From the IMG/VR virus record IMGVR_UViG_3300036821_000136, positions 32,001 to 96,000 of that record: DNA of 64,000 nucleotides. One strand, 5' to 3'. Shown one piece after another: positions 1 through 64,000 of the stretch. A program made the translations under genes and the position numbers. Each line of letters begins with the position of its first letter. Positions within the stretch are counted from its first letter, which is position 1. Under the pieces are notes generated by a model, which ran no database searches, was not told the origin of the DNA, and was given only the letters and a program-made list of their open reading frames with translations. The stretch comes from a virus (taxonomy: Duplodnaviria; Caudoviricetes).

Positions 1-120
1 AGTGAACCGGTTTCGTCAGTGAACCGGTTACCGGCGGGTAAACCGGTTCACTCACAAGACCGGTTATCAGCCGGGCGGTCATCGGGAGCCCCCCGAACCG
101 GTAAAGCCAGTGAACCGGTT
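1..120. repeat. Iteron-like 12-bp repeats AGTGAACCGGTT (candidate origin)
   Basis: Exact copies at 1-12, 18-29 and 109-120, an inverted copy at 41-52, and partial ACCGGT copies between. They overlap or follow the 3' end of an HTH rep-like gene. Confidence 0.6.
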
Positions 121-477
121 GCAGTGCGGGCAGGCGTCGCCCGGCGCGTGCGGGAACGTCAGCCGCCACTCGTCGGCACGCGGCCCGCGACGGCTGGCAC
201 GCGGCCGGCCGGGGTCCGGCTCGTCGGGCTCGATGAACCCGAGCTTGGCCAGCGTCCGCAGCGCGTCGACGACCGTCGCCCGCCCCGCCCCCGTGTCGCG
301 GCCGAGCCGGGCGACGCCGGGGTAGGCGTGGCGGCCGTCGCCGTCGGCGTAGGTGGACAGCATCCAGGCCACGTGGACGACGGCGTGCGGCAGGTCGCCG
401 CGGAAGTGCCGGGCCCAGGCGTGCTGGAATCCGCGCGCCGGGTCGGCCGGGCCGGTCACGGCGCACCCGCCGGGCAC
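79..477 (-). CDS. Helix-turn-helix replication initiator-like protein
   Basis: LSTYADGDGRHAYPGVARLGRDTGAGRATVVDALRTLAKLGFIE resembles the winged-HTH N-terminus of phage/plasmid Rep proteins. Start is uncertain. Confidence 0.6.
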   Translation of the reverse strand: MPGGCAVTGPADPARGFQHAWARHFRGDLPHAVVHVAWMLSTYADGDGRHAYPGVARLGRDTGAGRATVVDALRTLAKLGFIEPDEPDPGRPRASRRGPRADEWRLTFPHAPGDACPHCNRFTGFTGSGGSR

Positions 478-1007
478 GCCGAAAGCCCGCCGGCCGTGAC
501 TGGCTGGCGGGTGACGTCGTCGCGGCTGGCCCCCACCCGGGGACCGTTAGGCGTCGGGCGGGTTAACCAGGCCAGGCGGGCGGACGGACATTCGGCGTCG
601 GTTAGTCGACACGGGACAGCCTTCCTCTCCTTCAGTTCGCCGGGCACCTGCGCGCCGCCAGAGCGGCCGGCCCCCGGGCAAGCGGGGCAACGGGCCCCGG
701 CAGGTGCGCGGGGTCGGGGCCCGTGGTGACCACCATAAACCCCCGGGCACGGACACGTAAGGCAAGCCGATAATAAATGTCAGCGTGCCGTGGTATGGTC
801 CCGTCAGGGCTGGGAAAAAGGCCCGTAAAACCGGCTGGCCCGCCCCGATCCACGTGGGTTCGGGGCGGGCCCTGAAGGAGAGAGGATCCCCGTTGACCGG
901 GGCCACTAAGTGACCCGACCGCCGGAGGAGGCGGAACGCGGGTGAGAAGCCCGGCCGCCTGTACCCCTCGATCCCCGATGGTAGCACCCATCGCTAGGAG
1001 GAACACA

Positions 1008-1346
1008 ATGACCGAACCGGCTGCACCGCCGGCGGTGCCCGCCGCCGACCCGCCCGCCGAGGTCGACACCTACGTCCTCGCGGTCGCCGTCGGGTCGGTG
1101 ATCGCCAACCGGGGCATCACCGCGACCGTGGCCGCCGACGAGATCGGCATCCCGCCGGAGAAGCTGTCGGCGCTGCGCCGCCGCGGCGACGCATCCCCCG
1201 CCGTCGCGCTGCGCGTGATGGCGTGGCTGCACATGTCGCCCAGGTACTTCCAGACCGCAGACCGCGAGGCGACGATCGTCATGGTCCGCATCCCCGACGA
1301 CGCCGCGCCCGCCGACGAAGCGCCGCCGCGCGCTCAGGTGGCGTGA
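1008..1346 (+). CDS. Cro/XRE-like HTH DNA-binding protein
   Basis: AGGAGG RBS before ATG 1008; GITATVAADEIGIPPEKLSALRRRG is HTH-like. First gene of the rightward operon. Confidence 0.6.
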   Translation: MTEPAAPPAVPAADPPAEVDTYVLAVAVGSVIANRGITATVAADEIGIPPEKLSALRRRGDASPAVALRVMAWLHMSPRYFQTADREATIVMVRIPDDAAPADEAPPRAQVA

Positions 1347-1672
1347 ATGGCGGTCAGCCCGGCCGTGCGGGCAGCCGCCGCCGCATCCGTCCCTGGCCGC
1401 CTCGCGGCCCCGAGGACACCCTCGTCCACGCCACCTTGCCGATGGCCGCCGCCGGGCCGCTCGACCCGGCCGTCCGCCGCGTGCTGGACTACCTGACCGG
1501 CCAGGTGCTCGACATGGAGGAAGCCGGCGACGCCACGATGGTCGACCAGTCCGACATGCTGCGCGCCCTGGGGCTGCGCGTCCCGCCCTGGTCGGCCGTC
1601 GGCCGCATCACCGGCCGGGCGGCGCGGGCGCTGCGCGCCCCGCCGTACGTGCGGCCAGGGCGGCCGCGCTGA
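1343..1672 (+). CDS. Hypothetical protein
   Basis: GTGA overlap with the upstream stop; GC3-rich codons. Confidence 0.5.
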   Translation: MNGGQPGRAGSRRRIRPWPPRGPEDTLVHATLPMAAAGPLDPAVRRVLDYLTGQVLDMEEAGDATMVDQSDMLRALGLRVPPWSAVGRITGRAARALRAPPYVRPGRPR

Positions 1673-1709
1673 CCCCGGAATGACGGCACTGAGGGAGAGA
1701 GTGGACACC

Positions 1710-2792
1710 ATGACGACGACGACAACCGACCGCCGGCGGCACCGGGTCAGGCAGGTCGCGCCCGCCGGCCTCGAGCACACCGACCGGGCCGCGTGGCTGG
1801 AGCTGCGCCGGGCGGGCATCGGCGGGTCCGACATGGCCGCGGTGCTCGGCATGGGCGAGTTCGGCCGGACCCGCTGGCAGGTGTGGCTCGACAAGACCGG
1901 CGCGCTGCCCGACGAGGAACTAGACGAGAAGACCGCCGAGCGGTACCGGTTCGGGCACCGCACCGAGCTGGCCGCCGCCGACGAGTTCCGGTACCGCTAC
2001 CCGGCCGTGCGACTCGCCCGGGTCGGCATGCTGGCGCGCGCCGACCTGCCGTGGCTGCGCGTCAACCTGGACCGGCGGGTGCACCGCTGCCCCGACGGCG
2101 ACGGCCCGTGCCTGCTGGAAATCAAGTCCCGGTCGGCGTACACGTCGAAGCAGTGGGACCCCGGCGGCGACCCCGAGCGGGTACCCGACGCGCCCGCCAT
2201 CCAGGTGCAGCACGGCCTGCTGGTCACCGGCTGGCGGCACGGGCACCTGGCCGTCGTGATCGGCGGGTCGGAGATGCGCGACTACCGCATCGACGCCGAC
2301 CCCGCCCTGCAGAAAACGATGCTCGACGAGGGCCGGTGGTTCTGGCACCATCACGTGCTGCCGGGCGTCGCCCCGCCGGTCGACGCCTCCGAGCGCACCG
2401 GCCGGCTGCTGGACCGGCTGTGGGGCGCCGACCCCGACTCGGTCAAGGAGGCGCCCGCCGAGATCACCGGGCTGCTGGCCGAGCTGCGCGCCGCCAACGC
2501 CGAGGCCGGCGAGGCGTCCGACCGCGCCAAGGCGCTCGCGCACCGGCTGCAGGCGTGGCTCGGCGAATTCGAGACCGCCGTCGACTGGCAGGGCCGGGTG
2601 CTGTTCTCGTGGCGGCGCAACGGCACGTTCCGCGCCGGGGCGTTCCGCGAGCAGCAGCCCGGCGCCTATGCGCGGTACTCCCACGACGTGACCGCCGCCG
2701 ACACCGACCGCCTCGCCGCCGAGGACCCCGACCTGTACCGCCGGTACCGGTCCCGGGCATTCCGCCTGGGCACCGCCACTGAAGGAGAGTAG
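1710..2792 (+). CDS. YqaJ-like viral recombinase exonuclease (RecE-like)
   Basis: WLELRRAGIGGSD, NLDR, LLEIKS and QVQH motifs; directly upstream of recT. Confidence 0.9.
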   Translation: MTTTTTDRRRHRVRQVAPAGLEHTDRAAWLELRRAGIGGSDMAAVLGMGEFGRTRWQVWLDKTGALPDEELDEKTAERYRFGHRTELAAADEFRYRYPAVRLARVGMLARADLPWLRVNLDRRVHRCPDGDGPCLLEIKSRSAYTSKQWDPGGDPERVPDAPAIQVQHGLLVTGWRHGHLAVVIGGSEMRDYRIDADPALQKTMLDEGRWFWHHHVLPGVAPPVDASERTGRLLDRLWGADPDSVKEAPAEITGLLAELRAANAEAGEASDRAKALAHRLQAWLGEFETAVDWQGRVLFSWRRNGTFRAGAFREQQPGAYARYSHDVTAADTDRLAAEDPDLYRRYRSRAFRLGTATEGE

Positions 2793-2797
2793 GAACC

Positions 2798-4285
2798 ATG
2801 GCAGACCAGAAAACCCGACAGGGCCGCGCCGCGGCCGCCGCCGACGAGCGGCGCCGCACCGCCGAGGCCGGGCTGCCGCCCGGCGCCGGCAACGGTGACG
2901 GGCCCGGCGGCGAGGTCGCCGTCCGCGACCCGCTGCGCCAGCTCATGGACAGCTTCCAGCCCGAGGTCGCCCGCCAGCTGCCCAGGCTGATCGACCCCGA
3001 CGCGTTCATGCGGGTCGCGCTGACCGGCATGCGGTCCTCCAAGCAGGCCGCCGCGCTGGCCAGGTGCACCCGGCCGTCGCTGTTCGCCGCGCTGCTGGAG
3101 TCGGCGCGGCTGGGCCTGATGCCGTTCACCGACGAGGCCGCCATCGTCCCGTTCGGCGACCAGGCGACGTTCATCCCGATGTACCAGGGCTACGTGCAGC
3201 TGTTCTACCGCACCGGGCAGGTCGCCCGGGTCACTGCCCAGCTCATCCGCAAGGGCGACGCCTGGGAGCTGGCCTACGGCGACGCCGGCGGGTTCTACCA
3301 CAAGCCCGCCCTCGTCGACGCCGACGGGAACCCGGTCAAGCGCGGCGACCCGATCCTGGCCTACTGCTACGTCACGATGCGGGACGGGTCGCGGACCGAG
3401 GTCACCACCGTCGACCGGTGGGAGGCCGAGGACACCATGCGCGAGCACTCCCGGTCCTGGCAGAACGCCGAGAAGATATGGCGGGAGTCCAACGGCAAGC
3501 GCGGCCGCGACTCGGCCTGGCACACCAACTTCGCCGACATGTGGCTCAAGACCGGGGTCCGCCGGCACGCCAAGGTCGCGCCCAAGAGCCCGGAGCTGGT
3601 GCAGCTGCTCATGCTGGAGGACCGCGACGACTCCCGCCGGTGGCGCGACGCGCCGCTGCCGCCGGTGCCGCCGATGCCGGACGTGGTCGAGGGCGTCGAC
3701 TGGACCCGCGACGTCGCGGGCGCGGTGACCGGCGAGGTGCTGCGCGACGAGCGCGACGAGCGCGACGAGCCCGGCGGGCAGCCCGGCCGCGAGCGGGTCA
3801 CGATCCGCGAGCACGCCGGCGACGGCACCGTGCCGGCCGGCGCGGCGGCGGCGGCGGGCGCGGCCGGCACCCCGGCCGGCAACGGCGGCGGCCAGGACGC
3901 GCCGCTGATCACCGCGCAGACCACCGGGCGGCTGAACTGGAAGTTCAGCCAGTGCGGATGGTCCGGCGACGAGTACCGCGACCGCCGCATCGCGGTCGCC
4001 GGCCTGCTGGGCAACCTGCAGGGCCGGCCGCTGCCGATCACGGCGATCGCCCAGCTGACCGACGACCAGGGGAAGGCCGCCATCGCCTTCATCGACGAGA
4101 AGCTGCTGCCCAGGTACGAGGGCAAGGACCAGCGCGCCGCGGCGCTGCAGGGCCTCTACGACCGGCTGACCGAGGCGCTGGCCGCCGAGCACGGCGCGGC
4201 CGCCGCGGCGGACATCACCCGGCCCGGCGACGGCAACGGCGACGGCCCGGGCGACGACGTGCCGCCGCCGGACGGGCCCGGCTAA
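2798..4285 (+). CDS. recT: RecT-family single-strand annealing protein with long C-terminal extension
   Basis: LARCTRPSLFAALLESARLGL, AAIVPF, YQGYVQLFYRTG and W..NFADMWLKT..RR..K.APKS. Confidence 0.9.
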   Translation: MADQKTRQGRAAAAADERRRTAEAGLPPGAGNGDGPGGEVAVRDPLRQLMDSFQPEVARQLPRLIDPDAFMRVALTGMRSSKQAAALARCTRPSLFAALLESARLGLMPFTDEAAIVPFGDQATFIPMYQGYVQLFYRTGQVARVTAQLIRKGDAWELAYGDAGGFYHKPALVDADGNPVKRGDPILAYCYVTMRDGSRTEVTTVDRWEAEDTMREHSRSWQNAEKIWRESNGKRGRDSAWHTNFADMWLKTGVRRHAKVAPKSPELVQLLMLEDRDDSRRWRDAPLPPVPPMPDVVEGVDWTRDVAGAVTGEVLRDERDERDEPGGQPGRERVTIREHAGDGTVPAGAAAAAGAAGTPAGNGGGQDAPLITAQTTGRLNWKFSQCGWSGDEYRDRRIAVAGLLGNLQGRPLPITAIAQLTDDQGKAAIAFIDEKLLPRYEGKDQRAAALQGLYDRLTEALAAEHGAAAAADITRPGDGNGDGPGDDVPPPDGPG

Positions 4286-4287
4286 AT

Positions 4288-6332
4288 ATGCGCTGCTGGT
4301 ACTGCGTGACGCCGGTCAGTCCCGTCCTCGCCGCGGCGGGGCTGACCGCGCACCCGTGCTGCGACCCCGGTGAGGACCTGCCGCCCGCCCTGGAAGACGC
4401 CGTCACCGCGTGGGCCGCCGCCGCGCTCGAGACAGGGGAGCCGCTGGCCCGCCCGGACCCGTGGGCTGCCGCCGACCAGTACCGGGCCGCGCACCTGGCC
4501 GCCGGGCTGGCCGCCCTGCACGAGCTCGCCGCCCGGCCCGGCCCCACCGGCGCCAGCGTCGCCGCGATGGGCCCGCCCGTAGCCCGGCAGGCCACGCCCG
4601 ACCCGCGGCGCTGGCCGCCCGGCAGTCACGGCGAGGCCGCCAACCGAAGGAGGTACTGATGGCGTTCTGGTGCGGCGCGCCGCTGCTGCCCGACGGCATC
4701 CCCGACCTGTCCAGCGACGACGACCCGTGCTGCGCCGGGCGGGCGATCGACGGGCCGCGCGGCTGCACCTGCTGGATCGAGGTGCACCGCCCGCTCGGCC
4801 AGGCCGAGATCGTCGAGGGCCTGCCGCAGATCCCCGACCCGGTCGAGCCCTGCCATGACTGCGCATACCGGCACGGGTCGCCGGAGCGGAACGGCGACCC
4901 CGGCGTCAGCGCCGACGGCGAGGACCTGGAGCGGCTGGCCGCCACCGGCGAGCCGTTCTACTGCCACGCCGGGATCCGCTACCTGATCGGCTACGTGCAC
5001 CCGGCGTGCGGCCGGCCCGGCTGCGACGGCGCCACCTGGTCGCCGCCGAAGGGCGACTACCGGCCGCCCATCGCCGGCCGCGTCCCCTACCAGGCCGACG
5101 GGTCGCCGGGGTTCCTGTGCGCCGGGTGGATCTTGCGCCGCGCGACCCTGATCCGCCAGCGCCAGGCCTACGCGGGCGCCGCCGCCGAGGAGTCGCGCGG
5201 GCTGCCCTGCGGCTGCCGCTACGTCCAGGCCGGCGGCCGGTGGTGGCAGGTCGTCGCCTGCCCCGACCACCGTTTCGAGTTCGGCCCGCTCGACGCCCCG
5301 CCGCAGCCGGACCCCGACCATGCCGGGTTACGCGGCCGGGGCGGCGGGCCGCGCCGCCTGGGAAGCCGCCGCCGCCGCCGGGCGGCACGCGGTGCCCGCC
5401 GACCCGCAGGCGCTCGCCGGCGGGCCGGGCGCGCTGGCCGCCGCCGCCGCGTACGCCGCCCGGTGCCGCTGCGGCGACCCGATGGCGGCCCACGAGATCG
5501 CCGAGTCCGGCCGGGCCAAGGGCGCCCGCACCTGGTGCACCATGATGACAGCGGCCGGCGCGTGCGGCTGCCAGAAGTTTCAACCTGAAGGAGAGAGTTA
5601 AGTGACCGACCCTACGATCATCGGTCCCGAGCAGCTGCACGGGATCAGCTACACCGCGGCCAGCGGCGACCTGATGATGACGATGCAGGACTGTTTCGCC
5701 GACGGGGAGGTCGCCGGGCACCTGGCGATCTGCGCGCCCGCCGGGCGGCGCAAGCTGGCCGCGCAGTTCGCCGCGCTGCGCGACCGGGACACCGCCGCGC
5801 TGGCCCGCGCCACCCCGGTCCAGCTCGCCATCTCGTGGGGCTGCTGCTGGGTGTGGCACGGTCCCGGGCTGACCTGCTACGGCTACGTGGAGACGCTGAC
5901 CGACGTGATCGACGCGGAGCTGGCCGCCTGCGACCGGGCCGGGATGCCCCGCGACGCGGCGATGGCCGCCGCCCAGCGGACGGTCGGGTACATCACCGAG
6001 AACCACGCCCGCGGCTGGCGGCACGGCCGCGGCTACTCGGTGATCGAGCCGTCCGGGGAAACCGGCTACAGTCACGTGTCGGTGCTGGAGCCGGTCACCC
6101 GCGAGCAGTTCGCCGCCGCCGCGGCGCGGGGGTGGCGGCCATGATGACGCTGGGGATCACGGTGGCGGTGACGCTGCTGATCGTCGCCGCCGCCGGGACC
6201 GCCTTCGACCTGGGCCTGCGCCGGGCGGTGCGGCGCCGGCAGGCCCGCTGGGAGGCGGCCCACCCCGGCATGAGCTGGGCGGACTGGCAGGCCCGGCGGG
6301 TTCCGCCGCCGGACGACGAGGCCGGGCAGTGA
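4288..6332 (+). CDS. Run of small hypothetical genes (4288-4659, 4659-5588 Cys-rich, 5320-5601, 5602-6144, 6141-6332 membrane)
   Basis: Translationally coupled starts and stops, RBSs, CxxC motifs. The 4659/5320 boundary is ambiguous. Confidence 0.5.
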
Positions 6333-6730
6333 CCGGCTGGCCGGCCGAGTTCAGCCCGGCCGTGCGGGCGGAGGTCATCGCCCGCGACACCCCGCCCGGC
6401 ATGGGCCGGCCCTGCTGCGTGGTGTGCGGCGAGCCGGTCACCGGCGCCGTGGTGCACGTCCATCACCTGCTGTACAAGTCGCGCGGCGGCGACGGCCGCC
6501 CGTCCAACGGGATCGTGGTGCACGGCGACGGCCAGGCCGGGTCCTGCCACATCGCCCGGATCCACCGCGAGGCCACCCTGGCGGCCGCCGTCGGCGGCTG
6601 GGCGCGGTCGCGGCACGCCCGCGACCCCTACGCGCTGCCGGTGCGGTGCGCGCGGCGCGGCTGGATCGTGCTGCTCGACGAGCCCGGCGACGGCGGGCTG
6701 CTGTGGCGGAAGGAGACCCCCGATGGCTGA
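6329..6730 (+). CDS. HNH endonuclease-like protein
   Basis: CVVCG...VHHLLYKSRGG...SNGIVVH...CH..IH. Confidence 0.75.
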   Translation: MTGWPAEFSPAVRAEVIARDTPPGMGRPCCVVCGEPVTGAVVHVHHLLYKSRGGDGRPSNGIVVHGDGQAGSCHIARIHREATLAAAVGGWARSRHARDPYALPVRCARRGWIVLLDEPGDGGLLWRKETPDG

Positions 6731-8305
6731 CGACGACGACCGCGGCGAGCTGCTGGGCCCGGCGCTGCTGGCGCTCGCCGAGGTGATGCTGGCGCGGGCC
6801 CGGGCCGCCAACCTGGCCGCGATGGCCCGGGCGGAGGGGCTGATCACCGAGATGGACGTGCGCTGCGCGCAGCTGGCGTGCGAGCGGTGCTACGGCGGCC
6901 CGGCGCTGGCCGGGACCGGGACGGGCGACTGCAGCTGCCCGGCGCGGTGCCCGGTGCGGCACTGCCTGGCCGGCGACGGGGTGCTCGACGGCGGCGCGCC
7001 GTGACCGCCGCGCTGCTGCGGGTCCGGCCCGTCGGCGGCCGCGCCGCCACCTTCGTCGCCATCCACGACGACGAGACCGAGCTGGTGCTGGCCCGCATCG
7101 GCCAGGCGTTCGCCGGCCTGACCGGCTGCGACCCGGGCGCCGTCGACGCCCGCGTGATGCCGTGGGAGACGCTGCCCGGCCCCGGCATCAGGGCGATCGC
7201 GGCGGCGCAGCTGGCCGCCGGCGGGCCCGGCACGATCGTGTTCCTCGGCACCGCCGCCGGCGGGCAGTGGGCGACCTGGCACGTGCCCGCGCCGGCGCCG
7301 TTCCCGGCGCCGCGGTGAGCGGCAAGCCGCCGCCGGCGCACTGCGGGTCGTGCCTGGCCCCGGTCTACTGGGCGTTCCCCGAGCGCGGCGCGCCGCCCGG
7401 GCGGGGCGGGAGGCCGGCGGGCAAGATGCCGATCGACGCCGGGTCGGCGGGCACCGGCAACGCCGAGGTGTGGCAGGACGGGGCGGTGCTGCGCTACCGG
7501 ATGCTGCGCGACGGCGAGCAGCCCGGCGAGGGCCGGTTCCGGGGCATGCCGCACTGGGTGACCTGCGAGCACGCCGGCCAGTGGCGGAACCGGTGACCGG
7601 CCCGCCGGCGGGGCCGCGATCGGGCGGTGACCGCGTGCAGGTCAAGATAGCGGGCGAGCACGGCGGCTCGTACACGGTCACCGGCCGCCTGCTGACCGAC
7701 GGCAACACCATCGACGGCACCACGTGGTACGTGATGGAGACCGACCACGGCGCCCGGCTCATCGTGGCCGCCGGCGAGCTGCAGGACCCGGCCGGTGACT
7801 GACCCGGTGCCGCCGTCGGGGCCGATCGCGACCGCGCTCTGGCAGGCCGCGCCGATGCTCGAGGAGGTCACCGGCGGCGCCCTGGCCGAGCACACCGAGG
7901 CGGGAACGCGGGCGATCGAGGCGCGCGTCGCGCAGGGTCATCTGTGCGTGCTCTGCGGGCAGCCGGCCGGCGCCGCGCTGGTGGTCCGGCCGGGCCCGGA
8001 GTCGCCGGCGTCGTTCGCGCCGCGGTGGGCGGACCTGTGCGTGCCGCACTTCGCGCTGCTGGTCGCCGAGAGCCCCTGGGAGCCTGGCCGTGGCTGACCC
8101 GGTGGCGGGCTGGCCGTTCACCGACCCGGTCACCGGCGAGGAGTGCGCGCTGGTGGTCCGCAGCGGCCGGGCGTACGTGAACTGCGGCGGGTGCGGCGGA
8201 CTGGCCGACGTGGTGCCGGTGCTCGACGCGTTCTACTGCGCGCGGTGCGGCTGGTCGGGGCGGGTGTCGGGCGCCTGGGTCGCGGGGCTGCTGGCCGGGC
8301 TGTAG
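6723..8305 (+). CDS. Run of six small coupled genes, several with Zn-finger motifs (6723-7004, 7001-7318, 7315-7596, 7593-7802, 7795-8097, 8090-8305)
   Basis: 4-8 nt overlaps between genes; CxxC pairs. Confidence 0.55.
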
Positions 8306-8374
8306 GACCGACGTCACACCGGGGACGGCGCGGCTGACCGCCCGGCCTGGTATTATGTATATATGAGCAACACG
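8303..8374 (+). promoter_or_regulatory. Repeated promoter copy 1 (extended -10, leaderless ATG) with upstream box
   Basis: TGGTATTATGTATATATGAGCAACACG at 8348-8374; box TAGGA-CCGACG-TCACA at 8303-8318. Confidence 0.75.
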
Positions 8375-8548
8375 ACAAGCAAGACCGTGAGCACCCGCCA
8401 GTACCAGGCATCGCACGGCCGCAGCCCGCGCGGCTACGGCCAGTGGATGTTCGAGCTGCGCGGGGCCGGCGAGATCGTCACCCGCACCGGCACCTACACC
8501 GACGCCAGGAAGGCGCTGCCCGCCGGCAACTGGGTGGTGCTCCCGTAA
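8363..8548 (+). CDS. Small hypothetical protein (leaderless, MSNT start)
   Basis: ATG lies 6 nt after the TATTAT hexamer; coupled to the next gene (TAATG). Confidence 0.65.
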   Translation: MSNTTSKTVSTRQYQASHGRSPRGYGQWMFELRGAGEIVTRTGTYTDARKALPAGNWVVLP

Positions 8549-9051
8549 TGACCAGCCGCGCCGCCTACGCCGGGATCACCTACGTGGTCCCGTGCTCGGC
8601 CCGCAAGGCCGCCGCGCCCGCCCCGGCCCGCGACCTGTACACCGGCGCGATGTTCACCCACAGCCTGGCCGCCGCCGAGGCGCTGGCCCGCTGGGACCGC
8701 CAGCAGGGCCGCGAGGCCCGGATCCTGGTCCTGAGCGCCCGGCACGGCCTGGTCACCCTCGACCAGGTGATCGCCCCCTACGACCGCAAGATCGGCGACC
8801 CCGGGTCGGTCACCCCCGCCCGGCTGGCCGGCCAGGCATGGCAGCTGGGCCTCCGCGCCGACGGCGACGGCTGGGCCCGCTCGCCCGAGGTCTACTCGCT
8901 GTGCCCCGCCGCCTATTACGACGTCCTGTCGAGCGCCCTGCAGCGGCTCGGCGTCTACCCCCAGGACTGCTACGAGGGCACCGCCGGGATCGGCGATCAG
9001 CGTCACGTCAACACCGTCTGCGGCTGGGACACCACCCCGGCCGCCGCCTGA
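8548..9051 (+). CDS. DUF6884-like (YaaA-related) protein
   Basis: VVPCSARK...ARDLYTG..F...VLSARHGLV...IAPYD. Confidence 0.7.
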   Translation: MTSRAAYAGITYVVPCSARKAAAPAPARDLYTGAMFTHSLAAAEALARWDRQQGREARILVLSARHGLVTLDQVIAPYDRKIGDPGSVTPARLAGQAWQLGLRADGDGWARSPEVYSLCPAAYYDVLSSALQRLGVYPQDCYEGTAGIGDQRHVNTVCGWDTTPAAA

Positions 9052-9062
9052 AGGAGAGACAA

Positions 9063-9679
9063 ATGACCACCACCAACGTCGTGCCCGTATTCGGGCCGCC
9101 CGAGACCGTCACCGTCGCCGAGCTGCGCGCCGGCGACTTCCTGATCGCCATCCCGGCGCAGGAAGGCGTCCGCGGCGTCACCGTCAATTCCGGCATCGCC
9201 GAGCTGAGCGACGACTGGAACACGTGGCGCCAGAGCACCGGCTACCGGCGGCCGAAGGTGCCCGTCCGGTCCGTCGTCATCATCGTCCGCGACCCGAAGG
9301 CGAAGCCGGTCAACCGGCCGGCCGGCTTCCTGGCCGAGGTCCGCCGCCCGCAGGCGGCGGTGTGACCGCCGCGCCCCGGCGGGCGCTGACCCCCGCCGAC
9401 GTCACCCGCCGCTACCGGGCGTTCCGCTCGGGCCGGCCGGAGGCGTGGGCGGCCGCGTCCCGCGACGGGCTGTGGACCTACGAGCGGCTGGAGATCAGCG
9501 GCACGCCGTGGGAGGCCCGGCACGTCCCGACCGGGATCGCCGGGCCCTGGTACGGCACGCTGACCGCCGCCCGCGCGGCGACCGCCGACGGCACGGCGCT
9601 GGCCGCCGTCGAGCGGATCGCGGTGCACGAGCGCGGCGGGCACGCGGCCGGGCGCGACCCCCGGTGCCTGCGCTGCTAG
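9063..9679 (+). CDS. Two hypothetical genes (9063-9365, 9362-9679)
   Basis: CTGAAGGAGAG RBS; GTGA coupling. Confidence 0.55.
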
Positions 9680-9867
9680 CCGCGCTCGCTGTCCGGGATC
9701 ACCTCGGCCAGGTTCCCCTCCCAGCGTTTGCCGTTGATCCAGATGATGCAGTGGCGGTGCCGGGCGGCCGCCGGCGTGCCGCTGATCTCGCCAAGGTGCA
9801 CCTCCATTGCCGGGCGCTGCTCGGTCTCCCGGGCTGCCTGGTCATCGCTCATCGCTGCCTCCTGTAG

Positions 9868-9961
9868 TAGGACCGACGCCACATTCGAATACGTACGGAA
9901 TCGCGCCCCGACCAGCCCAGACGCGGCCGGGGCGTGGTACTATGTATATATGAGCAACACG
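9868..9961 (+). promoter_or_regulatory. Repeated promoter copy 2 with upstream box
   Basis: TGGTACTATGTATATATGAGCAACACG at 9935-9961; box TAGGA-CCGACG-CCACA at 9868-9883. Confidence 0.75.
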
Positions 9962-10183
9962 GACAGGCACCCGATGACCAGGAACCAGGCCCGCACGATC
10001 GCCAGGGCGATCGACGCCGGCGCCGACGCCAGCCGCTACCACGTCGGCGGCGTGCTGCCGGACGAGGTACTCGACCAGATCGTCGACATATCCATGGCCC
10101 TCGGCTGCACCTGCCCGGCCTTCCAGCGCACCCACCCGCACCACAGCCCGGCCCGCGTCCGCCGCGGCGGCCGGCTCGTCTGA
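9950..10183 (+). CDS. Small hypothetical protein (leaderless, MSNT start)
   Basis: ATG lies within the repeated promoter motif. Confidence 0.6.
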   Translation: MSNTDRHPMTRNQARTIARAIDAGADASRYHVGGVLPDEVLDQIVDISMALGCTCPAFQRTHPHHSPARVRRGGRLV

Positions 10184-10216
10184 CCACCACCACCGCCACC
10201 TGAAGGAGAGACCACC

Positions 10217-10855
10217 ATGACCACCGCCACCAAGAGCCGCAGCCGCCGCAAGGCACCCACCCGCGCCAGCGTCGAGGCCGCCGCCAAGCGCAAGGCCGAG
10301 CTGTTCGACAAGCTGGAGGCCTGGGAAGACGAGACCGACCAGGACACCATCGACGCCGCGGTCGCCATGTTCGCCGCGATCGACGACGGCTACTCCGACC
10401 GCAACGCGATGCTGATCGCCATGCAGGACCCGGAGGCCACGAAGGTCGCCGGCTACCGCCAGTGGCAGGACGTCGGCCGCCAGGTCGGCAGCTACCCCGA
10501 GGGCCAGGGCGGCATCACCATCGTCCGGTTCGCCGGCAGCTACAAGTCCAAGGACGCCGACGGCGCCGGTCCCTCGGCCGACTTCGGCGCCAAGCCCGCC
10601 GAGCACGACGCGGCCGCCGACGACGCCAAGGCCAAGGAGCGCAACCGGTTCGCGCTGACCACCGTGCACGACATCCGGTGGACCACCGAACTGCGCTGCG
10701 CGACCTGCGACGCCAAGATCCACCGCACCGGCTACGACAAGGCGACGAAGCGGCACACCTGGACGCACAGCGACCAGCTCAACGTCGGCCACCCCGTCGA
10801 GCTGCCCCGCCGCCCCGTCGCCGAGGACGCCGAGCAGGCCGGCACCGCCGAGTAG
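10217..10855 (+). CDS. ArdC-like ssDNA-binding (DUF1738-type) anti-restriction domain protein
   Basis: YSDRNAMLIAMQDPEATKVAGYRQWQDVGRQV matches the ArdC N-terminal signature. Confidence 0.75.
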   Translation: MTTATKSRSRRKAPTRASVEAAAKRKAELFDKLEAWEDETDQDTIDAAVAMFAAIDDGYSDRNAMLIAMQDPEATKVAGYRQWQDVGRQVGSYPEGQGGITIVRFAGSYKSKDADGAGPSADFGAKPAEHDAAADDAKAKERNRFALTTVHDIRWTTELRCATCDAKIHRTGYDKATKRHTWTHSDQLNVGHPVELPRRPVAEDAEQAGTAE

Positions 10856-10916
10856 ACACACACCCGACCACCGGGCGCCCGCCAAGGGCGCCCGGACCTA
10901 TCCCTGAAGGAGAGAC

Positions 10917-11650
10917 ATGACCACCACCACCCCGACCGAGGCCCGCAAGGCCGACGCCGAGCGGTACGCCGCCCGGCTCGGCCTGGACGCCGAGGCGCTG
11001 CACGCCGCCGCGATCGCCGTCTGGAGCAACCTCAACCCGCAGGCGACCGGTTTCGACGTCGCGCTGTCGGCCGCCGCCGCCGCGCTGCTCGCCGTCACCC
11101 GGGCAGCCGGCAGCCGGCAGGCCGCCGAGACCGCGCGGCTCGTCACCGCCGCCCAGCCCGGCGACCGGGAGCTGATCACCGCCGTGCTGACCGAGACCGC
11201 CGACGCCCGGGACCGGGAATCGCGCGGGCACCGCTGGACCGGCGAGCGTTTCGCCGGCGTCCGCGCCCGGCTGCGCGGCGAGGCCCGCCAGATGCGCGAC
11301 CTGGCCGGCCGGCTGGCGGCGTCGTCATGACCGCCCTCGGCGACACCCGCCGGCCCGCCGCCCGCGCGGCGGTGCTGGCGGTCCTGATCGAGCAGACCAC
11401 CGACTACCCCGGCGGCCACGAGCCGCTGACCATGAGCCGCGACCTGCTCGCCTACCGGACCGGGCTGCCCCGCACCGTCGCCGCGGCGGCCGCCGACGCG
11501 CTCGCCAAGACCGGCGCCGTGACCAGGCTGCGCGAGCGCGGGCGGGTCGTCTACTACGTGCCGCGGGCCGGGCTGGACACCGTCCCGATCGAGACCGGGC
11601 CCGTCGCCCGCGCCTACATCGACGCGGTGACCGCCGAGGGGGACCGGTGA
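10917..11650 (+). CDS. Hypothetical (10917-11330) and winged-helix-like protein (11327-11650)
   Basis: RBS and ATGA coupling; SRDLLAYRTGLPRTVAAAAADALAKTG..RVVYYV is wHTH-like. Confidence 0.5.
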
Positions 11651-12291
11651 CGCACCAGCTGGCCCTGCGGCTGTCGCCGCTGGTCGCCTTCTACCAGGTC
11701 GACATGGCCGAGGCCGAGGACCTGCTGATCAGGTGGCGGCACCCGCTGCACCTGCCCACCGGCGAGTGCCCGTCGTGCGGCAAGCCGCACCCCGGCGGCC
11801 GGCCGTACGAGCGGCCGTTCGGGCGGCTGCCGTTCGTGATGGAGGACCGCGGCCGGGTCGCGGCGTGCGTGGTGCTCGCCTCGACGATCAACGCCAGCGT
11901 GTGCAAGGCGCGCGGCTGGCACCGCTACAACACCGTCGACCTGGCGCGGATCGCCCGGTCCCCCGACCGCCGCGACGAGAAGTGCCTGCGGGCGGTGCTG
12001 CGGATCACGCGGGAGTACCTGGCGCCGCTGTGGCTGGACACCTCGGCGAAGTGGGCGGCCCGGTCGGCGGAGCTGTGCGGCCGCCCGCAGCTCGCCGCGC
12101 TCGCCACCCAGTCGCTGCCCGGCACGCCGGGGTCCATGTACCGGTTCGACGGGTTCGAGCACATCCGCACGACCAGGGGCGCGCACGGCGGCGGCCACCA
12201 GAAGGCGAGCGCGGCCAACGCGATCGACGACGGCGCGCGCGGGCTGTGGGTCTACCCGTACCCCCGGCCGCTGCTGGCGGGCGCCGCGTAG
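11647..12291 (+). CDS. Mom-like GNAT-fold DNA modification protein (putative)
   Basis: RWRHPL, VDLARIAR and SLPGTPGSMYRFDGFEHI resemble the ELxRL...GxxYxxxNF pattern of Mom/XF1762 proteins. Confidence 0.5.
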   Translation: MTHQLALRLSPLVAFYQVDMAEAEDLLIRWRHPLHLPTGECPSCGKPHPGGRPYERPFGRLPFVMEDRGRVAACVVLASTINASVCKARGWHRYNTVDLARIARSPDRRDEKCLRAVLRITREYLAPLWLDTSAKWAARSAELCGRPQLAALATQSLPGTPGSMYRFDGFEHIRTTRGAHGGGHQKASAANAIDDGARGLWVYPYPRPLLAGAA

Positions 12292-12388
12292 CCCGGCGGG
12301 CCACGGCGCCGCCGCATGTATGTGCCGTGCCCGGGAACGCCGCCGCCCCCGGCGCGGTGCGCGGCGGGGGCGGGTGACGGGCGGGCGG

Positions 12389-13047
12389 TCAGCCTTCCGG
12401 CCAGCCCCACCGGGGGCGGGTCCACCGCACCATCGAGCCGACGCGGGCGTAGACCTCCGGGATGTAGAAGAACCGGTAGCGGCCGCCCGGGCAGGCGAGC
12501 GTGTGGGCCCGCTGCCCGGTGCCGTCCTGGACGTGGTCGCGGACCAGCGTCAGGCCGTGGTCGTGGCCGCGGACCGGGCAGGCCGGGAACGCCGGCGCGG
12601 TCGTGGTCGTCATCGGTCAGCCCTCCTGCCCGGCGGCGGGCGCCGCCGGGGTCTCGTTGTGCTCGGCGCAGGCCGGGCGGGGCCCGAGGCCCCGCCAGTA
12701 GCCCGCGCAGGTGCAGGGGCCGCTCATCAGGTTCGCCATCAGTGGCTCACCATCGCGCCGCGCATGCCCACGCGGGGCGAGCGCCGCCCGGGGCTGACGT
12801 AGGCGGGGGCGGACCACACGCGGCGGCCGTCGCGGACGAACCAGCGGCCGCGGTGGTAGGTCTTGCGGATCATGGTCTCTCTCCTTCAGATGTGCAGGTC
12901 GGCGCCGGTGGCGGGGTGGTACCGGGGCGGGTCGCTCAGGTCGCCCTCGACGACGGCGAAGCCGCCGCCGACGCGGGCCCACCACACGCGGTCGGTGTGG
13001 TCGTAGGTCCAGGGACCGTAGGTGTCGGCGTCGCTTTCGTGTTGCAT
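12389..13047 (-). CDS. Leftward operon of four tiny genes (12886-13047, 12739-12873, 12617-12739, 12389-12613)
   Basis: First ATG lies in a minus-strand promoter motif; CTGAAGGAGAG RBS at 12878-12888; coupled stops and starts. Confidence 0.55.
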
Positions 13048-13185
13048 ATATATAAGGTACACCAACGCCGCCGTGACTTCGCCCGTTCCGGCAGGCCAGG
13101 GCACGTTTTCCGGTGTGATGACCGTCCTACGCCCAGGGGCGTCACGGGCGGCTCCACGTGGTATTATGTATATATGAGCAACACG
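13038..13185. promoter_or_regulatory. Divergent pair of repeated promoters (copies 3 and 4) sharing one central box
   Basis: Minus strand TACCTT-ATATAT-ATG (ATG 13047); plus strand TATTAT-GTATAT-ATG (ATG 13174); box TGTGA-TGACCG-TCCTA at 13114-13129. Confidence 0.75.
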
Positions 13186-15478
13186 ACAGCCACCGCCACC
13201 GCCACCGCCGGCCGGAGCTACACGACCGGCATGGTGCACGACGCCCGGCCGACCGGCCCCGAGGGCCAGCTGACCCAGCGGTGCGGCATGGGCCGCCGCC
13301 AGCTCGCCTACCTCGCCCCCACCGACGCCCCGGTCACCTGCAAGCGGTGCCTGGGCCTCGGCGCCTGAAGGAGACCACGATGACCGACACCATCACCCGC
13401 CTGGCCGGCGAGGACCGCACCGCGTTCCTGGCCGCCGCCGCGGCCGCCGCCGACGAGTTCCTTGACGAGTCCGCCGACGCCGGCGTGACCGGCTGGCCGA
13501 CCTTCACCCACGCGGTCGTCGCGCTCGGCGAGTACATCACCGCCGTCGCCGCCGTGGCCGACTGGGGCCGGCAGCCGGTCCCGCACCGCGAGCCGGCCAT
13601 GACCTCGGCGGCCGCCGTCACCGGCACCGACCGGGACGCCCTGGCCGCCGCCGTCGCCGCCGCCGCCACCGAGTACGTCGAGGAATCTGAGGCCGAGGGC
13701 GAGGACGTGTGGCCCAGCTTCACCGCCGCCCTGCAGGACTTCGGCCTGTACCTGACCCACGGCGCCGGCGACGCCGACTGGGGCTACCTGCCAACCGCCA
13801 CCGCCTGACCACCGCCAAACCGGCACTTGAAGGAGAGAGACCATGACCGCACGACACGACTGGCAGCCCGGCGATTTCGCCACCTTCCCCGACAGCCGCC
13901 GCGGCCCCGACCGCACCGGCATCTACACCGGCGAGACCCGCGTCTCGACCACCCGCCTCACCGCCCTCGGCGAGGAAGTGACCCGCAAGGTGCCCGTCAC
14001 CTACGCGATGATCCTCGTCACGCCGGCCGGCGGCCTGGACCACCCCGGCCGCGGCGCCGGCTCGGTCAGCGTCGACGTGCGCAAGCTGCGCCCGGCGACC
14101 CCCGCCGAAATCACCGCCAGCGACGTCCGGCAGGGCTGGGCGACGTGCCAGGCGCGGGCCGCGGCCGCCGCGGCGTGGTGGGAGGCCGCCACCCCGGCGG
14201 TCACCTACCTGATCGAAGCGGGCTACGCCGACGGCCACGGCCAGATGGGCATGGCCATCGTGAACCTGCTGCTCGAGGCCGACCGCTACCCCGGCCGGTA
14301 CGCCTACACGCTCGACCGCCGGCACTGGGTGGTCAAGTACATGCCCGCCCGGTGGAACGCCGGCGCGACCCACCCCGCCGACCCGGCGCTGCGCGCCACG
14401 GCGGGCGGTGCGCGGTGACCGCCGACCTGACCGCCGCCGCGCTCGCCGCCGCCGCCGAGCTCGACGACGAGGCCGAGGACGCGGCCAAGGCCAAGCCCAA
14501 GCCGCGCCACCCGTGCGGGTTCTGCGCGACCGGCGACCACAACCTGTGCAAGGAGACGATCCGCAACGGGTCGCAGGCCAAGGTGGCTGTGTGGGAGTGC
14601 CCGTGCTGGCAGGCCGGGCACACCCTCGGCCGCCAGCCGCCGCTCAACCGCACCCCGCCGCGGATGGCCGCCTCGGCGATGCCGCCCCGCCCGGCCGCCG
14701 TCGTCACCGTCGACCTGCCCGGCACGTCCCCGGCCGGCCCGCCCGTGCGCCGGTCCTCGAGGCGGGCCGCGCCCTCGCCGTTCCCGGCCGGCGTGGTCAG
14801 CCCGTACGGCTTCCGCAAGGCCCTGCTCGACGCGGGCCTGGAGCCGGCGTCGTTCCGGCCGCAGACCGTCTACACGTGGGTCAAGCAGGCCGCCGCCGGC
14901 GGCACGTTCCCGGTCCGCTGGTACGCCGGCGGCGCCGAGACCGACGCGGGCGCCGACGGCGCCAAGCCCGGCGTCCCGGTCGAGCAGGCCCTCGCCTGGC
15001 ACCGGGCGGGCGGCGCCAAGTGAACGCCGCCGAGATCACCACCCCGTGCCTGGTCTGCGCGGTGCAGGCCGCGCTCAAGGACTCCGCGTTCTGGGCGGGC
15101 CGCGGCCTGAGCTGGCCAGTCGCCGAGGTCGCCGGCCACACCGCCCACAAGGCGTGCGCGTCCGAGGTCGAGCACCTGATCGCCGTCATCGGCGGCCTGG
15201 CCGTCGACGCCGCCGGGGTGCCCCGCTGGACCGCCAGCGGCAACGTGCCCCCCGACGACACCGTCGCGCTGATCATCGCCTTCGGCCTGGCCGGCGGCAT
15301 CGACGCGGTGGCGGCGTCCGCCGCCTACGCCGAGCAGACCGCCGAGGCGATCGCCGCCTACCGCCGCGAGCGCGAGCTGCAGGGCTACAGCGACGAGGAA
15401 CTGGCGCAGATGGCCGCCGCGTTCGGCCCGGGCGCCACCGTCGTCGACGCGCTCACCGGCCAGCGGATCGAGCTGTGA
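13174..15478 (+). CDS. Run of hypothetical genes (13174-13368, 13380-13808, 13843-14418, 14415-15023, 15020-15478)
   Basis: Leaderless first gene, TGAAGGAG RBSs and GTGA overlaps. Confidence 0.6.
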
Positions 15479-15927
15479 GCAGGCGCCGCCGCCGGCGCGG
15501 CGCGCTGTACCTGGTCTGCTACCACCGGCCGTTCCGGCACGCCCGCCATTACCTGGGATTCGCCTACCCCGACGACCTCGGCCGCGCCGACCCGCTGATC
15601 GTCGCGGAGGTCCGCGCCGCGCCCCAGACGCGGATCACCTGCCGGTACCTGACCGCCGCGCAGGCCGCCGGGGTCGCCTGCCGGATCGCCCAGCACCGCG
15701 CCGGGGTCGGCGCCCGGATCCTCGCCGTGATCGGCGCGGCGGGCATCGGGTTCGACGTCGTGCGGATCTGGCCGAGCGCCACCGAGCACCACGAGAAGGG
15801 CCTGAAGGAGCTGAAGAACGGCGCGCTGCTGTGCCCGCGCTGCCATCCCGGCACCCGCGCCGGCGACGTCATCACGCCGCGTACGTCGCGCCGCCCGCGC
15901 CGCCGTCAGCTCGTCCCGGCCGCCTGA
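15475..15927 (+). CDS. GIY-YIG-like endonuclease
   Basis: LYLVCYHRPFRHARHYLGFA...RIAQHRAGVGAR...HEKGLK...CPRC. Confidence 0.7.
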   Translation: MSRRRRRRGALYLVCYHRPFRHARHYLGFAYPDDLGRADPLIVAEVRAAPQTRITCRYLTAAQAAGVACRIAQHRAGVGARILAVIGAAGIGFDVVRIWPSATEHHEKGLKELKNGALLCPRCHPGTRAGDVITPRTSRRPRRRQLVPAA

Positions 15928-16021
15928 CGAGTGACCGGCGGCCGTAGCCCGCCGGGCTACGGGCAGACGCAGGCGGCGGCACCCCCCCGGGGTCGGGGTG
16001 CCGCCGCCTGGTCGTGCCGGG

Positions 16022-16309
16022 CTACCGGTCCCGGCCGCTCAGCACCGCCCGGGCGGCCCGCCGGTCGTCGGCGAGCGCGGCCTGCTCGGCCGGGTCGTCG
16101 AAGTCCTCGGGCCACAGCGCCGGCGCGATCGCGCAGAAGCCGAGCATGAACACGGCGGCCAGCCGGGCGGCGACGTCGCCCGCCGACAGCCAGAGGACGA
16201 CGACGGCGGCGGCCAGCAGCGCGATCGCCAGCCAGGTCCAGGCGCCCAGCGCCTGGGTCAGCAGCGCGGCGGCGACGGCGCCGGTGAGGAACGTGGTCAG
16301 CGATCGCAT
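16022..16309 (-). CDS. Small membrane protein
   Basis: Three hydrophobic segments. Confidence 0.55.
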   Translation of the reverse strand: MRSLTTFLTGAVAAALLTQALGAWTWLAIALLAAAVVVLWLSAGDVAARLAAVFMLGFCAIAPALWPEDFDDPAEQAALADDRRAARAVLSGRDR

Positions 16310-16625
16310 GCGCGCAGTGTAACACCGGCGTGACGGTGCGGAGGCGGGTCGCGGGCCGGCCCCCGGGGGCACCGTGCACTGGGCTCCCTGATAGGCGTGG
16401 GGGCCGGCCCGGCCGGGCGGCCCGGAGGTTGCGGCCGGGTGCGCAGGCATCCTGCGGAAGCGGCCGGGGGCACCGGACGCCCGGACACGGCCAGGATAGC
16501 GGGCGGGGACGGCGGCGGCCGGCCAGGCCCGGGCGTTGGGCTGGCCGGCCGCCAGTGGCGTCGCCCTGCGTAGTAGTACACAGGCGGTGCCGGCAAGATT
16601 ACGCTGCGCGACCCGCCGCGTCCAG

Positions 16626-16708
16626 TGTGCCCGAGGGCACAGCACCGGACACGTTTTCGGGAGCCGGCACCTGACCTGGGCTGGTATTGTATATATATAA
16701 GCAACACG
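16626..16708 (+). promoter_or_regulatory. Repeated promoter copy 5 with palindromic box
   Basis: TGTGC-CCGAGG-GCACA at 16626-16641; TGGTATTGTATATATATAAGCAACACG at 16682-16708. Confidence 0.75.
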
Positions 16709-16729
16709 GCAGACTGAAGGAGCACGACA

Positions 16730-17476
16730 ATGACGAACCAGTACCCCGGCCAGTGCGGGACCTGCGGCCAGCGGGTCGAGGCCGGCGAGGGCACGGTCAC
16801 GAAGGTCCGCGGCCGGTGGACCCCGTTCCACGCGGCCGGCCAGTGCCCGGAGAACACCGAGGCGGTCGAGCAGGCCGAGGCCGTCCTGGCCAGCGCCGAG
16901 GTCGGCGACATGCTGGAGCGCCAGTCGCGTGACCGGCACGCCCGGGCCGCCGCCGACCAGCCGCGCCCCAACCGGTACGGCGGGACCTGCGGCGCCTGCG
17001 GCGCCTGGGTCGACGAGGGCGAGGGCACGGCCGTCAAGGTGGCCGGCAGCTGGACCGCCCGCCACATCGGCGAGTGCCCGGTGCCGGCGCCGGTCGGCAT
17101 CTACCGCGACCCCGAGGGCACGATCTGGCTGGTCAAGGAGTCCCGCGGCCAGAAGGACGTGCCGGTCGAGCAGCGCCGCCGGTACGCCAAGAAGATGATC
17201 GAGTCCGCGGCCGCCCGGTTCACCGAGGGCGGCGACTCGGTGCGCTACGACTGGGAGATCGTGCGCGGCGCGGTCTACCGGCTGACCGAGGACATGCGCG
17301 TCCCGCTGGACGACGAGCAGGTGACCGCGCTGATGATCGCCACCGGCAAGTGCATCGTCTGCGACCACGCGATGTGGGCCGAGAAGACCCTGCGGCGGGC
17401 CAAGGAGACCGGCGTGATGGTCGGGCCGGTCTGCGTCAAGAGCTTCGCGCCGGCCCGGTTCCGCCAGGACGCCTGA
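16730..17476 (+). CDS. Zn-ribbon repeat protein with C-terminal DUF6011-like motif
   Basis: Two N.Y.G.C..CG..V..GEG repeats; C-terminal CIVC...VGPVC. Confidence 0.65.
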   Translation: MTNQYPGQCGTCGQRVEAGEGTVTKVRGRWTPFHAAGQCPENTEAVEQAEAVLASAEVGDMLERQSRDRHARAAADQPRPNRYGGTCGACGAWVDEGEGTAVKVAGSWTARHIGECPVPAPVGIYRDPEGTIWLVKESRGQKDVPVEQRRRYAKKMIESAAARFTEGGDSVRYDWEIVRGAVYRLTEDMRVPLDDEQVTALMIATGKCIVCDHAMWAEKTLRRAKETGVMVGPVCVKSFAPARFRQDA

Positions 17477-17528
17477 CTCCCGCCCGCGAGGCGGCGGCCC
17501 CCCGGCGACGGGGCGGCCGTCGCTTTCG

Positions 17529-17612
17529 TGTGCCGGACGGCACACCGCCCGGACGCTTGTTCGAGCGCCGCCGCCTGACCTGCGGGGGTATTCTGTATAT
17601 ATAAGCAATACG
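17529..17612 (+). promoter_or_regulatory. Repeated promoter copy 6 with palindromic box
   Basis: TGTGC-CGGACG-GCACA at 17529-17544; GGGTATTCTGTATATATAAGCAATACG at 17586-17612; preceded by a terminator-like hairpin at ~17490-17527. Confidence 0.7.
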
Positions 17613-17626
17613 GGATTGGAGCCCAG

Positions 17627-17989
17627 ATGTACATCGACCACCGCGCCGAGGCCAGCCGGCACCACAACGAGGCCAGCAAGAACTACCGCCAGGGCAAGCG
17701 CGACGCCGAGCGGGCCGCCCGCTACTACGGCCAGGCCGCCGAGCACCGGACGATGGCCCGCTGGCTGACCGGCCGCCCCGAGCTGTGGGAGGGCGAGTTC
17801 ACCCCGGCCGGCAGCGAGGCCGCCGCCCGCACGTGGACGCGGCTGGGCGACCTGTACCTGCGGTCCTCGTTCTCGTCCACCGAGCGCGGCCGGTTCTACC
17901 GCGGCCTGCAGCGCCGGTCCGAGGCGCTGGCCGCCCGGGCCGAGGCGCGGCTGGCCGAGTGGGAAGCCGAGCGGGCGGGGGCGCAGTGA
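17627..17989 (+). CDS. Hypothetical helical protein
   Basis: GGAG RBS; coupled to the ligase gene. Confidence 0.6.
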   Translation: MYIDHRAEASRHHNEASKNYRQGKRDAERAARYYGQAAEHRTMARWLTGRPELWEGEFTPAGSEAAARTWTRLGDLYLRSSFSSTERGRFYRGLQRRSEALAARAEARLAEWEAERAGAQ

Positions 17990-18999
17990 TGGGCGGGCTG
18001 CGCGTGCCGGACCCGATGAAGGGCACCGACCTCAAGGCGATGATCGCCTGGGGCCAGCCCGGGCAGTTCGACGCGATCGGCGCCTGGCTGGTCCCCGAGT
18101 GGGCCGCCGAGCCCAAGTACGACGGCTGCCGCGCCTTCCTGCAGATCCTGGCGGGCCGGTCCCGGTTCGGCGAGAACCGGTCGGCGTCGTTCCCCGACCT
18201 GGCCGCCGTGCACGTCGACGAGCCGGTGACCGTCGCCGGCGTCGAGTTCCCGGGCCTGGCCGGGACGGTCCTCGACGGCGAGCTGGTCGCGGCCGCGCCC
18301 GGCCGCCGGGCGCCGATCGGGATCACCGCCGGCTGGTTCGGCTCCGGCGTCACCCGCGCCCGGATGTACCGGATGCAGTTCGGCGCCCCGACCTTCTACG
18401 TGTTCGACCTGCCCCACCTGGCCGGCACCGACCTCACCGGCCTGACCTACGACCAGCGCCGCGCCGCGCTCGAGGAGGTCGTCGCGATCCTGGCTGACCG
18501 GTGCCCGGACGCGCAGATCGTGCTGGTCCCGCAGCTCCCGGCGACCGCCGGGGCGATCCAGGCCGAGATCAACCGGGGCGGCGAGGGCGTCATGCTCAAG
18601 CGCCGCGACGGCCGGTACGAGCCCGCCGCCCGCCCCGGGCAGCGGTCGAGGGCGTGGGCGAAGGTCAAGGCGATGGGCACCGTCGACGTGGTGCTGACCG
18701 GCGGCTGGACCCCCGGCGACAACACCCGCCGGGGCACCGTCGGGTCGGTGGAGATCGCGGTCGTCGGCGACGACGGGGCGTGGATCCCGGTCGGGCACTG
18801 CGCGGTCAAGCCGGAACTGCTCGGCGCCTACACCCCCGATGAGATGCCCGGCCTGGCCGGCACCGTCTGGGAGGTCATGGCGGCGGGCGTGACCACCGGC
18901 CGCAAGCTCCGCCACCCGCACATGATCCGGGTCCGCGACGACAAGCGGCCCGAGTGGTGCCCGGCCGGCCAGCTCGACGCGCTGCCCGCCGCCGCCTGA
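17989..18999 (+). CDS. ATP-dependent DNA ligase (minimal)
   Basis: Motifs EPKYDGCR, LDGELV, FYVFDL, EGVMLK and WAKVK, plus OB-fold RHP...RVRDDK. Confidence 0.9.
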   Translation: MGGLRVPDPMKGTDLKAMIAWGQPGQFDAIGAWLVPEWAAEPKYDGCRAFLQILAGRSRFGENRSASFPDLAAVHVDEPVTVAGVEFPGLAGTVLDGELVAAAPGRRAPIGITAGWFGSGVTRARMYRMQFGAPTFYVFDLPHLAGTDLTGLTYDQRRAALEEVVAILADRCPDAQIVLVPQLPATAGAIQAEINRGGEGVMLKRRDGRYEPAARPGQRSRAWAKVKAMGTVDVVLTGGWTPGDNTRRGTVGSVEIAVVGDDGAWIPVGHCAVKPELLGAYTPDEMPGLAGTVWEVMAAGVTTGRKLRHPHMIRVRDDKRPEWCPAGQLDALPAAA

Positions 19000-19062
19000 C
19001 CACCCCGCAGACTCCCGGCCGCACCCGCGGCCGGGCGCACCAACACTGAAGGAGAGACCACC

Positions 19063-19620
19063 ATGACACCCCGCAAGATCGCCCTGGCCATCGCCGCCGG
19101 CGTGGCCGCCCTGATCATCACCGGCGGCGCGTCCGCCGCCGTGGCGGTCACCCTGGCCGGCCACGGCCAGGCCGCGCCCGCCGCCGCCGCCAGGCCCGCC
19201 GCACCGCGGACCACGGTCCCGGCGCCGCGGCACACGCCCGCGCCGCCGCCCCCGGCGGCCACCTCACCGGCCAGGCCGTACACGCCCGCGCCGGCCGCCC
19301 CGGCGGCGCCCGCCGCCCCGGCGCTGACCAGCGCGACCGCCGTGATCGCCCAGTTCTACCAGGACCTGACCGACCACGACTATCCCGGCGCGTGGGCGCT
19401 CGGCGGCAAGAACATCGGCGGCCAGGACTACGCCTCGTGGGTGGCCGGCTACGCCACCACGGCGAGCATCACCCTGCTGACCTACGGCCAGTTCGACAAC
19501 GGCACCGTCTGGGCAACCCTGTCCGCGGTCCAGTCCGACGGCAGCACCCGGACCTACTCCGGCACCTACACCGTCGCCGGCGGCGTGATCGTCGCGGCGA
19601 ACATCACCCAGACCAGCTGA
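19063..19620 (+). CDS. Secreted or membrane-anchored Pro/Ala-linker protein
   Basis: N-terminal hydrophobic segment, PA-rich linker, globular C-terminus. Confidence 0.65.
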   Translation: MTPRKIALAIAAGVAALIITGGASAAVAVTLAGHGQAAPAAAARPAAPRTTVPAPRHTPAPPPPAATSPARPYTPAPAAPAAPAAPALTSATAVIAQFYQDLTDHDYPGAWALGGKNIGGQDYASWVAGYATTASITLLTYGQFDNGTVWATLSAVQSDGSTRTYSGTYTVAGGVIVAANITQTS

Positions 19621-19736
19621 CCCCGCCAAACCTAGGAAGGACCTGCCCGGAACATATTTCCCTGATATATATCGCGCCGCCCGCGCCGCCCCTGACCTGG
19701 GGCGGCGCGGGCGGTCTTCCCGCTAGGCTGGCCGGC

Positions 19737-20129
19737 ATGGACAGCCCAGCGGTGCCGGGCAGGGTGGTTTCATCGCGGATCCTGGACGGCCCGGTCCGGC
19801 TGTGGTTCGCGGTCACCGACGCCGACGGCAGGATCATGGGCGCGGCCCCGATGCCCGTGCCGATGCCCTGGCTGTGGCGGGGCGGGCAGCTGTGCCTGGC
19901 CTACACCGGGCTCCGGATCGTCATGACCCGGCCGGGCCGGTACAGCGACGGGCTGATCTGCGCGGTGACCGAGGGCGAGCAGGCAGCCCCGTTCGTGCCG
20001 ATGTGGCAGGTCAGTCTCGGCAAGCCCGAGGACATGCGGGCCGGCGACGACGTGTGGATCGGCGACGGCGTGATCGTGATCATCCCGGAGGGGCAAACTG
20101 CCCTGCCCGCGGCGATCAGGCCCGCCTGA
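19737..20129 (+). CDS. Hypothetical protein
   Basis: Open frame with plausible composition, converging on the P450 operon. Confidence 0.45.
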   Translation: MDSPAVPGRVVSSRILDGPVRLWFAVTDADGRIMGAAPMPVPMPWLWRGGQLCLAYTGLRIVMTRPGRYSDGLICAVTEGEQAAPFVPMWQVSLGKPEDMRAGDDVWIGDGVIVIIPEGQTALPAAIRPA

Positions 20130-20134
20130 CCCGG

Positions 20135-20953
20135 TCAGCCCGCCGCCTGGGCGGCCGCCCGGTCCCGGCCGATCGCCCACGCCACCGCGACCACCTCGGC
20201 CGCGGTCCGCCACAGCGGCGGGAGCTGCCCGACGTTGAGCCACCGGACCCGCCCGGTGAACCGCCACCCGGCGGCGGCCAGCGCCGCGTCGAGGGTGCCG
20301 GCGTGCTCGGCGCCCCACACCGCCACCGCGTCCCGGCCGGGGTCGATCGCGTCGACCGCCAGCTGCGACCGCTGCTCTAGCAGCACCGCGTACAGGTCCG
20401 GCGACAGCCGGCCGGTCAGCCGGGCCATCCACCGGGAGTGGCGCCGGGCCAGCCGCCGGTAGGTCACCGGCGCCACCGCCGCCATGTAGCGGTCCTCGTG
20501 GCGGCCGAGCTGCTCCGACGCCTGGGCGGCCCGGGCGCCGGCCGCCGCGATGGGCTCGGTGCCGGCGATCCTGATCAGCTCCAGGTCGGTGAGGTCGGTG
20601 ACCGTCCACGTGCTGCCGCCGATCGCCTCGCCCTGGAACACCCAGCCCAGCCCGGCCGCCATCGCGGCGGGCCGGTCGTGGTAGAGCCCGCGCAGCACCT
20701 CGCGGGCGGCGCGCTCGGCATCGGTCGCGGCCGCCCACTGCCCGTCGGGCGCGGCGCAGATCCCCTCCAGGTAGACGGCGGCGCCGCGGTCTTCCAGCTC
20801 GGCGATCCGGCGGCGCATCAGGGCAAAGTAGCCGCGGCTGCCGATGTGGTTGTTCAGCACCAGGACCAGCGTCGCCTTCGTGTCGGCGTGCCGGTACCAG
20901 CGCACCGGCGTCGCCAGCGTGCGGGCGCGCAGCCGCATCACGCCGCTAGGCAC
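20135..20953 (-). CDS. TraB/PrgY/GumN (Tiki-like) superfamily hydrolase-like protein
   Basis: NHIG..GYF, VYLEG, EQRS and VWGAEH follow the H..E..R..GxxH pattern of this metal-dependent family. Confidence 0.55.
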   Translation of the reverse strand: MPSGVMRLRARTLATPVRWYRHADTKATLVLVLNNHIGSRGYFALMRRRIAELEDRGAAVYLEGICAAPDGQWAAATDAERAAREVLRGLYHDRPAAMAAGLGWVFQGEAIGGSTWTVTDLTDLELIRIAGTEPIAAAGARAAQASEQLGRHEDRYMAAVAPVTYRRLARRHSRWMARLTGRLSPDLYAVLLEQRSQLAVDAIDPGRDAVAVWGAEHAGTLDAALAAAGWRFTGRVRWLNVGQLPPLWRTAAEVVAVAWAIGRDRAAAQAAG

Positions 20954-22178
20954 CGGCCGCCTCCCCCGCCCGGGCCCGCCGCCACGCCAGCGCCAGCACC
21001 GCCCCGGCCGCGCTGCCGCCGACGGCGAACCACGCGATGACCAGCGCCGGGCTGACCCGCTGCGCGATCGCGCCCGCCGCCAGCACCGCGACCGCCTGGG
21101 CCAGGCTCATCGCCGCGCCGACGACCCCGTTCGCCTTGCCCCGGTGCTCGTCCGGGACCGCCATGATCATCGCCCCGGCCGCGGCCGGGATGAACCCGGT
21201 GAACAGGCCCGACACCGCCAGGATCACGACCGCGCCGGCCAGCACCGGCGGGCCCGCGAACGCGGTCAGCACCACGACCCCGGCCAGGGCGGTCACGGCG
21301 GCCAGCCGCATCCGCAGGTCCTCGCCGACGAACCGGGTGTAGACCATCGGCCCGATCGTCGCGCCGACCGCGCCCGCCGCTAGCAGCACCCCGACCGTGC
21401 CCGCGCCGCCGCCCAGCTGGCGGCTGAGCGGCACCGACAGTCCCTCCGGGACGCCGTAGAAGCCGGTCAGGCAGAGCAGGCCCATCGCGGCGACGGCGAC
21501 CGGGCGGGTGAACACGACCCGGACCCCGGCGAGCACCTGCGGCCTGGCCGGGCCGCCGCCGCCGGGCGCCGGGCGGGCCCGCAGGCCGAACCGGATCAGG
21601 GCGGCCGAGGCCAGGAACGAGGCGGCGTCGACGGCGATCGCGGCGCGCACCCCGAGCGCGGCGACGACCGCGCCGCCGGCGGCGAACCCGGCGAGCTGCG
21701 CCACCTGGTAGGTCGCCAGGGTGATGCCGTTGCCGACCTGGAACCGCCGCTCGCCGAGCACCGCGACGTTGGTCGCCATCCGCGCCGACAGGAACGGCTC
21801 GATCGCCAGCCCGACCGTGAACAGCAGCGCGATCAGCGCGGCGAGCGGCAGGCCGGGGATCAGCATGACCGCGACCAGCGCGGCGCACGCCAGGTCGGCG
21901 ACGATCATGACCTGCCGCCTCGGCCAGTGGTCGGCGGTCCAGCCGAGCAGCAGCCCGCCGGCGAACATCGCCAGCGTGGTCAGCGCGAACGTCACCGCGG
22001 CGAGCAGCGGCGAGCCGGTGCGGCCGTAGACCAGCACCGCGACCGCGACGCGGGCGAACTGGTCGCCGCCGAACGAGACGAGCTGCGCGAGCCACACCGC
22101 CCGCCACTCGGAGACCGCGAACACCTCGCGGAACGTGACCGCGCCGGCCGCCTGCTGCTCGGCGGTGCCGGCGGTCAC
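20946..22178 (-). CDS. MFS transporter (drug:H+ antiporter/MFS_3-like)
   Basis: WLAQLVSFGGDQF, GWTADHWPRRQVMIVADL, DAASFLASA and VPDEHRGKANG; ~12 TM segments. Confidence 0.9.
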   Translation of the reverse strand: MTAGTAEQQAAGAVTFREVFAVSEWRAVWLAQLVSFGGDQFARVAVAVLVYGRTGSPLLAAVTFALTTLAMFAGGLLLGWTADHWPRRQVMIVADLACAALVAVMLIPGLPLAALIALLFTVGLAIEPFLSARMATNVAVLGERRFQVGNGITLATYQVAQLAGFAAGGAVVAALGVRAAIAVDAASFLASAALIRFGLRARPAPGGGGPARPQVLAGVRVVFTRPVAVAAMGLLCLTGFYGVPEGLSVPLSRQLGGGAGTVGVLLAAGAVGATIGPMVYTRFVGEDLRMRLAAVTALAGVVVLTAFAGPPVLAGAVVILAVSGLFTGFIPAAAGAMIMAVPDEHRGKANGVVGAAMSLAQAVAVLAAGAIAQRVSPALVIAWFAVGGSAAGAVLALAWRRARAGEAAGA

Positions 22179-23341
22179 GGCTGCCGCCCCACGTAGGACA
22201 TCCAGGCCACGGCAACGTTGTTGAACATGGTCAGCGGCGCCCGCCCGAACGGCAGGTCCCGGTCCCAGCGCAGCGACGACCACCGGTCGGTCGCGGCGTA
22301 GACCACGGTGCGGAGCTCCTGCAGGGCGAGCGGCTCGCCCAGGCAGCGGTGCGGCCCGGACGCGAACGCCGGGTGCTGCTGGCCCAGGCCGGGGCGGCGC
22401 GGGTCGAGCAGGCCGGGGTCGGGGAACCTGGCCGGGTCGCGGCCGGCTGACCACAGCGACCCGGTGACCATCTGGCCGGCCGGGATCTCCACGTCGCCGA
22501 ACGTGACGGGCCGGGTGGTCACCGCCCCGATCGTCGGGAACGGCGGAGCGAGCCGCAGGCACTCGGCGATCGCGCCGTCGCGCAGCCCGGGGTCGGCGCG
22601 CAGCTCGTCCCAGCCGCCCCACTCGGCCAGCAGCAGCAGGGTGCTGGCGATCGCCGCGTGCGTCGTGTGGATCCCGGCGGCGACCAGCCCCCAGAGATAC
22701 CCGATGATGTCCTCGTCGGACAGGTCGGCCCCGTCGACCTGGTAGCCGGCCGCCTGGGCGGCGATCAGCTCGTCGACGAGGCCGCCGGCCGGGCGGCGGC
22801 GGCGCTCGGCGAGCAGGTCGGCGAAGAACGCCGCCTTGTCGGTCTGCACGATGGTCTGGTGGACCGCGGCCGACCCGGCCGCGAACTCGGCCAGCCACGC
22901 GCCGAACTGCTTGTTCGCCGCCAGGTCGAGACCCATGATCTGGCAGATCACCGCCCCGGGCAGCGGCGCCGCCAGCTCGGCGACGACCTCGAACGGGCCG
23001 CCGTGCCGCTCGATGTCATCCATGAGCTGGTCGGCCAGGGCGCGGATCCCGGGCGCCAGGGCGGCCAGCGCGGTCCGGCTGAACGGGTCGCGGACCAGGC
23101 GCCGCAGGTCGTGGTGCCGCGGCCCGTCGGCGACCCACATCACGTGGTCGTTGGGCTCCCTCGAGCGGGGGTCGGCGAACCCCTGGGAGAAGCACACGGC
23201 GTCCCGGGCGAGCCGGTCGACGTCGTCGTAGCTGAACACCTGCCAGCTGCGGCGGTCCGGGTCGTAGAACGGCCTGGTGCCGGCGTCGAGGGGCAGCCCT
23301 GGCGGGCCGAGCAGTCGCTGATCGGGCAGTACGGGGGTCAT
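22175..23341 (-). CDS. Cytochrome P450
   Basis: DGPRHHDLRR, I-helix AAGIHTT, ECLR (ExxR), RDP..FPDP, heme motif FASGPHRCLG. Confidence 0.95.
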   Translation of the reverse strand: MTPVLPDQRLLGPPGLPLDAGTRPFYDPDRRSWQVFSYDDVDRLARDAVCFSQGFADPRSREPNDHVMWVADGPRHHDLRRLVRDPFSRTALAALAPGIRALADQLMDDIERHGGPFEVVAELAAPLPGAVICQIMGLDLAANKQFGAWLAEFAAGSAAVHQTIVQTDKAAFFADLLAERRRRPAGGLVDELIAAQAAGYQVDGADLSDEDIIGYLWGLVAAGIHTTHAAIASTLLLLAEWGGWDELRADPGLRDGAIAECLRLAPPFPTIGAVTTRPVTFGDVEIPAGQMVTGSLWSAGRDPARFPDPGLLDPRRPGLGQQHPAFASGPHRCLGEPLALQELRTVVYAATDRWSSLRWDRDLPFGRAPLTMFNNVAVAWMSYVGRQP

Positions 23342-23423
23342 GGCGTGTGCGCCGCCTTCCGGTAGGAGTCTGGGCAGCAGCACTCTAACAGGCGGTAACC
23401 GGATCGTTCCGCAGCGCAACGAC

Positions 23424-23444
23424 GCGATTCGCGATTCGCGATTC
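23424..23444. repeat. (GCGATTC)x3 tandem repeat upstream of the P450
   Basis: Visible directly; lies between a hairpin (23458-23486) and a TGtTAGAGT -10-like element on the minus strand. Confidence 0.7.
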
Positions 23445-24788
23445 ACCAAACGCTAAAGGGCCCGGGCGGCGCTGCCGCCGGGGCCCTGCCGATAGCCAAT
23501 CCTCCTTTCCCGGGCGATGCTAACGCGGCGTCGCCGGGGTCGTCCGGCTCTTCGCGGCCGACGGCGCGGCGCAGCGGGTGGTGCCGGCCGTACAGCCGGG
23601 TGACCCGCAGGTCGCCGTCGTCGCCGGCGATCTTGCGCGCCTTGCGGCGGGCGGCCAGCCGGGTCGAGGCGTGCACGCCGAACGTCATCACCCGCGGCGC
23701 GCTGCCCAGCAGGATCAGCGTGCCGTCACGGTCGATCGCCACGACCGGCGCGGGGCCGGGCCAGGTGACGCGCACCTGCCAGTTCCTCGTCCGGGGCATC
23801 ACACGTCCTCGGGATGGGCACCGGCGGCGAGGCCCTGCAGGTACTTCTCGCCCTCCAGGTCGCGCAGGATGCCGAGCGCCGCCGCCGAGCTGGCGGCCAG
23901 CTCGGGGCAGAGCGCGATCAGCGCGGCCAGGGCGTCGTCGGCGGTCTCGATGTACATCAGTTGACCGCCCGGGCGATCTGCTCGTCGGTCACCCAGGTCC
24001 GGCACCGGCACTGGCGCCGGCACATGGCGAACACGTAGGCGACCGGGGCCCGGCAGCGCAGGCACAGCATCACGGCGTCCCTCCTGACCTGCCGCGTCAC
24101 CGGCAGGGTTCTCGTTTTGCGACCCGGTTTGAGGCGCCCGGGCCGACTTGTAATTTTTGTAACTGTGTTTCAGATATTGGCCGGCGGGGCGCCGTGCCGG
24201 GCGATCTGCGCGGCGACCATCTTGCGGCTGGCGGTCATCGCGTCCTGCAGCCGGGCCTCGGCCCGGGCGCCGGAGAACTGGCTGGTGACGCGGGTCGACC
24301 GGTCGACGCCGCCGGCGGCGGTGAGCAGGTACTGGACGACGTAGAACTCGGGCAGGGTGTGGCCCTCGCGGACGTGCCGGTAGACGCGCAGGCGGAAGAT
24401 CCGGCCGTCGTCGGCGTAGCAGGTCAGCGTCTCGACGTCGGTGGTGCGGCGGCGGGGGATCCGGTGGTTGGCCATGTCAGGCGCCGTCGTCGCAGGACCG
24501 GCAGAGCCGGTCGTAGTCGCTCATCCGCGCGTCGTCGTCGCAGACCGGGCGGCCGCAGCCGACGCACAGGCCGTCGGCCGGGCCGCTGCACAGGTGGCAC
24601 GACTCCGCGGCGTGGGCCAGGACGGCGGCCAGGTTGGCGACCGGGAAGGTGCCGTCGGCGGTGCGGACGGCGACCAGGTAGCCGCTGGCGTCCTTGCCGT
24701 AGGCGAGCACCGGGGGCCCGTTCAGCCGGCCGCCGGTGGCGGCGATCCAGGTGACTGCCCACGCGGTGTCGGTGGTGTCGGTGGCCAT
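23443..24788 (-). CDS. Leftward small genes (24477-24788, 24170-24475, 23957-24073 Cys-rich, 23799-23957, 23443-23802)
   Basis: RBSs and coupled overlaps downstream of the minus-strand promoter copy. Confidence 0.55.
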
Positions 24789-24809
24789 GGGTCTCTCTCC
24801 TTCAGTTAC

Positions 24810-24899
24810 CGTGTTGCGTATATATACATGGTACCATACGTGGGGCGTCCCGGCGCCATCGTCCCTGGCCGGGGGTACCGTCTATATATGGGCAACACG
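24810..24899. promoter_or_regulatory. Back-to-back repeated promoters (copies 7 and 8)
   Basis: Minus TGGTACCATGTATATATACGCAACACG (24836-24810); plus GGGTACCGTCTATATATGGGCAACACG (24873-24899). Confidence 0.7.
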
Positions 24900-24927
24900 C
24901 CCGCCTGACCGCCTGAAGGAGAGACCG

Positions 24928-25416
24928 ATGACCCACCACCCGCACGAGCCCGCCGCCAACCAGCTCGGCCCCGACCTGGAAGCCACCTCGACGACGCCGG
25001 CCTGGGTCGGCGCCCCCCGCCCGGCCCGCGGCGACTACACCGTCGGCTGGCGCATCGAGGTCGCCGCGGTCAGCCCGGAGCACGCCGCCAGCGCCGCCCT
25101 GGCCGCCCAGCGCGGCCGGGGATCGCGCGCCACCGTGTTCACCGTCTCCGACGGCTCCAGCACGTGGCGCGTCGACCTGACCGAGGGCACCACCGAGCTG
25201 CTGGCGGGCGGGCCGCCGGAGCCCGGCGGGCTACTGCACGTGTTCACGCTGCGGATCCCGTCGGAGGCGGTGACCGACAGCCCGGCGGGGTGGGGGACGG
25301 CGCTGATCGGCCAGATCCGCCGGCTGATGGCCGACGCCGGGATCGGCGACTACGAGCTGTGGCTGTCGACCGTCGGGCGGGGCACCGTCGAGGACGTCGC
25401 TCCCGAGGACGTGTGA
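24928..25416 (+). CDS. Hypothetical protein
   Basis: CTGAAGGAGAG RBS. Confidence 0.6.
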   Translation: MTHHPHEPAANQLGPDLEATSTTPAWVGAPRPARGDYTVGWRIEVAAVSPEHAASAALAAQRGRGSRATVFTVSDGSSTWRVDLTEGTTELLAGGPPEPGGLLHVFTLRIPSEAVTDSPAGWGTALIGQIRRLMADAGIGDYELWLSTVGRGTVEDVAPEDV

Positions 25417-25485
25417 CCGGCGTCCCGCCACCGGGCTACCCCCGCCCGCCCGCGCCGGGGGTACCATGTATATATAAGCAACACG
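25412..25485 (+). promoter_or_regulatory. Repeated promoter copy 9
   Basis: GGGTACCATGTATATATAAGCAACACG at 25459-25485; box TGTGA-CCGGCG-TCCCG at 25412-25427. Confidence 0.7.
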
Positions 25486-25508
25486 GCCACTGAAGGAGAG
25501 ACACCACC

Positions 25509-28113
25509 ATGATCGACACCGCCGCCCTCCCGCTTGAGGACCGGTACGCCCGCTACGCCGCCAACGAGGCCGCCCTCCGCGCCGTCGACGACGTCGTGGT
25601 CCTGCTCGGCGACAAGACCCCCGGCAGGCTGTACACCATCGTCAAGACCAACCCGACCACGCTGATCCTCGCGCCCGCCGACGGCGGCCTGCAGGTCAAG
25701 GCGCACCGGTCGCTGGTCGAGGACGCGCCCGCCGGATCGGCCGCCAAGGTCGCCGCCGCCGCCGCGACCGTCCTGCCGCACCAGCCGCTCGGCGCGCTGG
25801 TCCGCCTCAAGGCCACCGCCCCGCCCGCCGGCGGGATCAACCCCGGCGAGGTCTGCGTCGTGATCATCGACAAGGGTGACCGCGTCCACGTCGCCAAGAT
25901 CGGCGGCGTGCAGACCGCCCGCGGCGACGCCTACGCCCGCCCGCCCCGCGCGCTGGTCGAGGCCGTCAGCCCCGGCGACGTGCTGGTGCCCGCCGAGGTC
26001 AAGCCGGTCGCCGGCGCCCGCCCGTCACGCGGCCGGAGGTCATGATGCAGTACCGGTTCACGTGCGCCCAGCACAACGTGGTGCTGGGCGGCTGCCCCGA
26101 GTTCTACCCCGCCGCCGAGGACGCGGCCGGCGGGGTCGCCGAGTGGGTCATCGACCTGTCCGACATGTCGTGCAGCGCCGACGACGCCTCCGACAACGGC
26201 AGCGGCTGCTCCGCCACCTGGCAGATCACCGCCGCCGGGGTCAGCCTCGCCGCGTTCACCCCCGCCGAGACGGCCGGGCTGTCCGACGCGCTCGCCGTCG
26301 CCGAGAACGCCGACGAGCACCTGACCCGCGACCAGCTCGCCGCGGCCGCCAAGCTCGACGCGGCGTTCGCGGCGGCCCCCGGGCCGCCCGCCGACCGCTA
26401 CCCGGCGCCCGACCCCGCCGGCACCGACTGGGACGCCTACCCGCCGCTGAGCGACGAGACCGCCTGCCTGGTCATGCAGGAGATCCTGGTCGACACCGAG
26501 TTCCTGTGGCTGACGGCGGTCAACCCGCCCAGCGGCGAGCGCGCCGAGGTCACCATCGTCGACGCGGTCACCACGTTCGCGGGCAACTGCTGGGACGACC
26601 AGCACGACGGCGGCGCCCACCGGCAGAACCTGATCGACGCCAACCGGCTGCTGGGCTGGCTGGACCGCCCCGACCTGCGCGACGACTACAACGACGTGCA
26701 CAGCCTGGTCGGCGACGACGTGCCCGAGCCCGAGCGCTGGGCGAGCCGGCCATGAGGGCGGGCGTGTCGAGCAGCGGCCGCTGGTGGGTCAGCATGGGCC
26801 CCGTCGGCTGGCTGATCTACGCGGTCTGCTGGCTGGCCGGGGCGATACTGATCATCGCCGCCCGGCTGGTCTGGGCGCTGGCGCTGGGGGTCGCCTGGCT
26901 CGCCCGCGCCGGCTGGCGCGCCGCGACCACGAGAGGACAAGACCGATGACCCGCGCCTACGACACGATGCCGGGCGTCCCGGCCGCCGGCCACATCGCCG
27001 GCGGCGCCTGGCACCCCGGCCCCTCCCACCACTGCACCAAGTGCGAGCCGCCGCCGCGCCCGGGCACCGCCGACGCGGCCCGCTGGTACCTGCAGCGCGA
27101 CCTGTCCTACGGCCTGGCCGCCGACGCCACGATCGCCGACGCCCGCCGGTACAACGGCCGCTACGTCTACACCCCCGACGGCTGCGCGTGGGTGCTCGCC
27201 GCCCGCGCCACCGGGCGGCTGGTCTGGTCGTTCGGCCGGGCGACCCGCGCCGAGCAGCACCTGGCCCACGACCGGCGCACGCCGACGGCGACCCGCGTGG
27301 ACCCCGACGCGGTCCACGCCGGCGACCGGATCGCCTGGGGCACCGCGCGGGGCGGGCGCCTGGCCGGCTCCGGTACGGTCGAGTTCGCCACCGCCGAGGC
27401 GGTGCACGTGATCAGCGGCGCCGGCTACCACTACCCGATCGCCTGGACCAGGGTCACCGGCCACTGGCCGGCGGCCGCCTGAAGGAGAGAGACATGACCG
27501 ACACCGCCGCGGCGATGCGCCGCCCCAGGATGCGCCGCGCCCTGCTCGCGCACCTGTTCGACAACCACGGGGTCATGCTGACCCGCGCCGACTCCGCCCG
27601 CGAGTCGCTGGGCCAGCTCGCCGAGATGGACCCGTGCGGCGCCGCGCCGCCGCTGGGCGACGCCGACCTCGGCTACGACGCCGACGGCTGGCGGGTCCGC
27701 CGGTCGGGCGGGACGGACTTCCGGGTCACCGACTGCTGCGCCAAGGACGCCACCACCGCCGACGGCGACGACGAGGGCACCATCGTGTGCCGCCGCTGCA
27801 AGCAGCCGGCCGGCGAGTCGCTCGCGCTGCCCCCGATGCTGCCCTACCTGGCGCCGGACGGTCACGTGCTGGTCCGGGCCGACACCGCGAAGGAGAGAGA
27901 CCGGTGAGCGGCTTCTACGCGATCCGGCAGGCCCGCACGCGGGTGATCGGGTCGCGGCTGATGACCCGCGAGCAGGCCGACCGGGAGGTCGCGGTGTGGG
28001 CGGCCGAGATCGGCCCGGCCCGCGTGCTGCCCGCCACCCCCGACCTGGCGCACGCGGTGCGCTACTACGACCAGGCCATCCTGGTGCCCGCGCTGAAGGG
28101 CGAGCCCTGGTGA
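25509..28113 (+). CDS. Run of hypothetical genes (25509-26045, 26042-26755 acidic, 26752-26949 membrane, 26946-27482, 27494-27907, 27904-28113)
   Basis: ATGA/GTGA coupling and RBSs. Confidence 0.6.
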
Positions 28114-28373
28114 CCGATGCCAGCGGCAGGCGCCGCCCGAAGTTCCGCAGCGCGGGGTCACCCGACCGGCTGACCGGCACGGTGACCCGCTGGGACCCCG
28201 GCGCCAGCTACGGGATGATCACCGGCGACGACGGCGGCAGCTACTTCCTGTCCGCCGCCGACCTGCCGCGCGGCCGCGAGAGCCTGGCCGTGGGGACCGC
28301 CGTCACCTTCACCAGCGGCGCCCCGGCACCCGGCAAGCGGTACCCGCGCGCCCGCCAGGCCCGGCCCGCATGA
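28110..28373 (+). CDS. Cold-shock domain protein
   Basis: TGTVTRWD...YGMITGDDGGSYFLSAADL...LAVGTAVTF. Confidence 0.75.
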   Translation: MTDASGRRRPKFRSAGSPDRLTGTVTRWDPGASYGMITGDDGGSYFLSAADLPRGRESLAVGTAVTFTSGAPAPGKRYPRARQARPA

Positions 28374-28617
28374 TCACCGGCTACCAGGCCGGGACGGCCC
28401 GGCCGGAGCCGTGGCTGCCCGCCGGCCGGCACGCGGTCGCGGTGGTGCGGCTGGCGCACGGCGTCGAGCGGCCCGAGCCGGCCGCGGTGTGCGGCACGTG
28501 GATCGAGCACGCCAAGCCGGGCGGGCCGCTGGTGATCTCCTGCCCGGCCTGCGCGCGGGTCCTGGGCGCGCTACGGGCTACTCAGTAGCAGGCGAGCGGC
28601 CGTAGCCCGGCGGGCCA

Positions 28618-28691
28618 CGGGACCGGGGTCACGGCCGCCCGGGGCGCCACCGGGCGGCCCCATGCCGTATTATGGATATATGAGGAACACG
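28618..28691 (+). promoter_or_regulatory. Repeated promoter copy 10 (degenerate)
   Basis: CCGTATTATGGATATATGAGGAACACG at 28665-28691; box CGGGA-CCGGGG-TCACG at 28618-28633. Confidence 0.65.
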
Positions 28692-29308
28692 ACAGACACC
28701 ATGACCGCCCGGCACTGCTCGGGCTGCGCCCAGGTCGACCCCATCGACGACGGCGACGGCTACACCGACTGCTGCAACGAGTGGATCTGCGACGGCAACG
28801 GCGCCGACCGGTGGACCGTCGGGACCCTCACGTTCGACGAGGCCGGCCGCGAGGTCCGCACCGTCACCGGCGAGCTGCTCGCCTGCTGCGGCGGCCAGGC
28901 CGACAAGCTGGCCGCCGCCCAGGCCCCCGGCCGCATCGCGCTGTGCCGCGCGCTCTGACACCACCACCTGAAGGAGAGACCGACATGACGACCCCCGACA
29001 CCAGCCGGACCCACCGGTTCCCGCCGACCGGCTGCGTCAACCAATGGGCCGCCGACCACGACCACGCCGACTGCTGGGCCGCCTTCCTGGCCTTCCACGA
29101 AGCGCCGGCCGGGCTGGGCATCGACGAGTTCTACCGCTGGCTGGAGACGACCCCGCACGCCGCCGACATCACCCCCGACGGCGATGGGTTCCTGGTGACC
29201 TGCCGCCGCGGCTGCGCGCTGGGCACCAGCGCGCGCCAGAGCGACCGGGCGGGCGCCGGCCGGCGGGTCCGGCAGCACCGGATCTGCACGACTCCGCTGA
29301 CCGCCTGA
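28680..29308 (+). CDS. Two small Cys-containing genes (28680-28958, 28985-29308)
   Basis: Leaderless MRNT start, then a CTGAAGGAGAG RBS. Confidence 0.55.
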
Positions 29309-29309
29309 G

Positions 29310-29392
29310 TGTGCCCGACGGCACACCGGCCGGGTACCGGCCAGGGCGAGTTCCGGCGCCCCGGCTGGTACTATGTATATATGAGCAACACG
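29310..29392 (+). promoter_or_regulatory. Repeated promoter copy 11 with palindromic box
   Basis: TGTGC-CCGACG-GCACA at 29310-29325; TGGTACTATGTATATATGAGCAACACG at 29366-29392. Confidence 0.75.
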
Positions 29393-29923
29393 GCCACTGA
29401 AGGAGCCCCGATGACCACCCCGACCGCCAGCCGCGACGTCCGCGCCAACCCGGGCAACCGGGCCGGCCGCTACGTCGAGACCGCCGAGTACATCCAGGCG
29501 GCCCGCCGGTTCGTCCGCGGCGCCGGCCGCCGGGTCGGCGACATGAACCTCGACGACCTCGACATGCTCATCGCGCTGGCCGAGGAAGCCAACGCCGTCG
29601 CCCACGAGGCCGCCCGCGACCTGCACGACCGCGAGAAGGACGGCTACTCCTGGCAGGAGATCGGCGAGGCCGTCGGCTACGACCCGAAGACCGCCCGGCA
29701 CACCGCCTGGAAGCGGTTCAAGGGCGCCCGCCGCGCCTTCCCGGCCGCCCCCCGCAAGGTCGTCAAGGACGACATAGTGGGCGTGTCCGGCCGCAAGTAC
29801 GCCGGCCGCCGGTTCATCGTCGAGCGGGTCAGCCCGGCGACCGCCCTGCTGGCGCCGGTCGGCGGCGGACCCAAGGTCCGCGCCTTCCACGACCTGATCA
29901 CCGACGCGCCCGAGGAGGGCTGA
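29381..29923 (+). CDS. HTH DNA-binding protein
   Basis: VETAEY...RRVGD...GYSWQEIGEAVG...AWKRF. Alternative start at 29411. Confidence 0.65.
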   Translation: MSNTATEGAPMTTPTASRDVRANPGNRAGRYVETAEYIQAARRFVRGAGRRVGDMNLDDLDMLIALAEEANAVAHEAARDLHDREKDGYSWQEIGEAVGYDPKTARHTAWKRFKGARRAFPAAPRKVVKDDIVGVSGRKYAGRRFIVERVSPATALLAPVGGGPKVRAFHDLITDAPEEG

Positions 29924-29926
29924 CCG

Positions 29927-32057
29927 ATGCCGCACCTGATCATGATCTTCCCGGTGCTGTGGGGCTGGGCCCTGGCGCACTGGTACCTCGGCGCCGCCGC
30001 CCTGGCCGCCGCCACCCTGACCGCGGTCATCGGCCGCAGGAAGGCCTGACCAATGGACCTGCCCGACAAGGACCTGCTGTTCATCCGCGTCGCCGTGTGC
30101 TGCAGCCGCCCCGGCTGCGGCCTGGCGACGCCCTGCCCGGCCTGCGCCGGCATCATGCGCGTGCCGCTGATCGCCGAGCGGTTCCGGCTGATCGCCGCCG
30201 CCGACGCCGAGCCGCCCGGCCCCGACCGGGACGCCCTGGCCGCCCGCATCACCGAGATCGAGCGCTGGCTCGACGCCCACCCCGAGGCCGCCGCCGATGA
30301 TGACACCTGCCCGTGGTGCGGCGGCCCGATGCCGTGCACCGGGCCCTGCGACTACTCGATGGGCGGAGACCAGTGATGGACGACCAGCAGCGCACCGGCG
30401 TCACCGTCACCCAGTACCAGGGGCCGACGATGCGTTTCGAGACCGCCCAGGCGTACGGCGCCTGGCTGCTGTCCGGCGCCGGGGACCCCGACTTCGCCGT
30501 TGACCTGCACGAGAGCTGGGACGACCCCGGCTACGCGGCCGACGGCGCCCGGATCATCGACGCGATGGCCGACGCCGCCGGCGAGCCCGCCCCCGAGCCC
30601 TACCGGGCCAGCGTGACGCTCCCGGCCGGCGGCGCCCACCCGTTCGAGTGGACGATCACCTGGCCCGCCGGCTGGACCCCGCCCGGCTACCAGGTCACCG
30701 CCTGCCCGGCCTGCGGGCAGGTCACCGAGCCCTACAGCCTGACCGACCCGCGCCTCGTCCACCGCGACACCGGCTGGACCATGTGCGACCCCGACACCTG
30801 GAAGGCGTAGCCCGCCGGGCTACGCGGCAACCGCGAAGGAGAGAGACCGATGACCAAGACCGACACCGGCACGTGGGCCGCCGAGCCGCTGGTCTACGGC
30901 GGCACCGCGGCGGGCAAGACCGTCGCCCGCGTGGCCGTCTGGTATGACGAGCAGCGCAACCAGCTGGTATTCAGCCCCGACAAAGGCCGCCACTACGTGA
31001 TCGGCGGCGTCTACGACACCGAGGTCCGCCGCGACGCCGGCGGCCAGGTCAAGAGCCGCCGCGGCACGCCCCGGTTCACCGGGCGCCACCCCGACACCGA
31101 ATGGGTCGCCGTGCTCGAGGCCGACGACTACGCCGCCCAGCAGAAGATCGCCGCCGGCCAGCTGGAGCGCCGCGCCCGCCGCGACCCGGAGATCGCCAAG
31201 GTGCTCCAGCCGGTCGAGGCGTTCGCCGCCGGCCTCAACTACGCCCAGCGCGACGCGCTGATCGCCCTGATCACCCGCACGGTCTACCGTGCCAGGAACA
31301 CCGGAAAGAGCTGACCACCATGCCCATGTTCAGGAAGACTGAGCGCACCCCCGAGGAGGCGGCGCTGCGCGCCGCCCAGTTCGCCGCGATCGGCGCCAGC
31401 ATCGACCTGCCCGGCCTGTACCGCGGCGCCGGTCCCGGCAAGATCGCCAGGCGGCTCGCCGAGCTGGCCGCCGGCGGCGGCACCGCCGAGGTCACCGGGC
31501 AGACGTCGCGCACGTCGATCGGCGGCGCGCTCGGCGGCGAGCTGATCGCCGGGCCGGTCGGCGCCGTCATCGGCGGGTCCCGGCACCGCACCCAGGTCGT
31601 CGTCCGCGACGGCGCCGGCGGCGTCAAGGTGACCGAGGTCCGCGACGCGCAGAAGGCGTACGCCTTCACCGAGGCGTTCGCCGCCTACGCCGCCATCGTC
31701 GCTGGCGGGACCGACGTCCCGTGACCTGCGGTTACCCCCTGCCCGCGTTGCCGATATATAGTGTGGTCAGTTGCCGGTGTACCGGTGACCACTGAAGGAG
31801 AGAGACACACCATGACCGTTCCGCCGCCGGGCATCACGTGCCCGCCCGACCCCGGCCGCCAGATCAGCGCCGCGCGCCGCGCCCAGGGGTTCCGCGACCA
31901 GGACCACCTCGACCGCTGGTTCGCCTACTCCGACCACACCAGGGAGTGCCCGGCCTGCGGCCTGCCCGGCGACGGCTACGACGGCCCCGACGGCTGGCAG
32001 CCCACCGTCACCGCCTGCCCGGAGTCGATCCGGCTGCTGGCGCTGGTGTCACCGTGA
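29927..32057 (+). CDS. Run of hypothetical genes (29927-30049, 30053-30376, 30376-30810, 30850-31314, 31320-31724, 31812-32057)
   Basis: RBSs, tight packing and GC3 bias. Confidence 0.55.
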
Positions 32058-32647
32058 CCGCGACCGTGCCCGCGACCGGCCGCGACGTGCTGCTGCAGGC
32101 GACCGCCGACGCGGCCCGCGCCGCGGTGCTGCGCCGCTACCGCCCCGACTCGTGCATCGCCACCACCAGGGTCGTGATCGAGGCGCTGCGCTACTTCGGC
32201 GTCACCGCCCGCCCGTGGGCGGTCGACCTGCAGATATACAACGCCGCCGCCTGGGCGGCCCGGGCCGGCGACGTGCCGGCGGCCGACTGGCCGGACGACG
32301 CCTGGACGATCGGCATAGCCCCGGCCGGCTACGCCGCCAGCGGCGCCACCGACCAGAACAATGTCGGGCACGTCGTCGCCGTCACCGCCGGCCGCCTCGT
32401 CGACGCCTCGATCGACCAGGCGTCCCGCCCGGCCAAGGGCCTGACCCTGACCCCGGTCGTCGCCGCGCTGCCCGACGGGTTCAACCCCGCCGACACCACG
32501 GCGACCATCGGCTACACGCTCGACGGCGTGCACCTGCTCTACCGGGCGTCGGGCAGCGGCGAGTTCCGGCGGTCCCGCAACTGGTCGCGCTCGCCGGAGA
32601 ACCGGGCGATCGTCGCCGAGACGATCAGGGCGCTGCGCGACGGCTGA
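32054..32647 (+). CDS. Transglutaminase/papain-like Cys-His-Asp protein (putative)
   Basis: DSCIATT...GHVVAV...LVDAS. Confidence 0.45.
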   Translation: MTATVPATGRDVLLQATADAARAAVLRRYRPDSCIATTRVVIEALRYFGVTARPWAVDLQIYNAAAWAARAGDVPAADWPDDAWTIGIAPAGYAASGATDQNNVGHVVAVTAGRLVDASIDQASRPAKGLTLTPVVAALPDGFNPADTTATIGYTLDGVHLLYRASGSGEFRRSRNWSRSPENRAIVAETIRALRDG

Positions 32648-32754
32648 CCGGCAACCGACTGGACCGAAACGCGCAAACGGCGTCCGGGGGACAGTGACCC
32701 CGCCGATGATGGTCCCAACGCCCGTCACCGAACTACACACCGAAAGGCACCACC

Positions 32755-34087
32755 ATGACCGCCAACACCACCACGCCGAAGCCCGAGGACATCGCCCGCA
32801 CGCTGGCCGGCTACGCGAACGCCGACCTGTCGACCACCTGCGCGATCTTCGCCGGCATCCTGCAGTCGGTGCGCCTGACCGGCCCCGACGACCAGATCCC
32901 GGCCGGCATGGCCGCCGCCAAGGGCGGCGCCGACAAGCTGCGCGTCGAGACCGACAAGTGGGGCAAGCGGTTCCGCAAGGTCAACGGCGCCGGCGCCGCC
33001 GCCGACGACCCGATCGCCAAGCTGGTCAACGCCGGCAAGGCCGCCCTCGCGCAGCCCGCCGAGTAGCCGATCCCCGGGACCGCCCGCGCGCCCCGTGCAG
33101 GGGCCGGGACGCGCGGGCCCGGCCCGGCAACACCCCCACCGACCGACTGAAGGAGAGAGAGACCGATGACCGACCACAGCGTGCACCCCGACGGCCACCC
33201 GACCCCCGGCAGGTACGTGATCCGGCAGCACGACATGATCCGGATCAGCGACGCCGACGACCAGGAGATCGGGCACCGCGACCTGTACGACCCCGACGGC
33301 AACTGGCTGGCGATGCTCGACCCGGCCACGCCGGTGACCGGCGCGATGCCCGACCTGACCCTCGGCCCGGCCGAGCGCGCCTACCTCGCCGACGTGCTCG
33401 CCCGCGTCCTGGACGAGGCCGAGGGCGAGCACTCGACGGCGACGATGTTCGGCCCGTTCGCGGCGATCGCCCAGATCGCGCTGACCAGCCCGGCGATCCG
33501 CCAGCAGGTCGACGAGAACCCGCCCGTTCCCGCTGACTCGGCGCCGAGCGAGTGCCCGCACCCGGCACGCTGCGGATTCCGCTGACCGGGGCGGGCGCGG
33601 CACGGCCGCCCGAGGGGGGTGACCGTGCCGCGCCCGGCCCGGGGACAGTCCCCGCAAGCCACGGCACCTGAAGGAGCCAACCATGAAACGCACCACCACC
33701 CGCCGCATCGTCATGATCGCGGCCGGCCCCGCCACCCTGGCGGGCCTGCTGCTGACGACCGGCACCGCCTTCGCCAGCACCGGCCCGGCCGGCAACGGGC
33801 AGGCCGGTCACGTGACCGGCGGCAGGGCGGCCAGCTACACCGACCCGGTCTTCGGGCCGGTGCGGTGCAACGAGACCCAGCACCCGGCCTTCGACACGGT
33901 CGCGTGCCAGTCCGCCACCGGCGCGCCGCTGACCGGCGTGGTCGGCGGCCAGGCCGGGTCGGTCGGCTGGAACAGCGATTTCGGCGCCGTCACCATCCAC
34001 CCGGTGACCGGGACGCTGACCTACACCGTCAGCCCGGACGGCCTGTCCTACACCGGCCAGGCCACCTACCCGGCGCTGGCGGGCTAG
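32755..34087 (+). CDS. Hypothetical genes 32755-33066 and 33166-33585, and secreted protein 33683-34087
   Basis: RBSs; the last has a signal peptide ending AFA-S. Confidence 0.6.
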
Positions 34088-34268
34088 GCCCCGACGGGGA
34101 CCCGGCCGGGGGCTCGCACCCCGGCCGGGCCGCTCGGAGGGAAGCGCCGGGCCGGGTGCGGGGTGCCCGGCCCGGCGCGCACGAAGCGGGCGGCCGCCCG
34201 GTTTTCCCACGCGGGGTGGGATCCGGGCGGCCGCCCGTTCCTGCTGCCCGTGCCGTACGCGGGCAACC

Positions 34269-35069
34269 CTACGCCGTCAGGTCGAAGCTGACCTCGAGGA
34301 CCCGGCCGGCCAGCGTGACCTGCTCAAGGTAGGACCAGCAGCGCCCGCCGGGGTCGAACCACATCCACACGGTGGCCGACACGTAGCCGCCCGGGGCCAG
34401 GCCGAGCAGCGGCCCCTCCCGGCCGTCGTCGAGGATCGGGCGGGCCTCGTAGGCGGTGCGGCCGCGGGCGAACGTGACCGGCTTGTGCGGCCACCGGCCG
34501 GGGTCGGCGGTGCGCTGCTCGATCAGCGGCAGCGCGCCGCGCGGGTCGGCCAGCGGCACGGCGTGCAGCAGCTCCGGGCACGGCACCGACAGCTCGCCGG
34601 GGAACCACTCGACCGACAGCGCGAACGGCCGCCCGCCGTCCTCGTCGTCGCCGTCGGTCTCGAAGTAGCGCTGCTCGCGGCGCACCACCGGCGCGACCCC
34701 GTTGCGCGGCGCGGGCTCCAGGTCCAGCAGCGGGATCAGCCGCGGGTAGACGGCCGCGGCGTCGACGTAGTCCGCGGCGGTGACCTCGGTGCGCTCGGCG
34801 GGCGGCGGCCCGGTCCAGGACAGCCGCTGCACCGGCCCGTGCTTGTACCGGCCGGCCTGCACGTAGGAGCCGGACGGGTCGGTGCGGACCAGCCCGTCGG
34901 TGCGCAGCCAGGCGACGGCGCGGTTGGCGGTCGCCGGGCTGACGCCGTGGGCGTCGGCCAGCGCGCGCACCGACGGCAGCCGGATCCCGTCGGCGACGCG
35001 GCCGGTGGTGATGTCGGCGGCCAGTTCGTCGTGCAGCTGCTCGGCGGGCGACCGCAGGTCGATGGGCAT
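34269..35069 (-). CDS. GntR-family (HutC/UTRA, Kor-like) transcriptional repressor
   Basis: LPSVRALADAHGVSPATANRAVAWLRTDGLV plus a UTRA-like C-terminus; divergent from the transfer genes. Confidence 0.85.
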   Translation of the reverse strand: MPIDLRSPAEQLHDELAADITTGRVADGIRLPSVRALADAHGVSPATANRAVAWLRTDGLVRTDPSGSYVQAGRYKHGPVQRLSWTGPPPAERTEVTAADYVDAAAVYPRLIPLLDLEPAPRNGVAPVVRREQRYFETDGDDEDGGRPFALSVEWFPGELSVPCPELLHAVPLADPRGALPLIEQRTADPGRWPHKPVTFARGRTAYEARPILDDGREGPLLGLAPGGYVSATVWMWFDPGGRCWSYLEQVTLAGRVLEVSFDLTA

Positions 35070-35138
35070 GGCGGGGCCTTTCCGGTAGTCGTCCTCCCGG
35101 CGATCGTACGCCGTCGCGTGACACGACCGCGACAGTGT

Positions 35139-35152
35139 GAGACGATCGTCTC
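35139..35152. promoter_or_regulatory. Perfect 14-bp palindrome, candidate GntR operator
   Basis: GAGACGATCGTCTC in the divergent intergenic region. Confidence 0.5.
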
Positions 35153-35190
35153 TGACTCGTATCGCCCGTATCACCGGAGGAGCCCCGACA

Positions 35191-35844
35191 ATGTCAGCCA
35201 CAGATACAACCGGCGCGACGCCCGCCGAGCTGCTGTGGGCAGCGTGGCGCGGCCGCGTGTTCGCCGGCCTGGCGGTCGCGGTGTGTCTCACCGTGCCCGC
35301 CGCGTTCTTCGAGTCATTCCACGGCCTGATCGAGTGGTGCCAGGGCAACGGGCTGGGCGGCGTCTACGCCTGGTTCGCCCCGGCGATGGTCGACGTGTTC
35401 ATTTTGGCCGGCGAGACCGTGCTGCTGCTGGCCATCATGGAAAGCTGGGACTGGCCCGCCAAGGCCGCCGGCTGGGCCGCGATCGGCGCCGGGCTGGCCG
35501 TGTCCGTGGCCGGCAACGTCGGCCGCTCCGGCTGGCACGTGCCGCTGGAGCGGATGGCCACCTTCGCCGTCGCGCCGCTCGCGCTGGCCGGCCTGACCGC
35601 CCTGTTCCTGCTCGTCGCCAAGCGGCTCATGCACCCGCGTGTCCGCGACCGCGTCGACGCGAACGAGGACCTGGTGATCGCGCTGCTGCGGTACCGCGAC
35701 CACGCGGAGGCGGGCACGGTGCCGACCTTCGCCGAGGTGATGGCCGACCTGAACTGCGGGCAGCCCCGCGCCCGCCGTATCCGCGCGTGCCTGCCCGTGC
35801 TCACCCCGGTCCTGGCGACCCTGAACGGGACGGTGCACCCGTGA
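35191..35844 (+). CDS. DUF2637-like (Spd-type) membrane protein with C-terminal HTH
   Basis: SFHGL......G..G..AW..P..VD...L.GE, four TMs, VPTFAEVMADLNCGQPRARRIR. Confidence 0.75.
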   Translation: MSATDTTGATPAELLWAAWRGRVFAGLAVAVCLTVPAAFFESFHGLIEWCQGNGLGGVYAWFAPAMVDVFILAGETVLLLAIMESWDWPAKAAGWAAIGAGLAVSVAGNVGRSGWHVPLERMATFAVAPLALAGLTALFLLVAKRLMHPRVRDRVDANEDLVIALLRYRDHAEAGTVPTFAEVMADLNCGQPRARRIRACLPVLTPVLATLNGTVHP

Positions 35845-36254
35845 CCCGCACCGCGCGCCGGCCGCTGGCCCGGGTGATCGGCGACGTCGCTGACCGTCAC
35901 CGCGGCGCGGTCCGCCTCGTCGTGCTCGCCGTCGTGGCCGCCGGCGGGGCCGCCTGGCACTGGCACACCTGGCTGCCGCTCGTCTTCCTCGCCGGGGCGC
36001 TGACCGCCGAGGGCGGCCGGCTGGCCGCCGAGGCGTGGGGCTGGCAGCGGGCCGGCGGCAAGGCCGAGCTGCGGCGGCTGCGCCGCCACGGCGGGCCCGC
36101 CACCATGCGCGAGCTGCACCGGCACCTGTCGCTGCGCGCCGCCCGCCGCGCCGCCCGGGCCGCGCGCCCGTCCCTGGCCGCCCTGCGGCTCGCGGCGATC
36201 CCCGCGCACCAGGCGGGCATCGCGCTGGGCACCGCGAGGAGGTCAGCGCGATGA
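35841..36254 (+). CDS. Membrane protein (possibly the detached anchor of the coupling protein)
   Basis: Two TMs; coupled on both sides. Confidence 0.55.
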   Translation: MTRTARRPLARVIGDVADRHRGAVRLVVLAVVAAGGAAWHWHTWLPLVFLAGALTAEGGRLAAEAWGWQRAGGKAELRRLRRHGGPATMRELHRHLSLRAARRAARAARPSLAALRLAAIPAHQAGIALGTARRSAR

Positions 36255-37738
36255 GGCGTCCCTGGCAGTACGTCCGCCCCAGCGTCGACGTGTTCGGGTC
36301 GTTCCGCAGCGCGTATGCGGTGATCGGCCCGCCGAACAGCGGCAAGACCGCGTTCCTGGCCCGCGCCGCGCTGACCGCGCCCGGGGCGCTGCTCACGTTC
36401 TCGACCAACTACGAGCTGGCCCGCGACACCGCCGCCGCCCGGATCCGCGAGGACCGCGGCCTGGGCCCGGTGTGGTGGGTCAACCCCGGCCGCGCCGGCG
36501 GGTTCCCGTCCAACTGCGGCTACAGCCCGCTGGCCGGCTGCGAGTCGCCTGGCATGGCGATGGAGGCCGCCGGGGCGCTGATGGCCGCCGCGCCGCACGA
36601 CAAGAAGGACGCGCACTGGGACGCCCTGTCCAAGAGGTTCCTGCAGTACCTGATGCACGCCGCGGCGCTGCACCCCGACCGGCCCGACATCCGGATCGTG
36701 CGGCAGTGGGCCGCCGACCCGGCCAACCCCGACGAGCCGATGGAGGTGCTGGACCGGTGGGGCACCCAGGACTGGGCGCAGCAGCTCGACGACCTGGCCG
36801 CGCAGTGCCGCACCGACATGGACGGGAAGACCGCCACGGCGGTCGCCGGCGGCGTCCTCGCCGCCCTGGCCTGGCTCGATGACCCGGGGCTGGCGGTGCT
36901 GGCCTGCCCGCCGCCCGGATATGAGTTCGACGCCCGCGCGTTCCTGCGCGAGCGGGGCACCGTCTACGCGATCGGCGCCGACTCCGAGCACAACCCGCAG
37001 ACCCCGTTCCTGTCGTGCTTCTGCACGTACGTGTGGAACGAGGCGAACCGGGCCGCGCAGGACCCCCGTGAGGCGTGCGCGGCCCGGGGCAAGCTCGACC
37101 CGCCGCTGATGATCGTCGGCGACGAGCCGGGCAACTCCTGCCTGGTGCCCTACGACAAGTGGGCGTCGACGGCCGGCGGCCGCGGCGTCTGCCTGATCAC
37201 CGGCTGGCAGTCCGACGCGCAGATGCCGATGCGGTGGGGCGACCACGCCGCCCGGGTGATGCTCGACGCGTTCGGCGGGCTGGTCGTGTTCGGCGGGGTC
37301 AAGGGCGACCTGGCCGCGCTGGCGTCCTCGTGGGCCGCCGACAAGCCGACCTGGCACAAGGGCGAGCGCGGCGCGAAGGTGCTGGCCAGCGCGCCCACCT
37401 TCAGCCCGGCGGTGCTCGGCACCCTGAAGGACTACCGGGCGATGGTCAAGTACGGCAGGCGGCGCGCGTTCCTGGCCGACATGCCCGACGTCCGCCGCCA
37501 CCCGTGGTACCGCGAGGTCACCGCGGCCGACTTCCCGTCCGACCCGGTGTGGGAACCCGCCGCGCTGGCCGCCCGCACCAACCGCCGCCGCGTCGCCGCC
37601 GCCCGCGGCGGCCTGACCGCCGTCACCGACCACGGCCGCACCGCCGTCACCGACCAAGGAGCACCGTCATGGCCACCACAACTAAGCAGCAGGCGGGCCC
37701 TCCCGGGCGGACACCGTCCCGGCGGGCGCGCCGGCTAG
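36251..37738 (+). CDS. VirD4/TraG-like conjugative coupling ATPase
   Basis: Walker A GPPNSGKT, YSPLAGC, HAAAL, Walker B IVGDEPGN, and GRGVCLITGWQSDAQM..RWG...LVVFGG. Confidence 0.85.
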   Translation: MRRPWQYVRPSVDVFGSFRSAYAVIGPPNSGKTAFLARAALTAPGALLTFSTNYELARDTAAARIREDRGLGPVWWVNPGRAGGFPSNCGYSPLAGCESPGMAMEAAGALMAAAPHDKKDAHWDALSKRFLQYLMHAAALHPDRPDIRIVRQWAADPANPDEPMEVLDRWGTQDWAQQLDDLAAQCRTDMDGKTATAVAGGVLAALAWLDDPGLAVLACPPPGYEFDARAFLRERGTVYAIGADSEHNPQTPFLSCFCTYVWNEANRAAQDPREACAARGKLDPPLMIVGDEPGNSCLVPYDKWASTAGGRGVCLITGWQSDAQMPMRWGDHAARVMLDAFGGLVVFGGVKGDLAALASSWAADKPTWHKGERGAKVLASAPTFSPAVLGTLKDYRAMVKYGRRRAFLADMPDVRRHPWYREVTAADFPSDPVWEPAALAARTNRRRVAAARGGLTAVTDHGRTAVTDQGAPSWPPQLSSRRALPGGHRPGGRAG

Positions 37739-38499
37739 CGAAGCTGATCGGGCACCGCAAGGTCCGCCGCGACAAGCAGCTGCTGCACCGCCTGATGCAG
37801 GAGCTGCAGCGGGAGCTCAAGCGGGCCCGCAGCCCGTGGTCGCGGCTGCGCGCCAAGGCCCGCGAGGCGATGGACCGCCGCCGCAACCCCTACACCCGCG
37901 CCGACACCGGCCGGTCCTACCGCACCAGCGAGGCCGCCATGCGCGACCAGGGCGGCGGCGGCCGCCAGGCCAGGCAGCCGCAGGGCACGGGCCGCCAGGA
38001 CCGGCAGCAGGCAGCTGCGGGCCGCCACCGCGCCCCCGGGGGACCCCGTGAGCACGTCGGCGGCAGTACCCTGCGGACCCGCCGGAACCAGGCCCGCCGC
38101 CGCCGCCTGGCGGGCCGCTCGGGCTGGGCACGGCGCGGCTGGGACCGCGGGTGGCACGGCGCCGCCCAGCGCCAGGCCAACGTCCGCGCCTGGGGCGCCC
38201 GCCGCCGCGCCGCCTACCAGCGCGCCGCGGAGCCCGGGATCCGCCGCGCCGAGGTCCGCGCCGACGCCCGCGCCAACGGGATGGACAGGCGCCGCGCCGC
38301 CGCGCACGCCAACCGGGTGCACCCCGGCGCGGTCCGCCGCCGGTGGCGGTCCTCACGCGGCCCGGCCCGCGCGACCGCCGCCCGCGGCCAGGCCGTGCGC
38401 GCCGCCTCGTACGCCGGCCGCCGCGCCCCCCGGATGCGCCGGGTCCGCCGTCCCCGCGTGGCGCGGATGCCCCGCCTGATCGGCCGCGGCGGCCGGTAA
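37669..38499 (+). CDS. Extremely Arg-rich basic protein
   Basis: AAGGAG RBS before ATG 37669; fills the gap between coupling ATPase and HNH; GC3-rich codons. Confidence 0.55.
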   Translation: MATTTKQQAGPPGRTPSRRARRLAKLIGHRKVRRDKQLLHRLMQELQRELKRARSPWSRLRAKAREAMDRRRNPYTRADTGRSYRTSEAAMRDQGGGGRQARQPQGTGRQDRQQAAAGRHRAPGGPREHVGGSTLRTRRNQARRRRLAGRSGWARRGWDRGWHGAAQRQANVRAWGARRRAAYQRAAEPGIRRAEVRADARANGMDRRRAAAHANRVHPGAVRRRWRSSRGPARATAARGQAVRAASYAGRRAPRMRRVRRPRVARMPRLIGRGGR

Positions 38500-38541
38500 C
38501 ACACCGTATTTGTGCAGGTCAGCGACCCGAAGGAGAGACCG

Positions 38542-39270
38542 ATGACCACCACCCGAGAAGCCGCCCGCGAGGAGGCATGGAGCCGCGACGACGCGCTGTC
38601 CGCGTTCCTGGCCGTCACCGCCCGCCCTGACCCCGACGACGGCACCAGCAGCCTGATCGTCCTCGACGACGCGCAGCTGGCCCGGCTGCGCCCGGTCGTC
38701 GAGCGGGCCCGCCGCGTCGGCTACTGCCTGCAGTGCGACCCCGGCTTCCCCGAGGTGTGGGCGGCCGTCGGCGACGGCTGGCCGCACCTGGCCAGCTCCC
38801 ACGGCAAGGTCCGGTCCCGGCGCCGCACGCTGACCCTGCGGCCGATGAACCGGCCGCCCGGCGACGGCGTCGTCAAGTACGAGCAGACCGACCTCTGCTT
38901 CGGCGGCCGCCAGGTCACCAAGCCGGTCCACCAGATCCTGCTGCTGGCCTTCGAGGGCACCCGCCCGTCCGACAAGCACGAGTCCTGCCACGGCGACGAC
39001 GTGGCCAACCACAACCACTGGACCAACCTGCGCTACGGCCTCGACAACGGCCTGGACAAGGCGCGGCAGGCCGCGTTCCTCAGCCCGGGCGCGGCCGAGC
39101 GCCGGTCGGCCGCCGCCCGCCGCGCGCAGCGGGCCGGCCGGCAGCGCCTCGACGACCGCCGCGCCGCCGACCGCGCAACACACCGTGACGATGACACGCA
39201 GCGTAGCGGCCTGGCGAAGGTCACCGGCTGGCTTGCCCGTCACGGAATGTGGCGACGTGGGGACCGGTGA
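38542..39270 (+). CDS. NUMOD4-like/HNH endonuclease
   Basis: EVW..V......SSHGKVRS, VHQILLLAFEG.RP...SCHGDD...NHWTNLRYG. Confidence 0.75.
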   Translation: MTTTREAAREEAWSRDDALSAFLAVTARPDPDDGTSSLIVLDDAQLARLRPVVERARRVGYCLQCDPGFPEVWAAVGDGWPHLASSHGKVRSRRRTLTLRPMNRPPGDGVVKYEQTDLCFGGRQVTKPVHQILLLAFEGTRPSDKHESCHGDDVANHNHWTNLRYGLDNGLDKARQAAFLSPGAAERRSAAARRAQRAGRQRLDDRRAADRATHRDDDTQRSGLAKVTGWLARHGMWRRGDR

Positions 39271-39458
39271 CAGGCGGTGAGCGGAACCGATGACAGACCG
39301 ATGACACGTTTCCGCAGGTCAACGGCCTGCACGCTGCGTAACCGCGGAACTCGGAAGCCGGCACGCAAATTCGCCGCCTTCGGCGGCGCCTTCCGAGTTA
39401 GCCGACCGGTGACAGCGCGTGACGAACACGGAGCGTAGCCGCTCGCCCGGCGGTGACA
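39189..39458 (+). repeat. clt-like cluster of co-oriented 8-bp repeats CGRTGACA
   Basis: Copies start at 39189, 39265, 39288, 39299, 39407 and 39451; another lies at 41141. Confidence 0.6.
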
Positions 39459-39488
39459 GCGAGTGACGACGATGGGAGGCCACCCAGC

Positions 39489-41495
39489 GTGACGATGACC
39501 GGGACGACCCCGCTGCCCGTGACCGGCTTCCACCCGACGCACGGCTGGATCGCCGTCGCGGTCGCCGCGCTGTGCGTCGGGCTGGTCGTGAACGTGGTGG
39601 CGGGGCGGGTGCGGCGCGCCAACGGCAAGGAGGGCGGCGCGACGGCGGTCGGGCGGCTGCTGGCCGGGATCGACCTGCACCACGGCCGCGATCACTGGAC
39701 GAACGCGGGGTGGCTGACGCGGCCGGGAGAGGTCACCCTCGTCGGCGCCGGGACCAAGCGGGGGCGGGCGTCGTGGTGGCAGCACCAGAACTACCTGTTC
39801 CGGTCGGTGGTCCGCTCAGGGTGGCTGCCCGTGGCCGCTGCGTGGTTCCTGGCCGGGGCGGAGGCGGCCTGTGCGGCCGCGCTGGCGCTCGGGCTGTTCG
39901 CGTTCTACGTCAGGACCCGCACCCGCCCTGGGTGGCTGTCCGCGGCGTGGATCCCGCGGGTCCGCGGCGAGCACGACGCCGGCCGGGTCGGGCCGCTGGC
40001 TGAGGCGCTGGCCACCGCGACCAACGTCAGCAGCCGGGCGGTCGCCCGCGGGCTGCACTGGCACCCCGATTACGCCCTGTCACAGCCGGGCGATGAGGTG
40101 CTGAGCTGGGATATCCCGCCGGCGTTCAAGGCGGCGGGCGGCGAGCGGCGCACCGTCGAGGACCTGATCGAGTCGCGGGTCGGGTTCGGGCTGCAGGCGT
40201 CGTGGCGGACGTCGCAGGTGCCGCCGGTGCTGGTGATGAGCCGGGCCCGGTCGCTGCCGCCGATCGTGTTCCTGGCCGACGTGCTGGACCGGGTCGACGC
40301 GCTGCCGGCGTCCAAGACCGCGATCGGCCTGGATGACCTCGACCGGCTGGTCTGCTGGGACTGGGGGTGCGAGACCCCGCACGGCGTGATGAACGCCGGG
40401 TCGCGGCACGGCAAGAGCGAGACCAACAAGTGCCTGATCTGCCAGATCCTGCGCAAGGGCGGGTCGGTCACCGCGATCGACGTCAAGGAGATCAGTTTCC
40501 AGGGCCTCGAGGGACTGCCCGGGTTCACCCTGGTCAACGACCCCGGCGACATCCCGGCGATGTGGGAGGCGATCGCCGACTTCGCCGGCGAGCTGAACGT
40601 GCGGCGCGCCGAACGGGCGGCCGGGACGGCAACCAGCTGGCCGGTCAAGCTGCTGATCATCGAGGAGGCCAACCAGTTCGGCGAGATGACCGACGACTGC
40701 TGGGAGGACCTGCCCTGCGTCGACGACATGGAGCCCGAGGAGCGCGAGCTGCTGCGCGGCACCGAGCTGTGGAAGACCAAGGGCGCCAAGAAGACCCCGC
40801 GCGTGTGGCGGCACGTCAAGGCGGTCGCCTGGCAGGGCGCCGCGTTCAACATGCACGTGCTCGTCGACGGCCAGGACATGAAGGATTCGGTCGTCAAGGG
40901 GCTGCGCAACAGCCTCGGGATGCGGCTGCTCGGCGGGTACCTGCCGCAGCAGTGGAAGTTCCTCGTCGGCACCACCCCGGTCCCCGCCGCGCCGGCGGTC
41001 AAGGGCCGGTTCTGCCTGGTGATCGGCAACCAGCAGACGTGGACGCAGGCGATCCTCGCCGACACCGACCCCGACGTCAGCTCGCGGATCTGGCGCGACT
41101 TCGCGCTCAACGGCCGGCCCGACCCCGGCCCCGGCGGCGCCGGTGACAGCCACCGACGACAATTCACCGACGACAGCGTCCCGCCGCTGGTCAGCGCTAC
41201 AAACGGCGACGGCCCGTCACCGGTGACCGGCGACACGGCGATCCCCATGACGCTGCTGTCCATCGTGCGGATCTTCCTGGCCCCCGACGCCGGCGACGAC
41301 GACCAGAAGAAGCTGGCGGCCGCGCTCAAGCAGGACCGGCAGCGGCACGACCGCGGCGCGCTGCCGCCCGGGCTGATCTTCCCCGGCCAGGTCGGCACCG
41401 ACGGGCAGGCCGAGCTGTTCCTGCCCCACCAGGTGATCAAGTTCAACACCGCGCGGCGCGGCCAGCCCGCCGCCAGAAACGGAGGACCGTCATGA
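39489..41495 (+). CDS. FtsK/SpoIIIE-family (TraB-like) DNA translocase
   Basis: N-terminal TMs, TPHGVMNAGSRHGKS (Walker A variant), IDVK, LLIIEEAN (Walker B), MHVLVDGQ, LRNSLGMRLLG and KGR. Confidence 0.8.
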   Translation: MTMTGTTPLPVTGFHPTHGWIAVAVAALCVGLVVNVVAGRVRRANGKEGGATAVGRLLAGIDLHHGRDHWTNAGWLTRPGEVTLVGAGTKRGRASWWQHQNYLFRSVVRSGWLPVAAAWFLAGAEAACAAALALGLFAFYVRTRTRPGWLSAAWIPRVRGEHDAGRVGPLAEALATATNVSSRAVARGLHWHPDYALSQPGDEVLSWDIPPAFKAAGGERRTVEDLIESRVGFGLQASWRTSQVPPVLVMSRARSLPPIVFLADVLDRVDALPASKTAIGLDDLDRLVCWDWGCETPHGVMNAGSRHGKSETNKCLICQILRKGGSVTAIDVKEISFQGLEGLPGFTLVNDPGDIPAMWEAIADFAGELNVRRAERAAGTATSWPVKLLIIEEANQFGEMTDDCWEDLPCVDDMEPEERELLRGTELWKTKGAKKTPRVWRHVKAVAWQGAAFNMHVLVDGQDMKDSVVKGLRNSLGMRLLGGYLPQQWKFLVGTTPVPAAPAVKGRFCLVIGNQQTWTQAILADTDPDVSSRIWRDFALNGRPDPGPGGAGDSHRRQFTDDSVPPLVSATNGDGPSPVTGDTAIPMTLLSIVRIFLAPDAGDDDQKKLAAALKQDRQRHDRGALPPGLIFPGQVGTDGQAELFLPHQVIKFNTARRGQPAARNGGPS

Positions 41496-42973
41496 CGCAG
41501 CTGACCGAGCGGCTGTCCCTGTTCTGGGCGCGGCACCGCCCGTCGCGGGTGCCGGGCCGGTGGCGGCACGGCCCGGCCGCCACCCAGGTCCACAACTGGC
41601 GCAGCGCCCGCACCATCGCCCGCGGCCGGGTGCCCTACTGGCAGCGGGCCACCGCCGCCGCCGGGTCGCGGACCCCGGTCTACCGCAGCCGGATCAACCG
41701 GGCGACCGGCCGCCCGCACCGCGACGACGCGATGATGCGCCGCAGCGGCGACCAGGCGCTCGCCCGGACCCGGGACCGGCACACGCCCCGGCCGCGCCGG
41801 GTGGGCGGCCGGGGCGGACGGTGAGATGATTACGGGCCATGACCAGATTGCTACTGCTGGTAGCCGGCTACGGCGGCGGCATCCTGCTGACCTGGCGCGG
41901 CGACTGGCGGCACGGCCTGGCGATCTTCGCGCTCACCGCCGCCCTGCACTTCCTGTCCGTGCTGGCCTACCCCTGGCACCGCTGCTGGGCATGCCGCGGC
42001 CGCGGCGTGTTCTGGCTCGGCCGCAACCACGGCGACTGCGTGGTGTGCGGCAACCGCCGCCGCTACCCCCGCACCGGCGCCCGGATCCTGACCCCCGGCC
42101 GCGCCCGCAGAATGACCCAGCGAAGGAGAGGACGATGACCCACCCCGCGCACTACGAAATCATCGGCGGCCCCGCGCCGTACCCCGACTCGGCGGCCGCG
42201 CTCAGGGCGGCGGCTACCCGCCGTGACCAGGTCACGGCCAGGCAGGCGGCGGACATGCGCCGGCTATCCGCGGACACGCCCGGTAACGACCCCGACCCCG
42301 CCCGGCGGCAGCGGATGGCCCGCGCCTTCCTGCAGGCGGTCGGCGAAAGCCTCGACGAGGCGTGGCCCGAGCTGATCGCCCGCGCCTGCATATACGCGGG
42401 CATGGGCGCGCCGGTCCCGGGCGCCGACGAGTACGTCGACATGCTCGCCGCGGCGCTCGGCGTCCCGGCCGACGAGGCGCCGTTCGAGCTCGACCAGCTG
42501 ATCCCCGGCGTGCCGGACACGGCCAGGCACGAGGTGACGTCATGAGGGTCCGGATCGGCACCAGCGGGCTGCTGCTGCTGATCGCCCTCGCCGTGATCAT
42601 CCTGATCGCCGGGCTGCGCTGGCTCGGCTCCAACGCCGCCGCGATCCGCGCCGGGGTCGGCACCGGCGTGCTGGTCCTCGTCGTCGCCGGGGTGCTCGGC
42701 CTGGCCGTGCACCTGCTGCTGCAGGCGCACCGCGCCGAGCGGCTGCCCTGGCAGCGGCCCGTCCCGCCGCCCGTCCCGCCGGCCACGATGACCGCCGAGG
42801 TGCTGCCCGCCGCCGCGGCCGAGCTGACCGCCCCGGCGCCGGTCGCCGCGATCGCGCCGGCCCCGGCCGGGGTCACTGTCGTCGTGTCGACCGCGGAGGC
42901 GGCCGAGGCGTTCGCCCGCGGCCTGCACGTCCCGCCGCCGGCTGGCGGGCAGGGCAGCGACGGGAGCCCGTGA
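41492..42973 (+). CDS. Four small genes after the translocase (41492-41824 Arg-rich, 41839-42138 TM+Zn finger, 42135-42545, 42542-42973 membrane)
   Basis: ATGA coupling; TM segments; CxxC..CxxC. Confidence 0.55.
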
Positions 42974-43126
42974 CGACGGCGCGGACCCGGCCGGCGGCGA
43001 CAGCCACTGCCACATCGCCGGCCGGGTCCAGCTGGGACGTCACCCCGGCGGCCTTCCGTGGGGCCGGGGGGCACCACCGGACGCTACCGGGCGCCGCGCC
43101 GCCGCGCCGCCCGAACCGGGGAACTG

Positions 43127-43203
43127 ATGGCGTTTTTGTGACGGCCGCCCCGGCACCTGCCCCGGGCACTGATCCTGATGGCGCTTTGACGCAAAAACGC
43201 CAT
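43127..43203. repeat. 12-bp perfect inverted repeat at the start of the recombinase gene
   Basis: ATGGCGTTTTTG (43127-43138) / CAAAAACGCCAT (43192-43203), with a third partial arm at 43178. Confidence 0.65.
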
Positions 43204-43797
43204 AGGAACGCGCACGCGGGCAGCGAGCGGCCCGCCGAGCCGCTGACCCCCGCCGAGGCCGCCGCGCTGCTCGCCGCCGCGTCCCGCGCCTCCTGGAGCG
43301 GGATCCGCGACCGCGCCATGATCACCGTGCTGTACCGGTCGGGGCTGCGGATCAGCGAGCTGCTCGGCCTGCGGCTGGCCGACCTCGACACCGCGGCGCG
43401 GACGCTGCGGCTTCGGCACACCAAATCCGGCCGGCCGCAGATGCGCGGCTACCACCCCGGCGCCGACGACGCCCTGGAGCTGTGGCTGCAGCTGCGCCGG
43501 CCGATGGGTCCCGGGCCGCTGTTCTGCACCCGGGCGGGCGGCCCGGTCTGGCCGCAGCAGGTCCGCGCGACGCTGGCCCGCCTCGCCGGCCGCGCCGGGA
43601 TCGCCAAGGCGGTCCGGCCGCACGGGCTGCGGCACACCCTGGCCGTCGAGCTGCTGCGCGCCGGGGAGGACATCGCCGTGATCTCCAAGATCCTGGGGCA
43701 CTCGTCGATCGCCACCACGGCGCGCTACCTTGATCACCTGACCAACAGCGCCGCGCTCACCAGGCTCGCCGCGGCCGACCTGCCGCCCCTGGAGTGA
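43186..43797 (+). CDS. Short tyrosine recombinase (catalytic domain only)
   Basis: RDRAM..VLYRSGLRISE, TKSG, HGLRHT, LGHSSIATTARY. Start uncertain (ORF open from 42970). Confidence 0.88.
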   Translation: MTQKRHRNAHAGSERPAEPLTPAEAAALLAAASRASWSGIRDRAMITVLYRSGLRISELLGLRLADLDTAARTLRLRHTKSGRPQMRGYHPGADDALELWLQLRRPMGPGPLFCTRAGGPVWPQQVRATLARLAGRAGIAKAVRPHGLRHTLAVELLRAGEDIAVISKILGHSSIATTARYLDHLTNSAALTRLAAADLPPLE

Positions 43798-44003
43798 GAA
43801 GGGGAACCGCCGGTGATCATCATCATCGCCGAGCACCAAGCCGACATGCGGGAGATCGAGCGCGCGATCGAGCGGGCCGCCGCGGCGGGCCTGTTCGGCG
43901 GCCGCGACTACGCGGTGATGCGGGCGGTGCCCGGCAGGATCCCGGTGTTCGACGCGGCGCGGCGCGACGGCAGTCCCCGGCCGCCGCCGGCCATCATGGG
44001 GCC

Positions 44004-44885
44004 ATGCCTGATATCTCACTGTCCATCGTCCGCGCCGGCAGCCCGCCGCCGTGGGAGGACATCGCCACCGGCGGCCTCCCGTTCACCGATCTCGGCGAGT
44101 CGTGGAAGGTGGCCGTCCTCGAGCGCGGCATGCGCTCGGGTGACCCGTCGGTCGCGCTGCGCCTGGACCTGCCCGACGGGCGGATCCTGATCGCGCAGAC
44201 CAGCGTGGCCGCGTGGATCGCCGCCACCGCCGCGATGCGCGGCGCGTTCCCCGAGGCGTTCGCCGGCGGGCCGCTCGCCGCCGGCCAGCCATGACCGACA
44301 GGCACGCCGCGTACATCGTGGTGCTGGGCAGCGACATCCGCGACGATGACGCCGAGCCCGTGCTGACCGCCCTGCGGATGGTCAAGGGCGTGGCGTCCGT
44401 GGAGCCCGTCATCGCCGATTACCCGTTCGCGGTGGCCCGCACCCGGCGTGACTCCGCGTGGCGGGATGCGCTGTACGGGCTGGCCCGTCAGGGGCCGCCC
44501 GAGACGGGAGACGGTGGCTAGCCGCCGCGACCGGCGGGCCCTGGCAGCGTTCCGCGCGCTGCTGGACCGCCGCCCTACCTGCCCGCCGCCCGCCCGCACG
44601 GCGGGCCGCGCCAGCGACGGGCTGCCCGCGCACTGGCGGGCCTGCGCCGGGCTGTACGCGGCGGCCGCGCCGCGCGCCCTGGCCGCCGGCCCGCTGCTGG
44701 CCGGGATGATGCTCGACCAGGCCGCCCGCGACCGGTACGCCGCCGCGCGGCTGGAGGAGTGGCAGCGGGTCATGTTCCCGGTGCCTGCGGTGCGTGACCG
44801 GGCGGGCGCGGTGCGGTACGGTGGGCGGGCCCGGCCGCGTTTGGGGGACGGTCCGCCGTTCGTGTCGGCCGGGTGCAAGGAATGA
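44004..44885 (+). CDS. Small hypothetical genes (44004-44294, 44291-44521, 44514-44885)
   Basis: Coupled ORFs. Confidence 0.5.
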
Positions 44886-45257
44886 GAACGGCCTTGCGAT
44901 CTGGAGAGGTCACCGGAGCCAAGTCAGGAACGGGCCAATCCGCCGGCCGGGGAACGACAACAGCGTCGACCAGCCCCGCCCGCCGGACCCTGCCCGGCGC
45001 GCACCCCAGACCCCGGTGAACCTCACCGCCCGCCCGGCGGCCCGCAGAGCGATTCTGCGGGGCCGCCCGGCCGGGGGGTAGCCGCTACCCGGCGGCGGCC
45101 GCGTACGGTCCGCAGCGCGTAGCCTGGCGGGCTACGTCCGCCAGTACGCGATCGCCGCCGCGATGACGACGGCGGCCAGGAGGAGCGCGGCGGCGGTCAG
45201 GCCGGCCAGCAGGCCCGTCGCCCACGCGGGCATCAGGCCGCCTCCTTGGCGCACGAG

Positions 45258-45294
45258 AAAAGGCCGGCCCGCCGGGGGGGTGGCGGGCCGGCCT
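45258..45294 (-). terminator. Rho-independent terminator after the lysis cassette
   Basis: 13-bp stem AGGCCGGCCCGCC/GGCGGGCCGGCCT followed by a T-run on the minus strand. Confidence 0.7.
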
Positions 45295-45306
45295 GCTTGC
45301 GGGTGC

Positions 45307-45549
45307 CTACGCCGCCGGCGGCACCGGCGACGGCGGCGGCGGCGGGGGGACGGGCGCCAGGTCCGGGGCGGCCGCGACCGCGGCCGCGGAGCCGGCGTTG
45401 GGCACCTGGTAGATGCCGAGCCCGGTGGCGACCAGGATCCCCATCGCCACGTAGACGTTGGAGCTGCCCCACACCTGCACGGCGACCTCGAGCACGGTCC
45501 CGGCGACGAATACCAGCACCTTGCGGTGCACCGCTATCCACGCCTTCAT
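45307..45549 (-). CDS. Holin (putative)
   Basis: Two TMs, RKVLV...GIYQVPN; lies in the lysis cassette. Confidence 0.7.
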   Translation of the reverse strand: MKAWIAVHRKVLVFVAGTVLEVAVQVWGSSNVYVAMGILVATGLGIYQVPNAGSAAAVAAAPDLAPVPPPPPPSPVPPAA

Positions 45550-46115
45550 GATGCCCCCCACAGCTGCCGGTCGGCCCAGTCCCACCACTGCGCCGGGGTG
45601 GTCTGCCGCTCCGCGCCCGGCTCCGGCGACGCCCACCCGGTCAGCTTGTACAGCATCGCCGCGAGCGAGCTGCACACCACGTGGCCGGGCAGCTCCTTGT
45701 CGTTCCCGCCCCACCGCCACAGCGGGTCGATCGCCTTGGCCAGGTTGTGCAGGCCGATCGACCGGGCGGTGTCCTGGCCGATGCCGACCCAGTCGTAGTC
45801 GATGCCGAGCGACGCGGCGCACGAGGCCAGGAACACCTCCAGCTGCCCGGCGTCGTTGGGCCGCGGCTGGGCGTGGTTGCCGCGGGTCCGCGAGTCGGTC
45901 AGGAACGGGGTGCAGTCGACCGGGCCGACGCCGCCGGGCCGCCCCTCGATGCCCATCCACCGGCCGGCCTGGTCCTGGTGGGTCACGACGATGACGTGGT
46001 TGGCGACGCCCGGGCGGCCGCGCAGCACCGCGCCGATCCGGATCACCGTGCCGAAGAACGAGTTGGACGACCAGACCGCCAGGATCACGCCCGGCTCGAC
46101 CGGGACGGCGGTCAC
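45546..46115 (-). CDS. Permuted papain-like NlpC/P60 (YiiX/YebB-like) protein
   Basis: NHVIVV..IEG..GGV, YDW and VVCSSL, with His before Cys. Confidence 0.65.
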   Translation of the reverse strand: MTAVPVEPGVILAVWSSNSFFGTVIRIGAVLRGRPGVANHVIVVTHQDQAGRWMGIEGRPGGVGPVDCTPFLTDSRTRGNHAQPRPNDAGQLEVFLASCAASLGIDYDWVGIGQDTARSIGLHNLAKAIDPLWRWGGNDKELPGHVVCSSLAAMLYKLTGWASPEPGAERQTTPAQWWDWADRQLWGAS

Positions 46116-47020
46116 CGGGTCACCGGCGCGGTCCAGGTCGCCGCCCACGTCTGCGCGCCGACCTTGCCGTCGACGCCGAGGCCCTTCTCGGCCTGGAACG
46201 CGCGGGCCTTGGCGTCGCAGTCCGGCCCGAACCGGCCGTCCTGGGCGAGCTTCCAGCCGCGGCGGACCATCTGGACCTGCCAGGTGTGCACGTTGGCGTT
46301 GTCCGCGCCGCCGTAGTAGCCCGAATGGCAGTAGCCGCTGGAGGACGGCTGGCCGAGGTAGTGCCCGGCGCCGTAGGGGAACGGCGGCGCCTTGGTGCCC
46401 GGCTTGACGTCGGCCGGGGCGGCCGGCGCGGCGCCGCCGGCCAGCGCCCGGAACTGCGCGATCGTCCCCTTGAACGCGCTGAAGTCGACCCGCTGGCCGT
46501 TGAAGGCGTGCGCGTCGGTCCACTGCCACACCGCCGGGGTCATCCCGCCGTAGGGCGCCCAGCCCTGCCCGGTGTCGGAATAGCCGCTGTACGCCGACGA
46601 CCACAGCGCCATGTGGCGGCTGATCATCGGGCTCAGCGACGGGGAGCCGATCTGCTGCCAGTACCAGTGCGGGAAGTAGAGCAGGTTGCAGACGCCGCCG
46701 GCCTTCCGGTAGGCGTCGATGAACCCGGTGGCGTCGCCCATGCCCGGCCGGGAGGACCCGGTGGGCTCCCAGTCGAGCATCAGCGGCAGCCCGCCGTCGC
46801 GGGCGTTGCACCAGGCGGCCTGCCCGGCCGGGTTCCCGGCGTGCAGGAAGTGGTAGGCGATACCGAGCGCGCCGGCCGCCTTGGCGCGGGCGGCGGCGTC
46901 GGTGAACCACTTGCCGGCCTGCCAGCCGGTGCCCTCGGTGGTCTTCATGGCCACCGCGGGCGCGCCGGACAGGCCGATGCCGCCCTGGAACGGGGAAACG
47001 TCGGGGAAGTGGATCGTCAT
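46112..47020 (-). CDS. Endolysin: GH25 muramidase plus peptidoglycan-binding domain
   Basis: DVSPFQ, KTTEG, AYHF, LDWE, WQWT; DGRFGP...FQ...GL.VDGKVG..TW. Confidence 0.9.
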   Translation of the reverse strand: MTIHFPDVSPFQGGIGLSGAPAVAMKTTEGTGWQAGKWFTDAAARAKAAGALGIAYHFLHAGNPAGQAAWCNARDGGLPLMLDWEPTGSSRPGMGDATGFIDAYRKAGGVCNLLYFPHWYWQQIGSPSLSPMISRHMALWSSAYSGYSDTGQGWAPYGGMTPAVWQWTDAHAFNGQRVDFSAFKGTIAQFRALAGGAAPAAPADVKPGTKAPPFPYGAGHYLGQPSSSGYCHSGYYGGADNANVHTWQVQMVRRGWKLAQDGRFGPDCDAKARAFQAEKGLGVDGKVGAQTWAATWTAPVTR

Positions 47021-47042
47021 CAGGGTCCCTTTCGTGCGGGGG

Positions 47043-47827
47043 TCAGGGGTTGATCGTGCAGGGCGGCGGCGCCGGCGCGACGGTCACGCCGGCGTGCGCG
47101 CCGAGCCGCTGGATCTCGTGCCATTCCGCCGCCACGATCACGCACAGCTGCACGTCGGTGCGGTGCTGGCGGTCGTACAGGTCGTTGATCGCCACGGCAA
47201 TCAGCGCGATGGAGGCGAACCCGAGCAGCGCCAGCACGGCGACGGCGGCCTGGATCCGGCGCAGCCGCCGCCTGCTCAGCTTTTGCGCAGCAGGTGGATG
47301 AGCGCCACGATCCCGATCACCACGAGCGGCAGCACCAGGCCGGTCACGATCGCCAGCGCCGCCTGCCAGATGCGGGTCTTGTGCGCGGTCTCCTCCGTGG
47401 TCTGCTGGTCCAGCCATGCGGCCACGGTCCTTTCCAGCGCGTCGATGCGGGCGCCGACCGCCGCGGTGGTGGCGGTGAACCGGCCCCACGTGACCGGCGC
47501 GTCGTCGCCGCGTCCGTTCGGCACCTGCTACGCGCCGCCCCAGAACTTGCTCGCGTTGTCGCGGTAGTCCAGCACCGGCGGCGCCGCGCCGCCGGTGTAG
47601 GCGGTGTACAGGTCGAAGTGCTGGTCGAGGGCGGCGATCAGCGCGGTCGCGTCGGCCTGCGCCATGCCCAGCCCGTCGGGCTGCGGGTCGGTCAGGAAGG
47701 TCAGCCCGCCCATCGAGTTGATGTAGGACCGCTGGTCCATGATGTTGGTGAACCGGTCGCGGAGCTGGCTGAGGATCGACCCGACGAAAGACAGGTAGGT
47801 CTGCGGGACCGGGACGTTGACGGGCAC
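47043..47827 (-). CDS. Three small genes before the endolysin (47528-47827, 47276-47524 membrane, ~47043-47279 membrane)
   Basis: RBSs and TM segments. The start of the last gene is unclear. Confidence 0.55.
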
Positions 47828-47847
47828 GCGGGCCCTCCCTTCCGGGG

Positions 47848-49545
47848 TCAGTTGACGTTGATCGGGAAGCCGCCGTTGAAGATCATCGCGGTCGCGCCGG
47901 TGATGGTCGGGATGGTGAAGTCCCCGTTGGTGTTGGCCGTGGCGTACCAGTTGCCGACCGCCGTCGCGCCGAACGAGGACATCGGGATGCCGGTGGGGGA
48001 CAGCGGCCGGTAGCCGGCCGGCAGCGTGAACAGCGTCCCGCCCACGATCGCGCCGCCGCCGCTCTTGTTGATCGTGCCGACGATCCACACGATGCCCTCG
48101 GACAGCATCCGGTAGGACACCTTGATCCAGTTCGCCTGGTTGACGTAGGCGGAGGTCAGCGTGGCGGTGTGCCAGCCCTCCTGCTGCGGCGGGTTGGACG
48201 CCGACCCGCCGGTGCCCGGCACCTTGGCGTACATCTGGCCGACGTTGTAGATGCTGACGCCGTTCCAGTCAGCGGACAGCATCAGGTACGAGCCGCTGCC
48301 GACCGAGGGCGCCTGGTTGTAGATGATCTCGCAGCTGGCCGAGCTGGTCCCGTCGGAGGAGTTGAGCTCCAGCCCCACATAGTCGTCGTGCCCGGCGGTG
48401 TTCTTGCGCGGCCCCTGCAGCAGCATCTGGGCGAAGCTGCTGTTGTACACGCCCTGCAGGTAGCCGTCGATCACGCTGGCCTGGTTGAAGTTCACCGCGT
48501 AGACGCCCTGGCCGGAGCTGGTGGTGATCCGCACCTGCACGTTCGGCGCGGTCCCGGCGATCAGGGTCGCGCCCTGGATGGTGGTCCCGTCGACGATCCC
48601 GGCGTACAGGATCCCGGCGGCCATCTGCGCAGCGGTGATCGTGGCCGCCTGGATCTGCGCCGCGGTGATCGTGTTCGCGGCGATCTGCGTCGCCGTGATC
48701 GTGTTGGCCACCATCCGGTCGCCGGTGATCGACGCGGCCGCGATCTGCGCCGCGGTGATCGTGTTCGCCGCGATCAGCGCCGCGGTGATCGCGTTGGCGG
48801 AGATCGCCTGCGTGCCGAAGGTGTAGGGGGTCCAGCCGCTGCTGGTCTGATACTGCGACAGCGCGTTGCCCGCGCTGGTGTTGAACCACAGGTCGCCGGG
48901 GTTCGGCGAGGCCGGCGCCGACGGGGCGAAGCTGACCGCGACGCCGCCGGCGGAGATGGTGAACCCGAGCTGCGCCTGCATGATCGACCCGGCCGGGATC
49001 GCCTGCGCGGCGGTGATCGGGGTCGCCGACGCGGCGGTCGACGGCGCGGAGACGGCGCCGGAGGAGTTGACCGCGACCAGCGCGGCCCAGTATTGGGTGC
49101 CCGCGGTCAGCCCGGGCACGACGACCACGCCGGGCGCGATCATGGTCCGCTGCAGCGTGGCCGCCGACGGGGTGAACCCGGCCCCCGACGGTGACACGTG
49201 CACCTGCACGCAGATGAAGTCGGACAGCGGCGGCGTGCCGCCGAGCTGCCCGTCCCACCCGACGACCAGCCCGCCGATCGCCGCGCTGACCGTCGGCGTG
49301 TCCGGCGCCGCCGGCGGCGGCGCGTTCATGTCCACGACGGTGTTGGTGCCGTCGGGCTGCGCGCCGATCAGCTGCCGGGTGGTGCCCGCCCCGTCGGTGA
49401 CGGTCAGCGCTCCGCCGTCGATCGAGGAGTAGCCGAGCTGCGCGGTGCGCTGCCCGGCCTCCAGCTGGACGATCCGCTTCTGCAGCGCCGCGATCTCGCG
49501 GCCGAGCGCGGCGACCGACGCCGCGGTGATCGTGTCCAGCGTCAA
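47848..49545 (-). CDS. Minor tail protein / tail fibre
   Basis: Coiled coil, FN3-like domain, ITAAQIAAN-type repeats and an FTLPAGYRP receptor-binding-type C-terminus. Confidence 0.8.
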   Translation of the reverse strand: MTLDTITAASVAALGREIAALQKRIVQLEAGQRTAQLGYSSIDGGALTVTDGAGTTRQLIGAQPDGTNTVVDMNAPPPAAPDTPTVSAAIGGLVVGWDGQLGGTPPLSDFICVQVHVSPSGAGFTPSAATLQRTMIAPGVVVVPGLTAGTQYWAALVAVNSSGAVSAPSTAASATPITAAQAIPAGSIMQAQLGFTISAGGVAVSFAPSAPASPNPGDLWFNTSAGNALSQYQTSSGWTPYTFGTQAISANAITAALIAANTITAAQIAAASITGDRMVANTITATQIAANTITAAQIQAATITAAQMAAGILYAGIVDGTTIQGATLIAGTAPNVQVRITTSSGQGVYAVNFNQASVIDGYLQGVYNSSFAQMLLQGPRKNTAGHDDYVGLELNSSDGTSSASCEIIYNQAPSVGSGSYLMLSADWNGVSIYNVGQMYAKVPGTGGSASNPPQQEGWHTATLTSAYVNQANWIKVSYRMLSEGIVWIVGTINKSGGGAIVGGTLFTLPAGYRPLSPTGIPMSSFGATAVGNWYATANTNGDFTIPTITGATAMIFNGGFPINVN

Positions 49546-49558
49546 CCCGCCCTCCCGG

Positions 49559-50743
49559 TCAGTAGTAGGTCGGGGCGTAGCTGAACGAGTCCGACCGTGC
49601 CGTGGTCAGCGTCTGGATACCGGTCGCCGGGTTGAGGGTGATCGCGGTCACCCGGTGCCATATCTGCTGCCCGCCGAGCCAGCCCGTCGCGAACTGCAGC
49701 AGGATGTCATCGCCCACGCTGACCGACCCCAGCGGCGCGTTCGGGTGGTTGGCGATGGTGACCGACGCGGCGCCGCCCATGTTCTGCCGGGCGGCGAGCT
49801 CCCGCGACAGCAGCGGCTTGAGCGCCCCGGCGGCGGTGATGCCCTGGTCCTGGTAGACCCCGAACCGGCGCAGCCGCCCGTCGTCGACCGCGACCTGCCC
49901 CTGGATCGTCGTCGACCCCGACCCGGCGCCCGCCCCCGCGATCCCGTTGGCGTAGGTCGACCCGTCGCGGGTCAGCGGCACCACCGCGGCCATGTTCTCG
50001 TCCTCGACGAACCGCAGGTCGGTCCGGCGGGTCCCGGCGCGGGGCACCGCGAACGACAGCGTGTGGCTGACCTGCTCGCCGCCCGCCGCCCAGGCGTGGC
50101 TCTCGGTCATGTCGGCCGGGATGGTCCCGGCGAGGCGGGTGATCTCCTGGCCCACGTCGGTCAGGTTCCACGGCGCCATCTCCCACGGCTGCGCCGCGAC
50201 CGCCGCGACGGTGCCGTGCGCCGCCACGGCGGGGGTGCCGAGCCGGGCGGCGCTGTGGGTGGCCGCGTCGACGGCCAGGTGCAGGTTGCCGGACGGGAAC
50301 GACTGCAGGTGCGCCCACAGGAACCGGATCCCGTCGAGCGGGTCCATGTTGACCCGCTGCGTGTCGGGGCCGGTGTAGGGCTGCCCGGGCGGGTAGCCGC
50401 GGAACCCGGTCGCCGTCACCGCCCAGGTCGGCCCGTTGAAATCGGAGTGCGTGTGGATGCCGCCCCACCGGATCTGCCCGTCGGCGACCGCGTAGATCAG
50501 GGTCGACCACTCGTCCAGCAGCGGCCGCCCGTCGGCGGCGGCCGCCAGCGCGATCGCCGGGGCGATGTCGGCGGTCAGGGAGTCGGCGGTCAGGTCCCAC
50601 GTCATCGCCACGTTCTCCAGCGGCAGCCCGGCCCGGTCCAGCCACGCGCCGGTGACCGCCCGCTGCGCGTAGTACACCCACGACGACGGCCGCACCAGCC
50701 GCAGATCCGGCACCGCCAGCGGCGCCGCGGCGAGGCTGCTCAT
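49559..50743 (-). CDS. Minor tail protein (baseplate hub-like)
   Basis: Position in the tail operon; IRWGGI, G.G.G and VSVGDDI patterns. Confidence 0.75.
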   Translation of the reverse strand: MSSLAAAPLAVPDLRLVRPSSWVYYAQRAVTGAWLDRAGLPLENVAMTWDLTADSLTADIAPAIALAAAADGRPLLDEWSTLIYAVADGQIRWGGIHTHSDFNGPTWAVTATGFRGYPPGQPYTGPDTQRVNMDPLDGIRFLWAHLQSFPSGNLHLAVDAATHSAARLGTPAVAAHGTVAAVAAQPWEMAPWNLTDVGQEITRLAGTIPADMTESHAWAAGGEQVSHTLSFAVPRAGTRRTDLRFVEDENMAAVVPLTRDGSTYANGIAGAGAGSGSTTIQGQVAVDDGRLRRFGVYQDQGITAAGALKPLLSRELAARQNMGGAASVTIANHPNAPLGSVSVGDDILLQFATGWLGGQQIWHRVTAITLNPATGIQTLTTARSDSFSYAPTYY

Positions 50744-51720
50744 TGGGTCTGCAGCGCCTCTTGCCACTCGATGTCGACGACGTAACCGCTGGACCCGTCC
50801 AGCTGCCAGTAGGCGGTGCCGACCGCGCCGCCCTTGCCCTGGCCCTGCAGCTGGAAGTTCTGCGTCGTGCCCCGCATCGCCGGCGGGATCGACAGCGTGT
50901 CGACGCAGATGCCGGTGTCCCGGTAGGGGTTGGTCGCGGACTGGTAGTTGCTCGAGTCCATGATCATCGTCTGCGACAGCAGCGTGCCGAGCTGGAACCG
51001 GATGTTGGCCCACGGCCCGTTCGTCGACCCCGACACCCACACCGACATGACCTGCGTCCACATGCAGACGACCCGGGCGCTGACCGCCCAGGAGGGCACC
51101 GCGACACTGAACGACGCGGCCGGCGGCCAGGTGACGAACGCCGCCTGGCTGTTCAGCAGCCGCCACGTGCCGACGGGCAGGTTCACCGCGACCAGGGTGC
51201 GGTCGCGGCGGGCGTTCAGCATCGACCGCACGTCGGTGATCATCGCCTGGGTGATGACCGAGGTGGAGGCGGGCACGTCGACGCGGGCCAGCGGGATCGC
51301 GGACATGCCGCCGGGCGGCGCGGTGGTGCCGGCGACGACGCCGGAGATCACGCGGGTGTAGACGATCTGGTCGGTCAGCGGGTTGTGCGACCAGCCACCG
51401 CCGGCGACGGTGGGATCCTCGACCTTCGCCACGATCAGGTCCGAGCGGGCCGCCCCGCCCGTCGCCGCGATGGACACCAGGTCATCGCCCACGTTGTAGC
51501 CGTAGTACGACCCCTGCCAGGCGGCCTCGGCGCCGGCGATGACGCACGCGCCGTTGGACGCCCGCACCTGGCCCGAGGCGGTGGCGGTCTGCTTGACGTA
51601 CAGGTCGGCGGCGCCGACGACGCCCTGCCCGGAGCGGGTCGCGGACTGCAGCTGCAGCCGCCACAGCGACCCGGGCAGCGGGTTCCCGTCGACCGCGTAG
51701 AGGCCCTGCGTCCAGGTCAT
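50740..51720 (-). CDS. Minor tail protein
   Basis: RSDLIVAKVEDP, IPLARVDVPAST..IT..MITDVR. Confidence 0.75.
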   Translation of the reverse strand: MTWTQGLYAVDGNPLPGSLWRLQLQSATRSGQGVVGAADLYVKQTATASGQVRASNGACVIAGAEAAWQGSYYGYNVGDDLVSIAATGGAARSDLIVAKVEDPTVAGGGWSHNPLTDQIVYTRVISGVVAGTTAPPGGMSAIPLARVDVPASTSVITQAMITDVRSMLNARRDRTLVAVNLPVGTWRLLNSQAAFVTWPPAASFSVAVPSWAVSARVVCMWTQVMSVWVSGSTNGPWANIRFQLGTLLSQTMIMDSSNYQSATNPYRDTGICVDTLSIPPAMRGTTQNFQLQGQGKGGAVGTAYWQLDGSSGYVVDIEWQEALQTQ

Positions 51721-51734
51721 CGCGCCCCTTTCCC

Positions 51735-52064
51735 TCAGCCCTCGTCGCCGGGGGCCGGCGGCAGCATGGACAGCCAGGTCAGCGTGTCGGCCGCGGCCGA
51801 GCAGGCGTACAGCACCGGCGCCGGGTGCGACGGGTCGGCGGGCGCCACCGGCGCGCCGAACCCCATCGCGCCGGGGATGAACGTGGGGACGTTCACCGCC
51901 AGCGGGAAGCCGGTCGCGGTGGTCACGTCCGGCCCGCCGACGAACGTGCCGCCGCCGGCGCCGCTCGGGTCGATGACGAGGCAGCCGTGCGGGCCGACCC
52001 GGCAGACCGGCACCGCGCCGCCGCCGGCGGGCAGCGGAACCTGGCCGGTGTAGTAGCGCGCCAT
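51735..52064 (-). CDS. Small tail-region protein
   Basis: Coupled to the Dit-like gene. Confidence 0.55.
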   Translation of the reverse strand: MARYYTGQVPLPAGGGAVPVCRVGPHGCLVIDPSGAGGGTFVGGPDVTTATGFPLAVNVPTFIPGAMGFGAPVAPADPSHPAPVLYACSAAADTLTWLSMLPPAPGDEG

Positions 52065-53449
52065 CAGGTGCTCCCTCCGATCGAGCCGGTGACGGGCCGC
52101 CAGGTGACCGTGAGGCGGGAGGTGCCGGTCGGGTCCTGCCCGGTGAACCGGATCGTGGTGATGCCGGCGGGCAGCGCCAGGTCGCGCAGCAGGTTCCCGC
52201 GGACCGCCCCGGCGAGGCTGGCGCCGTCGTTGCGGAGCACCGACCGCTGCCACGGGCGGGTGTCGACGGTGGCGGTCTGCCCGGCCGCCAGGGTGGTCGC
52301 CAGCTGCAGCCACTTGCCGGCCAGCGGGTAGCTCACCTGCGGGTTGGTGACCGGCCCGGCGAAGGTGAACACCGGCCAGGCGGCCCGCACGCCCGGGTTG
52401 GCGGCCGCGTTGGCGGTGTCGGACGTGCCGCCCAGCACGGTCGGCGGGGTGGCGGGCGGCGCGAAACCGCCGATGTTGTCGATGAACCCGGCGTCGTCGA
52501 CCCACGCCACGTCGCCGGCGGCGGGGGTGCCGGAGTAGACCAGCCGGGGGCTGGCGGTGATCGTGCCCGCCGGCGGCACGCCTGGCGCGGTCAGCGGCGT
52601 CCAGGTGCCCGCCGCCGGGACGACCGCCGGCCCGGCGCTGGCCGAGATCACCGCGCCGCCGGCGTTCAGCCAGGCGATCTGGCAGGACACCGGCACCGAC
52701 AGCGTGCCGGCCGCGTACACCCACAGCCCCATCGTCTCGGCGCGGGTCGTGCTGACCGCGGCGCCGCCGTCGATGCCCATCGCCACGTACACGCCGGCGG
52801 TCCCGCCGGCCGGGGTGACCCGCATCGACCCGGGCGCGGTGTGGCCCTGCGCGCCGTCCCACGCCGTCGAGCAGTTCACCGGGGCCCAGTTGGCAACGCC
52901 TGTGTCGAACGTCTGGTTGAGGCAGCGGTTGCGCAGCAGCACCACCCCGGCGATATCGGAGGGGACCAGGGTCAGGATCACCGTCGAGTCGCCGTCGGCG
53001 TAGAAGTACGGGCTGGCGCAGTCGAAATCCGCGGTCCAGCCGATCAGCCCCTGCCGGACCTGCCCGAGGACCGGGGCGATCTTGCGGCCGCGGCCGAACA
53101 CGGCGCGGGTGCCGGGGCTGCCGGGGTAGCGGAGCCGCAGCGTGGAGTAGGCGCCGGGCACCGCGCGGACCTGCTCGTTCAGCCAGGCGGCGGCCAGCTG
53201 CTCGTAGGTGTCGAGCGCCAGGCCGGCCTGCCCGTTCCCGGCGGTGATGATCCCGGTCAGGCTGATCGTCATGGCGCCGAGGGTGTCAGCGCCCATCCGC
53301 AGCCCGTCGCCCTGCACGACCGGGGTGTCCTGGGCGGCGATGCCGGCGGACTGGTCGAACGCGGTCTGCTGGACCCTGATCAGGGTGCCGTTGCCGATCA
53401 GCAGCGCGCCGTCGAGCTCGTACTGCCCGTCCGCCAGCACCGTCGCCAC
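52064..53449 (-). CDS. Distal tail (Dit-like) protein with inserted carbohydrate-binding-like domain
   Basis: Immediately after the tape measure gene; FGRGR, F.C.SPYFY and WP...F.GP.TNP flank an NQTFD..W...VDD insert. Confidence 0.75.
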   Translation of the reverse strand: MATVLADGQYELDGALLIGNGTLIRVQQTAFDQSAGIAAQDTPVVQGDGLRMGADTLGAMTISLTGIITAGNGQAGLALDTYEQLAAAWLNEQVRAVPGAYSTLRLRYPGSPGTRAVFGRGRKIAPVLGQVRQGLIGWTADFDCASPYFYADGDSTVILTLVPSDIAGVVLLRNRCLNQTFDTGVANWAPVNCSTAWDGAQGHTAPGSMRVTPAGGTAGVYVAMGIDGGAAVSTTRAETMGLWVYAAGTLSVPVSCQIAWLNAGGAVISASAGPAVVPAAGTWTPLTAPGVPPAGTITASPRLVYSGTPAAGDVAWVDDAGFIDNIGGFAPPATPPTVLGGTSDTANAAANPGVRAAWPVFTFAGPVTNPQVSYPLAGKWLQLATTLAAGQTATVDTRPWQRSVLRNDGASLAGAVRGNLLRDLALPAGITTIRFTGQDPTGTSRLTVTWRPVTGSIGGST

Positions 53450-53459
53450 GCCTGCCTCC

Positions 53460-56400
53460 TCACGGGCGGGAGAACGCGCCCATCCTGGCCTTCCGCAGCG
53501 TGAACGCCAGCTCCCGCATGGCGGCGGCCGCGTCGCCGGTGCCGTAGTAGTTGGTGTGGTAGGAGCCGATCAGCGGCGCCTGCCCGCCGCCGTCGCCGCT
53601 GCCGGGCCGGTCCGGGACGACCCACTCGGTGCCGGACTCGCCGAACCGGTACAGCTTGCCGCTCAGCGCGCCGATCCCGCTGACCGGCTCGCTGACCGGC
53701 CCGCCGTTGGCATAGCCGTAGTAGGTGCCGCTGGTCAGCCCGGAGATCGCCGACGGGCTGCGGTAGATCGCGGCGATGTAGCGGGCCGCGGAAGCCAGGT
53801 TGTCGACCGGGTTCCAGATGTCGCCGTGCCCGGCCAGCGCGTACTGCAGGAACGTGGCGGGGAGCATCTGCGCGACGCCCTCGGCGTGCTGGCCCAGCAC
53901 CGAGATCGGGTTCTCCGCGCGGGCGTTGCCGCCGGACTCCTTGCCGACCAGGATGCCCATCAGGCTCGCCCAGGAGGCCGGTTCCCCGGCCAGCGCGAGT
54001 GCGGTGCTGATCCACTGCCCGACCGTGCCGCTGACGGCGCCGCCGAACCCGCTGGGCGGGGTGCCGGTCCACAGCAGCGGCATGTCGTTGATGCCCATCA
54101 GCTGCGGGCCCATCCCGCCGCCCTGGCTGATGACCATCGCCGCGTTCTTGACGATCGCCACGTGCCCGGGGTCGGGGCCGCCGGCCGGGCTGTGGTAGAA
54201 CGCCAGCCCGCCGGTCTCCGGCGCGCCGCGCTTGACCCACGCGCCCTGCGCCTCGCTGGTGCGCGGCGCGTGGATCCCGAAGTGGTTGTAAATCGCCTGC
54301 GTGAACCCCGAGCAGTCGCAGCCGCTCAGCGACGTGCCCCCCCAGGTGTACGGGATTTTCCCGATGAACGTGGCGGCATAGTTGGCGATGTCGGCGCCCG
54401 ACCCGCTGCCCCCCGACCGGCCCATGATCCAGTCGATCAGCTTGCCGATCAGCTCCTTGGGGATCTGCAGCAGGATCTGGTCGAGCAGCTTGCCCTTCTC
54501 GGCGCCGCCGCTGCCCATGTGGGTGAAGTCGGCGAACGCGTTGACGAACGCCGTCCGGTTCCCGGTGGCGAACGCGGCGGTGAGCTTGGCGACGTCCAGC
54601 GCCTTGTCGACCACGCCGGTGACGGTGTGCGCGACCGCCCCGGCCGCGCTGGTCGCGGCGTGGGCGACGCTGCTGGCGGCGTGGGCGGCCAGGTGCGTGA
54701 TCCCGCTGAACAGGCCGCCGCCGCCGCCGGGGTTCGGCGGGGCCTGGCCGGTGCGGTGCGGCACCCCGCCGCCCTGGTAGCCGGGCACCCCGACCGCGGC
54801 GAACGCGCCGGCCAGCACCCGGGAGTGGTCGGCGCTCACGATGGTCTCGTCGCGGGAGACCCGCACCAGCACGTCGTCGGCCGTCGGCGTCGTGCCGGCC
54901 GTGATCCGGCCGCCGCCGGCGAACCCGGCGCTGATCTTCTTGATCGGCGACCCCAGCCCGACGTGGGAGGTGATCCAGTCGAACGCGCCGATCAGCCCGT
55001 CCAGCACGGTGTTGATCACCCACCGCACCGGCGAGGCGACGGTGTTCTGCAGGTTGTTCCACCAGCGGCCGATGGCCGCCACCGAGGTCTGGAAGACGGC
55101 GGGCAGCGTGCGGGTGAAGAAGTTGGCGACGTCGGTGCCGAACACCTGGTGGATCCAGTTGAGCAAGCCCTGCAGCCCGCTGGTGAACGGCTGCCACAGC
55201 CGGGAGCGGGCCAGCCCGATCGCCCGGTCCCACACTCCCGGCAGCGTGCGGGTGAAGAACCCCAGCACGTCGGTGTAGAACACCTGGTGGATCCAGGCCA
55301 GCTCGGCGCGCCACCCGGCCCGCCACCGGTTCCACAGCCGGGTCACGGTCGCCGCCCAGAACCGGTCCCAGATCGCGGGGACGGTCTTGGTGAAGAAGTT
55401 GGCCAGGTCGGTGCCGAATATCTGGTGGAACCAGCCGAGCAGCGCCGCCGCGCCGGCCCGGATGGTGGCCCAGTGCTTGGCGATCAGCACCACGGCCAGG
55501 CCGACCGGGCCGGTCAGGATGCCGAGCACCAGCGGCCAGTTGGCCCGCAGCCAGTTGTAGGTCGCCTGGTAGGCGGCGTCGAGCGCGTGCCAGGTCGCCA
55601 TCCACGCCGACGCGATCCACGCCGCCGCGGCCCGCAGCACGTCCCACATGTCGTGCACCACGTCGCGGAACGCCTTGCTGTGCTGGTAGGCGTAGATCAG
55701 CCCGATGACCAGCGCGGCGATCGCCGCGATGATCAGCCCGATCGGGTTGGCGTCCAGCTCGAGGTTGAGCGCCGCCTGCGCGAACTTCCACGCATCGGTG
55801 GCCAGCTTGGCGACCTTGACGTAGGCGGTGTACACCAGCAGCCCGCCGCCGATCGCCAGGATCGCCCAGCGCAGCAGGTCGGCGGCCTTGCTCCCGCCGG
55901 TGAACCAGCCGATCACCGCCGCCAGCGGCCCGACCATCTTGGCCAGCAGCCCGATCAGCCCGTTGAACGCGGGCAGCAGCTTCTGCCCGACCTCCTCCTC
56001 CAGGCTGTGCAGGGTGACCTGGAGCCGCGCCATCGGGGTCGCCGCGGCGGCCGCGGTGCCGCCGTAGGACTTGCCGAGCGCGTCGAGGATGACCTTCTGC
56101 GCCTTCAGCGTGTCACCGCTCTTGGTGAACGCTTTGACCTGGTCCTGCTGCTGGGCGGTCAGCACGACGCCGAACCGGCGCAGCGCCGTCATCCCCTTGG
56201 CCGGGTCGTCGAGGGCCTTGCCTAGCGCCTTGGTGGTCTGCGACAGCGACCCCGCCGAGACGACCCCGCCGTGCATCGCGGCGGTCAGGTCGATGGCGGC
56301 CTGGCTGGCCCGGTTGAAAACGTCGTTGCCCTTGCCGACCTCGTTGCGCACGTCGGTGAACCGCAGCAGCATCGTCGACGCCTGCTCGATCGACAGCTTG

Positions 56401-56951
56401 TCGACGGCGTTGCGGCTGGACTCGCTGGCCGCCAGCTTGTCGATATCGTCGGCGCTGACCCGCGCCGCGCCGCCGGTCGACCGGATCGCCTGCTCAACGA
56501 TCTTCGCGGTCCGCTCGGCGGTCTCGCCGCCCTCGATCAGCCCCTTGAACAGCTCGACGGCGCCGCCGGCGGCCAGCGCGCCGAACAGCATCCCCTTCAG
56601 CGACCCGATCGCCTCGCCGGCGGTGTCGCGGAACCCCTCGGAGTATTCCCTGCCGCCCTTCTCCCCGGCGGCCTTGGCCTCGGCGCCGGCCTTGGCGGCG
56701 ATGCCCTCGCCGAGCGCCTTGCCGGCCTTCTCGCCCTCGGCCTTGGCCTCGGTGGTGGATACCAGCTTCCCGGCGACGGTCTTGGCGCGGGTCTCGGCCT
56801 CCTTGGCGAACCCGCCGCTGAACTGCGTGCCGGCGGCCTTCCCGGCGTCCGCGCTGGCCCGGCCGGACACCGCCTCCCGCATCGCCTTCTCGGCGGCGGG
56901 CTTGTCGATGCGCAGCTGCAGGGTGGCGAACAGCTCGGCGAAGCCGGCCAC
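53460..56951 (-). CDS. Tape measure protein with NlpC/P60 and lytic transglycosylase domains
   Basis: 1163 aa Ala/Gly-rich helical repeats, ANPIGL, PYTWGG..DCSG..H, and ESGGN..G..Q..TF..NPVDN. Confidence 0.92.
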   Translation of the reverse strand: MAGFAELFATLQLRIDKPAAEKAMREAVSGRASADAGKAAGTQFSGGFAKEAETRAKTVAGKLVSTTEAKAEGEKAGKALGEGIAAKAGAEAKAAGEKGGREYSEGFRDTAGEAIGSLKGMLFGALAAGGAVELFKGLIEGGETAERTAKIVEQAIRSTGGAARVSADDIDKLAASESSRNAVDKLSIEQASTMLLRFTDVRNEVGKGNDVFNRASQAAIDLTAAMHGGVVSAGSLSQTTKALGKALDDPAKGMTALRRFGVVLTAQQQDQVKAFTKSGDTLKAQKVILDALGKSYGGTAAAAATPMARLQVTLHSLEEEVGQKLLPAFNGLIGLLAKMVGPLAAVIGWFTGGSKAADLLRWAILAIGGGLLVYTAYVKVAKLATDAWKFAQAALNLELDANPIGLIIAAIAALVIGLIYAYQHSKAFRDVVHDMWDVLRAAAAWIASAWMATWHALDAAYQATYNWLRANWPLVLGILTGPVGLAVVLIAKHWATIRAGAAALLGWFHQIFGTDLANFFTKTVPAIWDRFWAATVTRLWNRWRAGWRAELAWIHQVFYTDVLGFFTRTLPGVWDRAIGLARSRLWQPFTSGLQGLLNWIHQVFGTDVANFFTRTLPAVFQTSVAAIGRWWNNLQNTVASPVRWVINTVLDGLIGAFDWITSHVGLGSPIKKISAGFAGGGRITAGTTPTADDVLVRVSRDETIVSADHSRVLAGAFAAVGVPGYQGGGVPHRTGQAPPNPGGGGGLFSGITHLAAHAASSVAHAATSAAGAVAHTVTGVVDKALDVAKLTAAFATGNRTAFVNAFADFTHMGSGGAEKGKLLDQILLQIPKELIGKLIDWIMGRSGGSGSGADIANYAATFIGKIPYTWGGTSLSGCDCSGFTQAIYNHFGIHAPRTSEAQGAWVKRGAPETGGLAFYHSPAGGPDPGHVAIVKNAAMVISQGGGMGPQLMGINDMPLLWTGTPPSGFGGAVSGTVGQWISTALALAGEPASWASLMGILVGKESGGNARAENPISVLGQHAEGVAQMLPATFLQYALAGHGDIWNPVDNLASAARYIAAIYRSPSAISGLTSGTYYGYANGGPVSEPVSGIGALSGKLYRFGESGTEWVVPDRPGSGDGGGQAPLIGSYHTNYYGTGDAAAAMRELAFTLRKARMGAFSRP

Positions 56952-57194
56952 GCGCGCCCCCTAACCCTTGGTCGCCGCCCGCCGCGGCGATGAACGCGGC
57001 GACCTGCGCGGCGCGCGCCGCCGGGTCAGCGGCCCGCGCCGGCTCGGTCTCCTCCTCCAGCACGTCGGCCGGGTCGTCCCAGTCGGCGGCGCCCTCCCAG
57101 CCCAGCCGGCCCGCGATCACCGTCAGCAGCCGCAGCTCGGCCCGGGCGCGGGCCTCGTCGGTCCAGATCGCCTCGACCGCGTCCAGCCAGGCCG

Positions 57195-57857
57195 CTAGCC
57201 GGCCGGGTCCGCGTCCTCGATCACCGGCGGCCGCTCCGGGTGGGCGAAGCTCAGGGTCACGTTCCGCGGCCGCGGATCCGGCGGCGGCTCCGTTCCCGGC
57301 GGCGGCGGAGCCGCGAACGACACGTCGCCGAGCTGTGCCAGCAGCGCCAGGTCCTCGGCCGGCGGCCAGTCGGGCACCGCCGCCTGGTCCTGGTCCGCCT
57401 GGTCCGGCGCCGGGGCCGGGTCCGGGACCGGGGCGGGCGCCGCCGCCAAAGCCGGCGAGGGCGAGCCGGCCGGCGCAGTACCGGGAGCTGGCGGCCCAGC
57501 CGGCGAAGGCGATGGCGCTGTGGTAGGGCGGTTGCTGGAGTCCTCGATGACGTCGAACAGGATCTGCTGCACCACGTCGTCGGGGGTGTTGTGCGCCCGC
57601 CGGTGGGCGGTGAGCTGCCGGTAGGTCGCGTCGCCGAGGATGGTGCGCAGGAAGTCGGACAAGATCCGCAGCACGCTGGGATCGGTCGTCTCCGACGCGG
57701 TGCCGGCGTCGGCGATCGGCCCGGCGAACTCGGCCAGGTCGAACGCGGAGATCCGGCCGTGGCAGGTGAACGTCACCCCGTCCAGCTCGAACTCGATGCC
57801 GTCGGTGGACTGCGCGTCGTCCGGCGACGCGGAGGAATATTGGCGCTTGGGGGGCAT
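57195..57857 (-). CDS. Tail assembly chaperone (with probable -1 frameshift extension)
   Basis: Between major tail and tape measure genes; IEFELDGVTF; codon bias switches frame after NRPT (~57525). Confidence 0.75.
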   Translation of the reverse strand: MPPKRQYSSASPDDAQSTDGIEFELDGVTFTCHGRISAFDLAEFAGPIADAGTASETTDPSVLRILSDFLRTILGDATYRQLTAHRRAHNTPDDVVQQILFDVIEDSSNRPTTAPSPSPAGPPAPGTAPAGSPSPALAAAPAPVPDPAPAPDQADQDQAAVPDWPPAEDLALLAQLGDVSFAAPPPPGTEPPPDPRPRNVTLSFAHPERPPVIEDADPAG

Positions 57858-58297
57858 GGGCGCGGTTCCTTTCCCCAGGTGTGGATAACGGTGTGGACGT
57901 GCGCTCGGGGCGCTCCGGCCAGGTGCGCGGCGGCACCAGCTGCCACCGCCAGATCCGCCGCGGCGGCCGGTAGTCCGGGCACAGGCAGTGCGAGCAGTCG
58001 GTCCGGTCCCGGTAGTGCTGGTGCGCGGCGTGAAGGTGCCCGCACCGGCAGTCCGGCCTGCTCTTCCCGGCCGCCGACGGCAGTCCCGCCGCCGACACCG
58101 TCCGCCTGGCCGTCACCGGTAGCCGTCGCGCAGCCGGGGCGGCAGCGCCGCCGCCGCGCGGGCCTGGACCCGGGCGAACAGCTCCAGCGGCCACCACCAC
58201 GGCGGGAACTCGCGGGTCGGGATCGGCGCCCGCCCGTCGGCGGCGGGCACCCGGTGCCCGGTCAGCATCGACCGCGGCGGCGGCTGCCAGGCCGTCA

Positions 58298-58855
58298 TCA
58301 GGACCGCTGCGGGGTCGCCAGCATGGCCTTGAACAGCCGCGCGCCGGTGGCCGGCTTCTCCAGGCTGAACGTCGTCGCGATCGTCGCGTTGGCGTTGCCC
58401 TTCTGCCGGACGATCTTCATCGTGCCGGACTGGAAGCACTGCCGCCACAGCCACCGCTCGGTGTGGTCCTCGGACTCGAACCCGATCATGGTGCGGACCT
58501 CGGTGCCCAGGTCGGGCGGCTCGATCGTGACGGTGCCGGTGCCGGTGGTGATCACCCCGCCGTTCATCGCCAGTTTCAGGTTCGTGGCGGTCAGCTGGGA
58601 CAGGTTGAAGATCACCGACGACGTGCGGCCGGTGGTGGCGATCTGCACCGGGTCGAGCTCCTCGGCGACCGTCACGTCGCCGGTCGCCAGCGCGTAGTCG
58701 AACTCGCTGCCGGTCTCGGTGTAGCCCAGCGCCAGCCAGGCCGCCGAGACGGTCAGCCAGGGCGTTGTCAGGTCGGCGAACTCGGGGGTGCCGATCGGGG
58801 CCGCGTACAGGTAGCCGGGGCCCAGCGCTAGTGCCTGGGGGTTGCCGCGTGCCAT
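58298..58855 (-). CDS. Major tail protein
   Basis: LGPGYLYAAP.GT..W..LGYTE.G..F, VAEELDPV. Confidence 0.8.
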   Translation of the reverse strand: MARGNPQALALGPGYLYAAPIGTPEFADLTTPWLTVSAAWLALGYTETGSEFDYALATGDVTVAEELDPVQIATTGRTSSVIFNLSQLTATNLKLAMNGGVITTGTGTVTIEPPDLGTEVRTMIGFESEDHTERWLWRQCFQSGTMKIVRQKGNANATIATTFSLEKPATGARLFKAMLATPQRS

Positions 58856-58942
58856 AGCTCACTCCTCACGTGCGCGCCGGGCCGGCGCGGCGGTGTTCAT
58901 TTGCGGGGGGTGAGGCCGGCGCGGTGGCCCCAGAAGGTGGTG

Positions 58943-59714
58943 TCAGGTGCCGCCGCCGGCTCCTTCGCCGGTGCCGGTGGCTCCCTCGCCGGTGCCGACG
59001 CCGCCGCCGGCGCCGGGGGTCGCGGCGGGGCCGGACGGCGGTGCAGCCGGGGCGGGCCCGCCGGGCGCGTCCTGATCGGGCTGATCGGGGGCGGGCGGCT
59101 CAGGCGGGGACAGCTGGCCGGCGAACTGGTCAGGCACGCGGACCTTGCCCTGCCAGCCGTTCGGCTCGACCACGTCCGGCACCACCCGGTCCCCGGCCCG
59201 GTAGGCGAGCTGCGGCACGGCGCCGGACTCCGGGTTCCACACGTACAGGTCGTCGGTCGCCTCGTAGTAGGGCGGCTCGATGGAATCCGGCGGCGGCGGC
59301 GGCGGCTCGGTGGCGGCCGCGGTGGCGGGCCGGCTGCGTGGCGGCATCGGGTCCTCCTCAGTTCTGCGCGATGGAAAGCGCCTTGACCGTGACCGACGCG
59401 GTCGCGCTGTAGGACAGGTTGACCAGCCCGTTCTGGTCGCCGAACGGGGAGGCCGGGAACGGCCCGTAGATCATGTCGCCGGTGGTCGCGGCGACCGGCG
59501 GGGTCAGCGCGATCGGCGCGATGGTGGTGCCGAGCGGGCCGCTGCCGGCGGCGGGGGTGACCGTGACGGTGACCGCGGCGCCGCTGGCGTTCTTGACGTG
59601 CAGGTAGGTGGCGACCGACGCGGGCAGCGTGTCGCCGTTGGTCGCGGGCACCATGCCGGCGCTGATGTCGGTGCCGGCCAGCCGGGCGACTGGCGTCGGG
59701 GTCAGGGCGGTCAT
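58943..59714 (-). CDS. Two virion-region genes (59358-59714, 58943-59347)
   Basis: GAGG RBSs; the first is beta-rich (LHVKNASG..VTV..YGPF). Confidence 0.6.
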
Positions 59715-59976
59715 GGCGCTCCCTCGTGGTTGAATAGCCCCCGGGTAGCCGGCCACCGGGCCGGCGGTCTGGTGCGTCCGCCAGTGCCGGGGCCTGTCGG
59801 CGGCGGGCGGATAACGAGTGACGGGCAGCCCGGGCCAGCAGGCGGGGCGCCGGGCCGCCCGCCGAAGTGCCCGGCGCGCCGAAGTGCGGCCGCACTTGGC
59901 GTTGCCTAGCTGGGGTCGGCCGCCAGGCCGGGGAAGGTGACGGGCGCGGAGGCTAGATCGGGCGCCGGCTGCCCCC

Positions 59977-60654
59977 CTACGACCGGGCCGGCCTCGGCTT
60001 AGCGGGCGGGATGCCGAGGACGTCCAGGGCGGTGATCCAGTCCGCGGCGATCGCCTGCTGCGCGGATTCGAGGCGGTCCTGCGCGTCGGCCGGGGTCCGG
60101 CACCCGGCGGACAGCTCGCCCTCGGCCACCGCTTTGACGCACCCGCACACCCAGGCGTGCAGGGCATTCTCGGCCTGGTCCTTGGGGTTCGGCGTCGGCG
60201 GCGGCTCGGGCCACAGGTTCGTCGCGTCGTTGGACCCGCCGAGCTGCAGGGACACCAGGTGGTCCAGCTCGGTCTTGGTGTCCGGCGCGAGGCCGTAGGC
60301 GGGATATGCCTGCTGGTACTTGAACCGGGTCGTCTCCGACGACGACGGCCGGTAGGTGCGGGTGGTGTATCCCTTGGCGCACAGCACGGCGGCGGTGACG
60401 GCCGGGTCGATGGAGCCGGGGGTGCAGGCCGGGTCGGGCAGCTCGCCGCCGGCGCTGGCGTGGCACCAGTGCCCCCTGGCGGGTTCGCCGAGGGTGCCGG
60501 TGACGTCGCCGGGGTTGTGCACGCGGGTCAGCGGCGGGGCCGCCGCGGCCGGGGACACCAGCGATTCCGACGGTGCCGGCGCGGAGCCGGCGGTGCTGGT
60601 GCAGCCGGCCGCGGCGGCGGCGGCCAGGGCGGCGATCGCCAGGCGTGCCCTCAT
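59977..60654 (-). CDS. Lipoprotein with HNH-like nuclease motif
   Basis: Lipobox AAAGC; ELDHLVSLQLGGSN...NLWPE...KD..EN.LH..VC. Confidence 0.7.
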   Translation of the reverse strand: MRARLAIAALAAAAAAGCTSTAGSAPAPSESLVSPAAAAPPLTRVHNPGDVTGTLGEPARGHWCHASAGGELPDPACTPGSIDPAVTAAVLCAKGYTTRTYRPSSSETTRFKYQQAYPAYGLAPDTKTELDHLVSLQLGGSNDATNLWPEPPPTPNPKDQAENALHAWVCGCVKAVAEGELSAGCRTPADAQDRLESAQQAIAADWITALDVLGIPPAKPRPARS

Positions 60655-60663
60655 GGTCCCCCG

Positions 60664-61110
60664 TTACCACACCTGGCTGAGCAGCAGGAAGTCGGCGCTG
60701 GTCGAAAAGCAGTGCTGCTCGCCGCCGGTCGCCGGCATCGGCACGTAGGACGGGTCGGAGAAGTTGCCGGCGACCAGCACCGTGACGCCGGTGCCGCCGC
60801 ACGGCTCCGGGCTGCCGCCCAGGGTCTGCCAGGCGTTGGCCAGCGCGGTCGCGCCCGCCTCGGCCGCCTCGATCGTCCCGGCGTACACGTGGGCGGTGAT
60901 CCGCGCCGTCGACGGGTCGATCGCCTCGGCGACGACCCCGACCGACGACTGGCCGGGCTCGCGGATCAGCAGCGCGTACGCGCCGGCCGCCGGGGACCGC
61001 GGCTGGCGGCCGTTGAGGTAGGCGCCGAGCGCCAGCGGCCCCCCGGCGGCGGTCAGGTCGGCCCGGGCGTTGATCCACGCGCGGATCGCGGTCTCGGCGG
61101 CGACAGCCAC
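60664..61110 (-). CDS. Tail terminator-like protein
   Basis: Size and position upstream of the major tail gene. Confidence 0.6.
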   Translation of the reverse strand: MAVAAETAIRAWINARADLTAAGGPLALGAYLNGRQPRSPAAGAYALLIREPGQSSVGVVAEAIDPSTARITAHVYAGTIEAAEAGATALANAWQTLGGSPEPCGGTGVTVLVAGNFSDPSYVPMPATGGEQHCFSTSADFLLLSQVW

Positions 61111-61122
61111 GGCCCCTCCCGG

Positions 61123-61578
61123 TCAGCGGATGACGATGCGGCGGCCGTTCAGCGCCTCCGCGGCCGGCGCGATGAACGGGTGCGCCGCGGTGCCCGGATG
61201 GTCGACGTGCGGGCCGAAATACTGGCCGGTGACCGCGTTGCGCAGCGACCACGGGCCGAGCGCGTCAATGCTGTGCGGGCCGGTGCCCAGCTCGATCATC
61301 GGGCCGAGGAACTCCCCCGAGGCGGTGCGGTCGGTCGGGCCGACGATGTAGCCGCCGTCCGGCAGCCGCAGCCGGCGGATCGAGGACCGCAGGGTGCCGG
61401 ACCTGCGGGCTGGCCAGCGGCGGGTCGCGGGCCGGTCGGCCGGCGCGACCGGGCAGCGGCGCTTCATCTCGTTGACCAGCTGCCCGGCCAGCAGCTCCAT
61501 GCCCTGCGCGACCGCGCCGCCCGCGCTCGTCGCCGACAGCCTGATCGCGGCGTCGTCCCAGACGATCTCGATGCTCAC
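61123..61578 (-). CDS. HK97 gp10-like tail completion/neck protein
   Basis: RCPV..SGTLRSSI, IELGT..H.I, VDHPGT..HPFI.PA. Confidence 0.75.
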   Translation of the reverse strand: MSIEIVWDDAAIRLSATSAGGAVAQGMELLAGQLVNEMKRRCPVAPADRPATRRWPARRSGTLRSSIRRLRLPDGGYIVGPTDRTASGEFLGPMIELGTGPHSIDALGPWSLRNAVTGQYFGPHVDHPGTAAHPFIAPAAEALNGRRIVIR

Positions 61579-61640
61579 GGTGGGTCTCCTGTCTCGGTGA
61601 CGGCCGCGCGGCAGGCGGCGGCCGGGCGTAGCCCGCCGGG

Positions 61641-61811
61641 CTACACCCGCGGCGACCGGTAGTAGCCGCCCCGGTGCCAGCCCCACGCCACCTCCACCGC
61701 CACCGCTATCAGCCCGATGATCAGCAGCCATATCTGGGCGCTGGCGTGCGTGTTCGTCAGCCTGAAAACGGCAGCGACCACTCCGCAGATGAACGCGACG
61801 ACAGCGAACAT
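61641..61811 (-). CDS. Small membrane protein
   Basis: GGAGAGG RBS; two TMs (MFAVVAFICG...). Confidence 0.5.
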   Translation of the reverse strand: MFAVVAFICGVVAAVFRLTNTHASAQIWLLIIGLIAVAVEVAWGWHRGGYYRSPRV

Positions 61812-61835
61812 GCCAACCTCCTCCGGGCCGGGTTC

Positions 61836-62255
61836 CTATCTCGGGCGCCGGGCCTTGACGTGGACGACGCGCAGCACCGGGCGGCGGGCCTTGACGCGGG
61901 CGACGGCGGGATGCCGGGGACGGCGGGCCTTGACGCGGACCGGGGGCAGGTGCAGCGGCCGGGCCTTCGGCGGCCGGGCGGTGCCGCGGGCCAGCGCCGC
62001 GGCGTGGTGCGCGGCGATCGCGGCCCGGACCTGCGCCCCCGTGGCGTGGGCGCGGCGGGGCCGGGCGGCGCGGCGGGCCGGGCGGCGGGCGCGGTGCCGG
62101 GCAGCGCGATGGTGCGCGGGTACCCGGCGGCGGTGCCTGACACGGTGGTGCTGCACCCGGGCGCGCCGGTGCTGCACCCGGGCCCGGTGGGCGGGACGGC
62201 GGCGGCGGCGGGCGGCGCGGCGGCGGCGGTGGCGGGGTTTGGCGGCCCAGGTCAC
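61836..62255 (-). CDS. Protamine-like Arg/His-rich protein
   Basis: GTGA coupling to the upstream gene; no acidic residues; VKARRP x3. Confidence 0.55.
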   Translation of the reverse strand: MTWAAKPRHRRRRAARRRRRPAHRARVQHRRARVQHHRVRHRRRVPAHHRAARHRARRPARRAARPRRAHATGAQVRAAIAAHHAAALARGTARPPKARPLHLPPVRVKARRPRHPAVARVKARRPVLRVVHVKARRPR

Positions 62256-62749
62256 AGCGGGCCCTGGTCGATCCCGCCGAAGTAGATCGCCAGCGGCAGC
62301 GTGTAGTCGCCGGGGTCCTTGTCGGCGTAGACCGGCGGGTTCGGCGCCGACCAGAACGGCACCTGCTCGACGAACCCCTCGCCCAGTGCCTCCAGCAGGT
62401 GCACCAGCTGGGCCATCGAGTCCTTGGCCCGCTGGTCCAGCTCGGCGTAGACGGCGACGTCGGCGTCGCGGTTGGGGTAGGCGAGCTCGATGTCGGCGGC
62501 CGCGCGCCACTCCGCTGCGGCGCGGGCGGCGGTCAGCAGCCCCGCCTCGGTCTCATCCAGCGGCCCGGTCTCCGACAAGATGAACTGCACCGCGCCGTCG
62601 ATGACCGCCTGGGCGGCGGCGTTGTCCGGGGTGGTGCTGGCGGTGAACGTGCCGAGCAGCGCGTCGGAGCCGGGGGTCTTGGTGTCGCGGGTGCGGGTCG
62701 GGATGTGCCGGGCCACGTCGTCCAGCGCCGGCGCCCACGCCTCGGCCAT
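62252..62749 (-). CDS. Head-to-tail adaptor-like protein
   Basis: WAP.LDDVA..I.TRT...GTFT..T.P...AA..IE..Y; position after the capsid region. Confidence 0.65.
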   Translation of the reverse strand: MAEAWAPALDDVARHIPTRTRDTKTPGSDALLGTFTASTTPDNAAAQAVIDGAVQFILSETGPLDETEAGLLTAARAAAEWRAAADIELAYPNRDADVAVYAELDQRAKDSMAQLVHLLEALGEGFVEQVPFWSAPNPPVYADKDPGDYTLPLAIYFGGIDQGPL

Positions 62750-62762
62750 TGCCAGGACCTCC

Positions 62763-63782
62763 TTAGTAGTTCGCCACGACGGGGACGTCCCCGCCCGGGC
62801 CCTGCACGACCGGCTTGCCCGCCGCCGGGTGGCCCGCCTTCTTCTCGGCCTCGCGGGCGGACGCGGCGCCGCCGAGGGCGAGCGCCGCGGCGGTGAAGTC
62901 GGCGGCGCTGCCCGCCGCCATCACCGGCCGCAGCGCGCCGCAGGCCCGCAGCGTCGCGCGGACCGCCTGGTCGGCGGCGGTGGTCGCGGCGGGCAGCACG
63001 TCGAACGTGCCGTAGGCCGCCGGGGTGCCGTTGGTGGTGACCGTCAGCGGCATCATCGCCTGGTCGGCCAGCGTCGCCGTCATCGCGGGCTACCGGCCGA
63101 ACTGGGCGGCAAGCTGGTCGCGGCTCATCGACTCGGCGACGCCCCGGTCCGCCTGGCCGCTGGCCACGGCGTACTCCACCCAGGCGGTCTTGGACGCGTT
63201 CGGCGCCGGCCGCCGCGGCGCCACGCCGCCCGGGGCCATCACCGCCGGCCCGGGCTCGCCCTCGCCGTCGGCCTGCTCGCCGGCCTCGTCGCCGGCCTGG
63301 CCGCCGGCCGGCTCGCCGTGCTCGTCGCCGTGCTCGCCGCCGGGCGGGGTCACCACCGGCTGCGCGACGGGGGTGCCGGCCAGCTCCGCGGCGGCCGCGC
63401 CGGGCTCGTTGGCGTACGGCGGCGCGGCGGTGTCATCGTCGCGGACGCCTTCACGCCCGCCCGGCGGCCCGATGACGACCGGGCTGCCGTGCGTGGAGGT
63501 CAGCGTCGGCGGGTGCTCGCCGGCCTGCGGGTCCGGCTCGTACGCGGCCGACGCGGTGGCGGCCAGCTCGGCCCGGGCGGTCGCCTGGCTGGCCAGTTCC
63601 TCGGGGGTGTAGACGACCTCGACGGTGCGCAGCGCGCCGCCCAGCCGCAGCAGCGACCGGGCCGCCGCCTCCTCGTCGCTGGCCGGGTCGGGCAGCAGCT
63701 CGCCCCGCTTGTAGTTGACGCTGCCCTTCTCGGGGTGCGGGACGTTCACGCTCGCCCACACGGCCTGATCCTGGATCGGCAT
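62763..63782 (-). CDS. Two head-region genes (63090-63782 with C-terminal WVEYA..MSRDQL motif; 62763-63083)
   Basis: AGGAGG RBS; located between the capsid gene and the adaptor. Confidence 0.6.
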
Positions 63783-63837
63783 GGGGATCCTCCTGGTAGT
63801 GGTCTGCCGCGGCCTTGCCTGGCCGGCGGTGTGCGGG

Positions 63838-64000
63838 CTACTGGCCGGTCGTGCCGCTGATCGCGGCGATCGCGTTGGGCTCCTGGATGATCGGGACGAC
63901 CGGGCGGCGGCCGCGGATGAGCCACTGGTCGTTCGCCGACGGGTCGCGGCGGGTCCAGCTCTCGACGCCGTTGGCGGGGTCGCCCGCGTACTCGGGGGAC
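63838..64000 (-). CDS. 3' end of probable major capsid protein (truncated by window)
   Basis: ...VESWTRRDPSANDQWLIRGRRPVVPIIQEPNAIAAISG* resembles an HK97-fold C-terminus, and its position fits. Confidence 0.6.
   Translation of the reverse strand, partial: SPEYAGDPANGVESWTRRDPSANDQWLIRGRRPVVPIIQEPNAIAAISGTTGQ

Follow-up and report, generated by a model that had tools for sequence, protein, structure and literature searches.

What makes a short AT-rich sequence recur before small genes in a phage genome of 75% GC? The source record is an uncultivated tailed phage of 108 kb, of which a stretch of 64,000 nt (the window, to which coordinates refer unless stated otherwise) was analysed. The sequence in question, a 27-mer, is present in 11 copies in the window, all within a block of 21 kb. 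On sequence grounds, we consider it probable (about 0.75) that the 27-mer constitutes a family of promoters that the host RNA polymerase reads by means of its primary sigma factor.

Copies of the 27-mer and the genes behind them

The 11 coordinates given in the original prediction were reproduced. Scanning the window with the 27-mer consensus returned 8 sites at 3 mismatches or fewer, and the 19-mer core matched all 11 listed sites. Shuffled versions of the window gave zero matches (chance expectation 0, against 11 seen). All copies are intergenic and oriented toward their downstream gene, and the predicted layout of TANNNT, 6 nt, then ATG or ATA is present in 11/11. The whole-genome motif scan proposed with the prediction yielded no further good copy, and one degenerate candidate outside the window (genome positions 27912-27932, minus strand). 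Two AT-rich islands, at 19650 and 31753, were rejected as members of the motif family. The copies and their genes are as follows.

Copy 1, 8348..8374, plus strand: 0 mismatches; predicted +1 at 8363, ATG, predicted leaderless; heads ORF 8363-8548
ORF after copy 1, 8363..8548, plus strand: predicted leaderless, 61 aa, MSNT...; GC3 0.96, against 0.52 and 0.60 in the other frames
Copy 2, 9935..9961, plus strand: 0 mismatches; predicted +1 at 9950, ATG, predicted leaderless
ORF after copy 2, 9950..10183, plus strand: predicted leaderless, 77 aa, MSNT...; GC3 0.96
ArdC-N-like gene, 10217-10855, after ORF 9950..10183: ArdcN match, E=6.8e-7
Copy 3, 13038..13062, minus strand: 2 nt shorter, these missing between ATG and CAACACG; predicted +1 at 13047
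ORF after copy 3, 12886..13047, minus strand: predicted leaderless, 53 aa, MQHE...; GC3 0.94
Copy 4, 13159..13185, plus strand: 0 mismatches; predicted +1 at 13174, ATG; divergent partner of copy 3
ORF after copy 4, 13174..13368, plus strand: predicted leaderless, 64 aa, MSNT...; GC3 0.98
Copy 5, 16682..16708, plus strand: predicted +1 at 16697, ATA; 33-nt leader, SD, gene 16730-17476
Copy 6, 17586..17612, plus strand: predicted +1 at 17601, ATA; 26-nt leader; gene 17627-17989, then DNA ligase 17986-18999
Copy 7, 24810..24836, minus strand: predicted +1 at 24821, ATA; 33-nt leader; gene 24788 to 24477
Copy 8, 24873..24899, plus strand: predicted +1 at 24888, ATG; 6-codon mini-ORF 24888-24908, then SD-led gene 24928-25416
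Copy 9, 25459..25485, plus strand: predicted +1 at 25474, ATA; 35-nt leader; gene 25509-26045, gene run to 28588
Copy 10, 28665..28691, plus strand: most diverged; predicted +1 at 28680, ATG
ORF after copy 10, 28680..28958, plus strand: predicted leaderless, 92 aa, MRNT..., Cys-rich; GC3 0.98
Copy 11, 29366..29392, plus strand: predicted +1 at 29381, ATG in frame; SD-led start 29411, gene to 29923

Copies 7 and 8 form a divergent pair with predicted +1 sites 67 nt apart. Of the gene identities proposed for this region, the ArdC-like protein (its N-terminal domain), the DNA ligase and DUF6884 were confirmed; the Mom-like protein was not, with no match in any protein tested. Most downstream genes matched no Pfam or PHROG family (ORFans). 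The further suggestion, that these units are an immediate-early arsenal directed against host defences, is speculative. The 61-aa ORF behind copy 1, upstream of the DUF6884 gene, belongs to a true small-protein family, with homologues in P0013 (82% identity) and in one AT-rich phage.

Probable promoter elements and two kinds of start

Within the hexamer, T-12, A-11 and T-7 are each present in 11/11 copies, and positions -10 to -8 are free. Upstream of it follow G-13 (11/11), G-14 (9/11) and T-15 (6/11). As judged from these columns, the copies vary as an extended -10 element for an actinobacterial primary sigma factor does, and this pattern, TANNNT with a TGG extension, supports the predicted promoter and leaderless start. 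In Streptomyces coelicolor TANNNT is the -10 motif at 80% of the transcription start sites, and 21% of the mRNAs are leaderless, with AUG preferred among them (PMC4895711). Mycobacteria likewise have such promoters and leaderless mRNAs (Cortes 2013, as cited in PMC4895711). The copies share with actinobacterial primary-sigma promoters the free middle of the hexamer, the TG-type extension, the distance of about 6 nt to a purine at +1 and the 5' AUG; host promoters, however, share no invariant block from -5 to +12.

We infer the transcription start position, the form of the polymerase and any regulator. Recognition would be through the extended -10 (T-15, G-14, G-13, then T-12 A-11 nnn T-7), no -35 box being present, and the invariant TATATAT from -5 to +2 would provide an easily melted start region amid GC-rich DNA. 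By the 6-nt spacing rule, transcription is predicted to start at the A of motif position 16, the first base of ATG or ATA. The eleven promoters would thereby divide the 21-kb block, whose accessory genes are mostly ORFans, into units that are transcribed separately.

Seven copies carry ATG at the predicted +1, where the sequence directly upstream is the promoter itself, with no SD. In five of these, GC3 counted from codon 2 onward is 0.94-0.98 when read in the frame of the ATG, and 0.46-0.73 in the remaining frames. The message of these five probably begins exactly at the start codon, as a leaderless mRNA. In the relative P0049, which lacks an internal Met, no start other than the motif ATG is available; together with the coding signal from codon 2, this also supports a leaderless start. 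It had been claimed that the ATG copies open ORFs. This applies to the five (MSNT, MQHE and MRNT), but not to the copy at 24888 (MGNT), where the ATG begins a mini-ORF of just 6 codons and an SD-led gene comes next, at 24928, nor to the one at 29381. There the ATG is in frame with the SD-led start at 29411, and it is at the latter Met that the relatives P0046 and P0047 start.

The four ATA copies do use a downstream SD-led start, as had been proposed, with leaders of 26-35 nt and a strong SD. With ATA at +1 to +3 there would be no 5' start codon, and the leader with its strong SD (CTGAAGGAG) would serve the gene. CTGAAGGAG serves the early genes in general as their SD and was rejected as a part of the cassette; an extended SD, CTGAAGGAGAGAGAC, occurs in about 20 copies in this phage. 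The leaders of 26-40 nt found here fall in the commonest size class of actinomycete 5'UTRs (PMC4895711). For gene 16730-17476, behind copy 5, homologues begin at the same MTNQYPG. The tie between ATG or ATA and an open or closed frame is no more than suggestive (Fisher p = 0.08).

Over-extended gene calls in relatives translate motif DNA, which indicates that the motif persists in related phages. One of these, MPYYGYMRNTT (97% identity), translates the DNA of the copy 10 motif; another, WYYVYMSYTT (65% identity), back-translates to the family consensus. At +7 to +9 the relatives differ, with MSYT or MSKT instead of MSNT. When viral, genome and metagenome collections were scanned for the exact motif, the only matches were isolated chance ones in AT-rich or unrelated DNA; the full motif was repeated in none of 185,579 species genomes, and nothing similar was found in cultured phages. 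The upstream half, used by itself, matched one high-GC sequence (L099), which has -15 to +3 in common but not the downstream part. Queries with the ligase, RecT, portal, DnaB, a 248-aa family and the 61-aa protein returned only distant motif-free phages or a 14-kb structural fragment.

Upstream boxes and the block past the predicted start

Searching for 5-6-5 dyads of the type TGTGA-N6-TCACA (at least 7 of 10 matches) revealed 8 boxes upstream of 9 of the 11 promoters, where about 0.5 was expected (Poisson 6e-8). Box centres are given relative to the predicted +1.

Dyad box, 8303..8318, no strand: centre -52.5
Dyad box, 9868..9883, no strand: centre -74.5
Dyad box, 13114..13129, no strand: common to divergent copies 3 (-74.5) and 4 (-52.5)
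Dyad box, 16626..16641, no strand: perfect palindrome; centre -63.5
Dyad box, 17529..17544, no strand: perfect palindrome; centre -64.5
Dyad box, 25412..25427, no strand: centre -54.5
Dyad box, 28618..28633, no strand: centre -54.5
Dyad box, 29310..29325, no strand: perfect palindrome; centre -63.5

The gaps between box and motif (29, 29, 31, 31, 40, 40, 41, 51 and 51 nt) place the boxes at helically phased distances from the promoters. Three boxes are perfect hairpins and the others are not. A single clear terminator-like hairpin is located before copy 6.

Lying on the same helical face in most units, the boxes would probably bind a dimeric regulator. Class I CRP/FNR-dependent promoters have a TGTGA-N6-TCACA dyad at spacings differing by about one helical turn. 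The boxes resemble these in both respects. They differ in their centres (-52.5, -63.5, -74.5), which miss the classical positions, and in that conservation extends to the six bases in the middle; besides, the phage encodes no full CRP-family protein. HTH_Crp_2 gave two matches in the genome, at 17-18 bits against a cut-off of 27. Host CRP is a possible binder of the boxes.

The claim that conservation extends beyond +1 proved correct: A+7, A+8, A+10, C+11 and G+12 are invariant, including in the untranslated leaders of the ATA copies. Known polymerase contacts give no explanation for the conservation from +3 to +12. We suggest, only tentatively, that this block (RAGCAACACG) may be an operator for a phage regulator and that the dyad boxes may add a second site, all units being switched together by a single protein or by two. 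The invariant columns and the phased boxes point that way, as does GCAACACG, of which all 9 occurrences in the genome lie inside the motif. The genome also encodes a GntR regulator, an integrase and several small HTH/winged-helix proteins. For the product of 29411-29923, modelling gave a weak structure, at pLDDT 60. However, the block has no dyad symmetry, and the genome holds no GCAACACG away from the promoters; stand-alone sites or symmetry would be looked for in an operator or stoperator. Moreover, CAACACG is shifted by 2 nt in the 13047 minus-strand copy, positions +7 to +9 vary in the relatives, the HTH_Crp_2 matches stay below the cut-off, and regulator searches in PDB (by sequence, with three HTH candidates) and PHROG gave nothing.

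A doubtful elaboration is a two-site switch, in which a winged-helix or CRP-like dimer of phage or host at the box would contact the polymerase or a protein at +3 to +12. Eleven or more units would then be switched jointly, and G or A at +3 would be an evolutionary toggle between leaderless and SD-led starts. If this were true, the toggle would act on whichever cassette lands behind the promoter.

Other explanations and known systems

The sameness beyond the -10 may also reflect common descent with recombination among the copies, a PeSL-like shuffling of ORFan modules in which +3 to +12 has no separate function; this we regard as possible rather than probable. About 95 nt of similarity, running from box to core, link copies 5 and 6 and point to a recent duplication. 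The density of ORFans in the region and the differences between relatives at +7 to +9 fit as well. Beyond the 27-mer and the box, however, most copies have no alignable flanks, and conservation with such sharp edges favours selection.

As an analogy, the closest known one is offered by the PeSL promoter cassettes of T4-type phages. PeSLs (promoter-early stem-loop) of RB49 and phi1 are repeated strong early promoters that carry stem-loops, precede ORFans and mediate the shuffling of modules (Arbiol et al. 2010, PMC2839356), a further point for recombination. Here, too, many near-identical promoters, probably host-type and often with a dyad, in some cases a stem-loop, precede small ORFan genes in an apparently plastic region (11 copies in 21 kb, most genes without a family match). 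The differences are that the promoters described here have an extended -10 only, without -35 box or AT-rich UP region, that five copies fuse the start codon to the predicted +1, and that true hairpins are found in only three boxes.

In the account of halovirus HF2 in PMC8707807, AT-rich intergenic repeats of 29 to 58 bp, in a virus whose host is GC-rich, act as promoters by reporter assay. That setting is alike, but HF2 uses archaeal transcription machinery, with no sequence relation. Two mycobacteriophage elements are also comparable. The stoperators of Cluster A (L5 gp71) lie apart from promoters and block elongation; they are likewise short, asymmetric, much repeated and orientation-locked to transcription, whereas the conserved block here is never outside a promoter. 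The SAS/ESAS of Cluster K is a translation-side element without a -10 hexamer; it resembles the 27-mer in being conserved and placed immediately ahead of many start codons, but the 27-mer includes the hexamer.

A middle-class promoter needing a phage factor is unlikely. A phage protein would then disable -35 recognition, or a phage sigma factor or polymerase would have gone unrecognised. No -35-type site is present in the region, the boxes stand at activator-like positions, and many phage proteins, several large ones included, are without annotation. The Thermus phage P23-45 moves the host polymerase to extended -10 promoters, which provides a precedent. The element, however, follows the host-type TANNNT rule exactly. 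Neither sigma70_r2, WhiB nor Lsr2 had a match in the genome, no polymerase was matched among the large phage proteins, and the T7-like RNA polymerase profile PF00940 had no match in the genome, with a control that was equally silent.

A replication, partition or packaging site or a miniature mobile element, to which the two inverted copy pairs might point, is very improbable: every copy stands in fixed register before a start codon or SD leader, orientation follows the gene in every case, the variation obeys the -10 rule, and no Rfam families (or tRNA genes) were found.

Read as promoters of the host polymerase, the copies belong to a kind of phage signal that is already known, of which they are a clean further example and no new principle. 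They provide a compact predicted promoter of 27 nt, with a precise predicted start, for very GC-rich organisms. Their naturally matched ATG (leaderless) and ATA (leadered) versions would be a test bed for leaderless translation, and suit the question of what the first twelve transcribed bases contribute. In layout, the accessory regions of actinophages can resemble the PeSL-rich plastic regions of T4-type phages.

Genome setting and the repeated motif

The record (108,246 bp, an IMG/VR virus record with an estimated completeness of 97%) has a GC content of 72-78% all along the window, which covers its bases 32001-96000, and gene calling was based on third-position GC. It contains structural genes for a Mu-type portal, large terminase, tape-measure protein, minor tail proteins and head protease, together with genes for RecT with a YqaJ exonuclease, a DnaB-type helicase, a DNA ligase, a tyrosine integrase and a GntR regulator. 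Based on gene content and GC content, the record is a tailed phage, and its host, likewise very GC-rich, is probably an actinobacterium. In a relative (L072) with 86-91% nucleotide identity across the virion genes, the portal and head-protease genes, which overlap in this genome, are ~1.1 kb apart. This stretch (L072:2125-3270) does not align to our genome, and its end, directly before the next gene, is AT-rich and contains small inverted repeats. At genome 6475-10576, to the left of the window, a gene for a DpdA-like queuine tRNA-ribosyltransferase adjoins a gene whose product, read by eye, we take to resemble QueC at its N-terminus; this adjacency suggests that the phage DNA carries a 7-deazaguanine modification.

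The eleven copies of the 27-mer AT-rich motif originally seen between 8348 and 29392 were all recovered. The 27-mer consensus matched 8 sites at no more than 3 mismatches and its 19-mer core matched 11 of 11, with zero matches in shuffled sequences; a genome-wide scan gave no additional good copy. All copies are intergenic, each oriented toward the next gene. Positions are numbered from the predicted transcription start (+1), the A at motif position 16.

Features referred to in the text (window positions unless marked genome)
79-477 (-) and 1008-1346: HTH_36 protein and small HTH-like protein, around the divergent region with 790-798
8363, 9950, 13047 (-), 13174 and 28680 (copy 10): +1 of ATG copies, each opening an ORF of 53-92 aa
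16697 and 17601: +1 of copies 5 and 6, ATA
24888: +1 of an ATG copy; six codons, then TGA; the real gene runs from 24928 behind an SD
29381: +1 of an ATG copy, in frame with an SD-led start at 29411
34269-43797: GntR regulator, DUF2637-like membrane protein, TraG/TraD-type coupling-protein domain and 203-aa tyrosine integrase, between early and virion genes
872, 5585, 10200, 10904, 19046, 24913, 25490, 28968: example sites of CTGAAGGAGAGAGAC

Promoter reading and predicted leaderless starts

In the alignment of the 11 copies, T-12, A-11 and T-7 are invariant and -10 to -8 are free, preceded by G-13 (11/11), G-14 (9/11) and T-15 (6/11). In its upstream part the motif is exactly a -10 element of the TANNNT kind, extended in the TG manner; in Streptomyces coelicolor, 80% of start sites have TANNNT (PMC4895711). 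No -35-type site was present in the region, neither sigma70 region 2 nor WhiB had a match anywhere in the genome, and no polymerase-like protein was seen among its large proteins. A search for a T7-like polymerase was also negative, but its control failed too. In view of the TANNNT fit and these negative searches, the host holoenzyme is the most economical reader of the motif.

As T-7 and position 16 are separated by 6 nt, the predicted +1 falls on the A of ATG or ATA. The original prediction that ATG copies start unrelated ORFs held for five copies, whose ORFs are mutually unrelated past the first four residues and have a GC3 of 0.94-0.98 in the ATG frame from codon 2 (0.46-0.73 in the other frames). 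It failed at 24888, where only six codons follow, and at 29381, where relatives start at the equivalent of 29411; the leaders there are 40 and 30 nt, respectively. In all four ATA copies the predicted SD-led start was found, behind a leader of 26-35 nt ending in a strong SD. In S. coelicolor, 21% of mRNAs are leaderless with AUG as preferred start, and the commonest leader length is 30-39 nt (PMC4895711). The coding frame is open in 5 of the 6 ATG copies scored, and closed or shifted in 4 of the 5 ATA copies, an association that is suggestive only (Fisher p = 0.08). A promoter with a leaderless start is well supported by sequence logic, namely by TANNNT with its TG-type extension and by the coding frames from codon 2 in the five ATG copies.

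The SD CTGAAGGAG was rejected as a part of the cassette, being the general SD of early genes. A conserved ribosome-binding sequence of unusual length, CTGAAGGAGAGAGAC, occurs ~20 times between genome 22.6 kb and window 33670, heading ~20 early and left-arm genes and no virion genes, often with the TGA of the upstream gene embedded in it. It resembles the start-associated sequences of Cluster K mycobacteriophages.

Early regions of relatives were compared through protein records alone, as the sequence collections, when searched for related phages, yielded distant phages and a 14-kb structural fragment only. At 97% identity, homologues of the 92-aa protein are called from an upstream ATG and read MPYYGYMRNTT, which is translated motif copy 10. 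On an 88-kb contig from a relative, the homologue reads MRNTTAITARH and has no internal Met, so that the motif ATG is its sole start. A 65%-identity homologue has WYYVYMSYTT ahead of the conserved domain, which back-translates to TGGTAYTAYGTNTAYATG, the motif consensus changed at +7, and one homologue of the 61-aa protein (8363-8548) begins MSKT. Because these N-termini translate motif DNA or retain the motif ATG, the promoter persists in related phages, with +7 to +9 drifting among lineages. The 61-aa leaderless protein (YQASHG..PRGYG.W.F), whose gene immediately precedes the DUF6884 gene, also has a homologue at L075:8001-8174, in a 38% GC phage, and is a widespread small phage protein.

Conserved block and upstream boxes

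TATATAT at -5 to +2 is invariant, as are A+7, A+8, A+10, C+11 and G+12, and +3 is G in 7 and A in 4 of the 11 copies. Protein-level selection cannot explain +3 to +12, since the ATA copies, in which this block is untranslated, conserve it as well. Descent and recombination could have homogenised the block from copy to copy: copies 5 and 6 are alike over ~95 nt, from box through core, and therefore a recent duplication, but the flanks of most other copies are unalignable, a point in favour of selection acting on the core. The block could also be an initial-transcribed or 5'-RNA element, or an operator, as originally proposed. No Rfam family matched it, it lacks dyad symmetry, and it has zero occurrences away from promoters.

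A degenerate look-alike, TGGTATATATTTATGTAACACGG, followed by the extended SD, was found in a search of AT-rich islands at genome 27912-27932 (-), 4 kb left of the window, and may be a decayed twelfth member heading leftward early genes. At 790-798, TGGTATGGT is an extended -10 resembling that of the motif, without the downstream core, in what may be a regulatory switch region. An unrelated viral contig with 68% GC (L099:10521-10543, IMGVR_UViG_3300009514_000068) contains an exact TGGTACTATGTATATATA, and the sequence downstream differs. The half from -15 to +3 may represent a strong-promoter design of general use, and +4 to +12 may be private to this lineage.

Upstream of the motif, eight CRP-like boxes agree with TGTGA-N6-TCACA at 7 or more of its 10 specified positions, against ~0.5 expected in those stretches (Poisson 6e-8). 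They serve nine promoters, one box being common to a divergent pair. Box centres lie at -52.5 to -54.5, -63.5 to -64.5 or -74.5, and the gaps to the motif (29, 29, 31, 31, 40, 40, 41, 51 and 51 nt) change in steps of about one helical turn. As only three of the eight boxes are perfect hairpins, the boxes are more likely to be bound by a protein than to act as RNA structures. The phage offers weak candidates for the binder, namely two winged-helix proteins whose HTH_Crp_2 scores fall below threshold, and a CRP of the host is just as possible.

Comparison with known systems

The predicted labels of the downstream genes were confirmed only for ArdC-N, DUF6884 and ligase, and no Mom-like match was found; the operator role, immediate-early timing and anti-defence label are proposals. 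The closest described system is the PeSL cassette of T4-type phages, in which strong early promoters of host type, present in many copies and accompanied by stem-loops, precede ORFans in plastic regions and drive modular shuffling (PMC2839356). The intergenic repeats of halovirus HF2 likewise carry promoters (PMC8707807). Particular to the present phage are a motif that obeys the host's own -10 rule, a start codon embedded in the invariant core, helical phasing of the upstream boxes, and a G or A at +3 that would switch between leaderless and leadered use.

Follow-up and report, generated by a model that had tools for sequence, protein, structure and literature searches.

A native gene block with plasmid-type DNA-transfer ATPases in a tailed actinophage

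Why does a tailed phage carry a plasmid-style set of DNA-transfer genes, and are these genes its own? We addressed this question in a single 108,246-bp IMG/VR virus record, from which a stretch of 64,000 nucleotides (G000:C1:32001-96000, hereafter the window) was analysed. With 75.5% GC and a CheckV completeness of 97%, the record is a near-complete tailed siphovirus genome of about 108 kb, from a phage of a high-GC actinomycete. As a preliminary description had placed it, the locus lies between the early genes and the lysis and virion genes, with a GH25 endolysin gene and a tail module downstream (Table 1) and TerL, portal and protease genes farther along, past the tail module. The gap between the operon and the convergent late genes holds one copy of a hairpin that is repeated at module ends throughout the genome (window positions 15944, 30807, 45119 and 61628; genome position 318). 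Another plasmid-type gene, ArdC-N, is present elsewhere in the phage.

Table 1. Features of the locus and its right-hand surroundings (window positions).
Feature	Position	Strand	Basis or remark
HutC-subfamily GntR repressor, UTRA-type effector domain	34269-35069	-	divergent from operon
Perfect 14-bp palindrome GAGACGATCGTCTC	35139-35152		divergent promoter region; read from sequence
DUF2637-like polytopic membrane protein, C-terminal HTH-like tail	35191-35844	+	weak Pfam, PHROG
Split-off TM domain of VirD4-type coupling protein (two TM helices, basic linker)	35841-36254	+
VirD4/TraG-type coupling protein, nucleotide-binding domain	36251-37738	+	Walker A GPPNSGKT, Walker B IVGDE
Arg-rich low-complexity ORF, GC3 near 1.0	37669-38499	+	frame plot, AAGGAG-ATG start
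NUMOD4 + HNH_3-type (homing-type) endonuclease	38542-39270	+	PHROG HNH profiles
GGTGACAG/GTGACGA boxes, pairs 10-11 bp apart, flanking stem-loop 39340-39397	39266-39497	+
Membrane-anchored FtsK/TcpA-like P-loop ATPase	39489-41495	+	AF2 model, Foldseek
Small basic protein	41492-41824	+	tblastn homologues
Small membrane protein, CxxC...CxxC zinc-ribbon motif	41839-42138	+	translation
Two coupled small ORFs	42135-42973	+	42135-42545 soluble; 42542-42973 membrane, proline-rich
Tyrosine recombinase, catalytic domain only	42970-43797	+	Pfam Phage_integrase 2.6e-34, residues 92-257
Hairpin variant copy GTAGCCCGCCGGGCTAC	45119-45135		convergent gap, operon vs late genes
GH25 endolysin	46112-47020	-	lysis gene beyond locus
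Tail module	47848-63782	-	virion genes

Gene models for the locus were obtained by GC3 frame analysis. The rightward genes had been described as a largely coupled run, and 4-bp start/stop overlaps at 35841, 36251, 41492, 42135, 42542 and 42970 bear this out. The divergent gene indeed encodes the GntR-UTRA repressor previously proposed. Its GntR domain was recognized by Pfam (6e-10) and its UTRA domain, for which Pfam gave no match, by fold: the AF2 model (pLDDT 78) matched YvoA, DasR and PhnF over their full length (7e-14 to 3e-12) and also structures of the UTRA domain alone (about 1e-7). GntR relatives with 80-89% identity share contigs with relatives of the coupling protein (T4CP) and the FtsK-like ATPase. 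The palindrome between repressor and operon is, from its sequence, a candidate operator to which the GntR protein may bind. The first operon gene had been assigned to DUF2637; a PHROG match (phrog_733, 8e-7) agrees with this, but the Pfam score fell under the cut-off (17.5 bits against 22.8; E 0.004), hence the term DUF2637-like. In related loci the same module encodes a bona fide DUF2637 protein (L050, 2e-11) or a weak one (L045, 18.1 bits, below the cut-off).

The VirD4/TraG-like ATPase named earlier was recovered with a Pfam TraG-D_C match above the cut-off (3.1e-8; 34 bits against 22), although as a gene in two parts. A single 567-aa ORF starting at 36035 is not the best gene model. The membrane and ATPase parts lie in different frames and are joined by an ATGA overlap at 36251-36254, and the membrane part aligns with the N-terminal part of fused T4CPs of 554-609 aa (L023, L037, L045 and L050). 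Relatives of the T4CP match PF10412, PF02534 and PF12696 (T4SS-DNA_transf and TrwB_AAD_bind among the domains) and carry the JGI name VirD4; the phage protein itself is about 30% identical to T4CPs on 118 actinobacterial plasmids. Several relatives whose flanks are long do not have it, and it is missing from the whole of G001. Relatives always have the FtsK-like gene but not always the T4CP.

The split T4CP adds to the preliminary description, as do an Arg-rich ORF and an HNH gene between the two ATPase genes and a GTGAC array. Family searches with the Arg-rich ORF gave no match. The HNH endonuclease matches phrog_1492, phrog_959 and phrog_59 (1e-13 to 4e-8), its relatives keep the motifs GWPHEVS..GRIR and H..DD..N...NL, and in at least nine related loci its gene lies directly 5' of the ATPase gene.

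Calling the second ATPase an FtsK-like membrane protein proved justified by its fold and not by profile, as no match was found in Pfam (including FtsK_SpoIIIE), NCBIfam, PHROG or PADLOC. The AF2 model (pLDDT 73.5) has long helices at about residues 19-48 and 102-144, which we take as predicted membrane spans, the second with low confidence, followed by an alpha/beta motor (164-540) and a conserved C-terminal helix/strand domain (589-656). In Foldseek searches the best structural match of the motor was TcpA of Clostridium perfringens pCW3 (PDB 6o1w; 6e-15), followed by the FtsK motor (5e-14) and EccC/EssC (1e-10 to 1e-7), with VirB4/HerA at merely about 1e-5. TcpA was also the sole profile-level PDB match (E 0.013). 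The Walker B residues are EE, not DE. One relative carries an added FtsK_gamma domain, and in others inteins break the P-loop region. The protein is a member of a large family that has no name, and most of the ESM Atlas clusters nearest to this family are viral; searches found members in 2 of the 401 actinomycete genomes sampled and in one MAG contig, and none among the cultured phages searched. The family seldom occurs in cellular genomes, and its relationship to plasmid genes is a distant one.

Downstream of the ATPase gene, the small basic protein has no family match, and its homologues adjoin the T4CP in L037 and L050 (49-53% identity by tblastn). The preliminary description had reported small membrane proteins in the operon, and two were identified by translation, the zinc-ribbon protein and the product of the second coupled ORF. 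The former has neither a family match nor similarity to the RRQRL zinc-binding protein of plasmid pPaSha3. The coupled ORFs gave no family matches either and are, by position, possible Spd-like proteins. The operon ends, as stated before, with a short tyrosine recombinase. R-K-H-R-H-Y is present by eye, the N-terminus is disordered, and XerC/XerD/XerA and FimB/E-type invertase profiles cover the C-terminal half only. No integrase with a core-binding domain was found in the phage, in agreement with the earlier statement that no full-length integrase was seen in the block.

The region upstream of the ATPase gene contains 3 of the window's 4 copies of GGTGACAG. With 6 GTGACR per 250 bp it is denser in this motif than any other part of the 108-kb genome, where the next cluster reaches 3. 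GTGAC is also the most enriched 5-mer 5' of the ATPase gene across 21 loci, with 100 occurrences against 14.7 expected and presence at 20 of the 21. Strong hairpins of differing sequence stand upstream of the gene in relatives, and an Rfam search with the element found no family. The boxes and hairpin may be a clt-like site or the operator for the translocase gene. They have the same general anatomy as the clt site of pIJ101, which PMC3583192 describes as an inverted repeat plus short direct repeats.

Several observations bear on the origin of the block. The extended ribosome-binding motif GAAGGAGAG occurs 21 times in the window (0.18 expected), always within 625-42130 and never in late genes, and the copies at 38529 and 42122 show that the block uses the motif of the phage genes, as had been noted. 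The GC content stays inside the window's 70-78% range. The flanks have no exact direct repeat in common that reaches 14 bp, and three 13-mers only, in DNA of 75% GC. At least three further viral contigs (G001, G002 and G004), unrelated in other respects, also carry the core; of these, G002 is complete, with direct terminal repeats and TerL. Furthermore, relatives at 80-90% identity have GntR on the same contigs as T4CP and ATPase. Because the motif and GC are common to the phage, no flank repeat reaches 14 bp and the core recurs in viral contigs, the block is native to the phage, which upholds the earlier view that it is not an inserted AICE.

The model offered earlier, the Kor, Spd and TraB layout of pIJ101, pSAM2 and pSVH1, did not hold, as the phage has a VirD4-type coupling protein, to our knowledge absent from those systems. 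TraB-type systems resemble the phage in their membrane-anchored FtsK-like motor, GntR-family Kor-type repressor, small downstream membrane proteins, lack of a relaxase, and clt-like short repeats accompanied by an inverted repeat close to the motor gene. The phage differs from them further in that its ATPase has no FtsK_SpoIIIE sequence match and comes from a family that few actinomycete genomes carry and whose closest ESM Atlas clusters are mostly viral, and in that RepSA, Pra, Pif and a long integrase are not evident among its annotated genes. In its left half the locus resembles actinobacterial MobF/T4CP plasmids; those compared were Pseudonocardia alni pPaSha3 (NZ_CP052774) and a 49.5-kb S. 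malaysiensis plasmid (NZ_CP023993). On pPaSha3-type plasmids GntR is divergent from genes for a zinc-binding protein, DUF2637, a small ORF, a VirD4-type T4CP and two hypothetical ORFs, and the phage shares the order of GntR, divergent DUF2637, small ORF and T4CP. The T4CPs are about 30-32% identical. Unlike the phage, these plasmids have a MobF relaxase, ParA and a T4CP in one polypeptide, and they lack the HNH and FtsK-like pair.

TcpA shares an N-terminal membrane anchor and 14-15% identity with the phage ATPase. The Tcp locus carries VirB4-, VirB6- and VirB8-like genes and hydrolase genes, none of which was identified in the phage. The closest annotated sequence relatives of the ATPase are 'pRL2-11' or DUF87-domain proteins of linear and circular Streptomyces plasmids (58 plasmids; 23-26% identity across 53-74% of the ATPase, with E values as low as 1e-19). 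They give weak DUF87, FtsK_SpoIIIE and AAA_10 signals, and their genes, in contrast to that of the phage, lie in other neighbourhoods with no HNH or T4CP partner.

The one cultured precedent for the layout is the Streptomyces plasmid-phage pZL12; the genes of our phage differ and are uncharacterised. pZL12 is a conjugative plasmid-phage (Zhong et al. 2010, J Bacteriol 192:3747, as cited in PMC3583192 and PMC4487206), and according to PMC3583192 its conjugal transfer depends on a major tra gene as well as adjacent genes. Comparison with its sequence (GQ919031) showed that both are siphovirus-type genomes of about 90-108 kb in which a GntR-UTRA gene diverges from an operon ending in a large FtsK/SpoIIIE-like gene, unseen by Pfam in both, beside virion genes. 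Tail proteins and TerL are 30-39% identical. The transfer genes, in contrast, have no detectable similarity (ATPase against the pZL12 tra gene), no match to the VirD4-type protein was found in pZL12, and pZL12 has ParA/ParB and a 350-aa integrase, as against a catalytic-core recombinase and no ParA found in the phage.

The reading that we favour over the others, tentatively and at somewhat less than an even chance, is that the phage has in this native locus a DNA-transfer module under repressor control, which would offer it a second route without virions. Since its own repressor-controlled operon has two plasmid-type DNA-transfer ATPases, the phage may move between cells without virions. The HutC-type repressor would hold the operon down, and derepression would yield a membrane-anchored, hexameric translocase. 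This would recognize the GTGAC-box and hairpin element beside its own gene as the mark of the phage genome and pump double-stranded phage DNA across a septum or cell-cell contact, with the split coupling protein, DUF2637-like protein and small membrane proteins as helpers. The recombinase might then resolve or re-circularise the transferred or replicated genome. Both ATPase families have known members that move DNA in conjugation, and the assignments to them, by Pfam and relatives for the VirD4-type protein and by predicted fold for the FtsK/TcpA-type one, are consistent with transfer. So are the FtsK-like protein's N-terminal anchor and conserved C-terminal domain, the relative with the FtsK_gamma DNA-recognition domain, the conserved GTGAC element and, by analogy, the layouts like pPaSha3 and pZL12 and the ArdC-N gene.

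Other observations count against transfer. VirD4-type proteins normally work with a relaxase, and none (PF03432, PF08751, PF13814) was found in the whole record; VirB4 is not evident, and the block has no peptidoglycan hydrolase. A mostly viral ATPase family with so few cellular occurrences is unlike a typical conjugation gene. The ATPase has no FtsK_SpoIIIE match, no detectable similarity to pZL12 tra and EE at Walker B. Several relatives dispense with the T4CP, the GTGAC array may be no more than a promoter or operator, and other phages carry FtsK-like ATPases with no known transfer role.

Another reading, which we consider unlikely, is an intracellular function. The motor would load at the GTGAC site and move phage genomes inside the host cell, whether infected or lysogenic, possibly through septa as they close, into the compartments of spores, or towards a replication or packaging site bound to the membrane, with segregation and resolution as the tasks of T4CP and recombinase. 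The viral bias of the ATPase family and its rarity in cellular genomes fit such a role, as do the failure to find a relaxase and the lack of evident mating-pore genes, and the ATPase gene is a target of inteins and a homing-type HNH, typical of conserved core phage genes. Chromosomal FtsK/SpoIIIE acts in this manner, together with a resolving tyrosine recombinase. However, the GntR/DUF2637/T4CP layout is that of transferable plasmids, and we know of no role of VirD4-type proteins in segregation. The ATPase family is absent from the cultured phages searched and is therefore not a general phage core function.

More doubtful still is that the phage is mobilisable and not self-transmissible, its coupling protein docking phage DNA onto a mating channel that a conjugative plasmid or ICE resident in the host provides. 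The relaxase would come in trans or be the tyrosine recombinase itself, as with TcpM of pCW3, a tyrosine recombinase acting as an atypical relaxase. A T4CP with no relaxase found and no evident VirB4, the catalytic-core recombinase in the same operon, the structural match to pCW3 TcpA and the likeness of the left half to MobF/T4CP plasmids, which PLSDB types as mobilisable or non-mobilisable, would suit this account. It is weakened by the optional T4CP beside a constant FtsK-like gene and by the failure to identify an oriT-relaxase pair, and the parallel with TcpM is tentative. About equally improbable is a conflict function, in which a prophage-expressed module excludes or hampers incoming DNA of rival phages or conjugative plasmids, for instance with the coupling protein as a decoy or with the membrane ATPase expelling or blocking the DNA. 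Repressor control, an accessory-gene-like position between early and late regions and the small membrane proteins, which are typical of exclusion systems, point this way, and, as ArdC-N elsewhere in the genome shows, plasmid-type conflicts do involve this phage. Against it, PADLOC had no match for any of the 10 locus proteins scanned, no exclusion system known to us combines a T4CP with an FtsK-like motor, and the conservation of the cis element beside the translocase gene argues that the phage's own DNA is recognized. Finally, insertion of a foreign AICE/ICE or chimeric assembly is highly improbable and largely refuted: the plasmid-like gene content and the recombinase at the right edge would fit it, but the longest flank repeat is 13 bp, no tRNA was found, and the phage-specific GAAGGAGAG motif, in-range GC, recurrence in viral contigs and shared contigs of GntR, T4CP and ATPase in close relatives all speak against it.

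The locus had been presented as that of a candidate conjugative phage-plasmid. The plasmid-style DNA-transfer gene set in a near-complete siphovirus is confirmed; the phage-plasmid part remains conjecture and a plasmid or prophage state is unproven, because searches found neither ParA (PF13614, whole record) nor an integrase that has a core-binding domain, and gave a weak match for ParB. If the DNA-transfer reading is true, the phage could spread from cell to cell, or from one hyphal compartment to another, with no need of virions, a route already reported for the plasmid-phage pZL12.

Window positions 34269-43797 hold a native, conserved, plasmid-style DNA-transfer module inside a tailed phage. 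The source record (G000, a single IMG/VR virus of 108,246 bp with a CheckV completeness of 97%), whose positions 32001-96000 make up the window, has a GC content of 75.5%, at which plain ORF lists are useless, and genes were therefore called via third-position GC. We found a full siphovirus gene set, with virion, packaging and lysis genes all present. The last 126 bp of the record (genome positions 108121-108246) repeat genome positions 17-142, and a perfect, hairpin-like palindrome of the assembly type occupies its first 60 bp; IMG/VR classes the ends as linear. Because of the end repeat and the terminal hairpin, the molecule is probably circular or terminally redundant, and its end structure has the look of an artefact of assembly at the junction of a circular or permuted genome. 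The ParB-like protein of 610 aa matched phrog_6218 at 6e-37 and TIGR00180 at only 20 bits, and ParA (PF13614) had no match in the whole record. A plasmid lifestyle of the phage is an unproven conjecture.

Features of the phage genome and the transfer locus (window coordinates)
Feature	Position	Strand	Remarks
RecE-like exonuclease and RecT-like annealase pair; ATP-dependent DNA ligase	1701-4285 and 17989-18999	+	early genes
GntR repressor, HutC/UTRA type	34269-35069	-	Pfam GntR domain; divergent from operon
DUF2637-like protein	35191-35844	+	first operon product; phrog_733 8e-7
Coupling protein (T4CP), membrane part	35841-36254	+	137 aa, two membrane helices
Coupling protein (T4CP), ATPase domain	36251-37738	+	495 aa
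Arginine-rich ORF	37669-38499	+	absent from the preliminary description
NUMOD4/HNH_3 endonuclease, homing-type	38542-39270	+	absent from the preliminary description
FtsK-like membrane ATPase	39489-41495	+	fold match
GH25 endolysin	46112-47020
Tape measure, Dit, minor tail and fibre proteins	47848-63782	-
TerL, portal, head protease	elsewhere in G000
DnaB-like helicase, ParB-like protein	in G000

Among the early genes, a protein with an ArdC N-terminal domain (10217-10855, plus strand; Pfam ArdcN 6.8e-7, above cut-off) is of an anti-restriction type typical of conjugative plasmids. An opposite-strand accessory cassette in the early region (20135-23341, minus strand) encodes a cytochrome P450 (4e-23), an MFS transporter (3e-23) and a 272-aa unknown protein, and looks like metabolic or efflux cargo, not a phage function. 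In addition, a 17-bp hairpin, GTAGCCCGCCGGGCTAC, recurs at the ends of gene modules (window 15944, 30807, 45119 and 61628, and genome position 318). The copies at 45119 and genome position 318 are variants, the former closing the convergent gap after the operon, and the hairpin is probably a shared terminator or regulatory stem-loop.

The preliminary description had drawn the locus as a GntR-UTRA repressor gene divergent from a largely coupled run for a DUF2637 membrane protein, a VirD4/TraG-like ATPase, an FtsK-like membrane ATPase, small membrane proteins and a short tyrosine recombinase, with no full-length integrase. All the elements listed there proved to be present. The operon genes are mostly coupled via 4-bp start/stop overlaps. 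The UTRA part of the repressor was recognized by fold: Pfam and NCBIfam UTRA profiles did not match the protein, and a model built on eight relatives (pLDDT 78) matched the full-length HutC regulators YvoA, DasR and PhnF (7e-14 to 3e-12) as well as isolated UTRA effector domains. A palindrome lies in the promoter region common to this gene and the operon, and a regulatory link between the two is putative. The first operon product could be kept only as DUF2637-like, since it scored 17.5 bits against PF10935, below the gathering cut-off of 22.8; the label rests on its topology, on phrog_733 and on true DUF2637 genes in equivalent modules, and its pairwise likeness to a true DUF2637 neighbour was not significant. 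The FtsK-like ATPase gene is followed by genes for a small basic protein and a membrane protein with a zinc ribbon, then by two small ORFs and the tyrosine recombinase gene. This recombinase, the only one found, is a catalytic core, with its catalytic residues seen by eye, and the full-length integrase of an AICE backbone was not found.

The VirD4/TraG-like ATPase proved to be real. Its TraG-D_C domain scored 34 bits against a cut-off of 22, which places it in the VirD4 family; its relatives carry T4SS-DNA_transf (PF02534) and TrwB_AAD_bind (PF10412), and its Walker A and Walker B motifs are intact. Homologues with about 30% identity occur on 118 actinobacterial plasmids, and none was found among the cultured phages of INPHARED. 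The protein is encoded in two parts in different frames that join in an ATGA overlap (36251-36254), and in four related loci (L023, L037, L045 and L050) both parts are fused in a single protein of 554-609 aa. Many relatives, including those at 76-80% identity, are 450-495 aa long, which suggests that a subclade has carried the split stably and that it did not arise by a recent accident.

The second ATPase had no match in Pfam (including FtsK_SpoIIIE), NCBIfam, PHROGs or PADLOC, and its identity as a membrane-anchored translocase of the FtsK/SpoIIIE family was established at the fold level only. A model built on 25 relatives (pLDDT 73.5) showed an alpha/beta motor between long N-terminal helices, which we interpret as membrane-spanning, and a conserved C-terminal domain of helices and strands (residues 589-656). 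Using Foldseek, we found that it matched TcpA, the coupling protein of pCW3, best (6e-15), then the FtsK motor (5e-14) and next EccC/EssC, with VirB4 and HerA reaching only about 1e-5. This ranking led us to prefer an FtsK/TcpA identity and to reject VirB4. In the profile of the family, TcpA was the only PDB match of a related kind (E 0.013), and one relative carries an additional FtsK gamma domain.

The family is large and nameless. A profile search of 1.8 billion cluster representatives retrieved 1073 members at E <= 1e-3, of which 204 reached E <= 1e-30 (about 200 clusters at 50% identity), and all ten members that were looked up are hypothetical proteins or lack a name. The nearest ESM Atlas clusters are 66-97% viral, and of 401 sampled Actinomycetes genomes only 2 matched, along with one Streptosporangiaceae MAG contig. 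With three different family members as queries, no cultured phage in INPHARED was found to carry the family; BFVD contains phage proteins of the same fold, some of them named DNA translocase FtsK. Among annotated proteins, the nearest to the ATPase are the 'pRL2-11' / DUF87 proteins found on Streptomyces plasmids, with about 25% identity and no assigned function.

We found that the 220-bp gap 5' of this ATPase gene contains three of the window's four copies of GGTGACAG, arranged as GTGACAG-nnn-GTGACGA pairs that flank a stem-loop. It is the densest GTGACR cluster of the 108-kb genome (six per 250 bp, against three for the runner-up). Furthermore, when 350 nt upstream of the ATPase gene were compared over 21 related loci, GTGAC ranked first among 5-mers in enrichment, with 100 copies against 14.7 expected from local composition, presence in 20 of the 21 and a density sixfold that elsewhere in the loci. 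The upstream regions of the relatives also contain strong hairpins, whose sequences differ. A known RNA family was considered for the element and dropped, as no Rfam family matched. The clt site of pIJ101 is described as consisting of an inverted repeat and short direct repeats (PMC3583192). By analogy, the GTGAC-box and hairpin element is a candidate, putative clt-like recognition site; the plain alternative is that the array is a promoter or operator.

The ATPase gene may also be a target of other elements. A homing-type HNH gene lies directly upstream of it in at least nine loci, and inteins (LAGLIDADG_3 / Intein_splicing) split its homologues near the Walker A/P-loop, in L045 (10438-11447) and in the proteins P0024, P0029 and P0033. 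Because the HNH protein has a NUMOD4/HNH_3 architecture and the same gene bears inteins in relatives, it fits a homing element, and a role as dedicated partner or nickase of the translocase was set aside. The inteins and the HNH gene may both be read as selfish elements that follow a conserved gene and do not belong to the machine.

Several observations speak to the origin of the locus. An extended Shine-Dalgarno sequence, GAAGGAGAG, has 21 copies in the window, where 0.18 would be expected; they lie between 625 and 42130, two of them in the locus, in agreement with the earlier remark that locus and phage genes have a ribosome-binding site in common. It is confined to early and middle genes, with no copy in the late virion and lysis genes, suggesting two translation-initiation regimes in one phage. 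The GC content of the locus falls inside the window's range of 70-78%. Att-like direct repeats bounding the block, which the preliminary description had named, together with relatives precisely lacking the block, as a sign against a native locus, were looked for: between the flanks of the locus no exact direct repeat of 14 bp or more exists in this 75% GC DNA (the longest is 13 bp), and no tRNA gene was found.

The core of the locus recurs in at least three other viral contigs that otherwise have almost nothing in common with G000. One (G001, 78 kb) holds the GntR, HNH and ATPase genes. Another (G002, 128 kb, 100% complete with direct terminal repeats and TerL) holds the coupling protein and an ATPase that contains an intein, together with a DUF2637-like match that is weak (18.1 bits, below cut-off). 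A third (G004, 73 kb) holds the small basic protein and the coupling protein, as well as a distantly related ATPase, an ORF resembling HNH and a bona fide DUF2637 protein. In relatives at 80-90% identity, the GntR gene shares a contig with the coupling protein (88 kb) and with the ATPase (18.5 kb). Given flanks without repeats beyond 13 bp, the recurring core and the retained GntR linkage, an independently inserted AICE is very unlikely; insertion and misassembly alike were rejected on the missing repeats and tRNA and on the phage-type ribosome-binding site and composition of the block.

Some neighbours of these related modules were recorded in their own right. In G002, an S13-like H2TH domain protein (5e-26; L045 12561-12890, plus strand) directly follows the ATPase and a DUF3631 protein lies near it (L045 19857-20780, minus strand), neither having an evident counterpart in the window. 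Just upstream of the coupling-protein module of G004 is an IS605-family TnpB (OrfB_IS605 and Cas12f1-like TNB; L050 6323-7570, plus strand).

The preliminary description had named the Kor, Spd and TraB layout of pIJ101, pSAM2 and pSVH1 as the model. In TraB-type transfer a single motor is enough, without a coupling protein of the T4SS type; its C-terminal wHTH binds 8-bp repeats of the clt locus, and a GntR-family Kor repressor controls tra (kil-kor). AICE backbones combine a full-length integrase with a Rep protein (RepSA, RepAM or Prim-Pol). To our knowledge, the pIJ101, pSAM2 and pSVH1 systems have no VirD4-type protein, whereas the phage operon pairs its motor with one. The locus is therefore like these systems in outline only, and of the preliminary account the plasmid-style transfer module native to a phage is retained and the named model is not supported.

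In its left half, the locus instead corresponds to actinobacterial plasmids of the MobF/T4CP type. In pPaSha3, a Pseudonocardia plasmid of this kind, a GntR gene is divergent from a run in which genes for a zinc-binding protein and a DUF2637 protein are followed by a small ORF, the T4CP gene and two hypothetical ORFs. Its RRQRL zinc-binding protein showed no similarity to the small zinc-ribbon protein of the phage. A MobF relaxase and ParA lie nearby in pPaSha3, but neither was found in the phage, where the relaxase families PF03432, PF08751 and PF13814 had no match at E <= 0.1 in the whole 108-kb record. The closest whole-element precedent is pZL12 / phage ZL12, reported as a cultured, conjugative plasmid-phage of Streptomyces (PMC3583192, PMC4487206). 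In its record, a GntR-UTRA gene is transcribed divergently from an operon whose last gene, next to the virion genes, is FtsK/SpoIIIE-like. Tail proteins and TerL have 30-39% identity with those of G000. Between the transfer genes no similarity was detectable, and pZL12 further carries ParAB and an integrase that is longer.

Of the single readings of the locus, we tentatively favour a conjugation-like route that needs no virions. A minimal transfer machine of enterococcal pELF plasmids consists of a VirB4 analogue, a VirD4-like protein and a VirB6 analogue (PMC13492992), which indicates that very reduced two-ATPase machines exist. In the phage, general scans found no VirB4, VirB6 or VirB8 family among the proteins scanned, and a complex prediction for the ATPase motor (residues 160-545) and the coupling-protein ATPase domain (1-440) scored 0.00, evidence neither way. 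The locus might instead handle DNA inside the cell, which we consider unlikely, or mobilize the genome through the channel of another element, which seems improbable. We give about as little credence to a function in conflict, and a defence system was rejected as PADLOC had no match for the ten locus proteins scanned.

Returning to the conjugation-like reading, a conjugative phage would not be new in kind, since pZL12 set the precedent. What makes the locus interesting is its different machinery, in which a split VirD4-type protein is combined with a member of a new FtsK-like family that has a conserved cis site, and the spread of this machinery among uncultured phages. A broader proposal, doubtful at present, is that this mainly viral, nameless translocase family defines a class of 'conjugative phages' in high-GC actinomycetes. 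If so, tailed phages would routinely move their dsDNA genomes from cell to cell or through the mycelium without virions, using machinery distinct from Streptomyces TraB and canonical T4SS alike; each family member would have its own GTGAC-box and hairpin recognition site, and a VirD4-type coupling protein and a DUF2637 protein would often accompany the translocases.

As routes of gene flow, phages are generally set apart from conjugative elements, and phage-plasmids are not commonly deemed conjugative. In Streptomyces, pZL12 is one cultured case showing that the two can be combined; the present locus suggests wider occurrence, across otherwise unrelated uncultured phages. The motor, candidate site and repressor offer a testable handle on how an FtsK-like ring recognizes and moves a whole double-stranded replicon in actinomycete conjugation. 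If true, a conjugation-like exit could allow a tailed phage to evade receptor-based resistance and to spread in mycelial hosts without lysis, and would blur the host range predicted from virion proteins.

Follow-up and report, generated by a model that had tools for sequence, protein, structure and literature searches.

A conserved repeat array with a nested hairpin, putatively a clt-like loading site, precedes the gene for a divergent FtsK/TcpA-type ATPase in a tailed actinomycete phage

In a 64,000-nucleotide stretch of viral DNA (referred to here as the window), we found that the gene for a predicted membrane-anchored ATPase of 668 amino acids is preceded by an array of short repeats that flanks a nested hairpin and reaches the start codon. 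The array is conserved and linked to the same gene in relatives, the pairing of the hairpin is conserved as well, and the modelled ATPase carries a motor fold of the FtsK/TcpA superfamily. By analogy with the clt loci of Streptomyces plasmids, we read the array as a putative clt-like loading site for this translocase, possibly also autoregulatory, and we give that reading an even chance of being right; DNA transfer by the translocase is what we infer.

The source record is a single contig of 108,246 bp with a G+C content of 75.5% that is classed as a virus record. PHROGs matches on the contig include a large terminase, a portal, a head protease, a tape measure, Dit-like and minor tail proteins and a tail fibre, alongside proteins resembling RecT, the DnaB helicase and ParB. 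What we describe is thus the genome of a tailed actinomycete phage and not a plasmid or an AICE. The genes around the site form a run on the + strand, which comprises a DUF2637-like membrane protein (a weak match, below the Pfam cut-off), a small membrane ORF, a VirD4/TraG-like ATPase, an ORF at 37735-38499 for which the ESM Atlas gave no result of use, an HNH endonuclease gene, the site itself and the gene for the 668-aa ATPase; two small ORFs and then a short tyrosine recombinase follow. A divergent GntR gene heads the module, about 4 kb upstream of the site. The large terminase gene is found at contig positions 105017-106831. A cos or pac role for the HNH-adjacent site is unlikely because the terminase lies about 35 kb away, and the next gene encodes a predicted membrane ATPase rather than a terminase. 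The coordinates of the individual features are collected in Table 1.

Table 1. Features of the repeat array, its hairpin and the neighbouring genes (positions in the window).
Feature	Position	Strand	Remarks
VirD4/TraG-like ATPase	36251..37738	+	TraG-D_C domain, E 3e-8
HNH endonuclease gene	38512..39270	+	PHROG E 1e-13; directly upstream of the site
Leftmost repeat unit, GTGACGATGACA then CGCAGCGTAGCGGC	39185..39210	+	includes site 39189; in the low-GC3 tail of the HNH ORF
Three CCGRTGACA(G/C) words (39264, 39287, 39298) and degenerate partner GGTGAGC	39264..39308	+	matches family 'box 1' ACCTGTNACAG
Nested hairpin	39348..39399	+	outer arms 39348-39357 / 39390-39399; inner stem 39372-39378 / 39382-39388
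Two-part unit CCGGTGACAG-CGC-GTGACGA then ACACGGAGCGTAGCCGC	39406..39442	+	the block most conserved among relatives
Second copy of the two-part unit, GCGGTGACAGCGAGTGACGA	39450..39469	+	ends 5 nt before the RBS
RBS GGGAGG (39474-39479) and GTG start 39489 within a further GTGACGATGAC unit	39474..39500	+	
Membrane-anchored FtsK/TcpA-superfamily ATPase (predicted), 668 aa	39489..41495	+	Walker motifs, predicted fold
CCTGTCACAG	40076..40085	.	only perfect family-consensus palindrome in the 108-kb contig
Intragenic CCGGTGACAG (41140) and palindrome GTCACCGGTGAC (41216-41227)	41140..41227	+	in DNA coding for the disordered linker
DNA for the C-terminal domain, residues 581-668	41229..41492	+	helix-helix-beta-hairpin-helix (predicted); candidate word reader

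A preliminary description of this region had listed six co-oriented copies of CGRTGACA, at 39189, 39265, 39288, 39299, 39407 and 39451, a seventh copy at 41141 and a nested hairpin, and had proposed a genome-wide count as a check on local enrichment. All six copies are exact and on the + strand, the seventh is present on the same strand, and the hairpin is there with an outer stem that encloses an inner GC stem. The count likewise bore out the enrichment, since 6 of the 13 copies in the whole 108,246-bp contig (8 on the + strand, 5 on the - strand) fall within 270 bp; with a background of 3.2e-5 matches per base and strand, the Poisson probability of at least six copies on one strand of a 270-bp segment is 5.6e-16, or 4e-13 after correction for all windows. 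The window holds 12 matches, compared with 4.6 +/- 2.2 in shuffled sequences. A harsher test, a 371-bp Markov-1 simulation in which any 8-mer with one two-fold degenerate position was allowed to reach at least six copies, returned P = 0.002 with the region's own composition and P = 0.009 with that of the contig. Outside the cluster the word is at background level, with 2 copies on the + strand and 5 on the - strand of the contig, and the idea of a genome-wide guide word resembling KOPS or SRS was rejected because neither enrichment nor strand skew extends beyond the cluster. The co-orientation of the words holds for this genome (6/6 on the + strand) but not for its relatives, in which the word is a palindrome, CTGT-N-ACAG; co-orientation is thus peculiar to this genome.

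The array is larger than first noted and spans about 320-340 bp. Between 39150 and 39530 we count 12 RTGAC cores on the + strand against 2 on the - strand, and many of them are arranged in pairs: cores lie 10-11 bp apart, about one helical turn, in CCGGTGACAG-CGC-GTGACGA (twice) and in GATGACAGACCGATGACA, and other pairs are spaced by 6 bp in GTGACGATGAC, which occurs at 39185 and again at 39489, where it spans the start codon. A longer unit, CGGTGACAGCGnGTGACGA, is present in two copies, at 39407 and 39451, and a 17-nt companion box, ACACGsAGCGTAGCsGC, occurs twice in the array and nowhere else in the contig. Five of the six CC.RT.ACAG sites in the 108-kb contig fall within 39264-41149. No exact match to the 19-mer unit turned up when IMG/VR was scanned. 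On its left side the array runs through the end of the HNH ORF, the stop codon of which is contained in site 39265, the first word of the 39264 block. In the last 30 codons of this ORF, which include site 39189, GC3 falls from 0.97 to 0.70, and because of this drop we consider that the tail of the ORF is probably site rather than protein. On the right, the translocase most likely starts at the GTG at 39489, which is served by the RBS, and not at 39453.

Further words are found inside the translocase gene. The palindrome CCTGTCACAG at 40076, which may or may not be a functional site, is read as L-S-Q, with a TCA codon. The site at 41141 lies at +1718 from the start of the open frame, with GTCACCGGTGAC beside it, and the two are the local counterparts of a second word cluster that in the relatives extends from +1576 to +1820 from the open-frame start, in linker-coding DNA. 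Conservation of the linker peptide is restricted to P-V-T, the proline codon of which is CCT in 10/20 cases compared with 10% of all prolines in these genes. This excess of an atypical codon suggests that selection acts on the DNA word and not on the peptide alone. P-V-T could, on the other hand, be a peptide motif, which counts against reading these words as a DNA signal.

We compared 26 related loci, with translocases from about 20 relatives at 43-52% identity. The protein itself is represented in the database by P0004 (668 aa), and the closest relatives by identity are P0005 (90%), P0006 (74%) and P0007 (58%). The family comes almost entirely from soil metagenomes; two of the related loci are on IMG/VR viral contigs of 78 and 128 kb, the latter complete with terminal repeats, and protein and DNA searches of 50,697 GenBank phage records returned no relatives. 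Homologues on Streptomyces plasmids, named 'pRL2-11' or DUF87, have about 25% identity and an uninformative gene neighbourhood. The layout of the site is kept in about 20 relatives, which is to say in most of the loci that include the upstream region (it is missing or too short in several), and consists of a ACCTGTNACAG-like block, a long imperfect hairpin and GTnACAGnGnGTGAC-type units up to the start codon. The consensus of the family word is CCTGTNACAG, and a word of this type precedes the hairpin in the relatives; directly 3′ of the hairpin, the counterpart of the 39406-39442 block is GTnACAGnGnGTGAC. The word is absent upstream in a few distant loci (L013, L016 and L018). In 16 non-redundant upstream regions GTGAC is enriched 5-fold and TGACA 9-fold on the gene's strand, and in 21 related loci the 8.2 kb of upstream sequence contain 49 matches to a degenerate form of the word, compared with 53 in all the rest (124 kb), of which roughly half belong to the second cluster inside the gene. 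In the two viral genomes, CTGTSACAG sites lie at the translocase gene in 2/2 cases (G001, 78 kb, estimated 84% complete) and in 1/2 (G002, the complete 128-kb genome). The VirD4/TraG-like ATPase is conserved upstream in L003 and L023. In 9 related loci the gene before the site is an HNH homologue, whereas other loci retain the site and have no such homologue; the site keeps to the translocase gene also in loci with a different upstream gene. The recurrence of this layout before the homologous gene in some 20 relatives is comparative evidence that repeats and hairpin alike are non-random and under selection.

The outer arms of the hairpin extend to 13 nt with 92% complementarity in a repeat search, the inner stem closes a 3-nt loop, and the internal loop on the 5′ side holds the motif GCAAATT. 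A reading of the loop as a UNCG tetraloop was dropped, since the fold gives a loop of 3 nt. The hairpins of 12 loci were aligned over 14 pairs, with an outer stem of the type GGAAG.../...CTTCC and an inner GC stem. In this alignment 82.6% of the cells are paired, compared with 65% in column shuffles and 33-51% when the partners are slid, and 11/14 pairs show changes on both sides, that is, compensatory changes; five G-U cells are tolerated on the + strand. Because the paired cells exceed these controls and the changes are two-sided, the pairing is, judging by the alignment, under selection; it may act in DNA, as a cruciform or as a single strand, or in RNA. No T-run follows the stem on either strand and a scan for intrinsic terminators was empty, while a sigma-70 promoter scan gave no match. 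The 218-nt spacer folds no better than its shuffles (z = -0.56), and an Rfam search returned no family, its sole row being a chance miRNA match with E = 1.8.

The translocase contains a Walker A motif (AGSRHGKS) and a Walker B motif (LLIIEE), and two hydrophobic segments at residues ~19-40 and 113-141 (19-residue windows, Kyte-Doolittle >1.6), at both of which the structure model places long helices. Searches of Pfam, NCBIfam and PHROGs found no family match; PF01580 (FtsK_SpoIIIE) gave nothing above threshold, and 2/27 family members touch it at E = 0.003. The AlphaFold model, built from 27 homologues, has a mean pLDDT of 74, with values >85 over most of the motor. The modelled motor matches TcpA of the C. 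perfringens plasmid pCW3 best (PDB 6o1w; Foldseek E 6e-13), although the sequence match is weak (E 0.04, identity ~14%), and it also matches the DNA-bound FtsK motor (E 9e-11) and the EccC/EssC ATPases, with a Foldseek probability of 1.0 for TcpA/FtsK/EccC. A disordered linker (residues 548-581) leads to the C-terminal domain, which is conserved throughout the family with the invariant motifs DRxRxD, LPxGLxFP and FNxxRR. In the protein of the window, His replaces the Ser of DRxRSD that is almost invariant elsewhere, and the left half of the word differs as well. Modelled alone, this domain reaches a pLDDT of 89. Structural searches with it gave weak matches (Z 3.2-4.8; Foldseek E no better than 0.2), nearly all of them to DNA-binding winged helices of the MerR/excisionase class: GlnR and TnrA on DNA, RacA, SoxR, BmrR, the Xis proteins of lambda and Pukovnik, the DNA-binding domains of small terminases and a plasmid protein that binds centromeres. 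When a profile of the domain was run against 1.84 billion representative proteins, no more than 27 came up, the full-length ones being translocases of the same family. One homologue has an extra FtsK_gamma domain after the C-terminal domain, which fits a DNA-reading translocase. On account of the modelled motor fold, the reader-like C-terminal domain, the family-confined profile and the FtsK_gamma-bearing homologue, we regard it as a DNA translocase of the FtsK superfamily that has an unusual predicted reader domain of its own, and not as a demonstrable member of the TraB family. We infer that the C-terminal domain binds DNA and, specifically, this word.

The preferred reading, that of a clt-like loading site, can be set out as follows. 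The segment 39185-39500 would be a cis-acting protein-assembly site of the gene that follows it, with more copies of the word near 41140-41227, and its proposed user would be the membrane-anchored, divergent FtsK/TcpA-type ATPase acting as a hexameric motor. The predicted MerR/excisionase-like winged helix at the C terminus would read CCGRTGACA(G), the local form of the family consensus. Words paired about one helical turn apart on both sides of the stem-loop would allow several subunits to dock, and the docked subunits would load a ring with six reader domains onto the array; the loaded DNA would then be pumped in double-stranded form, as it is by TraB at the clt of Streptomyces plasmids. Since the array overlaps the RBS and the start codon, the last units abutting the former and covering the latter, binding may also limit expression of the pump, and unregulated expression of such pumps is toxic in plasmid systems (PMC4447253).

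Published clt loci do consist of direct 7-9-bp repeats and inverted repeats beside or inside a tra gene (PMC4447253, PMC3583192). The clt of pJV1 has nine 9-bp repeats and two inverted repeats, and that of pIJ101 an essential inverted repeat and direct repeats (PMC3583192). The closest parallel in layout is pWTY27, the clt of which comprises four TGACACC repeats and inverted repeats and reaches 16 bp into traA (PMC3583192); like the site described here, it is made of short direct and inverted repeats that adjoin the translocase gene and continue into its coding sequence, and in both cases the site is about 175-320 bp long. The likeness between the pWTY27 core, TGACACC, and the (R)TGACA(C/G) found here is one of resemblance only. 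The TraA protein of pWTY27 has 688 aa, compared with 668 aa here, and two TM domains, as are predicted here at the N terminus, and it binds its clt in vitro (PMC3583192). Unlike in pWTY27, the site described here is at the 5′ end of the gene, with a second set of words in the linker-coding region, and the protein lacks the recognizable FtsK/SpoIIIE domain of TraA. Moreover, pWTY27 is a plasmid for which binding and transfer have been shown, whereas the present element is a 108-kb tailed phage known from its sequence.

TraB recognizes direct 8-bp repeats of the clt through its C terminus (PMC4447253). The TraB/clt pairs of pSVH1, related Streptomyces plasmids and AICEs (PMC4447253, PMC3583192) share with the present case a membrane-associated FtsK-like hexameric motor with a C-terminal winged helix (all predicted here), a local cluster of 8-bp words as the loading site (proposed here) and a genome-wide pattern that is not KOPS-like. 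They differ from it in several respects: in the phage, the C-terminal domain is predicted to be family-specific and of the MerR/Xis kind instead of FtsK-gamma-like, even distant relatives share the word, the site is centred on a conserved nested hairpin, and the genes for a VirD4-like ATPase and an HNH endonuclease lie nearby. The earlier claim that the region is the cis-acting transfer site is supported in part: the selected array and hairpin, the linkage to the gene, the predicted motor and membrane segments and the plausible DNA-binding domain at the C terminus agree with it, whereas the protein is not a recognizable TraB, with no PF01580 match above threshold and a C-terminal domain of another predicted type, and the element is a phage. 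Against the clt-like reading also stand the short palindromic family word, which is typical of dimeric regulators, and the upstream position overlapping the RBS and start codon, which suits an operator equally well; in addition, the word is kept among relatives that are only 43-52% identical, unlike the plasmid-specific TRS words. The hairpin is not explained by this reading except by analogy with the inverted repeats of known clt loci.

The first alternative is an operator array of the Kil-Kor kind, in which a dimeric repressor, either the GntR protein or another small HTH protein, would occupy the palindromic words and block a toxic translocase gene, the translocase itself not being the reader. 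The palindromic family word and the placement of the sites, after the upstream genes and ahead of the RBS and start codon, would both suit such a repressor, and GT-N-AC is the general operator pattern of GntR-type proteins. Furthermore, one RTGACAC is found at 35118, in the 120-bp divergent promoter region between the GntR gene and the operon, where ~0.01 copies are expected, and traB-traR pairs form Kil-Kor systems in Streptomyces plasmids (PMC4447253). Nonetheless, at least 12 words over 340 bp, together with a cluster ~1.7 kb inside the gene, exceed the needs of a simple operator, and the GntR promoter region has a perfect 14-bp palindrome of its own with a different sequence (35139-35152). 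A GntR homologue occurs in 1/26 related loci, many of which are short contigs, and a link between word and GntR gene in that one locus (L007) was rejected, as the nearby copy falls inside a small ORF and not in a promoter. We regard an operator array as unlikely, though it is the main alternative.

Very unlikely, in our assessment, is an oriT-like site for single-strand transfer, at which the HNH enzyme or the short tyrosine recombinase would nick the DNA at a place set by the hairpin, accessory proteins would occupy the repeats, and both ATPases would serve as coupling proteins. Such a role would be consistent with the HNH gene that abuts the site here and precedes it in 9 related loci, with the conserved VirD4-like ATPase two genes upstream, with the structural match of the motor to TcpA, the coupling protein of the relaxase-dependent plasmid pCW3, and with a hairpin pairing kept through compensatory changes. 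However, the site and its hairpin persist in loci that have no HNH gene, and the recombinase and other downstream genes are not conserved in the relatives. TcpA acts with a relaxase and an oriT in single-strand transfer, whereas no Tcp partners were found here, and neither a relaxase family nor VirB4 or other T4SS components were found among the module proteins scanned, whose matches were confined to TraG-D_C, HNH, GntR, DUF2637 (weak) and a short tyrosine recombinase. HNH enzymes are not known to act as relaxases.

We are similarly doubtful of an RNA function for the hairpin, which would then serve as terminator, attenuator or stabilizer between the HNH and translocase cistrons, with the words either separate from it or part of a structured 5′ leader. 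Its place between two co-oriented genes, the compensatory changes and excess pairing in the alignment, and the G-U cells tolerated on the + strand would suit an RNA element. The lack of a T-run and the empty terminator scan, the unremarkable folding of the spacer and the absence of an Rfam family point the other way, and an RNA role would leave the word array and the intragenic cluster unexplained; it would also be compatible with the clt-like reading. Finally, we find it highly improbable that the region is where a plasmid-like prophage has its replication origin (iterons with an inverted repeat) or its partition site: iterons with long inverted repeats do define Streptomyces plasmid origins such as that of pWTY27 (PMC3583192), and genes for a ParB-like protein and a DnaB-like helicase are present on the phage, but both are 40-50 kb away, no Rep gene adjoins the site, and the site travels with the translocase gene in all relatives.

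A more far-reaching reading would be that this family of large soil actinophages possesses a new transfer apparatus, in which a VirD4-like ATPase is joined to a divergent TcpA/FtsK-like pump with a MerR/Xis-type reader, the HNH enzyme works at the word-flanked hairpin, and further words are carried in the linker codons; the genome would then spread without virions, by a route of neither the TraB type nor the relaxase/T4SS type. We hold this to be a long shot.

The presence of conjugation-type genes in tailed actinomycete phages is already known from pZL12, a Streptomyces plasmid-phage that, in the accounts citing Zhong et al. (2010) (PMC4487206, PMC3583192), carries such genes and in this respect resembles the phage described here. 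With the general principle known from pZL12, at least as those accounts present it, the value of the present case lies in the variant. What is new is a translocase lineage invisible to Pfam, NCBIfam and PHROGs, a predicted MerR/Xis-type reader domain, the location of the site at the 5′ end with a nested hairpin that covaries, a further set of words within the linker codons, and the VirD4-like ATPase and HNH endonuclease as companions. The 88-residue domain and its 9-10-bp word are a candidate for a compact pair of reader and site in a translocase family that current domain databases do not recognize, and the intragenic words may illustrate how a DNA signal can be written into codons for a disordered stretch of protein. 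Should the array indeed serve to load the pump, the lineage of this phage would be equipped with a complete cassette of 'motor plus address label', and its DNA would be able to move from cell to cell as naked dsDNA, which would blur the line between phages and conjugative plasmids in soil actinomycetes.

The last 30 codons of the HNH ORF, which lies directly upstream of the translocase gene, showed a drop in GC3 from 0.97 to 0.70, and the alignment of HNH homologues ends near residue 205-221. The annotated C-terminal tail of this ORF is probably non-coding site DNA over which the frame runs on to the first stop. A second, small inverted repeat, GCAGG ... CCTGC, precedes the main hairpin of the array and is present again in two related metagenomic loci, L001 and L008.

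At the start of the module, a divergent region of ~120 bp separates the GntR gene from the DUF2637-like gene and contains a perfect 14-bp palindrome, GAGACGATCGTCTC, which is a likely GntR operator. One copy of RTGACAC, a form of the repeat word of the array, was found 20 bp to the left of this palindrome.

In several homologues of the translocase (those of loci L021 and L023, and the database proteins P0030, P0039 and P0041), an insertion of ~330 aa with intein and LAGLIDADG Pfam domains interrupts the Walker A loop; this insertion looks like an intein within the P-loop of a phage translocase. In the related locus L009, the full gene is followed, just downstream and shortly before the contig end, by a second, partial copy of its 3′ part, covering the end of the motor, the linker and the C-terminal domain at 27-48% identity. 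This copy may encode the reader domain as a separate protein, or may be what is left of a duplication.

Coordinates of the features described
Feature	Location	Strand	Match
GAGACGATCGTCTC	window 35139-35152		
RTGACAC	window 35118		
HNH ORF, last 30 codons	window 39181-39270	+	
GCAGG ... CCTGC	window 39313-39338		
Walker A insertion	L021 ~2540-3594; L023 ~6438-7447		intein + LAGLIDADG
Partial translocase copy	L009 3305-3787		
Contig-start palindrome	G000:C1:1-70 (outside window)		
ParB-like protein, 610 aa	contig 20759-22591 (L028:759-2591)	-	PHROG 6218, E 6e-37
Short XerC-like recombinase	window 42970-43797		

At the contig start, the first ~62 bases are almost perfectly palindromic, with a related stretch lying near the opposite end; a hairpin or repeat structure at the termini is one possible explanation, an assembly artefact another. 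The presence of a ParB-like protein and a short XerC-like recombinase in one phage fits a plasmid-like prophage lifestyle.
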